Shown here: piece after piece, positions 1 to 64,000 of the stretch
Numbering within the stretch: the first letter of the stretch is position 1
Layout of the letters: each line of letters opens with the position of its first letter
NCBI RefSeq assembly: GCF_001194135.2
Contig: NC_068990.1
Location: 88,650,286-88,714,285 of the forward strand
Length of the DNA: 64,000 bases
Reading direction: 5' to 3'
Source: Octopus bimaculoides
Taxonomy: Eukaryota
The notes under the pieces: generated by a model
Told to the model about the DNA's origin: nothing
Seen by the model: the letters and a program-made list of their open reading frames with translations, nothing else
Database searches by the model: none
Made by a program: the position numbers and the translations under genes

Positions 1-788
1 GACTCACACCATTCAATCCATATATGTAGTAGGAGAAATTACTCCGGGTCACTTTCTGCATCAAAGTTGTGATGACTAATTAAAATTACACCCTTCACAG
101 CTGGTAAAACCATTATGCTAATCTCTTTTTCTGGTCATTAAATTCAGAAGAGAGAAATTCCTTAAGATAATCACTTTTCTTTTCCCATCTTATTAAAAGA
201 ATAATTTTTGAAGAAATAAAATTCCTTAGCTTGTTACATGAGGTTATGAGTGTCCACATTAACCTCTTAATATTTATTTACTTGGTGATGAATGTGAGAT
301 TATTTTAGTTTTCCAAGACAAAACACTGCAAAATCAATAAAGAGATGGGCAATAATCTTTTCCATGACTAGTTATATTCAGTTACATCCTGCATTTTACC
401 TTTCATACTTCTGTGGTTGATAAAACACGCATTAAATACAGGGTTTTACTAATTTTAATCTACATTCACTGCAGAATTTATTATCATGAATATTGGTAAC
501 ATCAACAATAATTATAAATATTTTTGTTGGTGATGGATTGAGAGAATCATCACAAGATCAGACGAAATGTGTTGTGGAATTTTTTCTGGTCTATTGACTT
601 TTGAGTTTGGATCTGGCTGGTGTCAACTTTTCCTTTTCCAGAGCCCATAAAATAAAATACCAGTCAAGTATAGGGGCCAATTTAATCAATCTGCTCCTAC
701 CTCAGATTTTTGTCCATTTTGTTGTATTAGAAATTATTGAATTTGTTTTTTGTTGTTTACATTTTTCTCAATTTTACTTTAATTCTAG

Positions 789-1028
789 TTACTAAGGTCA
801 ATTTTGTAAAAGTAAAAGGTGCAATTCTGGATGTACCTGGGAAAACTTTGTGGAATAAGGAAAATGTAACAGCAGAAGACTGTGCAGAAAAATGTTTGTT
901 TGACAAAACTTGTTTATCATTTGAAATAATGAAGAAAAGTGGAAAATGTTATTTATCAAAGGAGACTGCAGCTTCCATCAAGAAATTGAAAACAGCCAAA
1001 GACAGAGATTACTACCAACAAATAAAAC
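789..1028 (+). CDS. Exon A1, PAN/Apple type A (240 nt)
   Basis: ttctag|TT ACT AAG ... ATA AAA C|gtaatt; [28 protein letters not shown]...DYYQ. Confidence 0.9.
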
Positions 1029-4000
1029 GTAATTATTTTTTGTGTTTCTCTCTTCTTTTGAAATTTGTGATTCCATTTGTGCTTCACAGTTTATAGAAAA
1101 CCATTTCTGTAAAGATATTGACAGATTTATGTATAAGGACAGACATAAACACATTCCAGAAATAAGTAATTTTAGGAACCATACATACTGTTAGGGTATT
1201 TTCACACTGCACTTGTTTATCTTGAACACTTTTCTGTAATATGTTTATGTTTGTTTCTTTTTTTGTGTGCAACAAAGGAAACACTTGTCATTTTCTTAAA
1301 CATGAATAGTATTGTAGTAGTAGTGGTTTCAAATTTTGGCACAAGTTTTGAAGGAACAGTGTTAGTTCTAACCACCAGCCCCAGTTCTTGACTGGTATTA
1401 TATTGTATCTTCACTGGATGGATGAAAGGCAGTTTTCCTTAGCAGAGTTTTGAACTTGAAATGTAAAGAATTGGAAGATGTATAGCAAGGTAGCATGACA
1501 TTTTCACAGTATCTCACCATTTGTTGCTCTCCTCCATAAATTGATATTTAGAATAAGAAAAAATGTAATGCTAATCAATTTAGTTGTGTATTTCTGATAT
1601 ATTTACATGGTTATGGCTGGAAGCCCATCTTATCACCAATGCTTTTACCAAACCCCTGCTTTATTACTTTAATATCTGAGGAATTGTGAGTGAAGAACAA
1701 GTCGATGAGCAACTGGTCTTGTCTAGTTATTTCTTAATTTGCTTTGCAAGTGAATATGAGCTCTGAGGCAAGAGTAACTGGTTTGTCTTTGGAAAGCTTT
1801 ACCACATGTGTACATATTGCCATGCTACTAAAATCAGAGAAACCGTATACTGGAACTAAAGAGTTCTCACAACATTGATCTCAGAATTTTAGATATTTTA
1901 GACCTCTTCTGATGGTGTGCTTTTTTTTAGGATTAAATTACCAAAAGGATACTTCACATGCTGGTTCACCATTTTTTGAACTATGTTAAAATTCTACAAA
2001 AGCACACCATTATAGGAAGGTACCAATGGATTACATGCAACTTAAATTTTGAAAGAAGGTTTCAAATGAGCCTGAAGATGTTCTACATTCACATGAATTC
2101 TGACTTAATTGTCATTTTGTGCATCAATTATTTGTTTATAATGCAGGCATGTGCAACCCATGGATAATGAACGTTCAATGATGATGATGGTGATGATGAT
2201 GATGACCATTTAAAACAAATTGTGCACTAAATTCTATATAATATTTAATATGTGTGTGTGAATATAAAATGTCTTTCTTGTTTTCTTTCATTTCTTTTTT
2301 ATCTAGCCGATGATGATGTTTTTACATTTAAAAAAACTGCCATACCAGAGCATGATACATTTGATCAGATTAAAGGAATCACTTTAAAGGAGTGTGAAGA
2401 TGCTTGCCTTCAAATTCCAGGATGTAAATCTTATGAGTACCATGAAAAAAAAGAATTCTGTAATCCATCTAATGAGACTCACTTGACTTATGACCTTAAA
2501 CCCAACAAAGATGGATGGGATATACATATCATGAACCCAGGTCAGTGGAGTGTATTCATTAAATTTTATGTGTGTCTGCATGCATATGTCGCTTTTGTGT
2601 GTATCTAGACATGCACATATATTATATATATGTGCACATGCACACACACATATTGTCTCAATATCCTTTTGCAGCTTTTCTTTTTTGCAGCGAACACATT
2701 CTGCAAACTTTTTACCTTCCATTTTTTCCACTTTATGGAAGTCAATATTTTTTCTCTTGACATCCGCCTCAGATGATTTTGCTTTTCTCCCAGTTCTGTT
2801 CTTTCTGGAAGAAAATCCCTCACGTAACTGAGATGTGATGTGAACCTGAAATTTCAAATGGTCATAGTCCTTTGGTGGCGGAGGTGCTTAGTGGCTTTTT
2901 ACATAAACAATATTTGAATCAACTATATTTAGACATAATGCTGGAGATATATGGATCACCATACCTTATATCATGTGGAGGCGCTTGGCTTAGTGGTTAG
3001 GGTGTCAGCACCATGATCGTAAGATTATGGTTTCGATTCCTGGACCGGGCGACGTGTTGTGTTCTTAAGCAAAACACTTCATTTCATGTTGCTCCAGTCC
3101 ACTCAGCTGGCAAAAATGAGTAACGCTGCGATGGACTGGCATCCCATCCAGCTGGGGAACACATATGCCATTGAAACTGGGAAACCGGGCCCATGAGCCT
3201 GGCTAGGCTTTAAAAGGGCGCATTTATTTTTTTATACCTTATGTCAGGACTCCAGTGGTTCCACAGTTGAGGAATCTGCTTGATATCAAACATAGTGTTT
3301 ATAGAAAAAAAGCTCGCATTTCTGCAATATTATTTGGCTTCCATAGTGGATTAGGTCTTCCACGAATAGAAATTATGCATTGAGCATATTTATTTGTTTC
3401 CTCCGTGAGAGTTTCAAAAGTACTTTGCAGTAAAAATGAAAATAAATAGTCCAATAGTTGAACATTGGGAGTTTGACCATGTTGTGGACTAGTTTTGTCT
3501 ACGAAATCAAGAATTATGGTTGATGTAGTAATCTTCAACCATATTGCCATAATGTTTTCAATATCATTTTCATCGCTTCCATTTTTATCACTTTCATTAT
3601 CAAAATTTTCTTCGTTTGATGAAGATTTGTAAATATCAATATCAGATTCGTCTGAAGACAAATCCCTGTTTTTTACATTTATGTTTTGTTTAAAGTTGGA
3701 ATCGCTACTTGCTGATGCCATATCATTAAAAATTAAGGTATGCACTTCTCTTTACCACTGTAGTTTTGATATCACTCCTGGTGGTATTTGCTTTACAATG
3801 AGTTAGGCCTAATGGTAACAACAGTTGCCTCACACTGTGTCCAAGAAATCCCCTACATCTAACTTTGATTGGAAAATGCTCTGCTTTCCAGCTTGCATCT
3901 TCATATTCTTCAAGGAGGTTTTCATAAAGATCAATCTTTCAAACCCAAGCAGCATCAATGTTATTTTTATGAAGAACCATTAACTGAGCTAGATTTACAA

Positions 4001-7000
4001 CTTCCCCCCCCCCCCATCATTTTCAAGTTCATGGTGAAGAAAAAATTTTTTTTAATTCCTATCAAAACAGAGAAAATACATGTGGGTGACCTATTCTGAA
4101 ATAGCACGTTTTTATATGTGTAAGCAAATTTCTTCAATTTGATTCATGCAATATGTTTCGTTGTAACATTGTCATTATTTCCTCATTCTCACCCTCTTCC
4201 TAAAATGCACACACCATTGATATCAATTTCTGTTTTCAATTCCAGCTAATGACAAAATAAACTGTGGACCACCAAGAGACATTGCTGGTACATCAAAGTC
4301 CTACAGTTCCACCAACTACAAAGATGAAGTGACTTACACATGTCCACATGGAGAAAAACTAAAATCAAAATGTGAAAAGGACAACAAATGGACTTCATTA
4401 GATTCTACCTGTGAAGGTAATGCAAATAGCTTCTCTCTTTTCATCTCTATGTAATTTTGTTTTATTTTTATGCTAAATGTCTTTGTCAGAGTAGGACTGG
4501 CTGACTATATGGCAATTTCCACAGTGATTATAGATAGAGGGAGGGAGAAAGGAAGCTATCCTCGGTTCAAAGACCTCCCCAAATACTTGCAATAGAGGGG
4601 AAATCATTTATTCTACCCAAGGGCCAGGTATTAAATTGGATGATGGATTAAGTCTACCAACCAAATAGGAGATATGTGGCAGTTTTTCCCTCCAACAGGC
4701 TTCCACACAGCTTTCATCTACCAAATTTCATCCTTAGTTGTGGAGCAAATTTTTAACCACATAAGCAAGACTCCACCCAGACCACAGAGTTGTGAACTAA
4801 CCTTCTTAACCTCACACTTACACCCAAAGGATTCTATGTGTGTCTTCTCTTAATTTCTAACTTTTTCACCCGTACCATACACCATCAGCCAAAACTCTGT
4901 ACAGTATAGTGCTGTGGGTCCTTCACTAGGATTCAGCAATCCTCTATATATATATATATATATACACACATATATCTTTATGTATGTATGTTGATAGATA
5001 TGTAGTTAAGTAGCTATGTATCTAGATAGGTAAGTAGGTTAGTATGGTGGCTGGTTGGTTCATTGTAATATGTCGGTGGAGAGCACCATATATGAGGCAC
5101 TTCCAGAACTTAGTTTTACTGAGGTGAGCAGGTTGTCCACTTCGTATACTCGGACAGCTCCATCCTTTGTCACCTCCTTTGTGTGGTCCAGCATCTAGAG
5201 ATCAGCTCACTATTTGACCTGATATCTTACTGGGTCTTTTTCTTTCATAAGTTCCTTCCACTTCAAGCAATTGGCATCTTCTTTATATAGCTGCCTTCAT
5301 CTAGACATATTACGTGGCCAAGTCACCAGTCTTCTCTCTTGTACATTGCATTACTCCTATTATGCCTAATTTCTCTGTCAACACATTTGCACTTCTTAGA
5401 GCATGCACACTGATATTGCACATTCTTTGGAGCATGCTAGCTTCATTCATCTCTAGTCTTTGTAAATCCTCTCCATTCACAGTCCACATCTCATAGCTAT
5501 ATAATATAGCTGTTTGTACACAAAGACATAAAAATCTGCCTCTCACTCAGAGATTGATTTTTTGTTGCTAACAAGGGTAATAGCTCTCTGAACTTTCTCT
5601 ATCTCATTTGTAATCAAGGTAATTATACATTCAAAATATCTTCCTCCACTGCTAATTAGGTCACCCATGTAACAGACTTCATGGGGGCTTCCTGGAAAAT
5701 CCAATTCCCATGTGTCTTTAACGTTTATTATTCTTGTACATCTGCTACATACAAAGACTACTTTCTCTGTTAACCTTACAGTAATTCCACTGCACCTGTC
5801 ATATGTCCATATGTTACACAGAGTACATCATATGGAATTCCTACCAACACCTTTCCTACTTACTTAACAGGGCACACACATAATATACATTCACTATTGA
5901 TATCAGTTTCTGTTTTCAATTTCAGCTTTTGAAGACATTGACTGTGGAAATCCAAAAGACATTGCTGGTGCAGAAAAGTCCTATGAAACCACCGCCTATA
6001 AATCTGAAGTGACCTATACTTGCCCAGAGGGAGAGCAACTAAAGTCAATATGTGAAAAGGACAACAAATGGAATCCAATTGTGGAAACCTGTAACGGTAA
6101 CATAAGTAGCTTCTTTCTTGTTCTCTCTGTCTATGTAATTTTGTTTTAGTTTTGAGTTAAATGTGTTTGTCATAGGAAGACTGACTGAATACATGACTAG
6201 TTCCTCAATGTCTGTGGGGGAGAACTAGTTATTCTCAGACCAGGGATCTCACAGACGCTTGCAACAAAGTGGACATCTTTAATTCTACCTAAGGGCTGGG
6301 TAATAGTATTAAGCTGGATGATAGATTAATTCTACCAACCAAGAGCTGGAAGTGTGGACAGTTTTTCCTCACCACTTCCACATATTGGCATCCACATAGG
6401 GGTTCCACACTAAATGTTGAACTTAATATTACAAGCTAACACATCTGACACAGCTTATCCTCTGCTGTAAACTGTTGTTTGGTTCAATACCACCACAAGA
6501 CACTTCAGGTGGTCATGGTGATGGTGATGAACAATACTTAGTCACTGTTTATATATTTATTACAATATCAAGCATTCACATTGACTTGCAATTGCTCATG
6601 TTGAACATAGACCACAAGAATCACACAAACGTAGAAAGGAGAGTGGCCACAGAATTTCATTACATAACTGTTTCTGTCATGACTAGCTTATTAAAAGATA
6701 TAAGTACCATCTTGTTGCACTAAATTATGTATTCCTTGTTTAGACACATGGTCATATATACAGGGGAAGGGACAAAATAATGGAAACACCTAGCATCATA
6801 GCATCATAATTTTGAAATATCTATAAAACCATCAAAAGCTTGTTTATTTTTGTTTTTTGATTTATTATTAGTGTTGCTTAATATGTTTAGCTAAAATTGC
6901 TGTTTCTTTTCAGATATCATCAGAAAAAGGTAATTAAAATTCATTAAAAGGACAGATCTTTTGAACTTTCAAAGAGGTCAAATTGTTGGTGCTCATATGA

Positions 7001-10000
7001 CAGGCACTAGTGTAACGAAAACAGCCAAAATGTTTGGTGTATCAAGAAGTACTGTCTCAAAAGTAATGACAGCCTTTGACAAAGAAGGAAAAACCTCCTT
7101 GTTGAAACAAAACTCTGGAAGAAAACCAAAACTTTCAGATAGGGACTGTTGAACTCTTACATGAATTGGTAGAAAGGATCACAAAAGTACAGCTCCCAAA
7201 ATTACTGCAGAGCTTAATGATCACCTCGAGAACACACTTTCCACAAAAACTGTTCACTGGGAGCTGCACAGAGCCAGATTTCATGGGAGGGCTGCAATCA
7301 GAAAACCACCACTTTCAAAAACAAACGTTGCAACACATTTAGAGTGGAGTAAAAAAACCTACAGAATTGGTCCCTAGATCAGTGGAAGAATTTTATTTTC
7401 TCGGATGAGTCATCCTTTACCTTATTTCCGACCACTGGCTGAGTATACGTGTGGAGACAGCCAAAAGAAGCATTTGACCCAGACTGCCTTCTTTCAACTG
7501 TTAAACATGGAGGAGGTTCTGTGATGATCTAGTGGGAGATTCACTCTCAGTATGTGTATGTGTGATGGGGTGTTGGGGTTAAAATTATTGTGTTAATGTC
7601 TTATTTTGGTCATGAAATTCAGAAGAGAGAGCCTTGGAAATCCTCTGGCCCAATGGTTTCCTTTCATGGCAGAATTAATAGTCAAGACTGTTTAAGCATT
7701 TTATCCGATCAAATTCATCCTATGCTTGCAGAACTGTTTTTGGAAGGAAATGCAATCTTTCAGGATGATAATGCACCAATTCACACAGCTAAAGTTGTTA
7801 CTGAATGGCACGAGGAACATTCTAGTGAAGTTGAACATCTTATCTCGCCACCACAGTCCCCAGATCTCAATATTATTGAACATTTATGGTGCATTTTAGA
7901 AAAGCAAGTAAGGAGTCGATGTCTTCCACCATCACTACAAGAACTGGGGACTGTTTTAGCTGAAGAATGGACAAAAATTCCTTTGGAAACAATTCAAACT
8001 TTGAACGAGTCTTTCAAACTTTCTCATAGAATTCAAGCTGTAACTACTGCCAAAGGTGGTCCTACCACATATTAAAATAAATTTGTTTGAAATTTTAAGA
8101 TGCTTCCATTATTTTGTCCAACCCCTGTATTTAGGGAAAACAATGAGATTGTGTGATTTCAAGTGCACTAAATGCCTCTATAAAATGAAGTGAATTGCAC
8201 TGAGGATCAAACCCATATCATTGACACACTTCACTTAATTCCTATTTATACTAAAAGAATACCTATGGCAAAATAATCAGGGTCACTTCCTGCATGGAAA
8301 ACAAATAGCAAAGTGACTACTCGTTGAACCAAAATATTATGATTAATTAAAGATTCACTCTTAGTATGTGTGTGATGGTGTGTCAGGGTTAAAATTATTG
8401 TGTTAATGTTTTATTTTGGTCATGAAATTCAGAAAAGTGAGCCTTGTGAAGATAATCTCTTTTCTTTTTGTCATCTCATTAAAAGTAAAATTTCCACAAA
8501 TTAAAATTTCTTGGTTTGCTAATTTAAGTTGTGAGTGTCCATATTTACGACATAGTTATATGATTCACAAGATGGTGATGGAAGGGAAATGATTTTTGCT
8601 TTCCCAGACAAACCTTTGAAAATTAGTAAAGTGGTGAGCTACATCCTTTTACATTCTCAGTTCAAATCCCAAAAAGTAGTGTTTCACCTTATATACTTCT
8701 TATAAAACAAGTGCTTGTCAAGTACTGAGGTTGATGTATATTCACTGCTCAATGAGTAGCCTTGTGTTTGAGTTAGGAACCATTATCATTAATATTGTTA
8801 CCATCAATAAAAATTATAAATATTTTTCTGTCAAGGATGTATCCATAGAATCGTTTGAGTGTCAGACAAAATGAGTTGTGGCATTTGTTCTGGTTCTTTA
8901 GCTTCAGAGTTTAAATGCTGCTGATGTTAACTTTGCCCTTCTAGGGCCAATGAAATATGATACTGGTCAGTTGTAGATGCCAATTTCGTTGATCAATTCC
9001 TACCTCAAAGTTTTAACTTAACCTCAATGATGAAAAGTTGTTGTTTTTATAGTATATGTTATTGTTTATTGGTTTAAATTTTCCTTTAATTGTAGATGCT
9101 CAGATCCATTTTGTGAAAGTAAAAGGTGCAGCTATAGTTATAACTGGGAAAACTGTGTGGAAGAAGAAAAATTTAACAGCAAAAGACTGTGCAGAAAAAT
9201 GTTTGTCTGTCCCAAAATGTTTATCATTTGAAGTAAATTTAGAAAAAGGAAAATGTTTCTTATCAAAGTATACTGCAACTTCCTCCAAGAAAATTAAGAA
9301 AATCAATATCAGAGATTACTACCAACGAGTAAATTGTAATTATTTTTTGTATTTTATTATAGAAACTAGCAATGCACCCCAGCATTGCCTGGGTGTTATG
9401 TCCTACAGCCACATTGTAATATTTGTTCCTTTCTTATGGGCGGAATCAGCATTCGAGGAGCATCAAGCAAACAATTTTGTTTATAAACATGTTTTTCAGT
9501 AATTTTCTGATGAACAATGCTGAAATTTTTGGCACCAAAAACATGTACAATGGCAGCTTAGATTAGAAGAAAATCCTAACATTGACCTCAAAATGACCTC
9601 AATATTGTGTGATCCAGCCTCGTTTTGGTGTTAATTTTTCTAGTAAAATAGGGTTACTGTTCAAAAAACTTACTTTATGCTGGTAGCTGAAAGATTGCTC
9701 AGTCTTTTGATATCCCATATAGCAAATATTGGTAACTCAGTTTCATGGCTACAACTTGGGTAATGTAGAAGCTGAAATAGTTCTTACTCGTCCCATGATA
9801 TTTGTTGATAATACACATATACATGTACGTTAGCTTCCCCAATGAAAAGGCCATGTTCAAAAGTATTATGGTTTTCAGCAAGCATATTTGGTATCAGCTT
9901 ATACCACTGTTGAGGTCAACAGAATAAAAAGGGACTTTTTGGTTGTATGTATATGTATATATATATAAGGATGTGGGTAAATAGGGTTAGTGGTGTGGGC

Positions 10001-12051
10001 AGTTTGGCATAAATGTATAGGGACGCTCTGCTTCTTGAAAATAAATGGGTTATGCTGTTATGCAGAAGTGGGGCAGTAGTAAGAGAGCAATGTATGGTTT
10101 CATGACTGATGAATGGTGAAAGCCTAAGAAATAAAATAAAGTATATTAACAAGTTGCACAAGAAAAGGACTTTGTGTTGCTTTTGAGTGCAACCATGCAA
10201 AAATAAGCAATCGAGACTTAGGGATGTAAAGAAATTGATGCCAAATGAGGATGTAGAGGTATCCATATTGCAGAAGGTAAGGTACATAGAAAGGAAGCTG
10301 CTTCATTGTGGAAAGTGCCATCTCTGTAATGTTTGGGCAGACTGCATACTTCAGCAAATGTTCAGTGAAGCTGGCAATGCTTCTAGGTAAACTATATTTT
10401 GTGTGTCTTCAGTTTTGGAAGAATAAACATACATGCAACCCTTCTTTCCAAAACATTTTTTTACCAGGAAAATTGGAAGAATGACACAATATACACTCTC
10501 TCTAACAAAACAGATAATTGGATAATCGTATTAATTCCATTATGCAGAAGGCAGAATCGAGAATATTTTGTGAAAATTCTTAAAAATAAAAAGTTACGAG
10601 GGGTTTTAGTATGTGCTTTGATTAGAACTCCGCCGACCTTTTTTTATTTTGTAATTTGTGTTTGTGATGAGCGTATTTAAAAACCTGATCTTCGATATAA
10701 ACTTAAAAGGAAGTTCTTTCAGAAATTGTGTCCTTTAGCTGTTGTTTGTAGCATGTCAGAGGTGACATTTGCACCCCAACTTTTTTTTTCCAAAATTTCT
10801 TTGTATTCCTATGTTTTTCACATTGGAGATGAGGATTTTGCCCTAAAACCACGTTTCCAAAATTTTAATTTTCTCCTCACAGTCCGAACTTTAAAAAAAT
10901 TTTTTTTTTAAATTTTTTAATTTTTTTTTTTTGTAATTTGTTTTATGAATGGACAATATATTATTTTTTTAAAAATCCATCCACAAAAAAATTTTTGGCC
11001 ACAAGACTTTTAAGAATGAATACATAACAAGAACCTACCTGAATGTTTCAGTTGTAGGTAATCTATTTGTATATCTCTCTTCTTATGCTCTGCTTTTATT
11101 TTAGACTAAATGGTCATAAAAACACTTGATATGTTGGTTGACAACCTGTTTAAGGGGGTATTAAAACCATCCCATTAAAGAAGACAAAGTTTCCAATAAG
11201 TCTAAAGATGTTCTACAGCTCTCATAAATTCTGGTTGGGCTATCATTTTGTGGATCATTTATTTGTTTTTAATAAATCGGCTGTTTACAAAATAAAGCAC
11301 CATATTCTCCACAATATTTAATATATGCTTGAAAATGTATGTGTGTGTTTTTCTTTGTTTGTTTCAGTAGGTGGATGTGTATAAAATATATTTCGTTTTA
11401 TATTTTATTTCAGTTGATGGAGGGCCTGTTATGCTGCAAAGGGTTGGCATACCAAAGAAGGCTACTTTAGGACGGCTTAAGAATAAAACCGTAAATGAGT
11501 GTGATAAGGCTTGTCAACAATATGTAGGATGTAACTCTTATCAGTACAATGCTGAAGCTAAATTGTGTGATCTGAGTAATGTGACTCAGTTGACTGATGA
11601 ACTTAAACCCAACGATGGAGAATGGGATATATACTTAGCTAACCCAGGTCAGTAGAGTGTTTCTATTTTATTTATTTTGTGTGCCATATGTATATAAATA
11701 TAAATATATATTACATGCATATATAAATATACATATGTATTGAGACCTTTGGTACTATGTCGTGCCTAAGAAGACCCATCAAGCCAAGTAAAATCCCAGT
11801 CATAGCAGATACTGGTGTCATGCAAATGGCACCCATGCCCGTGGCACATAAAAGCACCTATTACACTCTCAGAGCAGTTAGCATTAAGGAGGACATCCAT
11901 CCATAGAAACCATGCCAAATCAGATTGGAATCTGGTGCAGCCTTCCTTCCAGCTGGCCAGCCCTGGTCAAACTGCCCAACCCATGACAGAATGTACAACA
12001 GATGTTAAATAATGATGGTGATGATGATGAGGAGGATGATGATGATGATGA

Positions 12052-12088
<37 letters not shown>

Positions 12089-15000
12089 GTTAACTGATGA
12101 GATTCAAAGATTTTCAGTGTAGAAGACACTTAATAGTGTCAAACTTAGATTTCAGTGTCTTTATAGTGAACCACTTCTGCAGGGTAAAGGATGGCTATAA
12201 GAGGGTCAAGTTGAGCAGATATGGAGGCAACTATGCACATAAACAAATTAAATATATTAAATATAACAGCTTGGGTATGAAATACAAAATATGTATACAT
12301 GCAAAACAAGAGAAAGCAAAGAGTGAACACCTTCAGACAATGGATATTTAAGCATAAACATACAGATCTTTTATTTTAATAGATCAAACTTACACAGAGT
12401 ACAAATGACATAGAAAAGTTTCTCTGTCAAATTTATTCCATTTGCAACTTGCATTTCTATTATGTTATAGTTAAAGCTAGGCTCTCTTTAATTCCATCTT
12501 ATTTATAAGCATTCTAGTGCACCTCTTCATTGTGATGGGTCTGCATCAGTACTGTATCTGTCCTGAATATGTGTATATTTCAGTCTTTTTATGTTAATTT
12601 GTATTGCATCCAACAAGATAGATTTTGGGTCTGTTAAAAATTTATATATCACATCATTAGTATTTTTGTATTTTTCCCCTTCATGGTAGTCATGCAACTC
12701 ATTTGTTAATGGTGTACCTGCTCATTTCTGACCTCACCGCTTATAATGCAAATCTTTCATCTGTACCAGATACCCTTCTTCTTCTTGAAATTTTGTGTTT
12801 GTATTGGAAACTCTTTTTCTTTCCTCACCACACTTCTGCTAATAGCAGCATTCTATCAACTACATTAGTACAATAATACTCAGTAACTACATACCAATTT
12901 TACTTGGAGACTAAACTTTAGGATTTACAAATTGGACTGGTGACGTTTTGTTAAAGCATGGATTATCTGGATTTCTAAATCTATCATGGCTCAATTTTGT
13001 TTGTCTGGTTTCCTTTTCTTCATGGAGCTTACAAGATATTTCACCAGGCTCCTTAACCATTTCCTTTCATGTGATATATGTATGTCTGTATGTGTGTGCA
13101 GATGTCTTCAGTTTGTTATACAGTCAATATCTTTTATTCTAGATTTGTCCTTATCTCCTCATTCTCCCCCTCCTCCTCCTGCCATAGATTCACCGTTGAT
13201 ATCAGTTTCTCTTATCACTTCCAGTTGTTACAAAAGTTAACTGTGGACCTCCAAAGGATGTTGTTGGTGCAAAGAAGTCCTACACTGACACCACCTATAA
13301 ATCTGAAGTGACCTACACATGTCCAGGAGGACAANNNNNNNNNNNNNNNNNNNNNNNNNNNNNNNNNNNNNNNNNNNNNNNNNNNNNNNNNNNNNNNNNN
13401 NNNNNNNNNNNNNNNNNNNNNNNNNNNNNNNNNNNNNNNNNNNNNNNNNNNNNNNNNNNNNNNNNNNNNNNNNNNNNNNNNNNNNNNNNNNNNNNNNNNN
13501 NNNNNNNNNNNNNNNNNNNNNNNNNNNNNNNNNNNNNNNNNNNNNNNNNNNNNNNNNNNNNNNNNNNNNNNNNNNNNNNNNNNNNNNNNNNNNNNNNNNN
13601 NNNNNNNNNNNNNNNNNNNNNNNNNNNNNNNNNNNNNNNNNNNNNNNNNNNNNNNNNNNNNNNNNNNNNNNNNNNNNNNNNNNNNNNNNNNNNNNNNNNN
13701 NNNNNNNNNNNNNNNNNTGGCTGGCTGGCTGGCTGGATGGATGGATGGATGGATGGATGGATGGCTGGCTGGCTGGCTGGAAGGAAGGAGAGAAGATATC
13801 CTCAGATCAGAGGCCTGCCCAGATACATGCAACAGTTTGAACTTCATTAAATATAACCAAGGGTTTGTTACTGGTATTAATCTGGGTGCTGAATTAAGTT
13901 TGCCAACCAAGAACAGCCAGTGTGGATGTATGTTATCCCCAGCAGGCTTCTACATAGTTTCCATCCACCAAATTTCATTCACCATCCTTATTCAAGAAGC
14001 AGATTTTTAACCATGCAGCTATAACTCCAGACAATGCAACATTCTTGTTAAGTAAACTTATAACTGCCACAGCTCTATCTCAGCTAACCTAGCAAGTTTT
14101 TTCTCTTAACTTTCTCTAACTTCAGCTCTCTCACCCATATTTTGTTTCATCCTCTGAAACCCTGTACAACACAATGCACTGTGTGCTTCTTTACAAGAAT
14201 TCAGCAATCATCCAAAACTTCTAATGCTCTAATGGTCTTTCATTCCCCCATCCTAAATTACACTGAGACAAATAATAATGATTTCTGGTTTGGAAAAAAA
14301 ATCTAACAGTTCAAAAGAAAGGGTTTAGCCAATATCATGACCTCCAATATTTGATTCATATTTTATGTTATTGACCAGTTGCATCCAATTTCACAAGAAT
14401 GAAAGATAGAGTTAATATTGACTGGATTTGTACTGAAAACATGAAGAGCCCGAATACATGCCATAAAGCATCTCTTCCTATGACCTAATTAGTATACATG
14501 TATGCATTTAAAATAAAAACAAAAATAATGAAATCCTCTTGAATGTAGAAGGATTTTTAACTAGGATCAATTGAAGAACACCACCATCAAAGAACTCCAA
14601 GGACAAGTGTCCTCTCCAATGAATACTCTTTGACCTACAGGTTTAAGCACTATGGGACCCATCCATTCTCACATCACTTTCAATAATTTTTCTCCTCTCC
14701 ATTCTCATCTTCTTTACAAATGAAACTTTAGAAATACAGATTAGGGATTGACCAAAGAGGGAAGTCCCAATTGTCAGACTTGAACCTCATCCACTACACA
14801 ATCTCTTTTGTTATAACTAGCAGACAGGGGGAAAGGAACTTCTCTGCTCAGTTAGAGGAGGATGTGGGGCAATCATAACGATGAATTTGAATGGCAGCTG
14901 GATATGTCCCACACACAATAACAGCAGTTTGATATAATTCTACAAGTAGCAAATGCCTGGACATGGAACGAGTGCCTGGAACAGCACTCTTGGACAGCAT

Positions 15001-18000
15001 GTCTGATGGCACATCGATGAGAGTAGGTTTATCTTGTACCATTGCCAGGGACATCAGGTTGTTGTCCATAGTATTCTCTGATGAAAACAATCTTTCCAGT
15101 TCATTCTTATCAATGCCTAAAGTATCCATGAGAATATTGGTGCTCTTTCCCCTCAGCTAATCTTCTGTAGATTACTAGAGTGTAACACTCACCAATTCTA
15201 TTTCCCAGGTCAGGTTTCATCTGGTATGTTTAGTATTACATTACATAATCTGACCTTCCCTTCTTAAGATTGTGGAATGTGACTGAGAGAGATTTGTTAG
15301 TATATCTAACATGTTGGACATTCAATAGGGGGCTTCCAACATGGTGGTCAACAGTAAATGTTGACCTTCTGACAGATCTTATACAGCTTATCATTTGGTA
15401 TAATCTGATGCCTAGTTCAACACTATGCTGGATATTTGCTCTGGCTCTATAACTTCTGATTTCAATTCTGCTTTTCCAGGACCTGTAAAATGAAATACCA
15501 GTCAAGTGTCAGAGCCAATTTAATCAATTAACTTTTACCTTAACTTTTTGTCTTCTTTCTACATTAGAAACTAGTGTTGTTTTTAGTGTCTACATTTGTT
15601 TCAATATTCCTTTAATTCCAGTTTCTAAGATCTATTTTGTAAAAGTAAAAGGTGCAGTTCTTGATGTTCCTGGAAAAACATTATTGGAAAATAAAAGTAT
15701 AACAGCAGATGTCTGTGCAGAAAAATGTTTGTCTGACACAAATTGTTTATCATTTGAAATAAAGAAAGAAAGTGGAAAATGTTATTTATCGAAAGTAACT
15801 GCAGCATCCACCAAGAAAATGAAAGCAGCCAAAAGCAGAGATTACTACCAACGAGTAGAACGTAACTATTCTTTGTGTTTCTCTTTTCTACTTTTTGTGA
15901 AACTTGTGATTTCATTTTTACTTCATAATATCGTTTGTTCTAATAGAACATCCACAAGTGGGGATAAATATTACCTCATTATATTAATATTGCTTCTGTC
16001 ACTAATATGTATTTTTCAACAAGCTAACCATCATCTCGTGACACACCAACACCTGTTCTAGCACTGCTTTTCTATATATTGCTGGTGAGGAGATGAATCA
16101 CTGCTGCCTTTAGCAGTCAAGTACCCAACATTGACAAGACCAAAGAACATCAAAGCAACATGATCTAGTGGATTTACCAGCGGAGGCAGCAGGGATTTAT
16201 CTCCCTTCTAGCGATATAAAGAAGAGTGCATTTTGCAGCAAAAAGCCAATATGACTATCTCTCATGGTAACCACAACAGTAAACATCACTTTAGACTTTA
16301 AGACAGGTATTACACAAAGTATACCCAACAGGAAACTTAATAAAGAGAACAGAAAACTTCATGGGGATTTCAACTCCTACTTTCAAACTATAATATCAAA
16401 TTTAGTTGTTAGTATTACGTAAAAAACTCTCTAGTTTATCCACAAAAGGATATATTTTTGATAGCATTTTTTACAGTACAGCAAAGTATTTTGGATTGGC
16501 TTTAGAGAGAATATAGTATAAACAGAGCAACTTCCATCTCCACACCAAAACAGAATTAGAGAGGGACCAACTTTATTCAGTCTTCAGTTCAACCTAAATG
16601 TCTCAATGAACATGACCAGGAACTTTTTATCCTGTAGTAGACACCATTTCTCAGGCACACACAAGTATCACAAGCTTATGAATGTGCATAGGGTTAAAGT
16701 TTGTTACTCTTCCAGCATTGTATGTTACAATAGGACGTGCATACACATATCAAGCTTTTTTTCAAGATGCCTACTTGTAACTGTCAAAATCCATCAAACT
16801 CTCTGCTGAAAGAATTCTACCTTTCTATGTCAGTGGTATATAGAACAACCCTCACTCCAACTGATGGCTTCACAGTGAGACTTACTATCAGTGACTTCAA
16901 GAAAAGTTTCACTTAACTTATATATTCTTTTAAGTTCATGTACAGGGAAAAGTCCACCTCCATGTATAGGTTTATTTGGAGTGTCCAAGAACAGGAAAAT
17001 GATCTACCCAGCATAAACACAAGCTTACTCATCAAATTATAAACAATGTTCTCTGTTCAAACATTACATAATTATACAGAAATACTATGTAATCAGAATT
17101 TTAAAGAAAATATTAGAAAGCCATCTCATTCAGTATTTTTTATATAGACAATGTGTTATCAAAAGCACAGTCGGTCCATGAGAATATTTTTGTGCATAAT
17201 CACCCATCTCAAAATTCATGTGCATTCTATTTTATCATAAGATGTACTTGGAAGCTCACCTAATTGTTTAGGTTGTACATAAATTATATGTATATTACTC
17301 TTCTGCTGGTGTGCTTTCTTCAAGATTAAATGATTTTAACAACACTTGACACATTGGCTAACCATTTGTTGATCAGCACTTAGACAATACTAAATTAATC
17401 AATTAGAAAAAGATATACAAATGATACACAAATTTTGAAGGAAGGTTTCAAATGAGTCTGAAGATGTGCTAAAACTCACATGAATTCCAAGTTGTAATTT
17501 TACGGATCAATTATTTGTTTATAATAAATTGTCTATTTAAATTAAATTATGCACCAGATGCTATATAATGTTTAATGTGTGTGTGTGTGTATGGGATTAT
17601 GAAATGTAATTCTTGTTTTCTTTCTTTTTTTATCTAGCTGATGATGATATTTTAAAATTTAAAAGCACTTCCATACTAGGAAAAGATACATTTAAACGGC
17701 AGGAAAATGTGACCTTAAAGGAGTGTGACCATGCTTGTCATCAAACTCCAGGATGTAACTCTTATGAGTATAAGGAAAAAGCTAAGCTCTGTGATCCAAG
17801 TAATGCGACTCACTTGACTCATGACCTTGAACCCAACAAAAAGGGTTGGGATACTTATGTCATTAATCCAGGTCAGTAAAGTGTTTTCATTTTATTTTAT
17901 TATGCATGTGCTTGCATGAGTGTAGACATACATACATACATACATATGTGACCTCATTGACTATATATCCTGGAAATCTTAGGAAAGAAGTTCCTGTCTG

Positions 18001-21000
18001 TCCTCTTTGGTCTCTACAGAGACGACGCTCTAGCCATCTTTAGAAGAGCCAATGTGCACACACTTGATAGGCCTAGAAAGGACCTGTTTAGTGCCCTAGG
18101 CTCCGTGGGACTCAAAATAAATATTGAGACCAACCTCTCCGCTGTGGACTTCATAAATGTCACTTTAGACTTAGGCTCCAGTACACACAGGCCCTACCTC
18201 AAACCAAACAAGAGGCTGTCATACATCAACACAGCCCCCTGCCATCCCCTATCGTGTTCAAGAACCTTGTGAAAGGTGTCAGAAAGAGGATTTTGAATTT
18301 ATCCTCAAGGCAATAAATTTCTAATGCCACAGCCCCCTATTACAATGAGACACTGGTATCCAGTGGGTTTAAGGACCACATCTCCTATAAGCTGGGCCCT
18401 AGCACCCACAAAAGGAAGTGCTGCCGGAATGTTGTTTGGTCACTCAGTGTCAAGACATATGGGAAGAATATTCCTCAGGTTAGTAGACAAACACTTCATG
18501 CAGACACACAGATACAGGCGTTTTTTCAAAAGGCACAACCTAAGGGTCTCCTTTGGTTGTAAACCCAACATGCAAAGTATATTAGCAAACACCCATAAAA
18601 TGTGGGAGGAGTGTGTATATGTGTGTGGGGGTGGGAGGGGAATATGAGGCTGTGGTGGTACCCAGACCTAGTGACCATAGTAATAACAGCAGTGGTCCAT
18701 CCAACAACGTTGATGGCAATGGCAACAGTGACAGCAGCAGAAACACCGTTGCCATTGCCAACAACCCCAACCCTAGCGCTACTGCCAGAGATGACAACCA
18801 CACCAACACCAGCAGCACCAGTAAAGCTACCAGCCCCATGCCTAGTATCACCAATGACGGCAGCCACATAACCTTCAGCAACTGCAGCAGCAACACTATG
18901 GCCAGGGATGACTTCAACAACAACAGTCACAGTGATATTGTCAGACCCACACTCCCTAATAACAGTACCAATAACAGCTACAGTAACAGTAGTAGTAACA
19001 ACAATATCTCCAGTTCCAGAGCCAATGGAAGATGCACCAGAAATGTGAACAAAACCAACACTGCAATCCGGAAATATATTGGGTCAGCTGGAACTGCCTT
19101 CAAGCAGTGCCTGTACAACTACAGGTGCTCTTTCAGTATTCTGGAAAGACAATTCATCACATCCCTGGCAAGCCATGTGTGGCACCTTAAAGATGGCGTG
19201 ACCATATATGATATCACCACCCTCTTATCATAGACCATGTTCCTATTAATAAAGAACTTAATTGATATTGCTGCCATATCAATAATACAATGTGATCTCC
19301 ATTGACCAATAATTGCCCAGCATTTAGGAGTTATCTTTAATTTGTCTCCTTTGTTGTCTACAAGTATGATATGATAGGTTGGTTTAAGGAGCCTATGAAG
19401 GTTTAAGCTGCATGGAACCAAGTCAAACTGTTATTAAATAATACTTACATATGTACATATATACATACATAAATGCATATATGTAAGTATGACTCTATAT
19501 ATGTATGCATGTATGTATATTTGTGTACTTCAATTTGATTCACTCAATATCTTTTGTTCCAAATGCATCATTATCTCCTTGTTTTCACCCTCTTCCTGAC
19601 ACATACTCACAAATGATATCAATTTCTTTTTTTCATTTTCAGCTTATGCAAATGTTAACTGTGGGCCTCCCAAAGATATTGTTAATACATCAAAGTCCTA
19701 CAAAACCACTGCCTATAAATCTGAAGTACTCTATACTTGTTCAAATGGAGTACAACTAAAGTCAATATGCCAAAAGGACAACAAATGGACACCAGTAGGG
19801 TCTTCCTGTAAAGGTAACATAAACACCTTCTTTCCTATTGCCTCTGTCAAAGTAATTTGTTAAATTTTTGTGTTAAATATCTTTGCCAAAAGAGACTGGT
19901 TGGCTCCATTACAATTTCCATGGTGTTTGTGGCTGGTGGGAAGGAGAGAGGAAGTTATCCTCAGACTAGAGACTTCTCCAAATGCTTGCAAAAATGTGGA
20001 TTCCATTAATATTACCAAAGAGCCAGATAATGCTATTAAATTGGGTGATGAATTCAGTTTGCTGATGAAGAACTTGAAGTCTAGAAACTTGTCACCAGTT
20101 AGCTTCCAAAATGTTTCCATCCAGTAAACTTCATCCTCAAGGATTTTGAAACAAATTTTTAACTACACACACAAAACTCTACCCAATACTACACTGTTGT
20201 TAAGTAAACTTATTAGCTATACTTCACCTCATCTTGATACATTTTGCTCTTAATTTCTAACGTGATCTTTCTCACCCATATTTTATGTCATCATCCAAAA
20301 CTCAGTACAATTTAATGCCCTGAGTCATTCTTTAATAAGACTCTGCAATCCTCTGAAACAAACTTGTACTCCTTTTGCTCTCTCTCAATTCTCCACCCTT
20401 GATTATAACAATACTACTACTACTACTACTACTACTACTAAGAATAATAATAATAACAACAACAACAATACTACTAATAATGATAATAATAAAGATTCTT
20501 GATTTGCACACAAAGCCAACAATTTTTAATGAACAGGTATTGTCATCACCATCAACCTTACAATTTGACTGGTCCTTTATGACATTGACACCCACAAGGA
20601 TGAGAAACAAAGTTAACTTTGGTTTCATTTGAAGTGATGTCCAAAAAGAACCATACTGTAAAGCATGTCTTTCAATTCTCTAATTAGTATCCATGTACTA
20701 ATATCCATGTTCTTGAAAATAAAGATGAGAATGGTGATACAAGCCCCTTAAATCTAGCAGGATTTCTATTGGGGACCAGTTGAAGAAACCTGCCTTTGAA
20801 GATCATCCTGAACACCAAGCTATCAGTCAAGCGTAGAGGCTAATTTAAGTGATCAGTTCTTACCTAAAAATTTGGCCTACTTTTTATGTTAGAATTGTTG
20901 TTGTTATTTTTCATTGGCCTAAATTTTGCTCTACCTTTAGATCCTCAGATCAATTTTGTGAAAATAAAAGATACAGCTCTGGATGTACCTGGGAAAACAT

Positions 21001-23097
21001 CGTTGGATAAGGAAGATGTAACAGCAGATGAATGTGCAGAAGAATGTTTGTCTGATGAAAGCTGTTTATCATTTGAAATAAATAAAGAAAATGGAAAATG
21101 TTACTTATCAGAGAAATCTGCTGCTACTTCCAAGAAATTAAAGGGAGACAAAGACACAGATTACTACCAACGAGTAACACGTAATTATTTTTTGTATTTT
21201 ATTATTGGAATTCTCTTTTCAATTATTTCTGAAATTTGTGACTCCATTTGTACTTCGTACTATATAGCAATAACAGCAGCTTTTTCTAATATTTCTAATA
21301 AGTCTCACATACAATATATCCATGCATGCATAACTACACATATATTCACAACATCAAGTGGCAAGATAAATTTCTAAGTACCACTGTGCTAGAGAGAGCT
21401 AGTATTTCAATTATGTATTCTTTCTGAAGTAAATTCCAGTTGTAATGGAGTTGACATGTAGCATGCATACGTAACTCCAGATTCACTGAATGGATTTTGT
21501 ATGGTGAAGAAGCAGTTGGCTCTTGGTCACATTGTTGACCAAAGAAGACATATAAAGGCACTCACAAGACCAAATTTTGGCCAGCAGTAATTTCTATTGC
21601 TGGATTGAGGACTCAGTGAAAGTTTTCAGAGTCTGGTTTGAACTAAATTTCCAGTTAGTGTGGAACTGGGAAAATATGATCAAGGTAATGGATCTCCCTC
21701 AGAAATGGAACAAGTGGAAGCTCTCCCTGAATAGTTGACCTGCAAGTGCTCCACCCTTATTGCAGCTCTTATTTGTTCTCAAGGTTTTTAATCACTGTTC
21801 CCAAGGCTCTGACAATTATTGGTACTACTATCACCTTTTTCAGCGACCAGAACTGCTTAACTTCCCAAGCTAACCTATCATATCTATCAACTTTTCTTTC
21901 CTCCTTATTGTATACCTTGTTGTCACCCGAACATGCTATATCTATGATCCAGTATCATTATTATTTTTATTCAGGTGGTGAGCCTGCAGAATCATTAGCA
22001 TGCTGGGCATAATGCTTAGCAACATTTCGTTCATCTTTATGTTCTGAGTTCAAATTCCACTAAAGTCAACTTCACATTTTATATTTTTGGGGTCAATAAA
22101 ATAAGTACCAGTTGAGAATTTCAGGCCTTGTGCCTTTAGTAGAAAGGATTATTATCATCATTATTTTGTAGACAATTATGTAGAAGTACTAGCTATTGAA
22201 ATTTTGAATAAAATATTAGAAAATCATCTGGTGCATTGTTTTATAAATGGGTAATATGCTATAAAAAAAAAAACAATCCATCCAGAAAATTATTTTTCAG
22301 CATAAGACTATGTATTCTAGTGCATCAGGACACATAAGCAAAAGCTCATCTCAATGTCACAGTTGTAGGTAATCCATTTGTACATCTGTCTTCTGATGAT
22401 TTGTTTTTCTTTAAGACTGAATGGCCATAGCTAGCACATGATATGTTTAAGGTATTGTCAACCCTACAAATATACACCATGAGAGGAGATGTGTACAAAT
22501 ATATTGTCTGCACCCTATGTATTGAGACAAGCTTTTAAAAGAAGTTAGAAAAATGTTCTATAACATAGATGAAGTCTGATTAAGATATCATTTTGTAGAT
22601 CAGTTATTAGTTTATTAATAGAACATCAAATTAAAAAATCATGCACCACATGCTTTTCAATATTCAATATATGTGTGTGATGCATGTGATGTGTATTTGG
22701 GATTAAGTTGGTGGATGACTATAAAATATATTTCTTGTGTTTTTCTTCCTTTCCAGCTGATGACAAGCCTTTCATGATAAGGAAAGTTAGCGTATCAAAG
22801 AAGACTAAGATAGGACGTCTTCAGGATGTGAAATTAAAGGATTGTAACAAAGTTTGCAATCACTATGCAGGATGTAACTCTTATCAGTACAATGAGCAAG
22901 AGAAGATGTGTGATCTGAGTAATGTGACTCAGATGAGTAATGAACTTAAACCCAACAATGGAAGCTGGGACATATACATAATTAACCCAGGTCAGTAGAG
23001 TGTTTCCAGCTTCTTTATTATATGTATGTCTGTGTTTATTTATATATAAATATATGTATGGGTGCAGAAAACAGATGTTAAAGGGTGATGATGATGA

Positions 23098-23138
<41 letters not shown>

Positions 23139-25206
23139 NNNNNNNNNNNNNNNNNNNNNNNNNNNNNNNNNNNNNNNNNNNNNNNNNNNNNNNNNNNNNN
23201 NNNNNNNNNNNNNNNNNNNNNNNNNNNNNNNNNNNNNNNNNNNNNNNNNNNNNNNNNNNNNNNNNNNNNNNNNNNNNNNNNNNNNNNNNNNNNNNNNNNN
23301 NNNNNNNNNNNNNNNNNNNNNNNNNNNNNNNNNNNNNNNNNNNNNNNNNNNNNNNNNNNNNNNNNNNNNNNNNNNNNNNNNNNNNNNNNNNNNNNNNNNN
23401 NNNNNNNNNNNNNNNNNNNNNNNNNNNNNNNNNNNNNNNNNNNNNNNNNNNNNNNNNNNNNNNNNNNNNNNNNNNNNNNNNNNNNNNNNNNNNNNNNNNN
23501 NNNNNNNNNNNNNNNNNNNNNNNNNNNNNNNNNNNNNNNNNNNNNNNNNNNNNNNNNNNNNNNNNNNNNNNNNNNNNNNNNNNNNNNNNNNNNNNNNNNN
23601 NNNNNNNNNNNNNNNNNNNNNNNNNNNNNNNNNNNNNNNNNNNNNNNNNNNNNNNNNNNNNNNNNNNNNNNNNNNNNNNNNNNNNNNNNNNNNNNNNNNN
23701 NNNNNNNNNNNNNNNNNNNNNNNNNNNNNNNNNNNNNNNNNNNNNNNNNNNNNNNNNNNNNNNNNNNNNNNNNNNNNNNNNNNNNNNNNNNNNNNNNNNN
23801 NNNNNNGCGGACGTTAAACGATGATGATGATGATGATGATATATATATATAAGATACAGAAATAAATCTATTTCCCAAATGTGTGATAATGCTATAAATA
23901 GCGTGATCAGGATAAATTATCCATTTATTGCAGGAAAATACGTTACTGGCCAGCCATGAGACTCGAACTCACATCTCTGTGATTACACGTCAAGTGTTTT
24001 ACCATTAAACTAAACTGCCCAGCAACGAATTCTTCTGCAATTTTAGAACTTGTAAATTTAGCTTCATAAGACGCTAACGTTAAATTCAACTTTACAATGA
24101 AAGTAAACAAACAAAGTTTGTTTTTAGAAGCATTGAGATGTATTGTAAGATACAGAAATATATTTATTACTCAAACACGTGATAATGCTATAAATAGCGT
24201 GATCAGGATAAATTATCCATACATGCTGGCATGGGTTGGATGGCTTGACTAAAGCTAGCAAGCTGGAGAGATGCACCAGACTGCAGTCTGATTTGGCATG
24301 GTTTCTACGGTTGAATGCCCTTCTTAATGCCAACCATTTTATGGTGTGCTGAATGCTTTTACATGGCACCAGCAAGTGCACTTTTATATGGCACCAGCAC
24401 AAGTGCTTTTTATGTGGCACCAGCACAGGATTCTTGCAGGCTAATCCTTTTCACCAAGGGGACTGACCTTAACACTTCTGCTGTGGACCACAGGTCTTCT
24501 TGAGTACAGCAAAGCACCAGGCATCTTGGCCCTTTGACATCTTGCCTGAAAGGCTCAGTGTCCTGATGTTATCATTCAGTACTTTGTTCCATGTCTTCTA
24601 TGTGCCCCATCTATAAAAATATATATTCTATAAAAATACATATAATATTACATATAAATAAGGATTACATGTAAAAAGTTGTGTTTGATAAATGTAGGGG
24701 GCACAAAATGAATGAGAGGTTTATAAATATAGGAATAAAGATATCAGTCTTCAAAATGGCAGACCACCTAAATCGTCTAAAATTTCTAATACATCTAAAA
24801 TATGAAATAAAAGTGACACAAGATATCAAGGTTAAGAACAGTAAACAAAAAGGATCCAAAAGAATAAGAGAGTGTTCCATCTATAGCCGTTTCAGGGGTA
24901 CATTACCAGTCAGAGTTTAAAATGTTAAAACTTCCATATATGTGATGTTCCCATCATCATCATGATGTACTCCTTGGTGGCTGCCATCATATATATGTAT
25001 ATATAGTAAATCCCCAAAAAACGAAGATCAAACACAAGAATGTGGTACATGCAAAGTATTAGCAGATGCTTAGGGAAGGAAAGAAGGTAGTTTTTACATT
25101 TTGAGCAAAGCTCTTTGTCAGAAACAGGAGACGGAAAAAAGTCCAAGAGAAAAGGAAGAAGGAGGGGAAAAAATCACTAATGATCCACATGTGGTTACAT
25201 TTTGAA

Positions 25207-25253
<47 letters not shown>

Positions 25254-28200
25254 ATAGGTAAATTGTCACCATTTTATACTTTTAATTTTGCATTTGCGCA
25301 TTGTTTGTTTTTGATTTTGTGGGAAGATGAATGGAAGCACAACATTGCTATCACTAGTGATTACTCCAAACACTATGATGTTGACTGGATGTTTGATTTT
25401 TATCATTCTCACTACATGTTCTAAGATTGCACTGTCCTCAGATTGACACCCAAACACTCTGAAATGTCCACATTGGAACTTCTGGCACAAATGTAATTAT
25501 CTCCTCATTCTCCCCTTCTTCCTAACATATACTCCCAATTGACATCACTTTCTTTTATCAATTACAGTTGTCACAAAAATTAACTGTGGACCACCAAAAG
25601 ATGTTGTTGGTGCATCTAAATCCTATGATACTACTACCTATGAATCTGAAGTGATCTATACTTGTCATGATGGAAAAGAATTAAAGGCAACATGTAAAGA
25701 AGACAAGAAATGGGCTCCAGAGGTGTCTTGTAAAGGTAATATAAATAGGTTCTATCTTCATAATTTTCTTTTAGCTTTGTGTTCCAAGTTTATGTCAAAG
25801 GAAGTGTGACTGTGTCCATGAAAATTTTCATTGTGTTTCTGATTGGTAGGAGGGTCAGAGATAGTTATCCTCAAACTAGAGACCTTCCTAAATGTTTGCA
25901 ACACAGTGGGCTTCATTAAAGATTTTGAAGAGCCAGGTAATGGTATTAATTTGGTTGATGGATTAAGCCAGCTGAACAAGAGCAGCAAGTGAGAAAGCAT
26001 GTTCTCTCCTGCAGGCTTCTGCAAAGTTTCCTTCCACCAAATTCCATTCACAATCCTTAATCAAGAAGCAGATTTTTAATCATGCAGCCATAAGTGCAGA
26101 CAGTACCAGATTCTTGTCAAGTAAACTTATTACCTCCACAGTTCTATCTCAGCTAACCTAGGCAGTTTTTCTCTTAACTTCTAACTTCAGCTCTCTCACC
26201 CATACTTTGCTTCATCCTCTAAAACTCAGAACAATGCAACACATTGAATTTTCCTTTACTGGAACTCAGTAATCATCCAAAACTTTTGATACTCTAATGG
26301 TCATTCATTCCACCATCCTAAATCATAATGAGACAAATAATAACAGTGGTTTCTGAAGAGTCTGAATACATACCATAAAGCATTTCTTTCAGTTTTATAT
26401 TTAGTATTCATGTATACGTTTAAAATAAAGATGAGAATGATGATACATTTCTCTTGAATGTTGAAGGATCTTTATCTAAAACTAATTGATGAACCCCCAC
26501 CATCAAAGATCATCATGAACGCCAAGGACAAGTGTCCTCTCCGAGTAATATTCTTTGAGATTCAGGTTTATGTAGTGCACGATCCATCCACTCTCATGTC
26601 ACTTTCAATAATTTCCCTAGAGGAGAATATCTTCCTCTCCATCCTCATCTTCTTTACAAGTGAAACTTTAAAAATACAGATTAGGTACTGACCAAAGAGG
26701 AAAACTCCAATTGCCAGACCTTTCAACCTCATCCATCACACAACCTCTTTTACTACAGCTAGCAGACAGAGGAAAAGGAACATCTTTGCTCAGTTAAAGG
26801 AGGATATGAGGTGATCATAATGATGGACTTGAATGATAGTCAGATCGTTCCACACACACAATAGCAGCAGTTTGACATAAATCTACAAGTCTATAATGCA
26901 TATAATGCATGGACACTGACAGTGCATGTAAAATTAATGTGTTCCACTGTGAAAATCTTGCACAGCACTGTCTATCAGAACTTCTATGACTAGATTTTCT
27001 CTTGGTTTTACTGAGCTATTTGATAACACTGCCAAGGGCTCCATGAAGTTGCCATAGCATTCCATGTCCAAGAAGTTCTTTGAAACAAACTTACCACCTT
27101 ATTCACATTGAACCCCAGAATATCCTTGTGAATATCAATGATCTTCCACTCAATTAACCCTCTATAGATACAAGCATGTAATGCCCACTAATTACATTGC
27201 CCAATCGAGTTTAATCGTATATACTTAGGATTACATTAGGTGATCTGGCATTAATAAACAGGCACATTGAGACACAGTTGTTCTTGCTGGATGCGGACCA
27301 CAGGGTACCATAGAATTCACGACATAGCTGTTTCTCTCACAAGTAGCTTATAAGAACATATAAGTATCACCACAGTGTAATCAATTATCTATTCATTATT
27401 TAAGAATATGACCAAACATAATTAGAAATGCCATGAGTTTATGTGAAATTCATGTCTTTCTGAAGGTCTCTTATTGTTTATGTAAAATGAACTGACTTAA
27501 ACTGAGAATCAAACCTGAATCATTGACTCACACCATTCAATCCATATATGTAGATGAGGAAAATACTCAGGGTCACTTTCTGCATCAAAAACAAATAGAA
27601 AAATGGCTACTTATTGAAGTTGTGATGACTAATTAAAATTACACCCTCAACAGCTGGTAAAATCATTATGCTAATCTCTTTTTCTGGTCATTAAATTCAG
27701 AAGAGAGAAATTCCTTAAGATAATCACTTTTCTTTTCCCATCTCATTAAAAGAATAATTTTTGAAGAAATAAAATTCCTTAGCTGGTTACATGAGGTTGT
27801 GAGTGTCCACATTAATATTTATTTACTTGGTGATGAATGTGAGATTATTTTAGTTTTCCAAGACAAAACACTGCAAAATCAATAAAGAGATGGGCAATAA
27901 TCTTTTCCATGACTAGTCATATTCAGTTACATCCTTTCACATTCTAGGTTCAAATCCCATCTAAATGTACTTCAGCTTTCATACTTCTGTGGTTGATAAA
28001 ACAAGCATTAGTCAAGTACAATTGAATCGATCAGCTCCTACCTCAAACTTTTGTACATCTTTCTATATTAGAAATTATTGATGTTGTTTTTGTTGTTTAC
28101 ATTTGTCTCAATCTTCCTTTAATTCTAGTTACTAAGGTCAATTTTGTGAGAGTAAAAGATGCAATTCTGGATGTACCTGGAAAAACTTTGTTGAGAAAAA

Positions 28201-28683
28201 AAAATGTGTCAACAGAATTCTGTGCAGAAAAATGTTTGTCTGACAAAACTTGTTTATCTTTTGAAATAACTAAAGCAAGTGGAAAATGTTATTTATCAAA
28301 GGAAACTGCAGCTACTTCCAAGAAAATAAAATCAGCCAAAGACAGAGATTACTACCAACAAGTAGATTGTAATTATTCTTTGTATTTCTCTTTTTCTGAA
28401 ATTTATGATTGCATTTATACTTCATAGTTTATAGAAAACCATTTCTGTAAAGACATTGACAGGTTTAACCACTCGGACAGACAAGCACATTCCAGAAATA
28501 AGTAATTTTAGTAAATATAAATACTGTTAGGGCCTTTTCACACTGCATTTGTTTACCTTGAACACTTTTCTGTATTATGTTTTCAATTGCTTCTTTGTGT
28601 GTGTGTGTGTGTGTGTTCTTGTGCATGTGTGTGTGTAAGAAAGGAAATACTTGTCACTTTACTTAAACATGAATATTATGATG

Positions 28684-28729
<46 letters not shown>

Positions 28730-30304
28730 GGAAACTCACAGCTTATTTTGCTGGGTATGATGGAAAGTGTCAGCTGTCCACAGCCAGCAGACTAAGGTGA
28801 CACTTGTTTACTGGTCATGCTTCAAGAACCCTGCAAGGAATTCTTGCAGTTCCAAGCAATGCTGATTTTTGTAGGTGATCCTCCTTCACACTTGCACCAG
28901 TCTTTTTCAGCCATGTTGGTAGCTGAGTGCTGATATTTCCAAATGCACCAATTACTATTGGCATCACGTCTACTCTCTTCATTGACCACAGCCTTCGTAT
29001 TTCTCACTTTGAATCATCATAAGTGTTTATTTTGTCATCAAATTAGCCTGAAGATGTTTTACATTCACATGAATTTTAAGTTGTCATTTTGTAGATCAAT
29101 TATTTGTTTATAATGCAGGTATGCCAAACCCATGCCAGCATGGAAAAATGAACGTTCAATAATGATGATGATGAGGAGGCTCACATTCATCATTGTCATC
29201 ATTATTGTCATCATCACCATCATCATCGTTGTCGTCATTGTCATCATTTAAAACAAATTATGCAACAGATGCTATAAAATATTTAATGTGTGTGTGAATA
29301 TAAAATATTTTTCTTGTTTTCTTTCATTTCTTCTTTATCTAGCCGATGATGATCTTTTAACATTAAAAAAAATTGCCATACCAGGGCATGATTCACCTGA
29401 TCGGATTAAAGGAATCAGTTTAAAGGAGTGTGATCGTGCTTGTCTTCAAATTCCAGGATGTAAATCTTATGAGTATCATGAACAAAATAAATCCTGTATT
29501 CCATCTAATGAGACTCACCTGACTTATGACCTTAAACCCAACAAAGATGGATGGGATATACATATCATGAACCCAGGTCAGTGGAGTGTAATTCATTTAT
29601 TTCACGTGTCTGTATGCATGTGTGTGCTAGTTTGTTTGTTTCTACATATACACATATCTAATATGTATATGCTTATAACAAACACGCACACACATATATG
29701 TACATGATTTCAAGGGAATCCTGTAGCTTATAGTCAACAGCTTGTTAGCATCTAGCATAGATATGGCTTGTATATAACACTGAAAGGCAAAAATAATAGA
29801 TCAATAAAATTCATTATTCAATATATCACATTCACTTCATTGTACATCAAAATTGATGGAATAATTTTGTTAAGATGACAAATGTTCCAAATTGAATAGC
29901 TATGTAGATTGCCCAGTATGTGATGAATAAACATAGGAATAGTGAAAAATGGAGAAATACACTCAAGTAAAGCACATATTTCTGAAGCAGAACAATTAAC
30001 ACTATAAGTGTAATTACATCATAAAATAATGATATAATATGCTTCATCTTCAGGTATGACACCACTCAGATCAAATCAAATTCCACGTTGAGTATTGATG
30101 CAAATATAAAGCATGTTGTGAATTAATTTCACTTATGATTTGAATTTTTCTGCTTTGGAAATATGTTGTAGTTAACTGCATTTGTTCATTATTTTTATTG
30201 ATACGGCAATTTGACCAGGGGAGCCCAACAAAGTAAGTAATAAGTTTAAAAATGGGTTCTGGGTTCAGTTTGTTACATGTGTGTGTGTGTGTATGAGCAT
30301 ATGT

Positions 30305-30378
<74 letters not shown>

Positions 30379-33300
30379 TGGCAAGTCTCTCACTCATATG
30401 TAAATCCTGCAAGATCCTGATAACAACTAGAAAGGCTCTGTACAAGAAGGCAAGACTTTTCTTAATTTCACAATATAAATTTTTTTGTTTTTCTCCATTC
30501 CAACATTGGAGCTTTGTATCTTTGTTAGATACCAGCTTCCTCCTAACAGAAAGTCTTCAAATAATTAAAAATAGAAGAAAATTATACACGTATATGTTTC
30601 TGTATGTGTGAGCAAATTTCTTCCAATTGATTCACACAATGTTTCGTTTTAACCTTGTCATAATCTCCTCATTTTCACCCTCCTCCTAAAATGCACACAC
30701 CATTGATATCAATTTTTATTTTCAATTCTAGCTAATGACAAAATAAACTGTGGACCACCAAGAGATATTGCTGGTGCATCAAAGTCCTGTGCTTCCAGCA
30801 ACTACAGAGATGAAGTGATCTACACGTGTCCACTGGGAGAAAAACTAAGATCAAAATGTGAAAAGGACAACAAATGGACTTCGGTAGATTCTACCTGTAA
30901 AAGTAATGCAAATAGCTTCTCTCTTTTTGTCTCTGTCTTTGTAATTTTGCTTTATTTTTGTTTTATTTGTATGCTAAATGTCTTTGTCAGAGTAGGACTG
31001 GTTGACTATATGGCAATTTCCACAGTGATGATGGAGGTGGGAGGGAGAAAGGAAGCTATTCACAGTTCAAAGATCTCCCTAAATACTTGCAATAGAGTGG
31101 ACATCATTTATTCTACCCAAAGGCCAGGCATTAAATTGGATGATGGATTAAGTCTACCAACCAAATAGGAGATATGTGGCAGTTTCTCCCTCCAACAGGA
31201 TTCCACACAGCTTTCATCTACCAAATTTCATCCTAATTTGTGGAGTAAATTTTTAACCTCATAAACAAGATTCCAACCAGGACCCCAGATTTGTGAAGTA
31301 ACCTTCTTAACCTCACAGTCATACTTGAGGGATTTTATGTGTGTCTTCTCTTAATTTCTAACTTTTTCACCAGTACCATGCACCATCATCTCTGTACAGT
31401 ACAGTATAATGCTGTGGGTCCTTCTTTACCAGAATTCAACAATCCTCTGAAACAATTTTCTAATGCACTAATGATTCTTTCAATCTACCATCCTTAATTA
31501 TTCTTTCTACCATAGACACAAGGCCTGAAATTTTACAGGAGAGACTAATCAATTACATTAACTCCAGTGTTTGACTGGTATTTCTTTTATTGGCTCCAAG
31601 GCATGAAATGATAAGTCAACTTTGGCAGAATTTGAGCTCAGAATGTAATGATCGATGAGTTGCCGCTAAGCATTTACTTGCCAGGGAAACATTTCTGCCA
31701 TCTTTCTACCTTAAATACAGCTAATAATAATAATAGTTTTTAATTTATTCACAAGGCCATGAGTTTCTGATGTCAGGAGTTTAGTTTTTACCACTGACTT
31801 CAGTGCTTGAATGGTACTGTATGCTATCAATCTCTGAATGGATAACAGGCAAAGTTGACATTTGTTGGGTTTGAACTCAGAAAATAAAGAGCCTGAATAC
31901 ATAATACAAAGGATTATTCCTGCCAATGCTCTAATGATTCTGTGGCTCAACAATCCTTAATTATAAAAATAATAAAAATGATTTCTTTTATTTCTCTCCA
32001 ATGCAACAGTTTACGTTGTTGACACATAAAGAGGCATATTTTGTGGTGGATTACAGAAAATCAGATAGATATACAGAAAATATAAGTGCACATGGTATAC
32101 AGTTGAAAAAGATGATATTGGTGATAATATAATCTCATTGCTATATAATACAGCTGTTTGTACACAAAGACATAAAAATCTGCCTCTCACTCAAAGAGAC
32201 TGATTTTTTGTTGCTAACAAGGGTAATAGCTCTCTGAACTTTCTCTATCTCATTTGTAATCAAGCAATTATACATTCAAAATATCTTCCTCCACTGCTAA
32301 TTAGGTCACCCATGTAACAGACACTCTCTACAACCTCAAGCGGGTTTCCTGAAAAATCCAATTCCCATGTGTCCTTAACGTTTATTATTCTTGTACATCT
32401 GCCACATACAAAGACTACTTTCTCTGTTAACCGTACAGTAATTCCATTGCACCTCTCATATGTCCTTATGTTACACTGAGTACATCATATGGAATTCCTA
32501 CCAACACTTTTCCTACTTATTTAGTAAGGCACACACATAATATACATTCACCATTGATATCAGTTTCTGTTTTCAATTTCAGCTTATAAAGACATTGACT
32601 GTGGAAATCCAAAAGACATTGCTGGTGCAGAAAAGTCCTACGATGCCACCACCTATAAATCTGAAGTGACCTATACTTGCCCAAAGGGAGAAAAACTAAA
32701 GTCAATATGTGAAAAGGACAACAAATGGTCTCCAATTGTGGAAACCTGTAATGGTAACATAAGTTGCTTCTTTCTTGTTCTCTCTGTCTATGTAATTTTT
32801 TCATCCATAAGGTTTAGTTGTGAAGTGATTTTTTAACCATGCAGAAATAACTCTACCTTATACCTTATGTTTGACAAGTAAACTTATTACTTCCATAGCT
32901 ATATTACAGCACATTTTGATAGATTTTCTCTTAACTTCTAACAGGAAATTTCTTTGCCATACTTTGTGCTATCATCCAGAACTCTGTAAATATAATGTCT
33001 GAGTTTTTCTTTACTAGAATGTAGCAATCCCCTGATACAGACTTCTGATGCCCTTGTTATCTTTCAGTCAACTACCTATAATTATACTACTACTAATAAC
33101 AATAATGGTTTCTAATTTAGGCACAAAGCAGTAGTTTTTAATGGACTGCATTTAGCCAAAACCATGNNNNNNNNNNNNNNNNNNNNNNNNNNNNNNNNNN
33201 NNNNNNNNNNNNNNNNNNNNNNNNNNNNNNNNNNNNNNNNNNNNNNNNNNNNNNNNNNNNNNNNNNNNNNNNNNNNNNNNNNNNNNNNNNNNNNNNNNNN

Positions 33301-36300
33301 NNNNNNNNNNNNNNNNNNNNNNNNNNNNNNNNNNNNNNNNNNNNNNNNNNNNNNNNNNNNNNNNNNNNNNNNNNNNNNNNNNNNNNNNNNNNNNNNNNNN
33401 NNNNNNNNNNNNNNNNNNNNNNNNNNNNNNNNNNNNNNNNNNNNNNNNNNNNNNNNNNNNNNNNNNNNNNNNNNNNNNNNTAGTACACATCATCATCATC
33501 ATCATTTAGTTTTCTATGCTGGCATGGGTTGGACAGTTTGATAGTGTCCAATGAACTGTCGAGCTGCATTAAACCCAGTGTCATCTTTGACATAGTTTCC
33601 ATCACTGGATTCCTTTCCTAACACTAACCACTTTACAGTATGTACTGGATCCCTTTCCTTGGTACTAGTGAGGTCACCAGTAACTTGCAAGACAAAATAA
33701 AGAAAGGGAAACAAAAAGACCCCTCAGCTGAGTGGGAGTGTATTTGAGAGAGTGGGAGGTAGATTTGTGCCATGTATTGAAGACAAAGGTATGATAGAGC
33801 GACAAACATAGGTGTCTTACTATAGAGGAGATACACAGCTACTCTATATTACGTGATGATGGGTAAGAGTAACTGGAAGAGATATAAAGTTTGTGGTGGA
33901 AGGGTACTAGATCTTGCTCTCAAGGTAAAAGAATACTACCTTCTCTGCCCAGATAAAAAAAGGTGTGGTGCAATTATTCCAGACATAACAACTGCTTTTT
34001 GACATAATTTCACAGCACAGCAATGATTTCATTTTATTGTATGCATCTGAAAGAGGCCTGTCTTAACACTTCTGTGACTGTAGATCTTATTTTGAACCAG
34101 GAGGGCCCTTTGGTAGTACAGCAAAGCCAAGGGCTTCAAAAAGTTTCCCAATGTTATTCCCTGAGCAAGAAGTCTTCCAAAACAAACTTACCAGTTCATT
34201 GTCATTGATGACCAACGCTACCCTGAGGATGTCATTGCTTTATCCCACCATTAACTCTCAATAGATTGGAACATCCACCAATCCCATTGCCTAGGTCAAG
34301 TTTAATCCTGCAGACTGTATCTTCTGAAAATCTTTGGATTACACTAGATAATGTGAAATACCTTTTTTAAAGATGGGTGAGAATGGTTGATAGAGGTTTT
34401 GTTAACATTTATAACATATTGGGCATCCACATAGGGGTTCCACATTAAATGTCGAACTTTATATTACAAGCTAACAGATCTAACACAACTTATCCTCTGC
34501 TATAAATTGTTGTTTGATTCAACGCCACCACAAGACATTTCAGGTGATCATGGTGATGGTGGTAAACAACAGTTGGTCACTGTTTATATACTTATTACAA
34601 TATCAAGCATTCATATTGACTCACAACTGCTGATATTGAACATAGACCACAGGAATCTCACAAATGTAGAAAGGAGAGTGGCCACAGAATTCCATTACAT
34701 AACTGTTTCTATCATGATTAGCTTATTAAAAGATATAAGTAACATCTCATTGTACTTAATTCTGCATGCCTTGTCTAGACACATAGCCAAATACATTTAG
34801 AGAAAAAAATATAAGATTGTGTGATTTCAAGGGCACTAATTGTTTCTATAAAATGAAGTAAATTGCACTGGCAGTCAAAGTCAGATCATTGACTCACATC
34901 ACTTAATTCCTATTTATAGCAAACGGATACCGTTGGCAAAATACCTAGGGCCACTTCCTGCATGGAAAACAAATAGCAAGGTGATTGAACCTATTGAACC
35001 AAGACATGATTAATTAAAGATTCACTCTCAGTGTATGTGTGTAGGGGAGGAGATTAAAATTATTATGTAAATGTCTTATTTGGGTCATAAAATTCAGAAA
35101 AGAGAGCCTTGTAAAGATAATCACTTTTCTTTTTGTCATCTCATTAAAAGTAAAATTTTGATGAATTAAAATTTCTTAACTTGCTACGTTAAGTTGTGAG
35201 TGTCCATATTTACTATATAGTTATATGATTCACTAGATGATGATGGAAAGGAAATGATTTTTTGATTTCCCAGACAAACCTTTGCAATATAGTTAAGTGG
35301 TGAGTTAAATTCTTTTACATTTTCAGTTCAAATTCAAACAACTATTATAATTCTGAGGTTGATAAAACAAGTACTAGTCAAGTATTGAGGTTGATTTATT
35401 TTCATTTATATTCACTACTCAGTGTGTGGCCTTCTGTTTGAGTTAGGAACCATTATCATTATTGTTACTATTAATAATAATTATAATAATTGTTGTTATT
35501 AAGGGTGACAGATTGACAGAATCGTTTGAGCATCAGACAAAATGTGTTGTGTCATCTATTCTGCTTCTTTAGCTTCAGAGTTCAAATGCTGCTGATGTTA
35601 ACTTTGTCCTCTCAGGATCAATGAAATATGATACTGGTCAGGTGTAGATGCCAGTTTCATTGATCAGTTCCTACCTCAAAGTTTTGGCTTAATTTCTATG
35701 ATGGAAAATTGTTGTATTTGTTGATGTTATTGCTTATTGGTTTAAATTTTCCTTTAACTCTAGATGCTCAGATCCATTTTGTGAAAGTAAAAAGTGCAGC
35801 TCTGAGTGTATCTGGGAAAATATTGTGGAAGACAAAAAATATAACAGCAGATGATTGTGCAGAAAAATGTTTGTCTACCAAAATATGTTTATCATTTGAA
35901 ATAAATACAGAAATGGGAAAGTGTTCCTTATCAAAGCAAACTGCAGCTTCCTCCAAGAAAATAAAGTCAACCAAGAGCAGAGATTACTACCAACGAGTAA
36001 ACTGTAATTATTATTCGTATTTTATCATAGGAATTATCCTCTCCTCTTCCTCTGAAATTTGAATTTCTTGAAATACTTATGGACAGCTATTGCTGTTAAG
36101 ACATTGATAGGCTCATCTATAACACTAAACATAGACATGATTAGCAAAATTAAATGAAAATCGCCCTGGAAGACACCTCTTCTTATTGTTACCTCAGCTA
36201 AGTACTGGTTGAAAAACACATCTTTTCTGTAAAAGATGTGTTTTTCAACAAGGCATGCTGTTCTTGATTACTTCATGCATGTCAAGTGTTTCCAGAGTCC

Positions 36301-36612
36301 ATGTATGCAGCAGCATATCATAATCCTTTTTAAAGCCCATCCAGGCCATGCAAAAATCTATTTGGTACCATTTGCAGTTCTTCATTATGACCTTGGTGGT
36401 TCTCGGTGTCTTGGATCATTTCCAGCATACCTTTGCAGCTTAAATATTGACACAGCTTTTGCAAAAAGTCTCAAGATTTTCAACAACTCTCTTAAATTCT
36501 GATTAGAGTGTCATTTTGAGGATCAATTCTTTGCTTATTACAAATTGTCCACTTACATGATTATGCAATACATGCGTTTCAGTATTTAATATATTCTAGA
36601 AAATATGTGTAT

Positions 36613-36658
<46 letters not shown>

Positions 36659-39600
36659 TGTGTGTATTTGGATGGGTGGATGTGCATAAAATAAATTTCT
36701 TGTTTTCTATTTTGTTTCAGTCGATGAAGGGCTTATTACGATGAAAAAGGTTGGCATACCAAGCAAAGCTATTTTAGTAGAGCTTAAGAATAGGACCTTA
36801 AAGGAGTGTGAAAAGGCTTGTCATCAATATATAGAATGTAACTCTTATCAGTACAATGAGCAAGATAAGTTATGTGATCTGAGTAACATGACTCAGTTGA
36901 GTGATAAACTTAAGCCCAACGATGGAAATTGGGATATATACTTACCTAACCCAGGTCAGTAGAGTGTTTCTATTTCATTTATTTTGTGTGTACCTTGTGT
37001 ATATAAATATAAATGTATACTACATCACGCCTCTTTACCTCCTCTTTCTCAAATTTTTCTTTCTTCCTTCTCCCTTGCTTGGCAAACCGCACAAATTTTT
37101 TATATATAAAAAGGCCAAGAAATCTAACTTTAAACCACTTTTTGATAAATCCGATAATGGAAGACAACATTATCAGTTGTGCATTTAACTGTACACATGA
37201 GTTATACTTTGTGTGTGTGTGTGTACATAATCAGGATTTATGAAGTATGTATACTGAACACCCTCCTCTATGGATCAGAGACTTGGACACTATACACCAG
37301 ACAAGAGAAGCTCAATGTCTTTCATCTGAGATGCTTATGCAAGATCCTTGACATCACCTCTTAAGACAAAGCAACACAGAAGTCTTGAAATAGACAGCAT
37401 TTACAAGCATGACAGCTATTCTGTGCAAAAGGAGACTAAGATGGCTTGAATTTGGGAAGCAGATGGATAACAACAGAAAGAGAAAGGGATGGATATGTGT
37501 GTGTGTGTGTGTAGAAAAGGCAAAAGAAGAGAGGGATTTTTATACATTTTTTTTCCAGCTAAGAGATATTTCCAATAAAGTTGAAGAATCATAGTTCCCT
37601 AGTACAATAATCATATTTATAATGAAAAAAGGGGATTAAGGAACCTGATAAAATACTTTACAAGTTTTCTGTGAAGTAAAATAAACCTAGCTAACAAAAT
37701 TGTTCTGTGATGGATGTAACAATCCTGGTAATATATATTTTAACAAATCCTGGCCAGTTTAATTTGTGAATCCAAAGTTTAGTCCCTCAGAAAAATTGGT
37801 GTGTAAGTACAGAGCATTATAGAAAAGGCATAAAAGTAATGGTAATGGATATGTATGTAATTTATTCCAGTTAGCTTACACATGTTTCTGATAAGACTGG
37901 ATATTAGTTCTCTAATATAATAATTGTACTTATTAATCACTCCATAATCAAACAATTGAAGAGTGTAGAGAACAGACTGATTTCATTTCTTTTCTTCAGA
38001 GCTAAACTAACTGGTTGCAAGGGAGGAAATTTTTATCAAGTTATTAGCAGTAGGAAATAAGTCATTTGTCTTTATGTAATTAGTCAGTTAGAGGGAAGTA
38101 GGGAGGCTTACACTGGAAACAACATTAACGTTCTTCATATCTGACCAAGAAAGAATCGAAATATCAATTACTATCAAATGCTGACTATCAAATTCTCACC
38201 CTCCTCCTGCCATAGATTCACCATTGATATCAGTTTCTCTTATCACTTCCAGTTGTTACAAAAGTTAACTGTGGACCTCCAAAGGATGTTGGTGGTGCAA
38301 AGAAGTCCTACACTGACACCACCTATAAATCTGAAGTGACCTACACATGTCCAGGAGGACAACAGTTGAAGTCAAAGTGTAAAGATGACAATAAATGGAC
38401 TCCAGTTGCATCCAATTGTAAAGGTAATGTAAATAGGTTCTCTCTCTTTGTCATTGTCTAGGTATTTTTGTTTAAATTTTTATTAAGTATCTTTGTCAGA
38501 AGAAGAATGTCTGTATCCATGACAATTTCTATGGAATTTGTGGCTGGTTGAAGTGAGAGAGAAAGCTATTCTCAGAGAAGATAACTTCCTAAATCCATTC
38601 AACAGAGTGAACTTAATTAAAGCTATCCAGGGTTCAGTTAATGGTATTAATTTGGGTAATAGATTAAATCTGCCAAACAAGAGCAACAAGTGCGGAAGTG
38701 TGTTATCTCCAGCAGGCTTCTGCATAGTTTCCATCCACCAAGTTTCTTTCACAATCCTCAGTCAAGAAGCAGATTTTTAATCATGCAGCCATAAGTTTTA
38801 ATCATGCAGCAATAATAATTATAATTAATCTTTTTAATGATGGATAGAAAGAATCAGATAAACTATGCTGGGTATTTGTTCTGGATGTATAACTTCTGAG
38901 CTCAAATCCTGCTAATGTAACTCTGCCTTTCTATGGCCAATAAAATAAAATACCAGTCAAGTGTAAGAGCCAATTTAATCAATCAGCTCCTACCTCAAAC
39001 TTTTCTCCATCTTTCTTCATTAGAAATTATTGATGTTGTTTTTGTTGTTTACATTTGTCTCAATCTTACTTTAATTCCAGTTTCTAAGATTAATTTTGTG
39101 AAAGTAGATAGTGCACTTCTTGATGTACCTGGAAAAATATTATGGAATAAGAAAAATGTAACTGCAGACACTTGTGCAGAAAAATGTTTGTCTGATGAAA
39201 ATTGTTTATCATTTGAAATAACAAAAACAAGTAGAAAATGTTACTTATCAAAGGACACTGCAGCTTCCACCAAGAAAATAAAAGCAGCCAAAAGCAGAGA
39301 TTACTACCAACGAGTAAATCGTAATTATTCTTTTTGTTTCTATTTTCCAGTTTTTCTGAAATTTGTGATTGCATTTCTATGTCATAATACAGTTTGTTCC
39401 AATAAAACATCCACTTATAAGTGGGGATAGATATTACTTCATAACATATATATAGAACTGTTTCTGTAAAGACATTGACAATTTTAACTATAACTACAGA
39501 CATAAACATGTTCCTGAAATAAGCAATTTTAGGAACTGGAAATATTGTTTGGCTATTCTTGAGAGGAATCAGCTACTTTGCCTCCATGAGGCCCAATGTT

Positions 39601-42600
39601 CAAAGGTTGATTCTTTATGTGCCACCAGCTCGGGTGCACTTGGCTCGTCAGGTTCTCTCAAACACAGCACATTGCCAAAGGTCTCGGTCATCAGTCATTG
39701 CCTCTGTGAGGCTCAAAGTTCGAAGGTCAGCACTTCTTTACACAGCTGTCCTCATCCATACACATCACATGATCATACCAGTGCAGTCATCTCTCTTGCA
39801 CACATAACCGTGTCTCACTATTACTATTTCTTGCAACTATCTTTGGAAATCTACCATGCAAATCCTTCTCTTGCTAGTCAGATAATCTTGCTACTTTTTC
39901 CTAGTTTTTAGCTTCATTTGGCTTTTTGATTTCCCAATCTCCTACTGTGACTCTAACAGCTCTTAATAAACTTTCTTCACTATTACTTATGTAGGAGCCT
40001 CTATCTACTCTAGCTAACTTCATGCAATCTTCCACTGATATTAAACCCCTTCTTCCTTTCACCTTCCTTTCTAGGTAAGTATAGTTTGCTATTCCTGCTC
40101 TTGGGTGATGTCCTCCATTCATATTGAATTCCTCTCTAGTTCTTCTGTCTAGATTTGCTAATTCAAACTTTGTCCAATTTACAAAATTTGCTGAATATCT
40201 AAGTAAATATACTGCTCAACTATTTACAGCCTTCACTAGATTTAGGCCATTTAGTTTTGACTTCATTAACTTTGACACCCTTCTGATGTATTCCTTCTCA
40301 ATTTTCATTTTCATTTCTATAGTTAGTGCTCTGTCAGTTTCTAATATTCCTAGGTACTAGGTACTTGTAACTCTCTCCTTTTTACAATGAATTTAATGTC
40401 TGGCCATTTGATGATTGGATGCCTTCACTGCTGACTACCTGTCCCTTTTTTATAACTAACATTGTGCACTTATCTATGCCAAATACCATACCTGTATGTT
40501 TGCTGAAGAGTCTTACAGTTCGTATTAAGGAATCTATTTCTATTTTTACTAAAAAGCTTCAGATCATCCATGTAGAGAAAATGGTTAATTTTTCCTTTAC
40601 TGTCTCTAAACTGATTCCCTGTCTTTGCCTTCCTTAATTCTAAACTGAGGGTGATTAAAAATGACACAAATATTAAAGGGATTAATGAGTCCCCTTGGAA
40701 AATTCCTCTCTTGCAATTAACTTTGTTATACAGACAGTTTGTTATCAAAAGCACAGTCCATTCACAAAAATATTGTTCAAGTTGTATATGAATTATATGT
40801 ACAACTTAAACAATGAGGTGAGCTTTCAAGTATGTCCCATGATATAATAGAATTCATATGAATTTTGAGATGTGTAATTATGCAGAAAAATACTTTTGTG
40901 GATGGACTGTGCTTTTGATAAATTGTCTGTATAATTATATGTACATCTCTCTTCTACTGGTGTACTTTCCTTTAAGATTAAATGGCTTAACAACACTTGA
41001 CACATTGGTTGGCAGTCGTTGAACAACATTTAGACCCTACAAAAGCACCCCATTAGAAGAGGGGTGTACAAATGGATTATATGCAACTTAAATATTGAAA
41101 GAAGATTTCAAATTAATCCTAAGGTTTTCTACATTTACATGAATTCTGAGTTGTCATTTTGTGGATCAATTATTTGTTTATAATAAATTAACCACAAATT
41201 ATATGGATCAATTATTTGTTTATTATAAATTATCCACAAATTATGCACCAGATTTTGTTGAATATTTTATTTTTATTTGAGTATAAAATGCACTTCTTGT
41301 TTTCTTTCTTCTCTTTTTCCAGCTGAAGATGTTCATTTTACACTTAAAAAAACTGCCATACCACAGCATGATACATTTGAACAGATAAAAGATTTGAGTT
41401 TAAAGCAGTGCAGTCGTGCTTGTCATCAAACCCCAGGATGTACCTCTTATGAGTATAATGAAAAAGAAAAATTCTGTGATCGAAGCAATGTAACTCACTT
41501 GACTCATGACCTTAAACCCAACAAATGGGGATGGGATATTCATATCATTAACCCAGGTCAGTAGACGTTTTTTCATTTCATTTATTGTGTATGTATATGC
41601 ATGTATGTGTGTGTTTGTATGTATTCACATGTACATACATGTGTGTGTACAATATATATATATACACACACATACATATAGGTATATATGTGTGTGTGTG
41701 TGTGTGTGTGTATGAATCATTCAGTAGTTCATATACCCAAAATAAAGACACACTCTAAAAATTAGAGTTGTAATATTTAGAAGGTAGTTTGTTATGACTG
41801 GTCAGAGAATGACAATTGGTTTCGCTCCTATAAAGTGCTAGCTGTGTTTGCAACTTGTCAGACACAAATAGCCTGAGGCATATAATCTCTCTACATCTGG
41901 AGGGAGGAAAATATCATGCTCACTCGATTTATAAACAAAAAGATTCTGGAATGAAAATCTACACTTACATTACACATCCAGTGGAGTATACTACTCTCAT
42001 TTTTTTCTAACCTTTACATGTCCTCTGCATTCAGGACCCACATCTCATTATCATGTAGAATTTTTGTCTGTACACATGCATCATACAGTCTTCCTTTCAC
42101 TCAGAGAGAGAGAGATCTTTTGTAACCAACAGAGGTAAAACCTCTCTGAATTTCCTTCATCCTATTCTTATCCTAGCAATCAGTCTCAATTCATCCTCTC
42201 CCCCATTACAATTTAGCACCCTGAGTAACAGAAATTAAGGAATTATCTACTACCTGTAATGAGCCACCAAGGCATTTGAGAGAATCAATTTCCAAAGTTT
42301 TTGTAGATCCTGTGCATATTCCACATAGGATCTTCTCAGTTTTCTTGCTGGACGTCTGTGTGTAATATACATATATATATATATATATATATAACGTGAA
42401 GTATATTTGCCACTTAAATGTGGCTGACCCCGAGGGGTGGATGTTACTGTTGCTTTTAGCCCCAGGAGGACATCTCCAGCTGGCTATCGACACACTTCTG
42501 TGTCCTGTCTGTTCAGAGATTTAACATTGCTTGTTTTCAGTTTTTCGATATCAGTGAATAATTTCACTGGAAAAACTTATATATATTTGCCAAGGGATGC

Positions 42601-42896
42601 CTTTTGCATCGAAGGTCGGCGATTGTCGTACGCTGAAGAAGGGAAATAAACCTGAAACTCGAGTACGTACGTATCGTAGATCAAGATGGGAAGGATAACC
42701 TCCCTTGGCAAATACAGCCAGGACACAGAAGTGTGTCGATAGCCAGCTGGAGGAGATGTCCTCCTGGGGCTAAAAGCAACAGTAACATCCACCCCTCGGG
42801 GTCAGCCAGATTTAAGTGGCAAATATACTTCACTTTATCGTGCAGTTACNNNNNNNNNNNNNNNNNNNNNNNNNNNNNNNNNNNNNNNNNNNNNNN

Positions 42897-42956
<60 letters not shown>

Positions 42957-45900
42957 TTATGAAAAGTTTAGAATGTAAGAAACAGGATGAAAGAAATTGA
43001 AGAAATTTATACACCCATACATAGATATGGGTATATACCTACATATGTATATATGTTTATGCACATATGAATGCAAATATGTCTATGTGCATAGACATCT
43101 CTCTCTCTCTCTCTTTGTATATATATATATATATATATATATGCATACATACACACACACACGCACACATACACACACACACACACTCACACACACACTC
43201 ACACACATATGTGTGTGTATATATATATATATATAATGATGATGATGTGTGTTTGTGTGTGTTAGTATGCAAGTATTGATCCATCGGGGCTCATTTCTTA
43301 CTCCCTTTTCTCTTTTTGCTTTACTCATCTGTATGTTTGTATATATGCATTTATATCTGCAGGCAGATTTCTTCATATTGATCCACTCAATGTCTTTTAT
43401 TGTAACATAGCCATTTTCTTCCCTTTGTAACTCACTCCCAAACATACATACAAGCACCATTTCTATCAATTGCTTTTAACAATTCCAGATCACAGCATAA
43501 TTAACTGTGGGCTTCCTAAAGACATTGTTGGTGCTAAGAAGTTCTACAGAACCGACTACTATAAATCTGAAGTGTCTTATATTTGTTCAAATCAAGAAGT
43601 AATAAAGTCAACATGTGAAAAGAACAGCAAATGGACTCCAGTCCCATCTACTTGTAAAGGTAACATAAATAGGTTCCTACTTGTCTTTGTTTATGTAATT
43701 TTGTTTTATCTGTATGTTAATGTCATTGTCAGAGAAAGAAAGGCTAATTCCATGACAATTTCCATGATGTTTGTGGTTGGTGGGAAGGAGAAAGAACATT
43801 ATCCTGTAACCAGAGACCTCTCCAAATGCTTGCAACACAGTAGGCTTCATTAATACTACACAAAGGACAGGGATGCTATTAAATTGGGCAATGGATTGTC
43901 TGCCAGCCAAGAGCTGGAGGTGTTGAAACTTGTTTCCAGTAGGCTTATTAATAGTTTTCATCCACAAAGCTTAATTGTGAAAAAAATTTTTTAACTCAGA
44001 CAAAACTTTACCCAATACCACATTGTTGTTACAATTATACTATATCTCATCTGATAGTTTTTCTTAATTTGTAATGTCTTGATAGTTTTTCTGTGAATTT
44101 GTAACTCCTTGATATATTTTCTCTTAATTTCTGCTAAACCTTTTAAACTTTCTAAACTTTAGAAATTTTTGAACCTTTGAAATTTGAAAATTTCAAAAGA
44201 AATCTTTCAGGGTTTTCTCAAGTGAGGATTTCCAAAGACCTCCTCACTGTTCATATAAATATTTATACTAATACCTCTGTTTCTCATCATCTTTTCGTTT
44301 TCATTTTAATTTCATTTTCTAATTTTTAATTTGTTCTTTTTCTTTAAGATAGTTTTTTAATATTTTTTTCTCATTTCATTTTTCATTCTTCATTTTTCAA
44401 TTTCTCAATTTGTCAGTTCTCCACGGTATTCTCTTCATTGCTCTATTCTACCATCTTTCACCCCTATCCTTTGGTTTCCCCATCAATAAACCACTAAGTA
44501 TCACCTCCTTCTTCTACCTGTTCATTTTTTTCTTCCTAGCTCAGCTTTACTTCTCTTAGTATAGCACCCCCCACCTCTCACAATCCTACTATGGCATCAC
44601 CCTGTCACATCGCTCTGTACTGGATGTTAACTTTGTCCTTCCTGAGCTGATAAAATATTAATATAATACTAGTCAAGTTTAGAAGCCAATTTCATTGACC
44701 AATTCTAACCCCAAATATTTGGCCTACTTTCTGTTAGAAACTAATGTCATTGTTATTGCTATTGTTGCTATTTTTCATTGGCCTAAATTTTATTTTAACT
44801 CTAGATTCTGAAACCCATTTTGTGAAAGTAAAAGATGCACTTCTAGATGTACCCAGGAAAATATTGATGGGCGAGAAAAGTGTAACAGCAGATGCCTGTG
44901 CAAAACAATGTTTGTCTGATGAAAATTGTTTATCATTTGAAATAAATAAAGATAGAAAATGTTACCTATCAAAGCAAACTGCAGCTACATCTAAGAAAAT
45001 AAAAACTAGCAAAAACAGAGATTACTACCAACGAATACAATGTAATTATTTTTTGTGTTTTATTATTGTATTCTTTTTTCCTATTTTTCTGAAATTTGAT
45101 TCCTTTTGTACCTCATAATATATAGAAAACTATTTCTGTCAAAACATTGACAAGTTTATCTATAAGGACAGTTATAGACATGTTCCTGAAAAAGTAGATA
45201 AGCAATGTTAGGAAGTTTAAATACTGTTAAGATATTTTCATACTGCATTTACTCATCTAAAACAACTTTATGCATGCATTCAATTGTATTTATATGTAAG
45301 AAAGGAAATTCATGTTGTTTTTCTTAAACTTGAGTAGTTGTAGTTGTAGTAGTAGTAGTAGGAGGAGGAGGAGCAGTAGTAGTAGCAGCAGCAGCAACAG
45401 CATTTTCTTCATTTCTTCATGGCTTAAACAGTGCTATTACAACACAGTGTCTCATCAGTAATTGTTGTCCTTCATAATCTGCCATACAAAATAACAGAAA
45501 AAGTACTACTAATTTATATAGTTATGTATTTCCAACATTTTGTCATGGTTATTAGAGCAAGATGCCCTTCCTATCACCAACCATATCAGAAGAGAAAGTT
45601 ATCACAGAGTAAGGGCAATACTCAAGACAGATCTGAATGCAAGAAACAGAATCGAAGACATCAATACTTTAGCCATACCAGTCCTCACTTACAGTTTCAA
45701 TATCATTAACTGGTCAGTTACTGAAATATGTAATATTGACAGAAAAATACAAAAATTGTTGACAGCATCACCCTAAGGCAGATACATTCTGATTAGGTTG
45801 CCATTTTGTGGATTAGTTATTTGTTTATAATAAATTGTCCAATTACAAAGTTATGCACCACATTCTTTACAAATGTGTGTATGCGATTGGGTGAATGGAT

Positions 45901-46272
45901 GAGTATAAAATATACTTCTTGTTTTTTCTTCTTTTCTAGCTGATGACCAGCCTCTTGTATTGAGAAACGTTAGCTTCCCAGAGCAGGTCACTTTAAAACA
46001 GCTTAAGGATAAAATCTTAAAGGAGTGTAAGGAATCCTGCCATCAATATCCAGGATGTAATTCTTTTCAGTACAATAAGAAAGACAAGTTATGTGATCTG
46101 AGTAATGTGACTCACATGACTGGTGTACTTAAACCCAACACAGGAAATTGGGATGTATACATTATTAATCCAGGTCAGTAGAGTCCTTCCCCAGAAACAG
46201 TTCTCAAGTTAAGAAATTATACAATCTCACCTTAGTATTCTGTATTATTCATACTCTATCTAAATTTCTTTC

Positions 46273-46345
<73 letters not shown>

Positions 46346-46720
46346 NNNNNNNNNNNNNNNNNNNNNNNNNNNNNNNNNNNNNNNNNNNNNNNNNNNNNNN
46401 NNNNNNNNNNNNNNNNNNNNNNNNNNNNNNNNNNNNNNNNNNNNNNNNNNNNNNNNNNNNNNNNNNNNNNNNNNNNNNNNNNNNNNNNNNNNNNNNNNNN
46501 NNNNNNNNNNNNNNNNNNNNNNNNNNNNNNNNNNNNNNNNNNNNNNNNNNNNNNNNNNNNNNNNNNNNNNNNNNNNNNNNNNNNNNNNNNNNNNNNNNNN
46601 NNNNNNNNNNNNNNNNNNNNNNNNNNNNNNNNNNNNNNNNNNNNNNNNNNNNNNNNNNNNNNNNNNNNNNNNNNNNNNNNNNNNNNNNNNNNNNNNNNNN
46701 NNNNNNNNNNNNNNNNNNNN

Positions 46721-46779
<59 letters not shown>

Positions 46780-47857
46780 CAGGCTTTTTTCAGTTTCTCT
46801 CTACCAAATCTAGTTGAATCTGGGCTATAAAAGAAGACACCCAATGTTCCACACTGTAAGATAGGACCCAGAACCATGTGGTTGGGAAGCAAACTTCTTA
46901 CCACACAGCTATACCTGCACTGCCAGTGAATTGTAAAAGGCACCTGTGCCAATGACACATAAAAGGCACTCACTACACTCTTGGAGTGGTTGGTGTTAGG
47001 AAGGGCATTCAGCCATAGAAACCAAGCCAAAAGCAGACGGCAGTAGTACAGCTCTCCAGCTTACCAGCTCCAGTCAAATTGTCTAACCCATGCCAGCATG
47101 GATAACAGATGCTAAATGATGATGTATGTATGTTTCTTTTAGTTGTTTCAGCAATATGGCTGTGGCCATGCTGGGGCACTACCATGATTTTGTGGTTTTC
47201 CTGCAGTTTTATTATTTGGCTGATTTCTTCAGGGTGGTGGGATTTTATATCACCATTCCTGCTTATTGCTTTTACTCTGGTTGTTGCCCCATTTGGCATA
47301 GGAGGGAGTTTGACACTGCTGCTCTCATCTGTACTTCATGCTGGGAAATTAGTTCATCTGGTATCGTGGACTAGAGAATGTCCAGTTCCCTTTTGAAAAT
47401 ATCCACATCCACTTTTTGTAGATTTCTTGATTTCTTCACAGATTATTGGATAAGGATAAAAGATTACATAACCCATCCTTTCTTCAGTGTCTCTGTCTTC
47501 CCCTCCCCGTCTCTCTCTCTCTCTCTCTCCCTCTCTCTCACCTTGTTTTCTTATCTTTCTCTTTTTCTCTTTCACTTTGCTTCTCATATATATCTCTCTA
47601 TCTCTAAGATTTATTTATTTATTTATTTTTCACTTATTTTATCATTTTATATATATTTTTCTTTATATATTTTTACTTTTCCATCCCTTTTATTATTGAC
47701 CATTTAAGTTTTTTCTTCCATTCTTTTCTTCATTAAAATTCTGCCTTCTCTCCCTTTTTTCTCTTTTCCTTTCCCTTTCTCTTGACTTTTTCTCTCTCCA
47801 TTTCCCTCTGACATTTGCTCTCTATCTACTCTCCTTTTCTAACTGTACACACAAGAT

Positions 47858-47892
<35 letters not shown>

Positions 47893-50800
47893 ATAGGTTT
47901 TGCCATCTATACAACTCTAAATGTTTGACCACCATAACATAATGCAACAAAGCGTTCCCCTTATGATCCTTTGTGATTAAGCATCTAGTTGCATGTGGAA
48001 CATCCAATTTGTGGTTTCCAAACAACCACAACAGTTAAGTGTACAAGGGGAACAAATGATATAAACTTGTATTTCGTCTGTGTTGCTCTATATACCATAA
48101 CCAGTATTACTACTAAGCACAGTAGAAACCACACCACTATACTGGATATAAATTGGATGAAGATAATCTACATAGAGCTCTAAACTCAACAGTAGCAGTT
48201 GTACATCTAACTGTACACACAAGATATACTCTGTGTGTGTGTGTGTGTGTATACATGCAAATGTCTTCAGTTTGTTTCAGTCAATATCTTTTATTCTAAA
48301 TTTCTCATTATCTCCTTGTTCTCACCCTCCTCCTAACATATTCACAACTGATATCCGTTTCTCTTATCACTTCCAGTTCATGCAAAAGTTACCTGTGGAC
48401 GACCAAAAAATGTTGCTGGTGCATCTAAATCCTATGATACTACTACCTATAAATCTGAAGTGAACTATACTTGTCAAGATGGAGAAAAATTAAAGGCAGT
48501 GTGCCAAAAGGACAAGAAATGGACTCCAGAAGTGTCTTGTAAAGGTAATGTAAATATGTTTTCTCATTTGGACTCTATCTTTGTTTTAGTTTTGTGTTAA
48601 ATGTCAATGTTAGAGAAATTCTGGCAGATCTCCTCAAATTCTTCCATCAAAGAACAGAAAGTGTGTAAGTGTGTTCCCTCCAGCAGGATGTTTCCTGGTT
48701 CAAATCCCTCTTGGCTATAATTCACCTCTCATATTTCTGTAGTTGATAAAACCAGCTCTATTCAATTATTGAGTTCCATTCCTTTCATGAGTCATTGCAG
48801 AATGTGTGAATTTATGTTTAAGTTAGAAACTGTTATCATGAATATTGGTAACATCAACGATAATTATAAATATTTGTGTTAGTGATGGATTGAGAGAATC
48901 ATCAGAGCATCAGACAAAATGTGTTGTGGTACTTGTTCTGGCTCTAACTTCTGAGTTCAGATCTGGCTGATGTCAAATTTGCTTTGTCAGGGCCAATAAA
49001 ATATAATACCAGTCAAATATAGGGACCAATTTAACTGATTAACTATTACTTTTGTCATTCTTTCTACATTATAAATTAGAATTATTGTTGCTGTTGTTTC
49101 TATTCCTATAAATTTTTCTTTACTTCCAGTTACTCAGAAATATTTTGTGAAAGCAAGAAATGGAACTTTGGATGTACCTGAGAAATTGTTGTGGGATAAG
49201 AAAAATGTTACAGTAGAAGACTGTGCAGCAAAATGCTTTTCTCAAAACAATTGCTTATCATTTGAAATATATAAAGAAAATAAATGTTACTTATCAAAGA
49301 AGACTGCAGCTACTTCCAAGAAAATAAAATCAGCCAAAGACAAAGATTACTACCAACGAGTAAAACGTAATTATTCTTTGTCCCTCTTTTTCTGAAATGT
49401 GTGACTCTATTTGTACCTCATAATATATAGATCTATATAATCAAGCTAGATAGCATTCAAAGCAACTTGACAAGAGATTTTGTTAAAAACTTTGAAGCAG
49501 TTATGAAATGTAATGCAACAGCTATGCTTGTGGTGAGATTGGCCCTTGAATAATTCTTCAGTTTAAAGCACAAAGGCTTGATTGTCTCAGCTAAGGCAAA
49601 TGCTTTAAGGCACAAGAGAAGAAAAGCCATTGCTGGACTCTTGTGACAGGGGTACGACATGGCAACAAAGCAAGAATTCAGTCTTTGGAATGCCATGATG
49701 GCCGCTTGTTATTAGATCAGCAGTATTTTGCTCATGAGTGGCAAGTTGGGTCACCGAATGGATTTCAGTGCCCACCCCAAAAGCCTCCTATGAGGCACTG
49801 CAAGAAAAGTGCTGTGTTTTTAAAACAATAGGGATCACATTGATAATTTTTGCCTATAACTCCTCTGAATGCAAATTTCAAGATTTAACCCAACATGTTA
49901 GTCAAATTTTGGCACTTGCCCAACAGTTGGATTGGTGATGTGCAAACATGCACCATTACAAACATATCTATCCATGATGCCCTCCATTTCATGTGGTACA
50001 TCATAGAAACAATGGACAATAAAGCTTGTATGGATAGGGCCCTGACCAATTTAGATGAATCAAAAGCTTTTAAAAAGGTTAACAAATAATACCTGATTAT
50101 TGTCCTCAAAACAGTGAGTTTCAGTTCCAGTTTTGAAAGTTGGATTACCATAATGTACAACAATACTTGCTGCTTCATGGTTAGAGTGAATGGCCACTAA
50201 TAGGAACTATTCAGCATCACTCAGTATGTCAAGTTTGTTCTAGGCAGGACCATACTATTCAACAGAGCTGGCTTGTTTCCTTGGACCATGCACGCCGCTC
50301 TTACCCACTTTTCAATAAATTTTCTGAGCAACAGCACTTACCTCTCCACTTTCAACAGGCATTGTTTTAGTCTGTTTTAGGTTGTAGACAGTACATTTGT
50401 ACTCCCTTCTTCTGATGGTGTGCTTTTGTGTAAGATTAAATGACCATAAGGGTACTTCACATGCTGGTTGACCATCTTTTGAATTATGTTAAGATTATAC
50501 AAAAGCACACCATTAGATAGGAAGGTACCAGTGGATTACATGCAACTTAAATTTTGAAACAAGGTTACAAATGAGCCTGAAGATAGTCTACATTCACATA
50601 AATTCTAAATTGTAATTTTGTGGATTAACTATTTGTTTATAATACAGGTATGTCCAAACCATGCTTGCATGGAAAATGAGCATTAAATGATTTCTATGAT
50701 GATGACGAAGATGATCATTTAAAACAAATTATGCAACAGATGCTATATAGTATTTAATATGTGTGTGTGAATATAAAATGTCTTTCTTGTTTTCTTTCAT

Positions 50801-51150
50801 TTCTTTTTTATCTAGCCGATGATGATGTTTTTACACTTAAAAGAACTACCATACCATTTCACGATACATTTGGTCAACTTGAAGGAATCAGTTTAAAGGA
50901 ATGTGATCATGCTTGCCTTCAAATTCCAGGATGTAAATCTTATGAGTATCATGAAAAAAAAGAATTCTGTAAACCATCTAACGAGACTCACCTGACTTAT
51001 GACCTTAAACCCAACAAAGATGGATGGGACATACATATCATGAACCCAGGTCAGTGGAGTGTATTCATTAAATTTTATGTGTGTCTGCATGCATCTACAT
51101 CAGGTTGTGTGCATCTACATATGCACATATGTATTATATGTATGTTTATA

Positions 51151-51218
<68 letters not shown>

Positions 51219-54200
51219 ATGTACATTAGTTCAATAGCTTATTAGCATCTAGCATACATATGGCTTGTATAGAACGCTCAATGCAAAAATAACAGAAGTC
51301 TGCATTTTTAAATGAAGTAAATGATGATTGCCTACTTCTAGGGGATTCTGAACCCTTTTTTAATGCTGATTTCAAATATGTTTTTAGTTTTTTTTCTCGA
51401 TCACATACACACATTTTACACAAATGGCTGCCAAAGTTATGATCATAAATAACAAACTCATCAGACAGACATGTTAACAGAAATAGAAAGTCCTATCATA
51501 CGTAATTTATTTATATTCATATACACTCACACGTAAACACTCAATTATTTGACATGTAAATATAAACATTATATACCTACAATAAAACACAAATGTATAC
51601 AAACACACACACACATTATATACAAGTACATGCATACATATGTACAAACAAGTATATTTGTATGTATTTATCTATTTAGATCTGAATGCAAATTTCTTCT
51701 GTCTGATTCATGCAATAATTTTTATTGTAATATTGCCATTTTCTCCTCACTCTCATCCTCCTAAGATCCACATACCATTCATATCGGTTTCTCTTTTCAA
51801 TTCCAGCTGTCTCAAATATTAGCTGTGAACCTCCAAAAGATATTGCTCACACATCGAAGTCCTACAATTCCACCATCTATAGATCTGAGGTGACCTATAC
51901 TTGTCCAGGGGGAGAAAAGTTCAAGTCAACTTGTGGAAAGGACAAAAAATGGACTCCAATGATATCTCTTTGTAAAGGTAACATAAACAGCTCCTTTTTT
52001 GTTGTCTCTAAATAATTTTGTTTACTTTCTATAATGAATGTCTTTGTCAGAGGAAGACTGGTTGACTCCATATTAATTGTCTGTGTTTGTGGTTGGTATG
52101 TGGAAAACATTTCCACAAATTATGCAACAAAGTGAACTCTATTGATTCTACCCAAGGGCCAAGTACTGCTATTAAATTGGGTGATGGGCTAAGTTTGCCA
52201 AACAAAAGCTGAAAGTGTAGAAACTTGTCACAAACAAGCTTGCACAACCAGATTTCAGATTTCCAGCAACCAGATTTCATGCACAAAGCTTAGATGTGAA
52301 GCAAATCCTTAACCACAGACAAAACTACATTGCTGTTAGGTAAACTTCTTACCTCTGTAGCTATTCCTTGGCAAATCTTGATAATTTTTCTCTTAATTTC
52401 TAACTTTTTCAGCCATACTTTATATCATCATCCCAAACTTTTTACAATATAATTCCATGAGTCCTTATTTCGTAAAACTCGGCAGCCCTCTGAAACAGAC
52501 TTCTGAGACTCTTGTTATCTTCTAATTCATACCCTTTAATTATATTATTAATGATAATGTTTCCTGATTTATACACAAAGGTAAGTTTTGATGAGAGTTG
52601 TTTAGTCAATACCATCAGCCTTATAATTTGATATATACATTATGTCATTGACCTCCAACAAGTATGAAAGGCAAAGTGAACTCTGGCTTCATTTGAACTG
52701 ATATCCAAAAGGCCCGAAATACACAATTTAAAGCTTTTTTTCCAATTCTCTCATTACTATACGTTGATAATGATGTTGAAGATGTTGAGGCAAAATTCTT
52801 GAGTGTAGATGGATGTCGGTCTAAGGCTAATTGAAGAACCCCCATCATTGAATGTTAGGCTCATCTCTCAGGACAAATGGAGCATGTTAAGCAATTATTG
52901 GGATGGAACTCCCAGGACGAATGTTTGCTCCAATTTTTGTAACCTAAACTACAGGTTTATGCACTGTGGTCCCTATCCAGTCTTCCTTACCATATTTATC
53001 TGTTTTACAAGTGATACTTTAAAAATGCATATGAGTGATTAACCAAACTGTGTCATTAGATATTTTAACTTCATCCACCATACAACCATTTTGCTATAAC
53101 TATTAGATAAGAAAAACTGCCTTTTCTTCACTGTTAAAGGAGGGTGAGCAGCAATTATCATGGTATCAACCCATCCTCCCTCAAAGATTTGGGCTTCTTT
53201 CTATATCAGAAATTAATATTATTATTCTTTTTAAGGTGTTGAGCTGGCAGAATCATTAGCACACTCACCAAAATTCTTAGTGGCATTTCGTTTGTCCTTA
53301 GGTTCTGAGTTCAAATTCAGCCTTTGCCTTTCATCCTTTCGGGATCAATAAAATAAGTACCAGTTGAACACTGGGGATCTATGTAATCAACTTACCTCAC
53401 TTCCGAACTTGCTGGCCTTGTGCCAAAATTTGAAACCAAAATTAATATTCTTGTTGTATTTCATTGGTCTAAATTTTATTCTATATCTAGATTTTAAGAA
53501 TCAATTTGTGAAAGTAAACCATTCATCTCTTAATGTACCGGAGAAAATATTGTGGAAAAAGAAAAAGGTTACAGCAGAAGCCTGTGCAAAAAAATGTTTC
53601 TCTGATAAAAAGTGTTTATCATTTGAAATAAACAAAAGAATTGGAAAATGCTTCTTATCAAAGAAAACTGCAGCTACCTCCAACAATTTAAAGACAGACA
53701 AAAACAGAGATTACTACCAACGAATAAAATGTAATTATTCTTTGTATTTTATTACTGGAACTAGCTGGTCCCGTGCCGTCAAAAATGACAGCTAATTGTA
53801 CTATTTTATATAGAAATAAGGTATATAATAAACACTTGTACAAAAATTCACATTCTTCCCTTCTACATGCACACACATGTACACATATACTCACACAGCG
53901 CTGAAATGTTATTTGATTTTTCTTTTCAGCATTGAATTCATTTTCATTTTATCTAGTTTCAGCTCATGAGCTGTGGCCATGCTGAATGTTCACTCTCATA
54001 TACAAACATTCCCATTTTGCCATCACTCCTTCCTTCTTTATTCATTTATCACCCCTTCCTTCCTTTCTCATTCATATGTTGTGATGGAGAAAAACACAAG
54101 ATTACAAGAGTATTATTATATCACCATCTCATTTCCATTGCACACACACACTCACACAGACATTCACATACTTCCCTTTTTACATACACACACATATACT

Positions 54201-54561
54201 CACACAGAGTTGAAATTCTGTTTGATTTTTTTCACCCCTTCCTTCCTTATTCATCTATCACCTCTTCTTTTCTCACTCATATGTTGTGATGAAGAAAGAC
54301 TCAAGAGTATTATTATAGTAGGTTCTCTTTTCCATTATTTCTGAAATTTGTGATTCCATTTGTACTTCATAATATATAGATAACTATTTCTGTAAAAACA
54401 TTTGTCTACCTCTAAGGGCAAGCATAGACACATTTTACACAAGCAATTTTAGGAACTGTAGATACTGTTAGAGCATTCTCACAAAGCATTTGTTCACCTG
54501 GAACATTTATGTATATTTTCAGTGATTGTTTTATGTAAGAAAAGAATTTCTTTTTTTTTCT

Positions 54562-54595
<34 letters not shown>

Positions 54596-55434
54596 GGTTG
54601 TGGCACTGGTGCTGGTGCTTGTTGTGGTAGTGGGTGAAGCAGAAGTAGTTGTGATAACAACAGCTTTTACTACATTTGTGTATGTTGGCATGGCTTAGAC
54701 ATTGCTATTGCTGCACCATATCTCGGCATTAGGTGTTGTCCTTCATTATCTGATATGCAGACTAACCGAAGTAATGCCAGTTTATGTAATTGTGTAACTC
54801 CTATATTTTGTCATGGTTGTTATAGCAAAATGTACTTTTTATTGCCAACCATTTATACAACATAAAGTGAATTAGAGAAGTTGTCTGCTGAGACTAAAGA
54901 AACTTCTCTGCCTAAAATAAGTTACTATTTTCAGAACAGTCTCAGAGTATTAAGAACTGACCAACTAGCAAATTCACTCAGTTTTACTGCAAGGATTTGG
55001 TCCTTTACAGTTGAAATCCTTCTTTCTTGAAACCTTGTACTAGGTTTAGTGATCACAGTATTAGAATACTCATGAATGCTAGGATGACATTGTTAATGCG
55101 ATGAATTCTTCTGGATCAAAAAGAAAAGTGAGCCATTCCTCTGTATATCTACAAGAAACTTTCATCAGAATTAAATAGCAAACTTAACTGCAATATTTAT
55201 CCTGGGTAGCCTCAAGAAGTTTGAGTACTTTCACAGATCAGCTTTATACAGAGACAGTAACCTAGAAATTTCAAGTAATATGCACTATGATACCATGAAA
55301 AGGTTTAGAACTCAACATGGAAAATTTCACCTTCCTCTCCTGTTTTATGTAAAGACTTAAGAATCTGCCCAGCCTAACCTCAAACTAACTCACCAAGCCT
55401 ACTCCCAAGACAAGACAAAGAGAGGGAGGGAGAG

Positions 55435-55484
<50 letters not shown>

Positions 55485-58400
55485 CGTGTATCCTAAATTT
55501 GATTTGATTCAGTGTTATACATGTATATTAAATAGCTTATGTAGTTTTTTTAACGAATATACATTGTCATTATGTTTGAGAAATTTACTATGATTAAGAG
55601 AACTGCAAAAGCCAATGTTTGTGTGTGTGTGTGTCCCCATCTGTTTTGAGTGTGGGCATAAAATTTACTCTTTGTTTTCTTTTTTCTTTCTAGCCAAAGA
55701 TAAGAAAATTAAGCTTCATAAAGTTAGCATATCTGAGCAAGATATTTTAGGACAGCTTCAGAATGTGAACTTAAAGAAGTGTAATGAAGCTTGCCATCAA
55801 CATCCAGAATGTAATTCATATCAGTACAATGAGAAAGAAATGATCTGTGATTTGAGTAATGGGACTCATTTGACTGATAAACTTAAACTCAATGATGGAA
55901 ATGGGGATACTTACATCTTTGATAAAGGTCAGTAGAGTATTTTCATTTTATTTTTATGTGCATGCTTATGTGTGTCTTACATATTAAAATTGAAAATGTC
56001 TCTGTGTGTGTATCAGTATGTCCTCGTTTTGCACCAAAATGGTTTGACCAGTTTTTCTTAAACTTCACATGCACATTGCTTATGCGTCTGGGGAGGTTTT
56101 AAGTATAAGTTGATTTCGAAAAATGTTCGGGTAAACGGCAGGAGGTATAACATTTGGGCGTGAGTGAACACTGGGAGTAATTATTTTTTAGCTTCCAAGG
56201 GAAATAACCCATCCCCTCCTGGAAATAACCACCAAGGGAAATAACCCATTCATTTTCAGTATTCTTATTTCTTAGTATTTGAACTATTTTAGTTATTTTT
56301 CTTAATTTATCCAATACAACGCTTAAACAAGTAAATAGTATTCTCCTAAACAATAGATCCACTTATTTCAGTTAGTGACTTATTCACGAATATACCAACA
56401 CTAGCGCTGCTGAGGGTAATATTCTCTGGGAACGCACAAAAGCTTTTTTTCACAATTAATTACTTTGAATTGTTATTATCTCATGTCTAATTAGCCTGTT
56501 ATTACATAACATGTTTCACAATTTTAGTATACATACCTTATTAGTATTGCCTCCTAAAATCTATATACTCTCAGAATGTATCAAAGCCCTTTTCGGAGCT
56601 ACTTTATCTGAATTTTTATTATAGGGTAATTAATTTCATGTTATTACATAACTGACTTCACAATTTGGGTATTCATAACTTATTGAGAATTCCTAAAAAC
56701 AAATACTTTGTAAGACAGTTTGGTATTCTCAATAAATACACAAAAACCGTTTTAAGGGCTACATACTTTGTATTGTTGTTACTGGATTAGCGAAACAAGT
56801 ATGAGAATGGAACCAAGGGATAAGCTTGCTTTCCCAGGAATTACCAGGTATGTCAACTACTGTATATATATATATATATATATGCTTATTATAGCCTCAG
56901 GTTGACCAAAACTTTCTGAGTGGATTTCGTACTTGGAAACTGAAAGAATAAATGTCGTATATATGTGTGTGCGTGTCTTGTGTTTGTACCCCCACCATTG
57001 CTTGACAACTGATGCTGCTGCGTTTATATTCCCATAACTTAGCGGTTTGGTAAAAGACCCTGACAGAGTGAGTACTAGGCTTACAAAGAATAAATCCCGT
57101 GGTTGATTTTTCCGACTAATGGCGATGCTCCAGCATGGCCGCAGTCACATGACTGAAACAAGTAAAACAATAAAAATCTAGGAACTGCTATCATAAATAT
57201 TGGTAACATCAACAATAATTATAAATATTTTTAACCCATGCCAGCATGGACAGTGGACATTAAATGATGATGATGCTGAGTAGTGATGGATTGAGAGAAT
57301 CATCAGAACATCAGACAAAATGTGTTGTGGTATATATTGTGGCTCTTTGACTTCTGAGTTCAGATCTGGCTGATGTCAAATTTGCTTTGTCAGGGCCAAT
57401 AAAATAAAATCCCAGTCAAATATAGGGACCAATTTAACCAGTTAACTCTTACCTTAAACTTTTGTCCTTCTTTCTACATTATAAATTAAATTATTGTTGT
57501 TGTTTCTCTTCATATTAATTTTTTAATTTTTTTATTCCAGTTGCTAAGAAATATTTTGTGAAAGTAAAAAATGGAACACTGGATGTACCTGAGAAATTGT
57601 TGTGGCATAGGAAAAATATAACAGCAGAAGACTGTGCCAAAAAATGCTTTTCTGAAAAAAATTGTTTATCGTTTGAAATAAATAAAGAAAATAGAAAATG
57701 TTACTTATCAAAGGAAACTGCAGCTGCCTCCAAGAAAATAAAATCAGCCAAAGACAGAGATTACTACCAACGAGTAAAACGTAATTACTCTTTATGTTCC
57801 TCTTTTTCTGAAATTTGTGATTCCATTTGTACTTCATAGTATATAGACAACCATTTGTGTAAAGACATTGACAGGTTTATCTATAAGGACAGATATGGAC
57901 GTAGTCCTCGGAAAGAAAAGCAATATTAGGAAATGTGGTTCTGTTAAGACATTCTCAAACAGAATTTGTTCACTTTAAACACTTTTATGCATGATTGAAG
58001 TTGCTTTTCATGTGCTGGTGGCTGTAAGAAAGGAAGCTCTTATGTTTCTTAAATCTGAGTAGTAGTGGTGGTAGAAATCACTTCAAATTTTGGTACAAGG
58101 CCAGCAGTTTTGAGGGGACAGTATTAGTTCATACTGCTGACCCCCAGTTCTTGATAGATTTCATAATTCATCAAAATCAGAAGGATGAAAAATAGTTTTT
58201 CTTGGCAGAGTTTGAACTTGAAATGTAATGAGATGGAAGACATACTGCTAGGTAGCATGGCTTTTGCACAGTATCTTGCTATTTGTTCCTCTCCTCCGTA
58301 ATCTGATACACAAAATAACAGAAGAAAATGATTATTTCCCTAGCTTACTCATATGTTATGTACAAGCTTTACAAAAGAATTATTATTTCAAATACTTCTA

Positions 58401-61400
58401 TTATGTTATATATTTAAAACTTTAGATAATATAAGTACCTTATAATTGAAATTTTTATTTTAAATATTTGAAACTCATCTGGTTCATTATTTTCTAAATG
58501 GACAATTTATTATAAAAATAGAATCCATCGATCAAACTATTTTTTGACATGAGATATCCTTCTCAAAATTAATGTGAATTCTAGTACATCATGAGACACA
58601 CATGGAACCTTGCCTCACTGTTTTAGGCTGTAGATAATACATTTGTACACCCCTCTTCTGATGGTGTGCTTTTGTTTAAGATTAAATTACCATAAGGACA
58701 CTTCACATGCTGGTTGTCCATCTTTTGAACTATGTTTAGATTCAACAAAAGCACACCATTAGAAAAGGAAAGCACAAATGGATTACAGGCAACTTAAATT
58801 TTGAAACAATGTTTGAAATGAGCCTGAAGATGTTTTACATTCACATGAATTCTGACTAAGTTGTCATTTTGTAGATCAATTATTTGTTTATAATGCAGGC
58901 ATGTGCAACCCATACTTGCATGGATAATGAATGTTCAATGATGATGGTGATGATGATGATAATCATCATCATTTAAAACAAATAATGCACTAAATGCTAT
59001 ATAATATTTAATATGCATGTGTGACTATAAAATGTCTTTTTTGTTTTCTTTCATTTCTTTTTTATCTAGCCGATGATGATGTCTTTACATTAAAAAGAAC
59101 TGCCATACCAGGGCATGATTCACCTGATCGGATTAAAGAAATCAGTTTAAAGGAGTGTGATCGTGCTTGTCTTCAAATTCCAGGATGTAAATCTTATGAG
59201 TACCATGAAAAATATAGTTACTGTGATCCAAGTAATAAGACTCACCTGACTCATGACCTTAAACCCAACGAAGATGGATGGGATATACACCTCATGAACC
59301 CAGGTCAGTGGAGTGTATTCAATGACAGCAATTTTTTCTTTTTCTCTCTTTGTTCCTTCTCTTTCTGACTTTTCCCCTTTGTTTTTATATATTGTAATGA
59401 TGACAGCATTACACTATATACGTATATACATACATGTATATTTGTGTGCATGTATTTATATCTGAATGTAATTTTTTTCTATTTGATTCACTCAATACTT
59501 TTTCTTGTAATATTACCATTTCCTCATTCTCGTTCTCCTCCTAAGATTCACATACCATTCATATCAGTTTCTTTTACCATTTCCAGTTTACTCAAATATT
59601 AACTGTGGACCTCCAAAAGATATTGCTCGTGGATCGACTTTCTTCAATTCCACCATTTATAGATCTGAGGTGACCTATAGATGCCAAAATGGAGAAAAAC
59701 TAAAGTCAGTGTGTACAAAGGACAATAAGTGGACTTCAATAACATCTATTTGTAAAGGTAACATAAATAGCTTCTCTTTGTTGTCTCTGTCTAAGTAATT
59801 TTGTTTACTTTTGTAATAAATATCTTTGTCAGAGGAAGACTGGTTGACTCCATATTAATTTTCTAAGTGTCTGTGGTTGGTATGTGGAAGACATTTCCAC
59901 AAATTATGCAACAGAGTGAACTCCATTAATTCTACCCAAGGGGTAGATAATGATATTAAATTGGTAGATGGGTTAAGTCTGCCAAACAAAAGCTGAAAGT
60001 GTAGAAACTTGTCACAAACAAGCTTGCACAACCAGATTTCAGATTTCCAGCAACCAGATTTCATGCACAAAGCTGAGTTGTGAAGCAAATCCTTAACCAC
60101 AGACAAAACTACATTGTTGTTAGGTAAACTTCTTACCTCTGTAGCTATTCCTTGGCAAATCTTGATAGTTTTTCTCTTAATTTCTAACTTTTGCAGCCAT
60201 CCCAAACTTTTTACAATATACTTCCATGAGTCCTTATTTTGTAAAACTCAGCAGCCCTTTAAAACAGACTTCTTGTTATTTTCCACTTCATACCCTTTAA
60301 TTACATTATTAATAATAATGTTTCCTGATTTATACACAAAGGTAAGTTTTGATGAGAGTTGTTTAGTCAATACCATCAGCCTTATAATTTGATATATACA
60401 TTATGTCATTGACCTCCAACAAGTATGAAAGGCAAAGTGAACTCTGGCTTCATTTGAACTGATATCCAAAAGACCCGAAATACACAATTTAAAGCTTTTC
60501 TTCCAATTCTCTCATTACTATACATTGATAATGATGTTGAAGATGTTGAGGCAAAATTCTTGAATGTAGATGGATGTCGGTCTAGGGCTAATTGAAGAAC
60601 CCCCATCATGTCTTTCTCATGGGCAGTAACTGACTATGTAAAGTGGACTAATTTAGACTGAGAATCAAACGCAGATCATTGGCGCACACCACTCAGCACA
60701 TATTTATACTAAAAGAACAACTAGGGGATAAATACCCATGGTCACTTCCTGCATAGAAAACAAATAGTAAAGTAGCTAATTTTTGAAGCAGCAAGGCACC
60801 AGACATCTCTATTTATATTTATTCACTAGATGAGATGAGAGAAAAATTATTTTTGTTGTCTCAGGTCAAACATTGCAAAAGAATAAAGTCATTGGCTATA
60901 ATCTTTCTCATGACTGGCCATATTTAGTTACATTCTTTTACATTCTGGGTTCAAATCCCACCTGATGAACACTAATCAAGTAGTGAGATCAATCTAGTCA
61001 TATGTATTCTCACCACAGACAGAGTGGCCTTGCGTTTAAGTTCATAACCATTCATTAATATCAGTGACATCAATAATAATTATAATAATTCTTGTCATTA
61101 AAGATGATAGATTGATGGAATCATTAGAGCATCAGAGAAAATGTGCTGTGGTATTTGTTCTGGCTCTTTAATGCCTGATTTCAAATTCTGCTGATGTTAA
61201 ATACAATGCCAATCAAGTGTAGGTGGACAATTTAATCAACCCTCTCCTACCACAAAGATTTAGGCTTCTTGCTATAATAGCAAATAATATTATTATTCTT
61301 GTATTTCATTGATTGAAATTTTATTTTAAATCTAGATGTTAAGAGCGAATTTGTGAAAGTAAATGATGCATTTCTTGATGTACCTGAGAAAAAACTGTGG

Positions 61401-62423
61401 AAGAAGAAAAATGTAACAACAGATGAATGTGCTGAAAAATGTTTGTCCAATGAAAATTGTTTATCATTTGAAATAACCAAAGGAAGTGGAAAATGCTTCT
61501 TATCAGAGAAAACTGCAGATCACACCAAGAAAATAAAAGCTGACAAAAGCAAAGATTACTACCAACGGATAAAATGTAATTATTGTTTGCATTTTATCAC
61601 TGGAATTCTCTTTTCTATTATTTCTGAAATTTGTGATTCCATTTGTACTTCATAATATATAAACAACCATTTCTGTTAAGACATTGACAAATTTACCTAT
61701 AAAGACAGGCATAGACACATTCCTTGTATAAGCAATTTTAGGAACTGTAAATATTTTTAGGACATTCTCAAAAAGTTCCAAGACTACTGGTGTTTAATAA
61801 AAAATAACTTATTTTCCTAAGTTTTAATATCATCTGCTTTGAAATGGTCACCTTACGCAGCAGTACACCAGTTCCAGTTTTCCTGCCACCTTTGGAATCC
61901 AGCCTGGAAGTCATTTTCCACAAGCAAGATGAGCACCTTCCATGATTTGCTGTTGATCAGTGTTAAAACGGTGACCTTTATCTTATATACCTGTAACCTT
62001 AGGTATCTACTAACTTTCAATAGTCTTTCAAGTGTTGGGAGTTTTTGATATCACCTCATATAACAGTTATACCATTTCAAAATTACGTGATGCATGCATT
62101 ATAATGTGTAGAGTGTGTGTGTATGTGTGCATCTGTTTTGAGTGTGGGTATAAAATGTACTTATTGTTTTCTCTTCTTTTTCCTTCCAGCTGATGATACA
62201 AAAATTAAGCTTCATAAAGTTAGCATACCTGAGCAGGATGTTTTAAGACAACTTAAGAATGTGAACTTAGAGAAGTGTAATGAAGCTTGCCTTCAACATT
62301 CAGAATGTAATTCATATGAGTACAATAAGAAAGAAAAGGTCTGTGATTTGAGTAATGTGACTCATTTGACTGATAAACTTAAACCCAGTGATGGAAATAG
62401 GGATGTTTACATCATTGATCCAG
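789..62423 (+). CDS. Partial multi-exon gene: giant (PAN/Apple-PAN/Apple-Sushi/CCP)n extracellular protein; 36 exons seen, both ends outside the window
   Basis: 36 AG...GT-bounded exons with lengths divisible by 3, all phase 1-1 and stop-free. PAN cores are C-x3-C-x5-C-x11-C with S-[FY] after the third Cys. CCP cores are C-x25-C-x9-C-x5-W-x5/6-C. Exon lengths sum to about 7,728 nt if C3 is 171 nt. Confidence 0.88.
2307..2540 (+). CDS. Exon B1, PAN/Apple type B-alpha (234 nt)
   Basis: atctag|CC GAT ... AAC CCA G|gtcagt; [31 protein letters not shown]. Confidence 0.9.
2977..3233 (+). mobile_element. tRNA-derived SINE with target-site duplication
   Basis: A-box TGGCTTAGTGG, B-box GTTTCGATTCC, T-rich end; flanking ATACCTTATATCA (2961-2973) and ATACCTTATGTCA (3234-3246). 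Confidence 0.85.
3299..3745 (-). mobile_element. piggyBac-like transposase N-terminal fragment
   Basis: Acidic/Ser-rich N-terminus then [20 protein letters not shown]...W.P....EMRAF, the usual start of piggyBac/PGBD-type transposases; truncated. Confidence 0.72.
4246..4416 (+). CDS. Exon C1, Sushi/CCP (171 nt; not in the ORF track)
   Basis: ttccag|CT AAT ... TGT GAA G|gtaatg; [52 protein letters not shown]. Confidence 0.88.
5290..5546 (-). mobile_element. RTE-like LINE 3' RT fragment
   Basis: [43 protein letters not shown] resembles the RTE C-terminal LYG.ETW...RLE..E..MLRW motif; partial copy also near 32140-32220. Confidence 0.65.
5926..6096 (+). CDS. Exon C2, Sushi/CCP (171 nt)
   Basis: tttcag|CT TTT ... 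TGT AAC G|gtaaca; [52 protein letters not shown]. Confidence 0.88.
6761..8127 (+). mobile_element. Full-length but defective Tc1-like DNA transposon with DD36E spacing (Incomer-like)
   Basis: TA|CAGGGG..GGACAAAATAATGGAA left TIR and TTCCATTATTTTGTCCAACCCCTG|TA right TIR. Transposase pieces [15 protein letters not shown] and QDDNAP...SPDLNIIE, with 36 residues between D and E. Stops, frameshifts and a ~100-nt insertion. Confidence 0.92.
9096..9335 (+). CDS. Exon A2, PAN type A (240 nt)
   Basis: ttgtag|AT GCT CAG ... GTA AAT T|gtaatt; [28 protein letters not shown]. Confidence 0.9.
11414..11647 (+). CDS. Exon B2, PAN type B-beta (234 nt)
   Basis: tttcag|TT GAT GGA ... AAC CCA G|gtcagt; [31 protein letters not shown]. 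Confidence 0.9.
11744..12055 (+). mobile_element. (ATG)n-tailed retroposon 3' end (RTE-related LINE 3'UTR or partner SINE)
   Basis: TAGAAACCATGCCAAATCAGA...CCAACCCATG...GTTAAAT(GAT)n; related copies at 24221-24600 (-), about 33480-33680 (-), 46925-47125 (+) and about 57230-57280 (+). Confidence 0.7.
13225..13334 (+). CDS. Exon C3, Sushi/CCP; 3' part lost in assembly gap (expected end about 13395)
   Basis: ttccag|TT GTT ACA; [32 protein letters not shown] then Ns; 109/110 nt identical to the start of C8. Confidence 0.8.
13335..13717. other. Assembly gap; further gaps at 23139-23806, 33167-33480, 42850-42896 and 46346-46720
   Basis: Runs of N, mostly abutting microsatellites. Confidence 0.99.
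14560..15220 (-). mobile_element. Highly decayed CR1/L2-type LINE RT relic downstream of CCP exons
   Basis: Minus-strand translation has remnants such as [10 protein letters not shown]...GGVLQ and LYQ...CGTYP; homologous copies at about 26440-27230, 34130-34350 and 52800-53100. Confidence 0.45.
15622..15861 (+). CDS. Exon A3, PAN type A (240 nt)
   Basis: ttccag|TT TCT AAG ... GTA GAA C|gtaact; [28 protein letters not shown]. Confidence 0.9.
17638..17871 (+). CDS. Exon B3, PAN type B-alpha (234 nt)
   Basis: atctag|CT GAT ... AAT CCA G|gtcagt; [31 protein letters not shown]. Confidence 0.9.
17955..19240 (+). mobile_element. Degenerate Penelope-like element (RT C-terminal half plus GIY-YIG endonuclease)
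   Basis: GLYRDDAL..., [10 protein letters not shown]...RPYLKPN..YIN...[14 protein letters not shown]...[12 protein letters not shown], then [16 protein letters not shown]...[11 protein letters not shown]. Confidence 0.8.
19643..19813 (+). CDS. Exon C4, Sushi/CCP (171 nt)
   Basis: tttcag|CT TAT ... TGT AAA G|gtaaca; [52 protein letters not shown]. Confidence 0.88.
20941..21180 (+). CDS. Exon A4, PAN type A (240 nt), acidic variant
   Basis: ctttag|AT CCT CAG ... GTA ACA C|gtaatt; [28 protein letters not shown]. Confidence 0.9.
21975..22160 (+). mobile_element. tRNA-related SINE (same family as the relics in front of A exons)
   Basis: GAGC.TGCAGAATCATTAGC...GTTCTGAGTTCAAATTCC...AATAAAATAAGTACCAGTT; better-preserved copy at 53235-53445. 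Confidence 0.75.
22757..22990 (+). CDS. Exon B4, PAN type B-beta (234 nt)
   Basis: ttccag|CT GAT ... AAC CCA G|gtcagt; [31 protein letters not shown]. Confidence 0.9.
23948..24020 (-). pseudogene. tRNA-Thr(TGT)-like sequence, degenerate
   Basis: Minus strand GGGCAGTTTAGTTTAATGGTAAAACACTTGACGTGTAATCACAGAGATGTGAGTTCGAGTCTCATGGCTGGCC. D stem GTTT/AAAC and T arm GTGAG-TTCGAGT-CTCAT are intact; the anticodon stem is imperfect; TTTT follows about 10 nt downstream. Confidence 0.6.
25568..25735 (+). CDS. Exon C5, Sushi/CCP (168 nt)
   Basis: ttacag|TT GTC ... TGT AAA G|gtaata; [51 protein letters not shown]. Confidence 0.88.
28129..28368 (+). CDS. Exon A5, PAN type A (240 nt)
   Basis: ttctag|TT ACT AAG ... 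GTA GAT T|gtaatt; [28 protein letters not shown]. Confidence 0.9.
29343..29576 (+). CDS. Exon B5, PAN type B-alpha (234 nt)
   Basis: atctag|CC GAT ... AAC CCA G|gtcagt; [31 protein letters not shown]. Confidence 0.9.
30732..30902 (+). CDS. Exon C6, Sushi/CCP (171 nt) with an extra Cys
   Basis: ttctag|CT AAT ... TGT AAA A|gtaatg; [52 protein letters not shown]. Confidence 0.85.
32583..32753 (+). CDS. Exon C7, Sushi/CCP (171 nt)
   Basis: tttcag|CT TAT ... TGT AAT G|gtaaca; [52 protein letters not shown]. Confidence 0.88.
35764..36003 (+). CDS. Exon A6, PAN type A (240 nt)
   Basis: ctctag|AT GCT CAG ... GTA AAC T|gtaatt; [28 protein letters not shown]. Confidence 0.9.
36060..36510 (-). mobile_element. 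R4/Dong-like LINE RT fragment
   Basis: [17 protein letters not shown] (cf. AWIDYKKAYD..PHSW) and [11 protein letters not shown]. Confidence 0.62.
36721..36954 (+). CDS. Exon B6, PAN type B-beta (234 nt)
   Basis: tttcag|TC GAT GAA ... AAC CCA G|gtcagt; [31 protein letters not shown]. Confidence 0.9.
37235..37455 (+). mobile_element. RTE (BovB-like) LINE RT 3' fragment
   Basis: [39 protein letters not shown]...KRRLRWL. Confidence 0.75.
38253..38423 (+). CDS. Exon C8, Sushi/CCP (171 nt)
   Basis: ttccag|TT GTT ... TGT AAA G|gtaatg; [52 protein letters not shown]. Confidence 0.88.
39081..39320 (+). CDS. Exon A7, PAN type A (240 nt)
   Basis: ttccag|TT TCT AAG ... GTA AAT C|gtaatt; [28 protein letters not shown]. 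Confidence 0.9.
39580..39810 (-). mobile_element. RTE-like LINE 3' end fragment
   Basis: Minus strand [24 protein letters not shown] followed by 3'UTR-like sequence related to 24420-24600. Confidence 0.6.
39900..40745 (-). mobile_element. R4/Dong-like LINE RT fragment
   Basis: [63 protein letters not shown]. Confidence 0.78.
41323..41556 (+). CDS. Exon B7, PAN type B-alpha (234 nt)
   Basis: ttccag|CT GAA GAT ... AAC CCA G|gtcagt; [31 protein letters not shown]. Confidence 0.9.
42391..42838. mobile_element. Non-autonomous foldback/MITE-like element with ~118-bp TIRs, set in (TA)n
   Basis: 42391-42507 is the reverse complement of 42719-42838, with a few mismatches and one 3-nt indel; GC/CpG-rich relative to flanks; no coding potential. 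Confidence 0.8.
43489..43659 (+). CDS. Exon C9, Sushi/CCP (171 nt)
   Basis: ttccag|AT CAC ... TGT AAA G|gtaaca; [52 protein letters not shown]. Confidence 0.88.
44805..45041 (+). CDS. Exon A8, PAN type A (237 nt, one-codon deletion)
   Basis: ctctag|AT TCT GAA ... ATA CAA T|gtaatt; [27 protein letters not shown]. Confidence 0.9.
45540..45780 (+). mobile_element. R4/Dong-like LINE RT C-terminal fragment
   Basis: [55 protein letters not shown]. Confidence 0.72.
45940..46173 (+). CDS. Exon B8, PAN type B-beta (234 nt)
   Basis: ttctag|CT GAT ... AAT CCA G|gtcagt; [31 protein letters not shown]. Confidence 0.9.
46775..46920 (-). mobile_element. tRNA-derived SINE 5' part, antisense
   Basis: Plus strand ...CCAGAACCATGTGGTTGGGAAGCAAACTTCTTACCACACAGC, the reverse complement of a tRNA-like head. 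Confidence 0.6.
48377..48544 (+). CDS. Exon C10, Sushi/CCP (168 nt)
   Basis: ttccag|TT CAT ... TGT AAA G|gtaatg; [51 protein letters not shown]. Confidence 0.88.
49130..49366 (+). CDS. Exon A9, PAN type A (237 nt, one-codon deletion)
   Basis: ttccag|TT ACT CAG ... GTA AAA C|gtaatt; [27 protein letters not shown]. Confidence 0.9.
49560..50230 (+). mobile_element. L1/Tx1-like LINE RT fragment
   Basis: [21 protein letters not shown]...[14 protein letters not shown]...VRVNGH (cf. LDQ.KAFDRV.H..L..VL...GF...F..WI..LY...V.VNG). Confidence 0.6.
50816..51049 (+). CDS. Exon B9, PAN type B-alpha (234 nt)
   Basis: atctag|CC GAT ... AAC CCA G|gtcagt; [31 protein letters not shown]. Confidence 0.9.
51152..51216. 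repeat. (CA)n microsatellite, representative of many (TA)n, (TG)n, (ATG)n, (TTA)n, (TAG)n and (TGGA)n tracts
   Basis: Read directly; other examples 12055-12085, 13718-13780, 20430-20455, 28680-28728, 36615-36655, 54565-54595, 55440-55480. Confidence 0.97.
51807..51977 (+). CDS. Exon C11, Sushi/CCP (171 nt)
   Basis: ttccag|CT GTC ... TGT AAA G|gtaaca; [52 protein letters not shown]. Confidence 0.88.
53235..53445 (+). mobile_element. tRNA-related SINE ending about 45 nt before the A10 acceptor
   Basis: GAGCTGGCAGAATCATTAGC...GTTCTGAGTTCAAATTC...TTTGCCTTTCATCCTTTCGGG...AAGTACCAGTT...GGCCTTGTGCCAAAATTTGAAACC. Confidence 0.8.
53491..53730 (+). CDS. Exon A10, PAN type A (240 nt)
   Basis: atctag|AT TTT AAG ... 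ATA AAA T|gtaatt; [28 protein letters not shown]. Confidence 0.9.
55694..55927 (+). CDS. Exon B10, PAN type B-beta (234 nt)
   Basis: ttctag|CC AAA GAT ... GAT AAA G|gtcagt; [31 protein letters not shown]. Confidence 0.88.
56025..56430 (+). mobile_element. Possible Helitron/Helentron-associated non-autonomous element (DINE-1/HINE-like)
   Basis: GTATGTCCTCG...GACCAGTTTTTCTTAAACTTCACATGCACATTGCTTATG after a (TG)n run; resemblance from memory only. Confidence 0.35.
56890..57175 (+). mobile_element. 3' half of an abundant SINE
   Basis: GGAAACTGAAAGAA...CGTATATATG..., TAACTTAGCGGTT.GG.AAAAGA, GCTCCAGCATGGCCGCAGTCA.ATGACTGAAACAAGTAAAA. Confidence 0.65.
57541..57780 (+). CDS. Exon A11, PAN type A (240 nt)
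   Basis: ttccag|TT GCT AAG ... GTA AAA C|gtaatt; [28 protein letters not shown]. Confidence 0.9.
59070..59303 (+). CDS. Exon B11, PAN type B-alpha (234 nt)
   Basis: atctag|CC GAT ... AAC CCA G|gtcagt; [31 protein letters not shown]. Confidence 0.9.
59587..59757 (+). CDS. Exon C12, Sushi/CCP (171 nt)
   Basis: ttccag|TT TAC ... TGT AAA G|gtaaca; [52 protein letters not shown]. Confidence 0.88.
61336..61575 (+). CDS. Exon A12, PAN type A (240 nt)
   Basis: atctag|AT GTT AAG ... ATA AAA T|gtaatt; [28 protein letters not shown]. Confidence 0.9.
62190..62423 (+). CDS. Exon B12, PAN type B-beta (234 nt)
   Basis: ttccag|CT GAT ... GAT CCA G|gtcagc; [31 protein letters not shown]. Confidence 0.88.
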
Positions 62424-63429
62424 GTCAGCAGAATATTTCCATTTTATTTTTATATGCATGTTTGTATATCTCTCTATATATATGCATATGAGTGTGTCAC
62501 ATATATATATTGGAAAGCATTAGCAATGATAAATCATATTACAGTACTTCAGACTTATGGGTGCTGTGCATAAAATATATTGTGCTTTTTGTGTGTGAGT
62601 GACAGCAGAGTACTTGAGAAGAACCATTCATTGCAGCAAAAATGATGTTCTAAAAGCATTTCATTTATTCTTGTGCATGCCAGGCCCTGCCCCTAAACTA
62701 ATGCTGCTTCATCAAGCATTCCCCAAATCTCATTACACTAACCCCACCTTAACACCCATCCCTCCATCACTTCTCTATTTGTAGCACTAATTGGCACCTG
62801 TAATGACTTGAGAGCAGAGTTCGCATATATCATTTCCCCCATCCATTCTTTGTGCTACCAGGTTCCTCCTTCCCTTCCCCCATCCCCTACTGGTACCACT
62901 TCCATCCTTCATTCTTGTTATCTTCCCTTTCCACACTATTTTCATTGGTCACTTCCTGTCTGTCACCTCACTTCTCTCTCCCTCTTCTCTGCCAAACTCC
63001 ATCATAATACTTCACATATCTGCTATCAGCCAACCATAAGTACCTCAGCATCTCTTTCTCCACTACTCCTACACTTTGCCCTTCTCCCATCTACCTTCTG
63101 ACATCTTCTTAAACCACATCTATCTTTCTCATCTTATACCCTCTTCATATGGACATTTACCACCAACTGCATATTCACCTTTGTTCATCACTTACTACAT
63201 TCACTTCTAGCCTCATCTGTTTCCATCATTTGCTCTCCCCTCACTCACTTATAAAATTACTTTCCCCCTTCTTACTCCTCACTGATCCTCTGTACATATC
63301 CTCTCTTATACTCATCTTCTTGTAAATTGTGAGGTTTAACCTGGCGACCATTCACTACTATCTTTATTTTCTTCCTAGCTACACTCATCTACCCTTACAT
63401 AATGTGAAAATGTTAGCCATGCACCTATC

Positions 63430-63472
<43 letters not shown>

Positions 63473-63599
63473 AGTAAAAAAAGTTACACACGAGTTGATA
63501 TGTATAAAGAAAATAAGACAAGGTAGAAAATGCTAAAATAATTTTATCATAAAATGGAACAGCTATTGGGAGGTAGCTGCAGGTATACCAGAGTGCCAG

Positions 63600-63890
63600 G
63601 GACTCTTTCCCATCCCAGTTACGAAAAAATGGACATTTTAATGTAGTGTGAAAGAAAGAAAGTGGTGAATCTAGTCAAGTTAACGGTTCCTCATGAAGAT
63701 AACATGGACATTGCTCAGGTTCAAAAGATTGACCACTATGTAAACCTCCTTGAGGACTGTAAGGATGCAGGCTGGAAAGTGGAACATTTTTCAATCGAAG
63801 TCAGATGTAGAGGATTTGTTGGTTACAGTGTGATGCGACTACTACTATTGTTTGGCCTAACTCATTGTCTAGAAGAATATTGAGCTTTAT
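63600..63890 (+). mobile_element. RLE-type (R2/NeSL/HERO-like) non-LTR retrotransposon endonuclease fragment
   Basis: DILM*...VVNLVKLTVPHEDNMDIAQVQKIDHYVNLLEDCKDAGWKVEHFSIEVRCRGFVG matches the PD..ELTVP.E...K..Y..L...C...GW...EVG.RGF pattern; catalytic positions degenerate. Confidence 0.7.
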
Positions 63891-64000
63891 TTGATAACCA
63901 GTTGATCTAGCAAGCAGAGCCTTGTATCAGTGAGGCGGGATGGTGCGCAATGATGCTGTCGGGAGGTAGGCACCAAAACAGTATGCATTCTCTCCTGATG

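What the first reader, a model, noticed from the sequence alone, without database searches (positions are those of the whole stretch)
789..62423. Giant modular (PAN-PAN-Sushi)n gene made of 36 interleaved domain-sized exons
Seen: 12 PAN-A, 12 PAN-B and 12 CCP exons in ABC order with intact splice sites. No stop or frameshift occurs in about 7.7 kb of coding sequence, while the introns are full of indels and TEs. The CCP exons are absent from the ORF track. Established: PAN/Apple (plasminogen/HGF N-domain, factor XI, apicomplexan micronemal adhesins) and CCP modules mediate protein and carbohydrate recognition. Inference: a secreted or cell-surface protein of at least about 2,576 aa with a repeated PAN-PAN-CCP triad. 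I do not recognise this architecture as a characterised cephalopod family; candidate roles are immune recognition, adhesion, gamete/egg-coat or venom-gland secretion.
Basis: partly seen in the sequence, partly recalled or inferred. Interest (0 to 1): 0.9.

Follow-up and report, generated by a model that had tools for sequence, protein, structure and literature searches.

The report
Octopus giant PAN-PAN-Sushi exon array
The window holds 36 intact, selected exons (24 PAN/apple, 12 Sushi) from the inside of a very long, poorly annotated octopus exon array, which in Octopus bimaculoides covers at least 568 kb, ends in a GON domain, and probably encodes one or a few giant secreted binding proteins.

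Summary
On the + strand, 789-62423 holds 12 PAN-A, 12 PAN-B and 12 Sushi/CCP exons. All are phase 1-1, with AG/GT sites and no stop in 7,667 coding bases.

Two corrections:
- The order is not strictly ABC. Two units are ABCC, one is AB, and the last is AB at the window end.
- One CCP exon (13225-) is cut by the first assembly gap.

Selection is clear. All Cys are invariant. No nonsense change is seen where at least 37 are expected. One in-frame indel is seen where about 32 are expected at the intron rate.

Close relatives exist only in octopuses. In O. bimaculoides chromosome CM046610.1 the same exon periodicity runs from about 88.25 to 88.82 Mb. It passes straight through the borders of several RefSeq "uncharacterized LOC" models and ends in GON-domain exons. 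The repeat unit equals exons 2-4 of the single-unit GON-Abd-1 gene, known from a posterior salivary (venom) gland transcriptome.

So the architecture is already in databases as fragmentary, partly misnamed ("SVEP1-like") models, but nobody has characterised it.

Best reading: an internal piece of a giant secreted, Lys-rich, N-glycosylated (PAN-PAN-CCP)n-GON binding protein.

The parts
789..1028 (+). Unit 1 PAN-A exon (A1 type), phase 1-1, 240 nt
2307..2540 (+). Unit 1 PAN-B exon (B1 type), 234 nt
4246..4416 (+). Unit 1 CCP/Sushi exon, 171 nt
5926..6096 (+). Unit 1 second CCP exon (ABCC unit), 171 nt
9096..9335 (+). Unit 2 PAN-A exon (A2 type)
11414..11647 (+). Unit 2 PAN-B exon (B2 type)
13225..13334 (+). 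Unit 2 CCP exon, first 110 nt only. The remaining 61 nt and the donor lie in assembly gap 13335-13717.
15622..15861 (+). Unit 3 PAN-A exon
17638..17871 (+). Unit 3 PAN-B exon
19643..19813 (+). Unit 3 CCP exon
20941..21180 (+). Unit 4 PAN-A exon
22757..22990 (+). Unit 4 PAN-B exon
25568..25735 (+). Unit 4 CCP exon (168 nt, one codon shorter)
28129..28368 (+). Unit 5 PAN-A exon (closest paralogue of 789)
29343..29576 (+). Unit 5 PAN-B exon
30732..30902 (+). Unit 5 CCP exon
32583..32753 (+). Unit 5 second CCP exon (ABCC unit)
35764..36003 (+). Unit 6 PAN-A exon
36721..36954 (+). Unit 6 PAN-B exon
38253..38423 (+). Unit 6 CCP exon
39081..39320 (+). Unit 7 PAN-A exon
41323..41556 (+). Unit 7 PAN-B exon
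43489..43659 (+). Unit 7 CCP exon
44805..45041 (+). Unit 8 PAN-A exon (237 nt)
45940..46173 (+). Unit 8 PAN-B exon
48377..48544 (+). Unit 8 CCP exon (168 nt)
49130..49366 (+). Unit 9 PAN-A exon (237 nt)
50816..51049 (+). Unit 9 PAN-B exon
51807..51977 (+). Unit 9 CCP exon
53491..53730 (+). Unit 10 PAN-A exon
55694..55927 (+). Unit 10 PAN-B exon. No CCP exon follows it before the next PAN-A.
57541..57780 (+). Unit 11 PAN-A exon
59070..59303 (+). Unit 11 PAN-B exon. Protein model P0005 starts 13 residues into it.
59587..59757 (+). Unit 11 CCP exon, joined to its neighbours in P0005 exactly as modelled here
61336..61575 (+). Unit 12 PAN-A exon, included in P0005
62190..62423 (+). Unit 12 PAN-B exon. 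P0005 ends at its last codon. No further exon is found up to 64000.

Best explanation
The window is an internal segment of an octopus-specific tandem array of exon triplets: PAN-A, PAN-B and CCP/Sushi, one domain per phase 1-1 exon. The array arose by repeated duplication of exons 2-4 of a GON-type gene, whose structure is signal-peptide exon | PAN | PAN | CCP | GON exons.

Shown:
- All 36 exons are intact and under selection for an open frame, for the four Cys of every module and for the splice sites.
- The domains are PAN/apple and Sushi.
- Close relatives occur only in Octopus species, among what these databases hold.
- In O. bimaculoides the same periodic exon array runs for at least 568 kb on one strand. 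It passes through the borders of the RefSeq models and ends with PAN-PAN-GON and a stop codon.

Inferred:
- The window belongs to that array. The species follows from a 279-aa protein model identical to the window's splice.
- The exons are spliced in series into very long mRNA(s).
- The product is a secreted, basic (14.8% Lys, pI about 8.8), heavily N-glycosylated beads-on-a-string protein. Its many PAN pairs would act as multivalent binding sites for glycans, polyanions or proteins, as in the HGF N domain, the factor XI apple domains and the apicomplexan MIC4/SML-2 lectins. The CCP modules would act as spacers or binders, and the C-terminal GON domain as the constant end.
- A role in a secretion (saliva/venom, mucus or extracellular matrix) is the most likely, by analogy with the single-unit paralogue named GON-Abd-1.
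For: - Exon anatomy and open frame.
- Pfam PAN_1 x24 and Sushi.
- Predicted fold (pLDDT 81.7) matches prekallikrein/FXI apple domains, TgMIC4, the SML-2 lectin and the HGF N domain.
- Selection: invariant Cys and 0 of about 37.5 expected nonsense changes. Exons 86.9% identical with 1 in-frame indel against flanks at 69.6% with 70 indels.
- Relatives are only octopus proteins of 709-4,470 aa. In a search of 1.84 billion representatives the score falls from 402 to 195 bits, to Sushi-only hits.
- P0005 is 100% identical to the splice B59070-C59587-A61336-B62190. Its UniParc number lies in the O. bimaculoides 2015 batch.
- The GON-type gene has the structure SP | A | B | C | GON exons.
- The array is continuous across RefSeq gene borders: 79 of 84 exon hits are intact, and of the 30 that lie outside annotated genes 28 are intact (L005 and L001 overlap, so some hits are counted twice). 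The terminal A-B-GON exons are present.
- None of 14 models in three species starts with a signal peptide. Almost all start mid-domain.
- No signal-peptide exon or GON exon lies in the window.
Against: - There is no transcript evidence.
- The window overlaps none of the five O. bimaculoides loci fetched (for L001-L004; L005 was not compared with the window), so its place in the array is inferred.
- No current RefSeq protein identical to the window's splice was returned.
- dN/dS among paralogous exons is high (median 0.56-0.71, above 1 for some recent PAN-B pairs), so constraint on surface residues is weak or diversifying.
- The assembly is a short-read one with gaps in a highly repetitive region, so the unit count may be wrong.
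- No signal peptide was found anywhere in the sampled array, so secretion is inferred from domain types only.
Confidence: 0.7

Rival explanations
1. A tandem cluster of separate, shorter genes (some hundreds to about 4,000 aa each, as RefSeq and ENA annotate it). Each would have its own promoter. Some PAN-A exons would serve as first coding exons, with a built-in signal peptide made from the in-frame ATG and hydrophobic stretch just upstream.
For: - RefSeq and ENA split the region into models of 709-4,470 aa.
- Of 33 PAN-A exons, 9 are preceded in frame by ATG plus 12-40 mostly hydrophobic residues. Four are in the window, starting at about 9056, 20886, 35725 and 44744, and some have A-x-A-like ends.
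- The O. sinensis model P0003 reads such a stretch as coding.
- A degenerate PAN-B exon sits where model P0002 ends (L002 32173).
Against: - All 12 acceptor AGs with their pyrimidine tracts are kept at the same place.
- 24 of 33 PAN-A exons have no such ATG, and T-rich acceptor tracts translate to hydrophobic residues anyway.
- The paralogue's signal peptide lies in a separate exon 4.3 kb upstream.
- The models start mid-domain and end by intron read-through.
- Intact exons fill the 'intergenic' stretches.
- No stop-bearing terminal exon lies in 64 kb.
- P0005 joins CCP 59587 to PAN-A 61336 through the acceptor.
Confidence: 0.17
2. A cassette array. One transcription unit would run from a 5' signal-peptide exon to the 3' GON exons, and only subsets of the PAN-PAN-CCP units would be included in each mRNA. 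This would give many isoforms of a secreted recognition protein, working like Dscam or clustered-exon systems.
For: - Every exon is phase 1-1, and the PAN-B exon joins the first GON exon in frame in model P0165 and CCP joins it in P0009. Any subset would therefore stay in frame.
- High dN/dS with an invariant scaffold fits diversification of binding surfaces.
- The O. sinensis model LOC118764742 has 2,643 aa over 152.7 kb, about 17 aa/kb against 40 aa/kb in the window. It therefore either skips many exons or has longer introns.
Against: - Phase 1-1 is the general rule for extracellular modules and proves nothing about splicing choice.
- The only conserved intronic element found looks like an old SINE, not a docking or selector pair.
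- No isoform data exist.
- The models that exist join neighbouring exons in series.
Confidence: 0.1
3. Not a working gene: decaying exon relics, or an assembly artefact that multiplied a few real units.
For: - Five gaps, a short-read assembly and a repetitive locus.
- A 163-bp tract next to gap 1 is 98.8% identical to unit 6, while the other side of the gap is 79% identical.
- dN/dS near or above 1 in some recent pairs.
- No current RefSeq protein identical to the window was returned.
Against: - Copies differ by 7-40% at the DNA level, so they are not assembly duplicates.
- 0 of about 37.5 expected stops, 144 of 144 readable Cys positions kept and all splice sites kept.
- The indel rate in exons is about 30-fold lower than in the flanks.
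- Similarly long PAN-PAN-CCP models exist in two other octopus species, assembled independently.
Confidence: 0.03

Closest known systems
GON-Abd-1 / GON-Abd-2 (Abdopus aculeatus; UniProt R4G2C1, R4G7D0) and their orthologues: O. bimaculoides LOC106874924, O. sinensis LOC115215708, O. vulgaris CAI9728787
   Same: - The N-terminal PAN-PAN-CCP block is homologous (50% identity, E 3.9e-66).
- The exon plan is the same, one domain per exon.
- The gene lies on the same chromosome and strand, about 115 kb upstream of the first array exon seen in O. bimaculoides.
- The array itself ends in a homologous GON domain.
   Different: - It has a single unit, 465 aa, with its own signal-peptide exon.
- The window has 12 units and neither a signal-peptide exon nor a GON exon.
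- That the GON-Abd proteins came from a posterior salivary gland transcriptome (Ruder et al. 2013, J Mol Evol) is my own knowledge. That paper is not in the searched library.
Automatic octopus gene models with the same repeat: O. vulgaris CAI9728790.1 (4,470 aa), O. sinensis LOC118764742 (2,643 aa) and LOC115215518 (2,529 aa), O. bimaculoides LOC128248837-40 and LOC106869402
   Same: - They carry the same PAN-PAN-CCP(-CCP) units, 40-88% identical per exon.
- The CC-A2-B2-C block of the window matches O. sinensis P0012 residues 2309-2637 in order.
   Different: - None is identical to the window's product.
- All are truncated: no signal peptide, mid-domain starts and read-through ends.
- Some are named 'SVEP1-like', yet neither the 4,470-aa model scanned here nor the precomputed Pfam lists of the others show VWA, EGF or pentraxin domains.
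- Both halves of the window's internal duplication map to one O. sinensis block, so unit numbers differ between species.
Vertebrate apple/PAN proteins (factor XI, plasma prekallikrein, HGF N domain, plasminogen PAp) and apicomplexan PAN adhesins or lectins (TgMIC4, Sarcocystis SML-2, AMA1)
   Same: The domain fold is the same. Foldseek gives E 8e-7 to 2e-3. The HGF N domain aligns over about 85 residues at RMSD 2.8 A with 25% identity. These domains bind proteins, heparin or galactose.
   Different: - The partner domains differ: serine protease, kringles or none.
- Those proteins have 1-6 PAN domains, not dozens.
- There is no sequence-level relationship beyond the Pfam family.
- The binding specificity of the octopus domains is unknown.
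Giant modular extracellular proteins built from hundreds of small disulfide modules (Drosophila Dumpy) and long CCP arrays (CR1, SVEP1)
   Same: The design principle is the same: very many tandem small modules, one per symmetrical exon, expanded by intragenic duplication. CR1-like proteins are the next best hits, through the Sushi module only.
   Different: - The module types and the C-terminal domain differ (ZP in Dumpy, GON here).
- The comparison with Dumpy rests on my own knowledge and was not tested.
- Whether the octopus array makes one giant protein is unknown.

Membership tests
PAN/apple domain (Pfam PF00024 PAN_1) | Profile match above the curated cut-off | tested here: met
   Single exons score 44.4 and 32.9-35.6 bits against a cut-off of 21.4. 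The full splice gives 24 separate stretches.
PAN/apple domain (Pfam PF00024 PAN_1) | Conserved Cys framework; helix packed on a beta-sheet | tested here: met
   Four Cys are invariant in 12 of 12 PAN-A and 12 of 12 PAN-B exons. The AlphaFold model (pLDDT 81.7) matches apple, HGF-N and MIC4 structures. This is a predicted structure, not a solved one.
Sushi/CCP/SCR (Pfam PF00084) | Profile match above the cut-off; four Cys and the conserved Trp; one phase 1-1 exon of about 60 codons | tested here: met
   A single exon scores 25.9 bits against 20.7, and the splice scores 94 bits. The Cys columns are 12/12, 12/12, 11/11 and 11/11, and the KW motif is conserved. The exons are 171/168 nt and phase 1-1.
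Coleoid GON-domain protein family (GON-Abd-1 type) | Homologous PAN-PAN-CCP block with the same exon plan | tested here: met
   50% identity, E 3.9e-66. LOC106874924 has the exon order SP | PAN-A | PAN-B | CCP | GON.
Coleoid GON-domain protein family (GON-Abd-1 type) | C-terminal GON domain (PF08685) | tested here: inconclusive
   No GON exon lies in the window. The O. bimaculoides array ends in one: LOC106869402, 114.8 bits. The physical link between the window and that end is not shown.
Coleoid GON-domain protein family (GON-Abd-1 type) | N-terminal signal peptide | tested here: inconclusive
   No homologue of the signal-peptide exon was found in the window or in L001, L002, L004 or L005. 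ATG-hydrophobic stretches upstream of 9 of 33 PAN-A exons are probably acceptor tracts. The 5' end of the array was not reached.
Coleoid GON-domain protein family (GON-Abd-1 type) | Expression in the posterior salivary (venom) gland | not testable with these tools
SVEP1 (the name given to O. vulgaris and O. sinensis relatives) | VWA, EGF, pentraxin and HYR domains besides the CCPs | tested here: not met
   Only PAN and Sushi families are credible in the window's splice and in the 4,470-aa O. vulgaris model.
Clustered alternative-exon systems (Dscam type) | Selective inclusion of array exons shown by transcripts; docking or selector RNA elements | not testable with these tools
   Exon symmetry is met, but no reads were available. 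The one conserved intronic element looks SINE-derived.

The most novel reading that the evidence does not exclude
The whole array of at least 568 kb (CM046610.1, about 88.25-88.82 Mb in O. bimaculoides, of which this window is a piece) is one transcription unit: signal-peptide exon, then on the order of 100 PAN-PAN-CCP units (roughly 300 symmetrical exons), then GON. It would yield either a protein of about 20,000 aa (titin/Dumpy size class, by far the largest molluscan protein) or a combinatorial set of isoforms. The unit estimate assumes that the unsampled parts of the array resemble the sampled ones.
Probability: 0.3. Interest if true: 0.85.

Novelty: new variant of a known kind. Interest (0 to 1): 0.6.

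Why it matters
If the reading holds, octopuses carry a lineage-specific, rapidly evolving mega-array of binding modules. It grew out of a small gene known from a venom-gland transcriptome, and current annotations cut it into meaningless pieces.

It matters for four reasons:
- It is a clean natural example of gene growth by exon-triplet duplication. Nested duplications and differing unit numbers between species are still visible.
- It is a candidate for one of the largest animal genes or proteins.
- It is a candidate major component of an octopus secretion (saliva/venom, mucus or matrix). Proteomics would miss it if databases hold only fragments.
- It warns that the RefSeq and ENA models and the name 'SVEP1-like' for this family should not be used as they stand.

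Tried and rejected
I used P0005 instead.
3. Looking up P0005's contig: not on record.
4. Placing the window on the O. bimaculoides chromosome. There is no match of 93% or more to L001-L004; L005 was not compared with the window. No RefSeq protein identical to the splice came back in three searches. Those searches are visibly incomplete: the third missed even P0005.
5. A signal-peptide or GON exon in the window: none.
6. A hidden or degenerate CCP exon in unit 10, or after the last PAN-B: none.
7. The idea that the conserved 300 bp upstream of PAN-A exons is a regulatory or selector element. It carries a tRNA T-loop-like box and a tail typical of a SINE, and it was duplicated with the unit. ARAGORN finds no tRNA.
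8. The idea that the ATG-hydrophobic stretches are relics of the paralogue's signal peptide. Rejected, because that peptide lies in a separate exon.
9. Sequence search of the PDB: only a weak DAF CCP hit.
10. Literature. No paper combines PAN domain, Sushi and octopus. 'GON' occurs only in reference lists. None of the LOC identifiers appears anywhere.
11. Weak Pfam MBD hits inside CCP modules are taken as spurious.
Full report
OBSERVATION

The window is AT-rich (34.8% G+C) and has five N gaps. tblastn with one PAN-A, one PAN-B and one CCP peptide taken from the window finds 12 strong hits of each kind. All are on the + strand. Around each hit there is an AG acceptor behind a pyrimidine tract and a GT donor, placed so that every exon starts and ends in phase 1.
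- PAN-A donors read |GTAATT (or |GTAACT).
- PAN-B donors read CAG|GTCAGT.
- CCP donors read AAG|GTAA.
- Exon lengths are 240/237, 234 and 171/168 nt.

Spliced in order, the exons give 7,667 real coding bases and about 2,555 residues without a stop.

- The order is A-B-C-C in units 1 and 5, and A-B in unit 10. No CCP remnant lies between 55928 and 57540. Unit 12 is A-B at the window end.
- CCP exon 13225 is cut after 110 nt by the first gap.

Two subtypes alternate, A1B1 and A2B2. The closest paralogues mostly lie about 26.6 kb apart, so a block of about 13 exons appears to have been duplicated within the window.

GAPS

This was tested first, as the scan's program asked. Gap 13335-13717 removes the last 61 nt and the donor of a CCP exon.
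- The sequence left of the gap (13172-13334) matches unit 6 (38200-38362) at 98.8%.
- The sequence right of it (13770-14024) matches 38541-38794 at 79%.
- The flanks are therefore collinear with a complete paralogue, and the missing piece fits the gap.
- The sharp contrast in identity means that the 163-bp tract is either a gene-conversion tract or a contig-end artefact.

The other four gaps lie in introns. In three of them I read simple repeats at the edges off the ORF translations, without measuring them. None of these gaps breaks the A-B-[gap]-C order. In paralogous introns no extra exon lies at the matching place where this could be aligned.

Continuity across the gaps therefore rests on collinearity only.

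IS IT MORE THAN CHANCE, AND IS IT ALIVE?

Pfam gives PAN_1 for all 24 PAN exons as separate stretches. It gives Sushi above the cut-off for a single exon and 94 bits overall.

All four Cys of each module are invariant in every readable copy. Among paralogous exons there are at least 610 substitutions. With 6.2% of possible changes being nonsense, about 37.5 stops are expected and none is seen, P about 1e-17.

In ten closest-paralogue pairs the figures are as follows.
- Exons: 86.9% identical, with one 3-nt gap in 2,166 bp.
- 250-bp flanks: 69.6% identical, with 70 gap openings in 4,724 bp.

dN/dS between paralogous exons is high. The median is 0.56-0.71, and some recent PAN-B pairs exceed 1. 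The scaffold is therefore conserved while surface residues change fast. Synonymous divergence of the closest pairs (0.07-0.2) is lower than flank divergence. This may reflect exon-limited gene conversion or forced flank alignments, and I did not resolve it.

The introns hold TE remnants: Tc1/mariner at 6961-8075 and reverse transcriptase at 40470-40754. Upstream of every PAN-A exon lies an old element that I read as SINE-like, which was copied along with the unit.

RELATIVES

Three word-index searches and one exhaustive phmmer search of 1.84 billion representatives find full-length relatives only in octopuses.

| Species | Models |
|---|---|
| O. bimaculoides | LOC128248837-40, LOC106869390, LOC106869402 |
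| O. sinensis | LOC118764741/2, LOC115215518 |
| O. vulgaris | CAI9728790 (4,470 aa), CAI9728792 and others |

After these the score drops from 402 to 195 bits, to proteins that match the Sushi module alone, such as amphioxus CR1.

More distant relatives are these.
- A cuttlefish PAN-CCP-CCP-GON protein.
- An Argonauta four-PAN protein.
- PAN domains joined to VWD or WSC domains.

The single-unit paralogue is GON-Abd-1 of Abdopus and its orthologues, at 50% identity. In O. bimaculoides this gene has a separate signal-peptide exon, then one exon each for PAN-A, PAN-B and CCP, then four GON exons. The repeat unit of the window equals its exons 2-4.

WHERE THE WINDOW BELONGS

P0005 is a 279-aa protein known only by a UniParc number. 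It is 100% identical to my splice of PAN-B 59070, CCP 59587, PAN-A 61336 and PAN-B 62190, and it ends at the last exon border. Its number lies in the same batch as O. bimaculoides 2015 proteins. The window is therefore most likely from O. bimaculoides. This is an inference.

P0005 is a gene model, not proven cDNA. It does show that an independent pipeline joined these exons at the same sites.

The window overlaps none of the fetched loci that I compared with it (for L001-L004; L005 was not compared). No current RefSeq protein identical to the splice was returned. It probably lies in an unannotated stretch.

THE LARGER PICTURE

On chromosome CM046610.1 I fetched four loci around RefSeq models and mapped the three exon types on them.
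- The A-B-C(-C) periodicity runs without interruption from 88,248,358 (the start of the fetched DNA) onward.
- It passes through the 'intergenic' stretches between LOC128248837, 38, 39, 40 and the next model of 4,083 aa.
- Near 88.79-88.816 Mb it runs into a final PAN-A, PAN-B, four GON exons and a stop codon (LOC106869402). An unrelated CACHD1-like gene follows.
- Of 84 exon hits, 79 have intact phase 1-1 models. Of the 30 that lie outside annotated genes, 28 are intact. L005 and L001 overlap, so some hits are counted twice.
- None of 14 models from three species begins with a signal peptide. Almost all begin inside a domain and end by reading into an intron.
- The O. sinensis model LOC115215518 ends in the unit orthologous to the last one before GON.

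The annotated gene borders are therefore artefacts. The array covers at least 568 kb, of which about 154 kb was inspected. At 4.5-7 kb per unit this would mean on the order of 100 units, if the unseen parts are alike.

WHAT IT IS AND HOW IT MOST LIKELY WORKS

Shown: a selected array of PAN, PAN and CCP domain exons, homologous to the N-terminal half of GON-type proteins.

Inferred: serial splicing into very long mRNA(s). The product would be extracellular, for four reasons.
- It consists of disulfide modules only.
- It has 35 N-x-S/T sequons, many at conserved places just before the first Cys of PAN-A and in the SNVT motif of PAN-B.
- It is 14.8% Lys with pI about 8.8.
- The predicted PAN folds resemble heparin-, glycan- and protein-binding PAN domains.

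A long string of such pairs would act as a multivalent binder or matrix and mucus component. Tissue and ligand are unknown. The only lead is the venom-gland origin of the paralogue's cDNA, which I know from memory and did not verify here.

RIVALS

Separate tandem genes with PAN-A exons as signal-peptide-bearing first exons:
- For: ATG-hydrophobic stretches precede 9 of 33 PAN-A exons.
- Against: conserved acceptors, no terminal exons, and P0005's use of the acceptor.

A cassette array with selective exon inclusion:
- For: it is compatible with universal phase 1-1 and with the sparse O. sinensis model.
- Against: no direct evidence.

Pseudogene or assembly artefact: excluded for practical purposes and by the similarly long PAN-PAN-CCP models in two other species.

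COMPARISON AND NOVELTY

The domains are ordinary members of the PAN and Sushi families. The gene belongs with the coleoid GON-domain family in its repeat unit, but the GON domain and the signal peptide were not found in the window, so membership of the full architecture is inconclusive for this piece.

The name 'SVEP1-like' carried by relatives fails. There are no VWA, EGF or pentraxin domains.

No paper in the library deals with this architecture or these loci. The thing is therefore already present in databases as fragments. As a multi-hundred-kb (PAN-PAN-CCP)n-GON array it is undescribed: a new variant of a known kind, the giant modular extracellular gene.

VERDICT

| Item | Score |
|---|---|
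| Observation | confirmed, with corrections |
| Interpretation | partly supported |
| Interest | 0.6 |
| Most novel reading not excluded | one transcription unit of about 300 exons |
| Probability of that reading | about 0.3 |
| Interest if that reading is true | 0.85 |

Noticed in passing
window 470-760, 8770-9060, 15450-15600, 38800-39050, 48820-49110, 57180-57510, 61050-61300 (about 300 bp upstream of PAN-A exons): A conserved element with a tRNA T-loop-like box (GAGTTCAAATCC) and a tail (...CCAGGGCCAATAAAATA.AATACCAGTCAAG...). I read it as an old tRNA-derived SINE that was inserted before the unit multiplied. Short parts of it are more alike between copies (up to 97.7%) than the exons are. 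ARAGORN calls no tRNA.
   Followed up: partly
window 13172-13334 versus 38200-38362: A 163-bp tract abutting gap 1 is 98.8% identical to unit 6 (dS 0 in the exon part). The sequence beyond the gap is 79% identical, and the upstream intron resembles unit 8 more than unit 6. This is either a gene-conversion tract or a contig-end assembly artefact.
   Followed up: partly
window 9056-9095, 20886-20940, 35725-35763, 44744-44804: An in-frame ATG followed by a hydrophobic stretch (for example [20 protein letters not shown]|DS) runs directly into four A2-type PAN-A exons and looks like a signal peptide. The same is seen at 5 of 21 PAN-A exons in related loci. It is probably the translated branch-site and pyrimidine tract, but alternative first exons are not excluded.
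   Followed up: partly
window 6961-8075 (+) and 40470-40754 (-): TE remnants in introns: a Tc1/mariner-type transposase (HTH_28/HTH_SB-like plus DDE_3) and a reverse-transcriptase fragment (RVT_1).
   Followed up: yes
window 18054-19233: Several overlapping ORFs in the intron after PAN-B 17638. One is a 206-aa Asn/Ser-rich low-complexity ORF, and there are mirror ORFs on the - strand. This is possibly another repeat element.
   Followed up: no
window gap edges 23085-23138, 42897-42960, 46290-46345/46721-46780, 13718-13800: Read off the ORF translations and not measured: three intronic gaps appear bordered by TA/CA-type microsatellites (translated as IYIY.../CVCV...), and gap 1 by a GGATGGATGG-like repeat (WMDGWMDG). 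This would explain why the short-read assembly broke there.
   Followed up: no
L001 4716-10202 and 38333-41566; L002 2379-10013 and 33545-36691; L005 192-10217; L004 242-8631: Intact PAN and CCP exons with good splice sites lie in stretches that the O. bimaculoides RefSeq annotation leaves between or before genes LOC128248837-40 and LOC106869402. The annotated models start mid-domain.
   Followed up: yes
Proteins P0004, P0007, P0163, P0166 (O. sinensis and O. vulgaris): These relatives are named 'sushi, von Willebrand factor type A, EGF and pentraxin domain-containing protein 1-like'. The one scanned here (P0007) holds only PAN and Sushi domains, and the precomputed Pfam lists of the others show the same. 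The weak MBD, SH3_3, Get5_N and Nup188_N hits in the 4,470-aa model look spurious.
   Followed up: partly
L002 32173-32328: A degenerate PAN-B exon (shortened, with no clean phase 1-1 model) sits exactly where RefSeq model LOC128248840 ends. It is one of the few damaged units in the sampled array.
   Followed up: no
window exons versus flanks (ten paralogue pairs): Synonymous divergence of the closest exon pairs (0.07-0.2) is clearly lower than the divergence of their 250-bp flanks (about 30% mismatches). This hints at exon-limited gene conversion or constraint on synonymous sites. It could also be an alignment effect.
   Followed up: no

Follow-up and report, generated by a model that had tools for sequence, protein, structure and literature searches.

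PAN/apple domains form a superfamily that includes plasminogen, HGF, factor XI, prekallikrein, MIC4 and SML-2. The locus described here, a 64-kb stretch of the Octopus bimaculoides genome analysed as a whole and called the window below, resembles this superfamily in HMM score, in its four cysteines and in predicted fold. Unlike the described members, it alternates two PAN subtypes with Sushi domains dozens of times per locus, and each domain occupies a single phase-1/1 exon. MIC4 and SML-2 are carbohydrate-binding lectins, and the likeness to them is confined to similarity of fold and weak similarity of sequence; the nearest solved sequence is that of the Toxoplasma MIC4 apple domains (4a5v, E = 0.002).

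Other repeat systems resemble the locus in how they evolve. The ZP-N repeats of abalone VERL are recognition repeats that evolve by concerted evolution and positive selection. Like VERL, the octopus locus is a domain-repeat array whose members conversion or unequal exchange has made partly uniform, with elevated dN/dS in some repeats. However, the domain type differs, the octopus repeats are far more diverged, and the likeness implies no link to fertilisation. Mollusc FREPs and sea-urchin 185/333 genes are diversified invertebrate immune-type gene arrays. They share with the octopus locus a lineage-specific expansion, a tandem layout, recombination or conversion and fast-evolving surface positions, but they are built from other domains, and the comparison does not extend to somatic diversification or immune expression of the octopus locus.

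SVEP1 is also a very large extracellular repeat protein with Sushi/CCP repeats, but it lacks PAN domains. Its name is attached in databases to relatives of this family in O. sinensis and O. vulgaris. Orthology was considered and rejected, as the vWA, EGF, HYR and pentraxin domains that it requires were not found by Pfam in the modules of the window, which are PAN and Sushi only. The Pfam lists precomputed for the relatives likewise hold only these two domains. The label therefore reflects Sushi similarity alone and implies no orthology. A literature search on octopus PAN, apple and Sushi proteins found no paper about this family. In a brain cell atlas of O. vulgaris, 'svep1' is a hemocyte marker, an entry that is not tied to this locus (PMC9712504).

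An array of single-exon PAN and Sushi domains

The window is an internal portion of a tandem exon-module array. It contains 36 plus-strand exons, 12 each of PAN-A, PAN-B and Sushi (Table 1), with typical lengths of 240, 234 and 171 nt, respectively. Each exon encodes one entire disulfide-bonded extracellular domain, either a PAN/apple domain of type A or B or a Sushi/CCP domain. All 36 have AG/GT boundaries, phase 1-1 and an intact ORF; C3 is the only one cut by an assembly gap, which leaves 11 complete Sushi exons. The PAN-B exons fall into two subtypes, odd and even, that alternate along the array. Since the introns are in phase 1 throughout, successive exons would join into long repeat proteins, and the predicted products are very long secreted proteins built as [PAN-A - PAN-B - Sushi(1-2)]n. 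For example, the public gene-model fragment P0009 splices B11, C12, A12 and B12 in succession. Amino-acid identity among the repeats here is 40-86%.

Table 1. Exons, duplication copies and assembly gaps, in positions of the window
Feature	Positions	Strand	Remarks
PAN-A exon A1	789..1028	+	240 nt; PAN_1 44.4 bits
PAN-B exon B1	2307..2540	+	234 nt, phase 1-1, odd subtype, unit 1; AG/GT, intact ORF; PAN_1 32.9 bits
Sushi exon C1	4246..4416	+	171 nt; Pfam Sushi 25.9 bits
Sushi exon C2	5926..6096	+	
PAN-A exon A2	9096..9335	+	
PAN-B exon B2	11414..11647	+	even subtype; PAN_1 33.6 bits
Sushi exon C3	13225..13334	+	truncated at gap 13335-13717
PAN-A exon A3	15622..15861	+	
PAN-B exon B3	17638..17871	+	odd
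Sushi exon C4	19643..19813	+	
PAN-A exon A4	20941..21180	+	
PAN-B exon B4	22757..22990	+	even
Sushi exon C5	25568..25735	+	168 nt
PAN-A exon A5	28129..28368	+	
PAN-B exon B5	29343..29576	+	234 nt, phase 1-1, AG/GT; B1 equivalent in second copy; mosaic; PAN_1 35.2 bits
Sushi exon C6	30732..30902	+	C1 partner; one extra Cys
Sushi exon C7	32583..32753	+	C2 partner
PAN-A exon A6	35764..36003	+	
PAN-B exon B6	36721..36954	+	even
Sushi exon C8	38253..38423	+	
PAN-A exon A7	39081..39320	+	
PAN-B exon B7	41323..41556	+	odd
Sushi exon C9	43489..43659	+	
PAN-A exon A8	44805..45041	+	237 nt
PAN-B exon B8	45940..46173	+	even
Sushi exon C10	48377..48544	+	168 nt
PAN-A exon A9	49130..49366	+	237 nt
PAN-B exon B9	50816..51049	+	odd; nearest relative of B1, 86% aa identity
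Sushi exon C11	51807..51977	+	
PAN-A exon A10	53491..53730	+	
PAN-B exon B10	55694..55927	+	even; conserved Trp -> Gly
PAN-A exon A11	57541..57780	+	
PAN-B exon B11	59070..59303	+	odd; resembles donor of B5 5' part; within P0009
Sushi exon C12	59587..59757	+	within P0009
PAN-A exon A12	61336..61575	+	within P0009
PAN-B exon B12	62190..62423	+	even; conserved Trp -> Arg; within P0009
Duplication copy 1 (units 1-4: A1 B1 C1 C2/A2 B2 C3/A3 B3 C4/A4 B4 C5)	1..27524	+	blastn collinearity, closest-pair pattern
Duplication copy 2 (units 5-8)	27525..49000	+	blastn collinearity, intron divergence vs copy 1
Assembly gap, Sushi exon C3 and intron downstream	13335..13717	.	
Assembly gap, intronic (TA)n microsatellite between B4 and C5	23139..23806	.	

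The four PAN exons scored in Table 1 surpass the cut-off of Pfam PAN_1 (PF00024; 21.4 bits), and C1 surpasses that of Pfam Sushi (PF00084; 20.7 bits). C29, C33, C39 and C51 are invariant in 12/12 PAN-B exons, four cysteines are conserved in 12/12 PAN-A exons, and 11/11 complete Sushi exons retain four cysteines and the conserved Trp. The AF2 model computed for PAN-B predicts the strand-helix-strand PAN fold with medium confidence (pLDDT 70.7). Every top Foldseek match is a PAN/apple domain. TMq is 0.70-0.77 for plasminogen and HGF, with the plasminogen PAN domain reaching TM 0.76-0.77, and the model also matches the PAN folds of FXI and MIC4. In sequence, solved PAN domains are only 12-20% identical to those here.

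Relatives at E <= 1e-90 come only from O. bimaculoides, O. sinensis and O. vulgaris, and chromosome-level assemblies of all three species carry annotated members of the family. Weaker relatives were found in Argonauta hians and Sepia pharaonis; judged by eye, the Argonauta protein has a signal-peptide-like hydrophobic N-terminus. In O. sinensis, the C-terminus of one gene product (P0003; gene span 152 kb) resembles an orthologue of units A1 to C3, while two further loci (L001 and L002) are paralogous only, with nucleotide identity of at most 84%, and hold too few PAN-B exons to serve as a separate replicate of the site models. This very large PAN/apple and Sushi exon family, known so far from octopods alone, makes the locus one of moderate interest.

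Tandem duplication and gene conversion

The array has grown by tandem segmental duplication, and B1 and B5 are positionally equivalent exons in the two copies of a block of ~27 kb and 13 exons. The closest pairs between the copies follow the block order, from A1 with A5 and B1 with B5 through to C5 with C10. Positional partners differ in their introns by 0.05 to 0.26, a heterogeneity (chi2 = 134, df 12, p = 1e-22) which indicates that later gene conversion patched the second copy.

Short gene-conversion tracts keep patching the array. B5 is itself a mosaic, with its 5' two-thirds B11-like and its 3' third B1/B9-like (max-chi2 p = 0.0026). The PHI test on the odd B exons gives p = 0.004, and one tract shared by C3 and C8 is 98.8% identical. 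Both hallmarks of concerted evolution by gene conversion are thus found here, namely exons of mosaic origin and a divergence that varies along a single duplication. The C11/C12 pair had been a candidate for exon-specific acceleration (exon divergence 0.205 vs intron 0.087). This was rejected, as a sliding window places a conversion or duplication boundary at ~52040, directly past the exon.

Constraint and diversification across the exon family

Mean omega across the three exon classes is 0.73-0.89, and the M0 estimate for PAN-B (0.89) is not different from 1. No pair and no whole exon class has an omega significantly above 1, and every pairwise CI computed includes 1. For the 13 positional pairs pooled, pN is 0.153, pS 0.191 and intron divergence 0.163, the last taken from alignable intron segments as a neutral yardstick that may underestimate true neutral divergence. 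It is noteworthy that the exons evolve as fast as the introns and that every reading frame is nonetheless kept. No stop codon was found in the exons, although 18-26 stop-creating events per class would be expected if they were neutral (zero-stop probability <= 2e-8 per exon class). Similarly, six exon indels were observed vs 73 expected at the intron rate, a 12-fold depletion. In PAN-B, 11 columns are invariant, including the four cysteines and an N55-x-T57 sequon.

Site models point to further heterogeneity among codons. M2a is preferred over M1a with an LRT of 22.5 (A), 14.6 (B) and 19.6 (C), and ~17-23% of codons fall in a class with omega ~3-4. The preference holds in all three classes under F3x4 codon frequencies, and the summed LRT is still 12-17 when each partition is given a separate tree. 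The observed LRTs exceed all 150 null simulations, including those with shuffled-label recombination (n = 60, 45, 45). The replicate numbers are modest, and the null tail is heavier than chi-square (maxima 9.6-14.4), which makes the nominal p-values too low. Neither multi-nucleotide mutation nor variation in the synonymous rate enters these models, and both are known sources of inflation in tests of this kind. Over PAN-B codons 1-25, omega is ~1.5-1.6, not significantly above 1 (p = 0.10), with a point estimate above 1 in all 12 exons together, in the odd subtype and in the even subtype. In a comparison set of 47 PAN-B domains taken from further loci and other species, the five flagged PAN-B codons ranked 13, 36, 2, 37 and 30 in variability, and positional variability agreed only partially with that in the window (rho 0.57 overall).

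Taken together, the exon family gives a moderate indication that selection favours variety at some of its positions. The locus is probably best explained as a duplicated, conversion-patched array of near-neutral exons with a conserved scaffold and a minority of diversifying positions. Under this explanation, the exons would evolve at about the neutral rate outside the cysteine and helix scaffold. The scaffold would be held by purifying selection, which would preserve the cysteines, the N-x-T sequon, the reading frame and the splice sites, and perhaps one codon in five, mostly in loops or near the N-terminus, would change faster than neutral. The site models suggest that this is diversifying selection on the putative surfaces by which a multivalent extracellular protein would bind its partners in recognition or adhesion.

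The strongest alternative is relaxed constraint only, with neutral drift and gene conversion in a redundant repeat protein and no positive selection; the domains would then be almost unconstrained outside their cysteines and core residues. It is a possible account but a clearly less probable one. The whole-exon omega values, the near equality of pN and intron divergence and the pairwise intervals are all as it predicts. Elsewhere in the family, the flagged sites do not recur as the positions of highest variability, and the heavy-tailed null and the presence of multi-nucleotide changes also favour it. However, it does not readily explain why M2a is preferred in three independent exon classes with LRTs beyond every null replicate, why the signal survives separate trees per partition, or why the first 25 PAN-B codons have a point estimate above 1 in all three sets.

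If the site-model signal of the duplicated and conversion-patched array is true, the locus would be a candidate family of cephalopod recognition molecules and a good system for the interplay of exon-level duplication, conversion and selection. A more far-reaching and doubtful proposal is that these Octopus-restricted PAN-PAN-Sushi arrays form a lineage-specific hypervariable recognition system, either immune/mucosal or of the gamete and egg coat, with a large repertoire of binding surfaces. Such a repertoire could arise from tandem exon duplication, diversifying selection on loops and short-tract conversion within a pool of ~100 domain exons.

The B1/B5 pair, related comparisons and the assembly

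By implication, the earlier note read the differences between B1 and B5 as positive selection. The broader suspicion of unusually fast, partly adaptive evolution gains ground at the family level, through the omega range and the M2a results given above, but the implied reading is not supported for the pair itself, whose omega is indistinguishable from 1. The exon boundaries and the counts behind it were borne out, the latter codon by codon. In total, 21/234 nt differ: 18 nonsynonymous nt account for 16 replacements, and three changes are synonymous (TGC/TGT, TAC/TAT and TTG/CTG). The HDTF/HDSP and KKEF/QNKS differences are as had been described, and the last replacement is at codon 52, with a single synonymous change and no replacement in codons 53-77.

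The per-site excess is also correct in direction (pN 0.096 vs pS 0.068), but it is no greater than chance would give. Only 43.8 of 231 sites (19%) are synonymous, so that a neutral split of the 21 differences is 17.0 N : 4.0 S, with P(S<=3) = 0.42. Neither pairwise estimate supports positive selection. NG86 gives an omega of 1.43 (Fisher p = 0.77), and maximum likelihood gives 1.47 (95% CI 0.46-6.1; LRT vs omega = 1, p = 0.55). Divergence of the local flanking introns is 0.137, above both pN and pS, and dN in this pair significantly exceeds neither dS nor neutral divergence. The low synonymous count is a small-number fluctuation, and the 18:3 excess is real, yet of the kind that near-neutral change yields here.

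Adaptive divergence of B1 and B5 after duplication, focused on the N-terminal strand and two loops and accompanied by that of the Sushi pairs, is therefore largely refuted and improbable. In its favour, pN does exceed pS, and the mean posterior for omega > 1 is higher at the sites that were replaced (0.43 vs 0.10). Against it stand the lack of significance, the intron divergence and the rank of the pair, whose omega is the third highest among 66 B pairs (median 0.67). The LRT for the subclade that holds B1 and B5 is just 7.8-7.9. The clustering of replacements does not count as evidence for selection on particular sites; it is the footprint of the conversion mosaic. The 5' part of B5 is B11-like in ancestry, and only the 3' third is shared with B1/B9, which accounts for the clustering. 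Many of the replacements also occur in B11 and thus did not arise on the B1 or B5 lineage after duplication. The striking raw count results from the few synonymous sites in AT-rich codons together with this concentration of differences. Adjacent changes form runs at exon nt 54-55, 92-94 and 146-147, and if every run is a single mutation, the 21 differences reduce to 17 events. As a claim about two exons, the excess carries little weight and is a textbook case of a misleading raw nonsynonymous-to-synonymous count.

The Sushi pairs had been said to follow the same trend. Their codon counts are right, with 10 replacements and three purely synonymous codons in C1/C6 and eight and three in C2/C7. 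Per site, however, the trend is reversed under NG86, with pN 0.086 < pS 0.158 for C1/C6 and pN 0.067 < pS 0.089 for C2/C7. A comparison of B11 with a 1-kb octopus Logan contig (L003) is again near-neutral and not above it (dN/dS 0.87, intron divergence 0.19).

Decaying pseudo-exons, or an artefact of collapsed or expanded repeats in a draft assembly with five gaps in the window, would fit exon divergence as fast as that of introns but are very improbable, given that 36/36 exons retain ORF, splice sites and phase, that stops and indels are depleted as described, that gap flanks are collinear with paralogs and that the family is annotated in three Octopus species. All five gaps lie in or next to microsatellites. 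The gap at 13335-13717 interrupts C3 after 110 of ~171 nt, and the reading frame of this exon can be followed only up to that point. Its left flank is 98.8% identical to the paralog C8, and its right flank is a TGGC/TGGA microsatellite collinear with the region downstream of C8; order and orientation are thus consistent there. Neither this gap nor that at 23139-23806 touches B1, B5, C1, C2, C6 or C7.

Array layout and duplication history

The window is AT-rich (G+C about 35%), contains five assembly gaps and carries on its plus strand 36 open segments the size of exons, which fall into three classes, PAN-A (A), PAN-B (B) and Sushi (C). All 36 have AG and GT at their homologous boundaries and are free of stop codons. 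Introns are phase 1 throughout: the codons they split leave two bases at the start of each exon and one at its end. By Pfam, with scores exceeding the curated cut-offs in every case, A and B are PAN/apple domains and C is Sushi/CCP. For PAN-B, an AlphaFold model derived from the 12 copies in the window (medium confidence, pLDDT 70.7) is structurally closest to the PAN domains of plasminogen, HGF, factor XI, MIC4 and SML-2 (TM ≤ 0.77).

Exon classes, the focal PAN-B pair and site-model results; likelihood ratio tests (LRTs) come from models without multi-nucleotide mutation or synonymous-rate variation
Feature	Number	Strand	Position	Length	M0 omega	M2a vs M1a LRT
A exons	12	+		240 nt; two of 237 nt	0.73	22.5
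B exons	12	+		234 nt	0.89	14.6
C exons	12	+		171 nt; two of 168 nt; C3 interrupted by assembly gap	0.78	19.6
B1			2307-2540			
B5			29343-29576			

Exons follow the order A-B-C(-C), with PAN-B exons alternating strictly between an odd subtype, which has the motif C(K/N/T)SYEY(H/K/N)E, and an even one, which has CNSYQYN. or CNSYEYN. (numbering runs along the window). Unit 10 (A10-B10; 53491-57540) has no Sushi exon ahead of the next PAN-A, unlike other complete units, and in B10 and B12 the otherwise conserved Trp of the G-W-D motif is replaced (G-D and R-D). C6 alone among C exons carries a fifth, unpaired cysteine, through a Tyr-to-Cys change (TAC to TGT) at codon 19 (30786-30788). The sequon S54-N55-x-T57 is invariant at codons 55-57 of 12/12 PAN-B exons (2471-2479 in B1), and N-(V/I/L)-T is kept at codons ~25-27 of most PAN-A exons. 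Such conserved N-x-T sites suggest conserved N-glycosylation, hence a secretory-pathway protein.

This tandem array of single-domain, phase-1/1 exons has grown by segmental duplication and contains gene-conversion mosaics. A ~27-kb, 13-exon tandem duplication relates units 1-4 to units 5-8, making B1 and B5 positional partners 27,036 nt apart, and a second one (about 8 kb) links units 9-10 with units 11-12. Partner introns along the 27-kb duplication diverge by 0.05 to 0.26 (chi2 = 134, df 12), and 163 nt of C3 and C8 (13172-13334 versus 38200-38362; Sushi exon plus upstream splice region) are 98.8% identical, indicating repeated patching of the array through conversion or unequal exchange. 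Identity falls to 79-85% in the adjacent partner exons A2/A6 and B2/B6 and in the intron 3' of the tract, suggesting a short conversion event of very recent date whose tract ends within the assembly gap or past it.

The gap in question (13335-13717) cuts C3, with both flanks collinear with C8 and the intron 3' of it. Another (23139-23806) lies within an intronic (TA)n run, and neither touches the exons compared in B1/B5, C1/C6 and C2/C7. All five gaps (edges 13335, 23139, 33167, 42850 and 46346) adjoin microsatellites, namely (TA)n, (TGGC/TGGA)n, (CT)n and (GAT)n. B4 and B8, both even-type, each have a gap about 150-170 nt 3' of them, indicating that one intronic (TA)n repeat, present in both copies of the duplication, interrupted the assembly each time.

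Other intronic features include a Tc1/mariner-type transposase remnant between C2 and A2 (6934-8072, plus strand; Pfam DDE_3, HTH_Tnp_Tc3_2, HTH_28), split among at least three reading-frame pieces and mostly missing from the partner copy. The B3-C4 intron holds the sole G+C-rich stretch of the window (18500-19250; 0.42 in the 18-20 kb bin), with low-complexity long ORFs on both strands, which may be a mobile-element or low-complexity insertion. Comparison of 51634-52848 with 59418-60609 found the C11 and C12 exons 20% different and the intron just 3' only 0-11% different per 100 nt, with repeats 94-97% identical (52083-52809 and 59867-60570). Exon-specific acceleration was rejected here, as the sharp boundary at about 52040, directly after the exon, fits a conversion or duplication edge instead.

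Near-neutral divergence of the B1/B5 pair and mosaicism of B5

The 21 nucleotide differences between B1 and B5 comprise exactly the 18 nonsynonymous changes (16 replacements) and 3 synonymous changes counted in the earlier note, which implied positive selection. Synonymous sites number only 44 in these codons, against 187 nonsynonymous ones, and 21 neutral differences would be expected to split 17.0 : 4.0, with a probability of 0.42 for three or fewer synonymous. The 18:3 split is thus no more than chance. By NG86, pN does exceed pS (0.096 versus 0.068; omega 1.43), but not beyond chance (Fisher p = 0.77), and codon-model maximum likelihood with F3x4 frequencies gave an omega of 1.47 with a 95% CI spanning 1 (0.46-6.1). 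Divergence of the introns beside the two exons (43/315 aligned sites, 0.137) exceeds pN, which makes the low pS a fluctuation of small numbers. Omega for this pair is third highest among 66 PAN-B pairs (median 0.67; only 8 above 1), and its adjacent changes fall in three runs, suggesting that some differences are multi-nucleotide events. As a pair, B1 and B5 show no positive selection. Codon counts reported for C1/C6 and C2/C7 were correct, but the trend drawn from them is reversed: pN is below pS in both.

The clustering of B1/B5 replacements is real, as is their absence from the last 25 codons, and both are explained by the ancestry of B5. From exon positions ~20 to 150, B5 has derived states in common with B11, including HDSP, a synonymous TGT and a three-base change yielding D-R before Cys2; from ~150 on it is B1/B9-like. 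Its informative sites are ordered accordingly (max-chi2 = 12.1, permutation p = 0.0026), and the PHI test on the odd PAN-B subtype gave p = 0.004. B5 is thus a mosaic, with the replacement cluster and identical tail marking a conversion-tract boundary, and several of the replacements arose outside the B1 and B5 lineages.

Constraint and site classes across the exon family

Over 13 pooled partner pairs, nonsynonymous sites change at about the rate of introns (pN 0.153, pS 0.191, intron divergence 0.163). Despite this, the exons are under no decay. For the observed tree lengths, neutrality predicts 18-26 stop-creating mutations per exon class, yet there are none; 6 exon indels are observed versus 73 expected from the intron rate; and the cysteines and N-x-T sequon are invariant. 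The scaffold is conserved and the remainder fast-changing.

Site models (M0, M1a, M2a; in-house GY94-F3x4 implementation) assign omega ~3-4 to 17-23% of codons under M2a. Since nominal p-values are unsafe in short, recombining alignments, null data were simulated from the fitted M1a, without recombination and with one-breakpoint leaf relabelling. The null LRT distribution is heavy-tailed, with maxima of 7.6 (B, n = 60), 11.9 (A, n = 45) and 14.4 (C, n = 45), all exceeded by the observed values in the same pipeline (14.3, 21.1 and 18.7, respectively). With an own tree per half-exon, the summed LRT is still 12-17; in the subclade containing B1 and B5 it is only 7.8-7.9. PAN-B codons 1-25 (first strand and pre-helix loop) show omega ~1.5-1.6 across all 12 exons and in each subtype, not significantly above 1 (p = 0.10), and codons 26-77 ~0.6. 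Five PAN-B codons have posteriors above 0.9 (4, 7, 14, 24, 50). Across 47 PAN-B domains from other loci and species, variability correlates with posterior (rho 0.57), though these five are not consistently the most variable. Family-level evidence for a positively selected site class is moderate and not yet decisive.

Relatives and putative function

A public gene-model fragment of 279 residues, P0009, corresponds residue for residue to the concatenation B11(part)-C12-A12-B12, indicating that a gene predictor had spliced these exons consecutively. When 1.84 billion representative proteins were searched exhaustively with HMMER, only 13 reached E ≤ 1e-30; the strong ones belong exclusively to O. 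bimaculoides, O. sinensis and O. vulgaris and are annotated 'uncharacterized' or 'SVEP1-like' (models up to 2,643 and 4,470 residues). Argonauta hians, whose protein has a signal-peptide-like N-terminus (by eye) and (PAN-A, PAN-B)x2, and Sepia pharaonis have weaker relatives. SVEP1 orthology was rejected, as the label stems from Sushi similarity alone and the vWA, EGF and pentraxin domains are absent from the window modules. A literature search found no paper on this PAN-Sushi family; 'svep1' is reported as a hemocyte marker in an O. vulgaris brain atlas (PMC9712504), which offers no more than a lead to the family's tissue.

The locus is a new, Octopus-restricted case of a known system, fast-evolving tandem arrays of extracellular domains with concerted evolution. 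Its exons would be spliced into giant secreted glycoproteins displaying many slightly different PAN and Sushi surfaces for putative binding. Diversifying selection may act on roughly a fifth of the codons, largely outside the helix/cysteine core, the pattern expected of a recognition or adhesion molecule with variable ligands.

The O. sinensis array occupies 0.57 Mb or more of a single chromosome. A Logan contig from another octopus species (SRR11869384, 1-1011) holds an A11/B11-like PAN-A/PAN-B unit whose divergence from B11 is again near-neutral (dN/dS 0.87, intron divergence 0.19). The A-to-B intron of this unit measures 266 nt there versus 1,289 nt in the window, and exon spacing at two paralogous O. 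sinensis loci (L001, L002) is about 2-22 kb; intron size in the array differs greatly among species.

Follow-up and report, generated by a model that had tools for sequence, protein, structure and literature searches.

In the vertebrate RCA cluster, arrays of CCP exons evolve in concert through unequal crossing-over and gene conversion, as the long homologous repeats of CR1 illustrate. Crotaline venom PLA2 and related arrays, for their part, combine KA/KS values above 1 with very small intron divergence (KN of 0.05-0.065; PMC6609765). The octopus locus described here, a window of 64,000 nucleotides from Octopus bimaculoides (contig NC_068990.1), can be set beside both. Like the PLA2 arrays it consists of tandem duplicates encoding small disulfide-rich secreted domains, and some PLA2 pairs also have omega near 1; unlike those arrays, in which whole introns are near-identical, the introns that touch its CCP exons C11 and C12 have diverged to K = 0.22 and one internal patch is near-identical. 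Like the RCA and CR1 arrays it carries phase 1-1 CCP exons that were duplicated with their introns as multi-exon blocks, and identity between blocks is patchy regardless of coding status, whereas its modules are PAN-PAN-CCP rather than pure CCP and its host is a cephalopod.

Closer relatives are found among the octopuses themselves. The GON-domain proteins (GON-Abd-1, R4G2C1; O. bimaculoides XP_014778328.1, locus L002) share the same PAN_A - PAN_B - CCP module at ~48% identity in protein and ~70% in DNA, intron flanks included, but their genes encode a signal peptide, a single module and a GON domain at the C-terminus, whereas the gene in the window contains at least 12 repeats of the module. 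In Octopus sinensis, a related PAN/CCP array lies on a chromosome (P0001, locus L001; 54% identical to the C11 block in protein) and carries the automatic label SVEP1-like; its DNA is ~66-80% identical to the window, no better than between paralogues, and it is therefore unusable as an orthologue.

An initial annotation of the window had drawn attention to C11 and C12, two exons about 80% identical beside an intron block about 98% identical, and had read the contrast either as exons outrunning introns under diversifying selection or as conversion restricted to the intron.

A large gene built of PAN and CCP exons

The window carries a portion of a single, very large octopus gene, composed of tandem phase 1-1 exons in the order PAN_A - PAN_B - CCP. 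Within it 36 PAN/CCP exons were found, 35 of them complete, and the array continues past both window ends. Spliced together, the complete exons give 2518 codons with no stop; since the exons of the array all retain open frames and the Cys/Trp scaffold, the gene is not decaying. Omega lies between 0.65 and 0.87 across all three exon types. Every complete CCP exon (11/11) matches PF00084, with C6, C32, C42, W48 and C55 invariant, and a profile of these 11 exons searched against the PDB has its best matches in CR1 (E = 1e-19) and CR2. PAN_1 (PF00024) is matched at 110.5 bits, above its gathering score, by four stretches in the five-exon block of C11. No vWA, EGF, pentraxin or GON domain was seen within the window, and exact-protein look-ups (open reading frames of the intron tract described below, and the deposited protein P0002) found no further contig.

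C11 and C12 lie on the plus strand in two neighbouring five-exon blocks. The first (49130-55927; exon model with Pfam PAN_1 and Sushi matches) comprises PAN_A at 49130-49366, PAN_B at 50816-51049, C11, PAN_A at 53491-53730 and PAN_B at 55694-55927; the second (57541-62423; exon model) comprises PAN_A at 57541-57780, PAN_B at 59070-59303, C12, PAN_A at 61336-61575 and PAN_B at 62190-62423. In this order the exons of the two blocks are 89.9, 83.8, 79.5, 82.1 and 88.5% identical. The CCP exon region, at 80%, is rather more diverged than other alignable parts of the blocks (84-90%). Both C11 (51807-51977) and C12 (59587-59757) are 171 nt long and phase 1-1, delimited by AG/GT borders and an in-frame translation, and match Pfam Sushi, C11 at 23.2 bits against a cutoff of 20.7. 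The deposited protein P0002 (UPI0006955489) takes in C12 with exactly these splice junctions.

Identity along the C11 and C12 units

The intron upstream of C11 (51634-51806, partner 59418-59586) is 80.5% identical between units (136 matches, 33 mismatches and 4 gap columns), its proximal 100 nt aligning without gaps at 80/100. The exon itself differs at 35/171 nt (79.5% identity), and the proximal downstream intron (51978-52040, partner 59758-59822) still shows the old divergence at 82.3% (51 matches, 11 mismatches), so that 51634-52040 as a whole is 80.3% identical (79/402 mismatches). Within this low-identity region exon and intron do not differ in mismatch frequency (35/171 vs 60/386; Fisher p = 0.18). 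A transition zone follows at 52041-52196 (partner 59823-59980; 89.7%, 140 matches and 16 mismatches), and then a tract at 52197-52848, the putative gene-conversion patch, whose C12 copy was placed at 59981-60609 by the coordinate map and alignment. The tract is 96.8% identical, with 20 mismatches over 629 aligned sites, and its copies also differ by a 15-bp and an 8-bp indel. A single change-point model of the alignment gave a likelihood-ratio statistic of 69, reached by 0/2000 permutations, with the maximum-likelihood change-point at 52196 (2-lnL support 52183-52209), ~220 nt into the intron; mismatches number 20/630 inside the tract and 95/557 outside it. The longest perfect run, 158 nt, was matched in length by 0/5000 permutations. 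The step in identity thus falls ~60-220 nt inside the intron, away from the splice site.

The intronic count of the initial annotation was reproduced, 52554-52840 and 60315-60601 differing at 5/287 nt without gaps (98.3%), and the region of high identity turned out to be larger, extending over 52197-52848 with a 90% shoulder from 52041. K is 0.047 in the whole tract and 0.018 in that smaller block. Successive sub-blocks of the tract are 97.6, 91.7 and 98.3% identical, a heterogeneity (p = 0.004) that suggests more than one conversion event.

Towards 3', alignable homology between the units stops at 52848/60609. The C11 unit continues with a segment that has no C12 counterpart (52849-53160), homologues of which lie in the C3 and C5 units (14592-14876 and 26630-26822) and nowhere after 60609. 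Reciprocally, the C12 unit continues with a segment lacking a C11 counterpart (60610-60963), homologous to 8159-8331, 27454-27962 and 34827-34982 and not to 52849-53440. Beyond these segments 53165-53229 and 61235-61300 are 84.8% identical (66 nt) and the next PAN_A exon 82.1%; baseline identity is therefore regained on both sides of the tract, the 5' side standing at 80%, as expected of a patch but not of a single crossover.

Codon rates in the exon pair

Recounting C11 against C12 returned exactly the figures first reported: besides the 35 mismatched nucleotides there are 20 replacements (19 in 56 full codons, plus Ala/Val in the split first codon) and 4 purely synonymous codons, with 4/4 Cys and the Trp retained. 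The reading placed upon them, that the exon outruns its introns, did not survive comparison with the adjoining sequence. The exon is about as identical as its flanks, dN is 0.227-0.25, dS is 0.27 (NG86) or 0.21 (ML), and K in the flanking introns is 0.220. With dN matched by dS and by the divergence of the adjacent intron, no excess peculiar to the exon is left. The earlier contrast between exon and intron had been drawn with a block that left out the intron adjoining the exon, which is equally diverged. Omega is 0.84 by NG86 (bootstrap CI 0.36-2.18) and 1.17 by ML, and replacement and synonymous differences are in proportion (Fisher p = 0.82), so that KA/KS is not significantly above 1 in this mature-domain exon. 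The ten Sushi scaffold codons, defined a priori, have no replacements, and outside them omega is 1.05 (0.43-2.95). Accelerated evolution had been said to be refuted by a dS as high as dN together with an omega well below 1; the former was found, and omega is instead about 1. An omega of this size leaves room for weak constraint, or for a mixture of purifying and positive selection, on the CCP surface.

Mosaicism elsewhere in the array

Patchiness is not peculiar to C11 and C12. C3 and C8 show the reverse arrangement: a stretch of 163 nt covering exon and intron is 98.8% identical between them, with a downstream intron at ~80%; this patch (13172-13334) is the only other one above 97%, ends exactly at an N gap and may be a product of the assembly. 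In a set of four PAN_B units, nearest relationships change along the alignment, and segment identity within a 27.5-kb duplication spans 77% to 92.5%. For C1/C6 the exon is 89.5% identical against flanks of 83.8% and 91.9%, and for C2/C7 it is 93.0% against 92.7% upstream. C11 and C12 are mutually closest in every segment: the depth of their relationship differs along the units, its topology does not.

Weighing the explanations

We consider an ectopic gene-conversion patch in an intron of the tandem PAN-PAN-CCP array to be the probable source of the contrast between 80% exon and 98% intron, with a probability of roughly 0.7, although the assembly is a gapped draft. The two neighbouring five-exon blocks would have been duplicated long ago and would since have accumulated ~0.2 substitutions per site in the surroundings of the CCP exon. 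Ectopic (non-allelic, intragenic) gene conversion would afterwards have carried a piece of at least 650-800 bp, in the intron 3' of that exon, from one unit to the other, resetting this stretch to ~97-98% and leaving the exon and its immediate flanks with their old divergence. On its 5' side the patch would fade within continuous homology, at ~52040-52200; on its 3' side it would halt at 52848/60609, where reciprocal deletions leave no pairing partner. Both conversion as the mechanism and heterology as the barrier are what we infer from sequence comparison. The tract is contiguous and significantly poorer in differences than its flanks, and its sequence diverges freely in other copies. Of the two readings offered by the initial annotation, it is thus conversion restricted to the intron that the step profile, the equal divergence of exon and flanks and the mosaicism of the array favour. 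The 80% exon beside a 98% intron is most likely a mosaic of two ages, and therefore not a fast exon.

Diversifying selection on the CCP surface, driving the exon beyond neutral intron in the manner of crotaline PLA2 or conotoxin genes, is improbable. It could draw on an omega that is high for a structural domain, at 0.84 over all codons and more outside the scaffold, on a dN (0.227) that equals the flank distance even though ten scaffold codons contribute no replacement, on the intact frames and scaffold of a gene that is not decaying, and on the existence of a relative with a single unit, GON-Abd-1 from Abdopus aculeatus, whose sequence presumably derives from a cDNA study of the octopus venom gland (posterior salivary gland). 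The flanking introns, however, are not far more conserved than the exon (K 0.220 vs dS 0.21-0.27), the step in identity lies away from the exon border, and the confidence interval of omega reaches well below 1. Seven of the 20 replacements (G8E, G15H/R, K18T, S19F, Y20F, T32R and L39F) fall at residues that at least 9 of 10 other paralogues conserve, which resembles relaxed constraint more than the tuning of a variable surface, and derived changes are grouped by lineage into runs that extend past the exon into the intron. Nor does the pattern recur among paralogue pairs (C1/C6, C2/C7, C3/C8): other young CCP pairs have omega of 0.5-1.0 and exon identity equal to or above that of their flanks, and C3/C8 is reversed. 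We regard as similarly doubtful the wider conjecture that selection maintains diversity among the module surfaces of a secreted recognition or salivary (venom-gland) protein encoded by the array. In that case, an omega of ~1 would mask surface sites above 1, conversion would be tolerated in introns and selected against when it homogenises exons such as C11 and C12, and clustered changes (KSY to TFF in C12) would be adaptive shifts of a binding loop.

A contribution from elsewhere to the divergence near the exon is less doubtful, although still tentative. Short stretches of C11 and C12 may have been overwritten by CCP units of the same gene outside the window, or struck by multi-nucleotide mutation clusters, either of which is compatible with the conversion patch. 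The exon region lies below the rest of the blocks in identity, so something beyond the intron patch may have raised divergence there. Once polarised, the differences (10 derived in C11, 14 in C12) fall into 5 runs where 12.7 are expected (permutation p = 0.0007), and this clustering reaches the downstream intron (exon and flanks together, p = 0.0016), with derived runs at 59632-59686 in C12 and at 51810-51851 and 51968-52036 in C11. Unseen donors are plausible because the array exceeds the window at both ends, yet the derived states are absent from the nine further complete CCP exons of the window and from the CCP of the GON gene, among which no donor was found, and selection on contiguous residues could also give clusters. 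That the near-identity is instead false, one intron copy having been partly built from reads of the other in a short-read draft of a repetitive locus, we think unlikely. The window does contain five N gaps, at one of which the C3/C8 patch ends, and the tract breaks off sharply at 60609, beyond which the C12 unit resumes in another portion of the ancestral intron. Against this, the 20 substitutions are scattered along the tract, the nearest N gap lies more than 5 kb from either copy, and the junction at 60609 joins segments in the same order as in the C5 unit, as a simple deletion would; with copies that are not identical and no gap nearby, simple assembly duplication becomes less likely. Least probable of all, and very much so, is purifying selection on a functional non-coding element of the intron (an enhancer, a splicing element, or an antisense or small RNA). 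Perfect runs of up to 158 nt and a minus-strand frame of 67 codons open in both copies (52645-52848 and 60406-60609) might invite that thought, but homologues of the tract at the corresponding position in the C3, C4, C5, C6 and C7 units are 63-72% identical, like ordinary intron, and the tract is for that reason not a conserved element. The block's substitutions within the 67-codon frame are mostly replacements (L/F, T/M, K/R and A/V, in translations read by eye), the tract has zero Rfam family matches, its folding energy is no better than that of shuffled sequence (z of +0.5 and +0.7), and a longer minus-strand open reading frame in the intron (59858-60247) has no Pfam match. The tract is ancestral intron, neither a new transposon nor a conserved element.

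Conclusions

Accelerated exon evolution of C11 and C12 is not supported, and among the rate and profile tests there is no positive evidence for diversifying selection on the pair. Theirs is an ordinary case, in which patchy gene conversion within a tandem exon array can mimic the signature of an exon evolving faster than its intron. Before such a signature is accepted, the exon has to be compared with the adjoining intron on either side and with dS rather than with a selected block. With at least 36 phase 1-1 PAN/CCP exons, an intact frame of 2518 codons and kinship with the one-module GON-domain proteins, the gene may be of interest to cephalopod biologists in its own right.

The giant PAN/CCP gene and its relatives

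The eukaryotic DNA of the window is AT-rich (GC ~0.33) with five N gaps, and comparison with itself revealed repeated segments of three families spread over the whole + strand. An exon model built by reading open frames with conserved AG/GT borders along the window comprised 35 complete exons plus C3, which is cut by an N gap, all on the + strand and in phase 1-1 throughout: PAN_A exons of 240 or 237 nt, PAN_B exons of 234 nt and CCP exons (C1-C12) of 171 or 168 nt. Their order is A-B-C, at places A-B-C-C or A-B, and the 35 complete exons spliced in order gave 2518 codons and zero stops. The model thus describes a single giant gene with 36 exons or more (789-62423, + strand), and the array extends past both window ends. 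Pfam detected PAN_1 in the block containing C11 (110 bits, four stretches), each of the 11 complete CCP exons matched Sushi, and PDB matches of the CCP-exon profile were to complement receptors 1 and 2. A deposited protein of 279 aa (P0002, UniParc UPI0006955489) is identical to the splice of exons 59070 (part)-59587-61336-62190, confirming the junctions around C12; of the pair C11 and C12, it is C12 alone that a deposited protein model includes. Exact-product look-ups with this protein and two open frames from the high-identity tract described below returned no independent DNA for the locus, and literature searches on the GON/PAN/Sushi family in cephalopod venoms turned up nothing specific to the window gene.

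Relatives of the gene comprise an O. sinensis ‘SVEP1-like’ model (P0001, at locus L001) and one-module GON-domain proteins, namely GON-Abd-1 of Abdopus aculeatus and O. bimaculoides XP_014778328.1 (locus L002). Neither locus was accepted as an orthologue, since the DNA identity of each to the window units (~66-80%, introns included) is no better than that of paralogues, and the L002 CCP served as an outgroup only. High-identity pairs within L001 seem, judged from their positions, to reflect repeats and not paired modules. L002 carries a single PAN_A-PAN_B-CCP module (14093-17313) that is ~70% identical to the window modules, intron flanks included, from which it follows that the modules of the giant array and of the GON gene descend from a common one that already had its introns.

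Divergence along the C11/C12 unit

The contrast between the diverged exons C11 and C12 and the near-identical intron downstream is genuine and statistically solid. A recount of C11 (51807-51977) against C12 (59587-59757) reproduced the figures of the initial annotation: 35 of 171 nt differ, giving 20 replacements (19 among the 56 full codons, plus Ala/Val in the split first codon) and four codons with synonymous changes only, with all four Cys and the Trp retained, and the intron block at 52554-52840 versus 60315-60601 is gap-free with 5 mismatches in 287 nt. Substitutions were then tallied by segment over an alignment of the homologous unit in full (51634-52848 versus 59418-60609). Identity is 80.5% in the upstream intron (51634-51806, 33/169 mismatches), 79.5% in the exon, 82.3% in the first 63 nt of the downstream intron (51978-52040) and 89.7% across a transition (52041-52196), before rising in the tract to 97.6% (52201-52410), 91.7% (52411-52553, carrying 15-bp and 8-bp indels) and 98.3% (52554-52848). 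A one-change-point model placed the break at 52196 (2-lnL support 52183-52209), with 95 mismatches in 557 positions to its left and 20 in 630 to its right (LRT 69, reached by none of 2000 permutations). Left of the break, exon and intron mismatches (35/171 versus 60/386) are alike (Fisher p = 0.18), so the exon is as diverged as the intron adjoining both its ends, and the step in identity falls some 60-220 nt inside the intron.

Substitution rates

Rates for these short exons were estimated by NG86, LWL85 and ML. NG86 gave 25.8 nonsynonymous differences over 132 sites and 8.2 synonymous differences over 36 sites, hence dN 0.227, dS 0.270 and an omega of 0.84 (bootstrap CI 0.36-2.18; Fisher N versus S p = 0.82), and the ML values of dN and dS were 0.25 and 0.21. 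With ten a-priori scaffold codons removed, omega was 1.05 (CI 0.43-2.95). Jukes-Cantor distances were 0.220 for the flanking intron, 0.047 for the tract and 0.018 for the block singled out in the initial annotation. The adjacent-intron distance is close to both dN and dS, so replacement sites are not specifically fast.

Pooled over disjoint young pairs, omega was 0.77 (0.48-1.30) for CCP, 0.65 (0.44-0.99) for PAN_A and 0.87 (0.59-1.31) for PAN_B; none of the three exon types shows more than weak amino-acid constraint. Frames, splice sites, the Cys/Trp scaffold and exon lengths, which differ by whole codons only, are maintained despite this weak constraint. The highest pairwise omega (1.71) belongs to the second PAN_B exons of the two five-exon blocks (55694-55927 versus 62190-62423), where a Trp kept by the other PAN_B exons has been lost (G-W-D to GNGD and GNRD).

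Nature of the high-identity tract

The tract (52197-52848 in the C11 copy, 59981-60609 in the C12 copy) is ancestral intron rather than a new insertion: diverged homologues of 52540-52848 occupy the corresponding position in the units of C4 (20477-20690, 72%), C3 (14271-14594, 63%), C6 (31722-31935, 64%), C5 (26365-26503, 67%) and C7 (33091-33165). A recent transposon insertion into both units was rejected because of these diverged homologues at the equivalent place and because the intron ORF at 59858-60247 (-) lacks a Pfam match. A structured RNA or known RNA family was likewise rejected: at E <= 1 Rfam returned no family in the tract, its sub-threshold miRNA-like matches lying only in a CA/TA repeat outside it (51586-51678), and the block folded no better than shuffles on either strand.

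Alignability of the two units ends at 52848/60609. Past this point the C11 unit runs on into sequence common to the C3 and C5 units, and the C12 unit into a segment found further downstream in the C5 unit, which points to reciprocal losses in the two introns. Beyond the heterology, identity is back to 84.8% (66 nt) and 82.1% (the next PAN_A exon). Within the tract identity is uneven (p = 0.004), which suggests more than one conversion event.

Downstream of most CCP exons the intron holds minus-strand open frames of 90-130 codons with recognisably related translations (59855-60205, 52047-52286, 43680-43970, 38486-38761, 25761-26060 and 19863-20162); they are possibly an old repeat belonging to the ancestral unit. 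Elsewhere, introns hold remnants of transposons, with a fragment of a DDE_3 (Tc1/mariner-type) transposase at 7566-8072 (+, E = 1e-13) and one of an RVT_1 reverse transcriptase at 40473-40805 (-, E = 1e-7). An inverted repeat of ~122 nt (42391-42512 versus 42838-42714, 95% identical), whose right arm stops 11 nt short of an N gap lying just outside it (42850-42896), could represent a foldback element, or else a feature of the assembly.

Mosaicism and clustered changes

Patchy identity is found elsewhere in the array. C3 and C8 are 98.8% identical (2/163 mismatches) over 52 nt of intron and the first 111 nt of exon (13172-13334 versus 38200-38362), while their downstream introns are ~80% identical and homology breaks off abruptly upstream, the reverse of the C11/C12 pattern; as this patch runs up to an N gap (13335-13717), it may be an effect of the assembly. 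Among four related PAN_B units (1890-2660, 29025-29710, 50395-51175 and 58640-59335) the nearest relative shifts along the alignment, the 58.6-kb unit, for instance, matching the 50.4-kb unit best at first, the 29-kb unit next and the 1.9-kb unit last, a pattern that indicates a reticulate history, by conversion, over tens of kilobases. A 27.5-kb duplication varies by segment from 77% to 92.5% identity. Compared exon by exon, the two five-exon blocks (49130-55927 and 57541-62423) are 89.9, 83.8, 79.5, 82.1 and 88.5% identical, C11/C12 being lowest by a small margin. Comparisons of 150-nt flanks for many other pairs reached into non-homologous sequence (45-68% identity) and are uninformative there.

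Differences between C11 and C12 were polarised with the nine other complete CCP exons and the GON-gene CCP. Ten derived changes fell to C11 and 14 to C12, so rates are not asymmetric. They form 5 runs versus 12.7 expected (permutation p = 0.0007), with clustering that extends into the downstream intron; derived runs lie at 59632-59686 in C12 and at 51810-51851 and 51968-52036 in C11, and the dense C12 cluster turns a family-conserved KSY into TFF. Of the 20 replacements, seven alter residues that 9 or more of 10 other paralogues have in common, and relaxed constraint accounts for this no less well than adaptive tuning does.

Origin of the contrast

Of the two readings offered by the initial annotation, accelerated exon evolution is not supported. 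In snake-venom genes this process is diagnosed by KA/KS > 1 together with very small intron distances, with KN of 0.049-0.065 and KA/KS of 1.5-1.7 (PMC6609765); in C11/C12, by contrast, K is 0.22 for the adjoining intron and KA/KS reaches 0.84, values that show neither hallmark of venom-type acceleration, and the exon is as diverged as both flanks. Real diversifying selection on the exon is accordingly improbable, as dN, dS and adjacent-intron distance are about equal, and the clustering of derived changes differs from what independent site-by-site selection predicts. Such clusters could stem from short conversions by modules outside the window, or from multi-nucleotide mutations, none of the derived states being present in the nine other complete window CCP exons or the GON-gene CCP, and hence no donor in the window; import or clustering of changes around the exon is a tentative candidate for a contributing process.

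An assembly artefact is an unlikely source of the near-identity. Constraint on the tract is more doubtful still, for its homologues in other units are only 63-72% identical, a divergence that argues against a conserved functional element, and Rfam and folding gave no signal. Conversion confined to the intron, the other reading of the initial annotation, is the best explanation, with a probability of roughly 0.7, as older sequence lies either side of the patch and its borders are unrelated to the exon. Ectopic gene conversion would leave just such a high-identity intron patch between older sequences, and the heterology at 52848/60609 may have stopped the tract. Save for confirmation of the assembly, for which the exact-product look-ups returned no independent DNA, the features of a conversion patch are present: a contiguous tract of significantly raised identity, a return to baseline at either side, exon-independent borders and no conservation in other copies. 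On this evidence, the C11/C12 case is unexceptional, one more example of a process already known.
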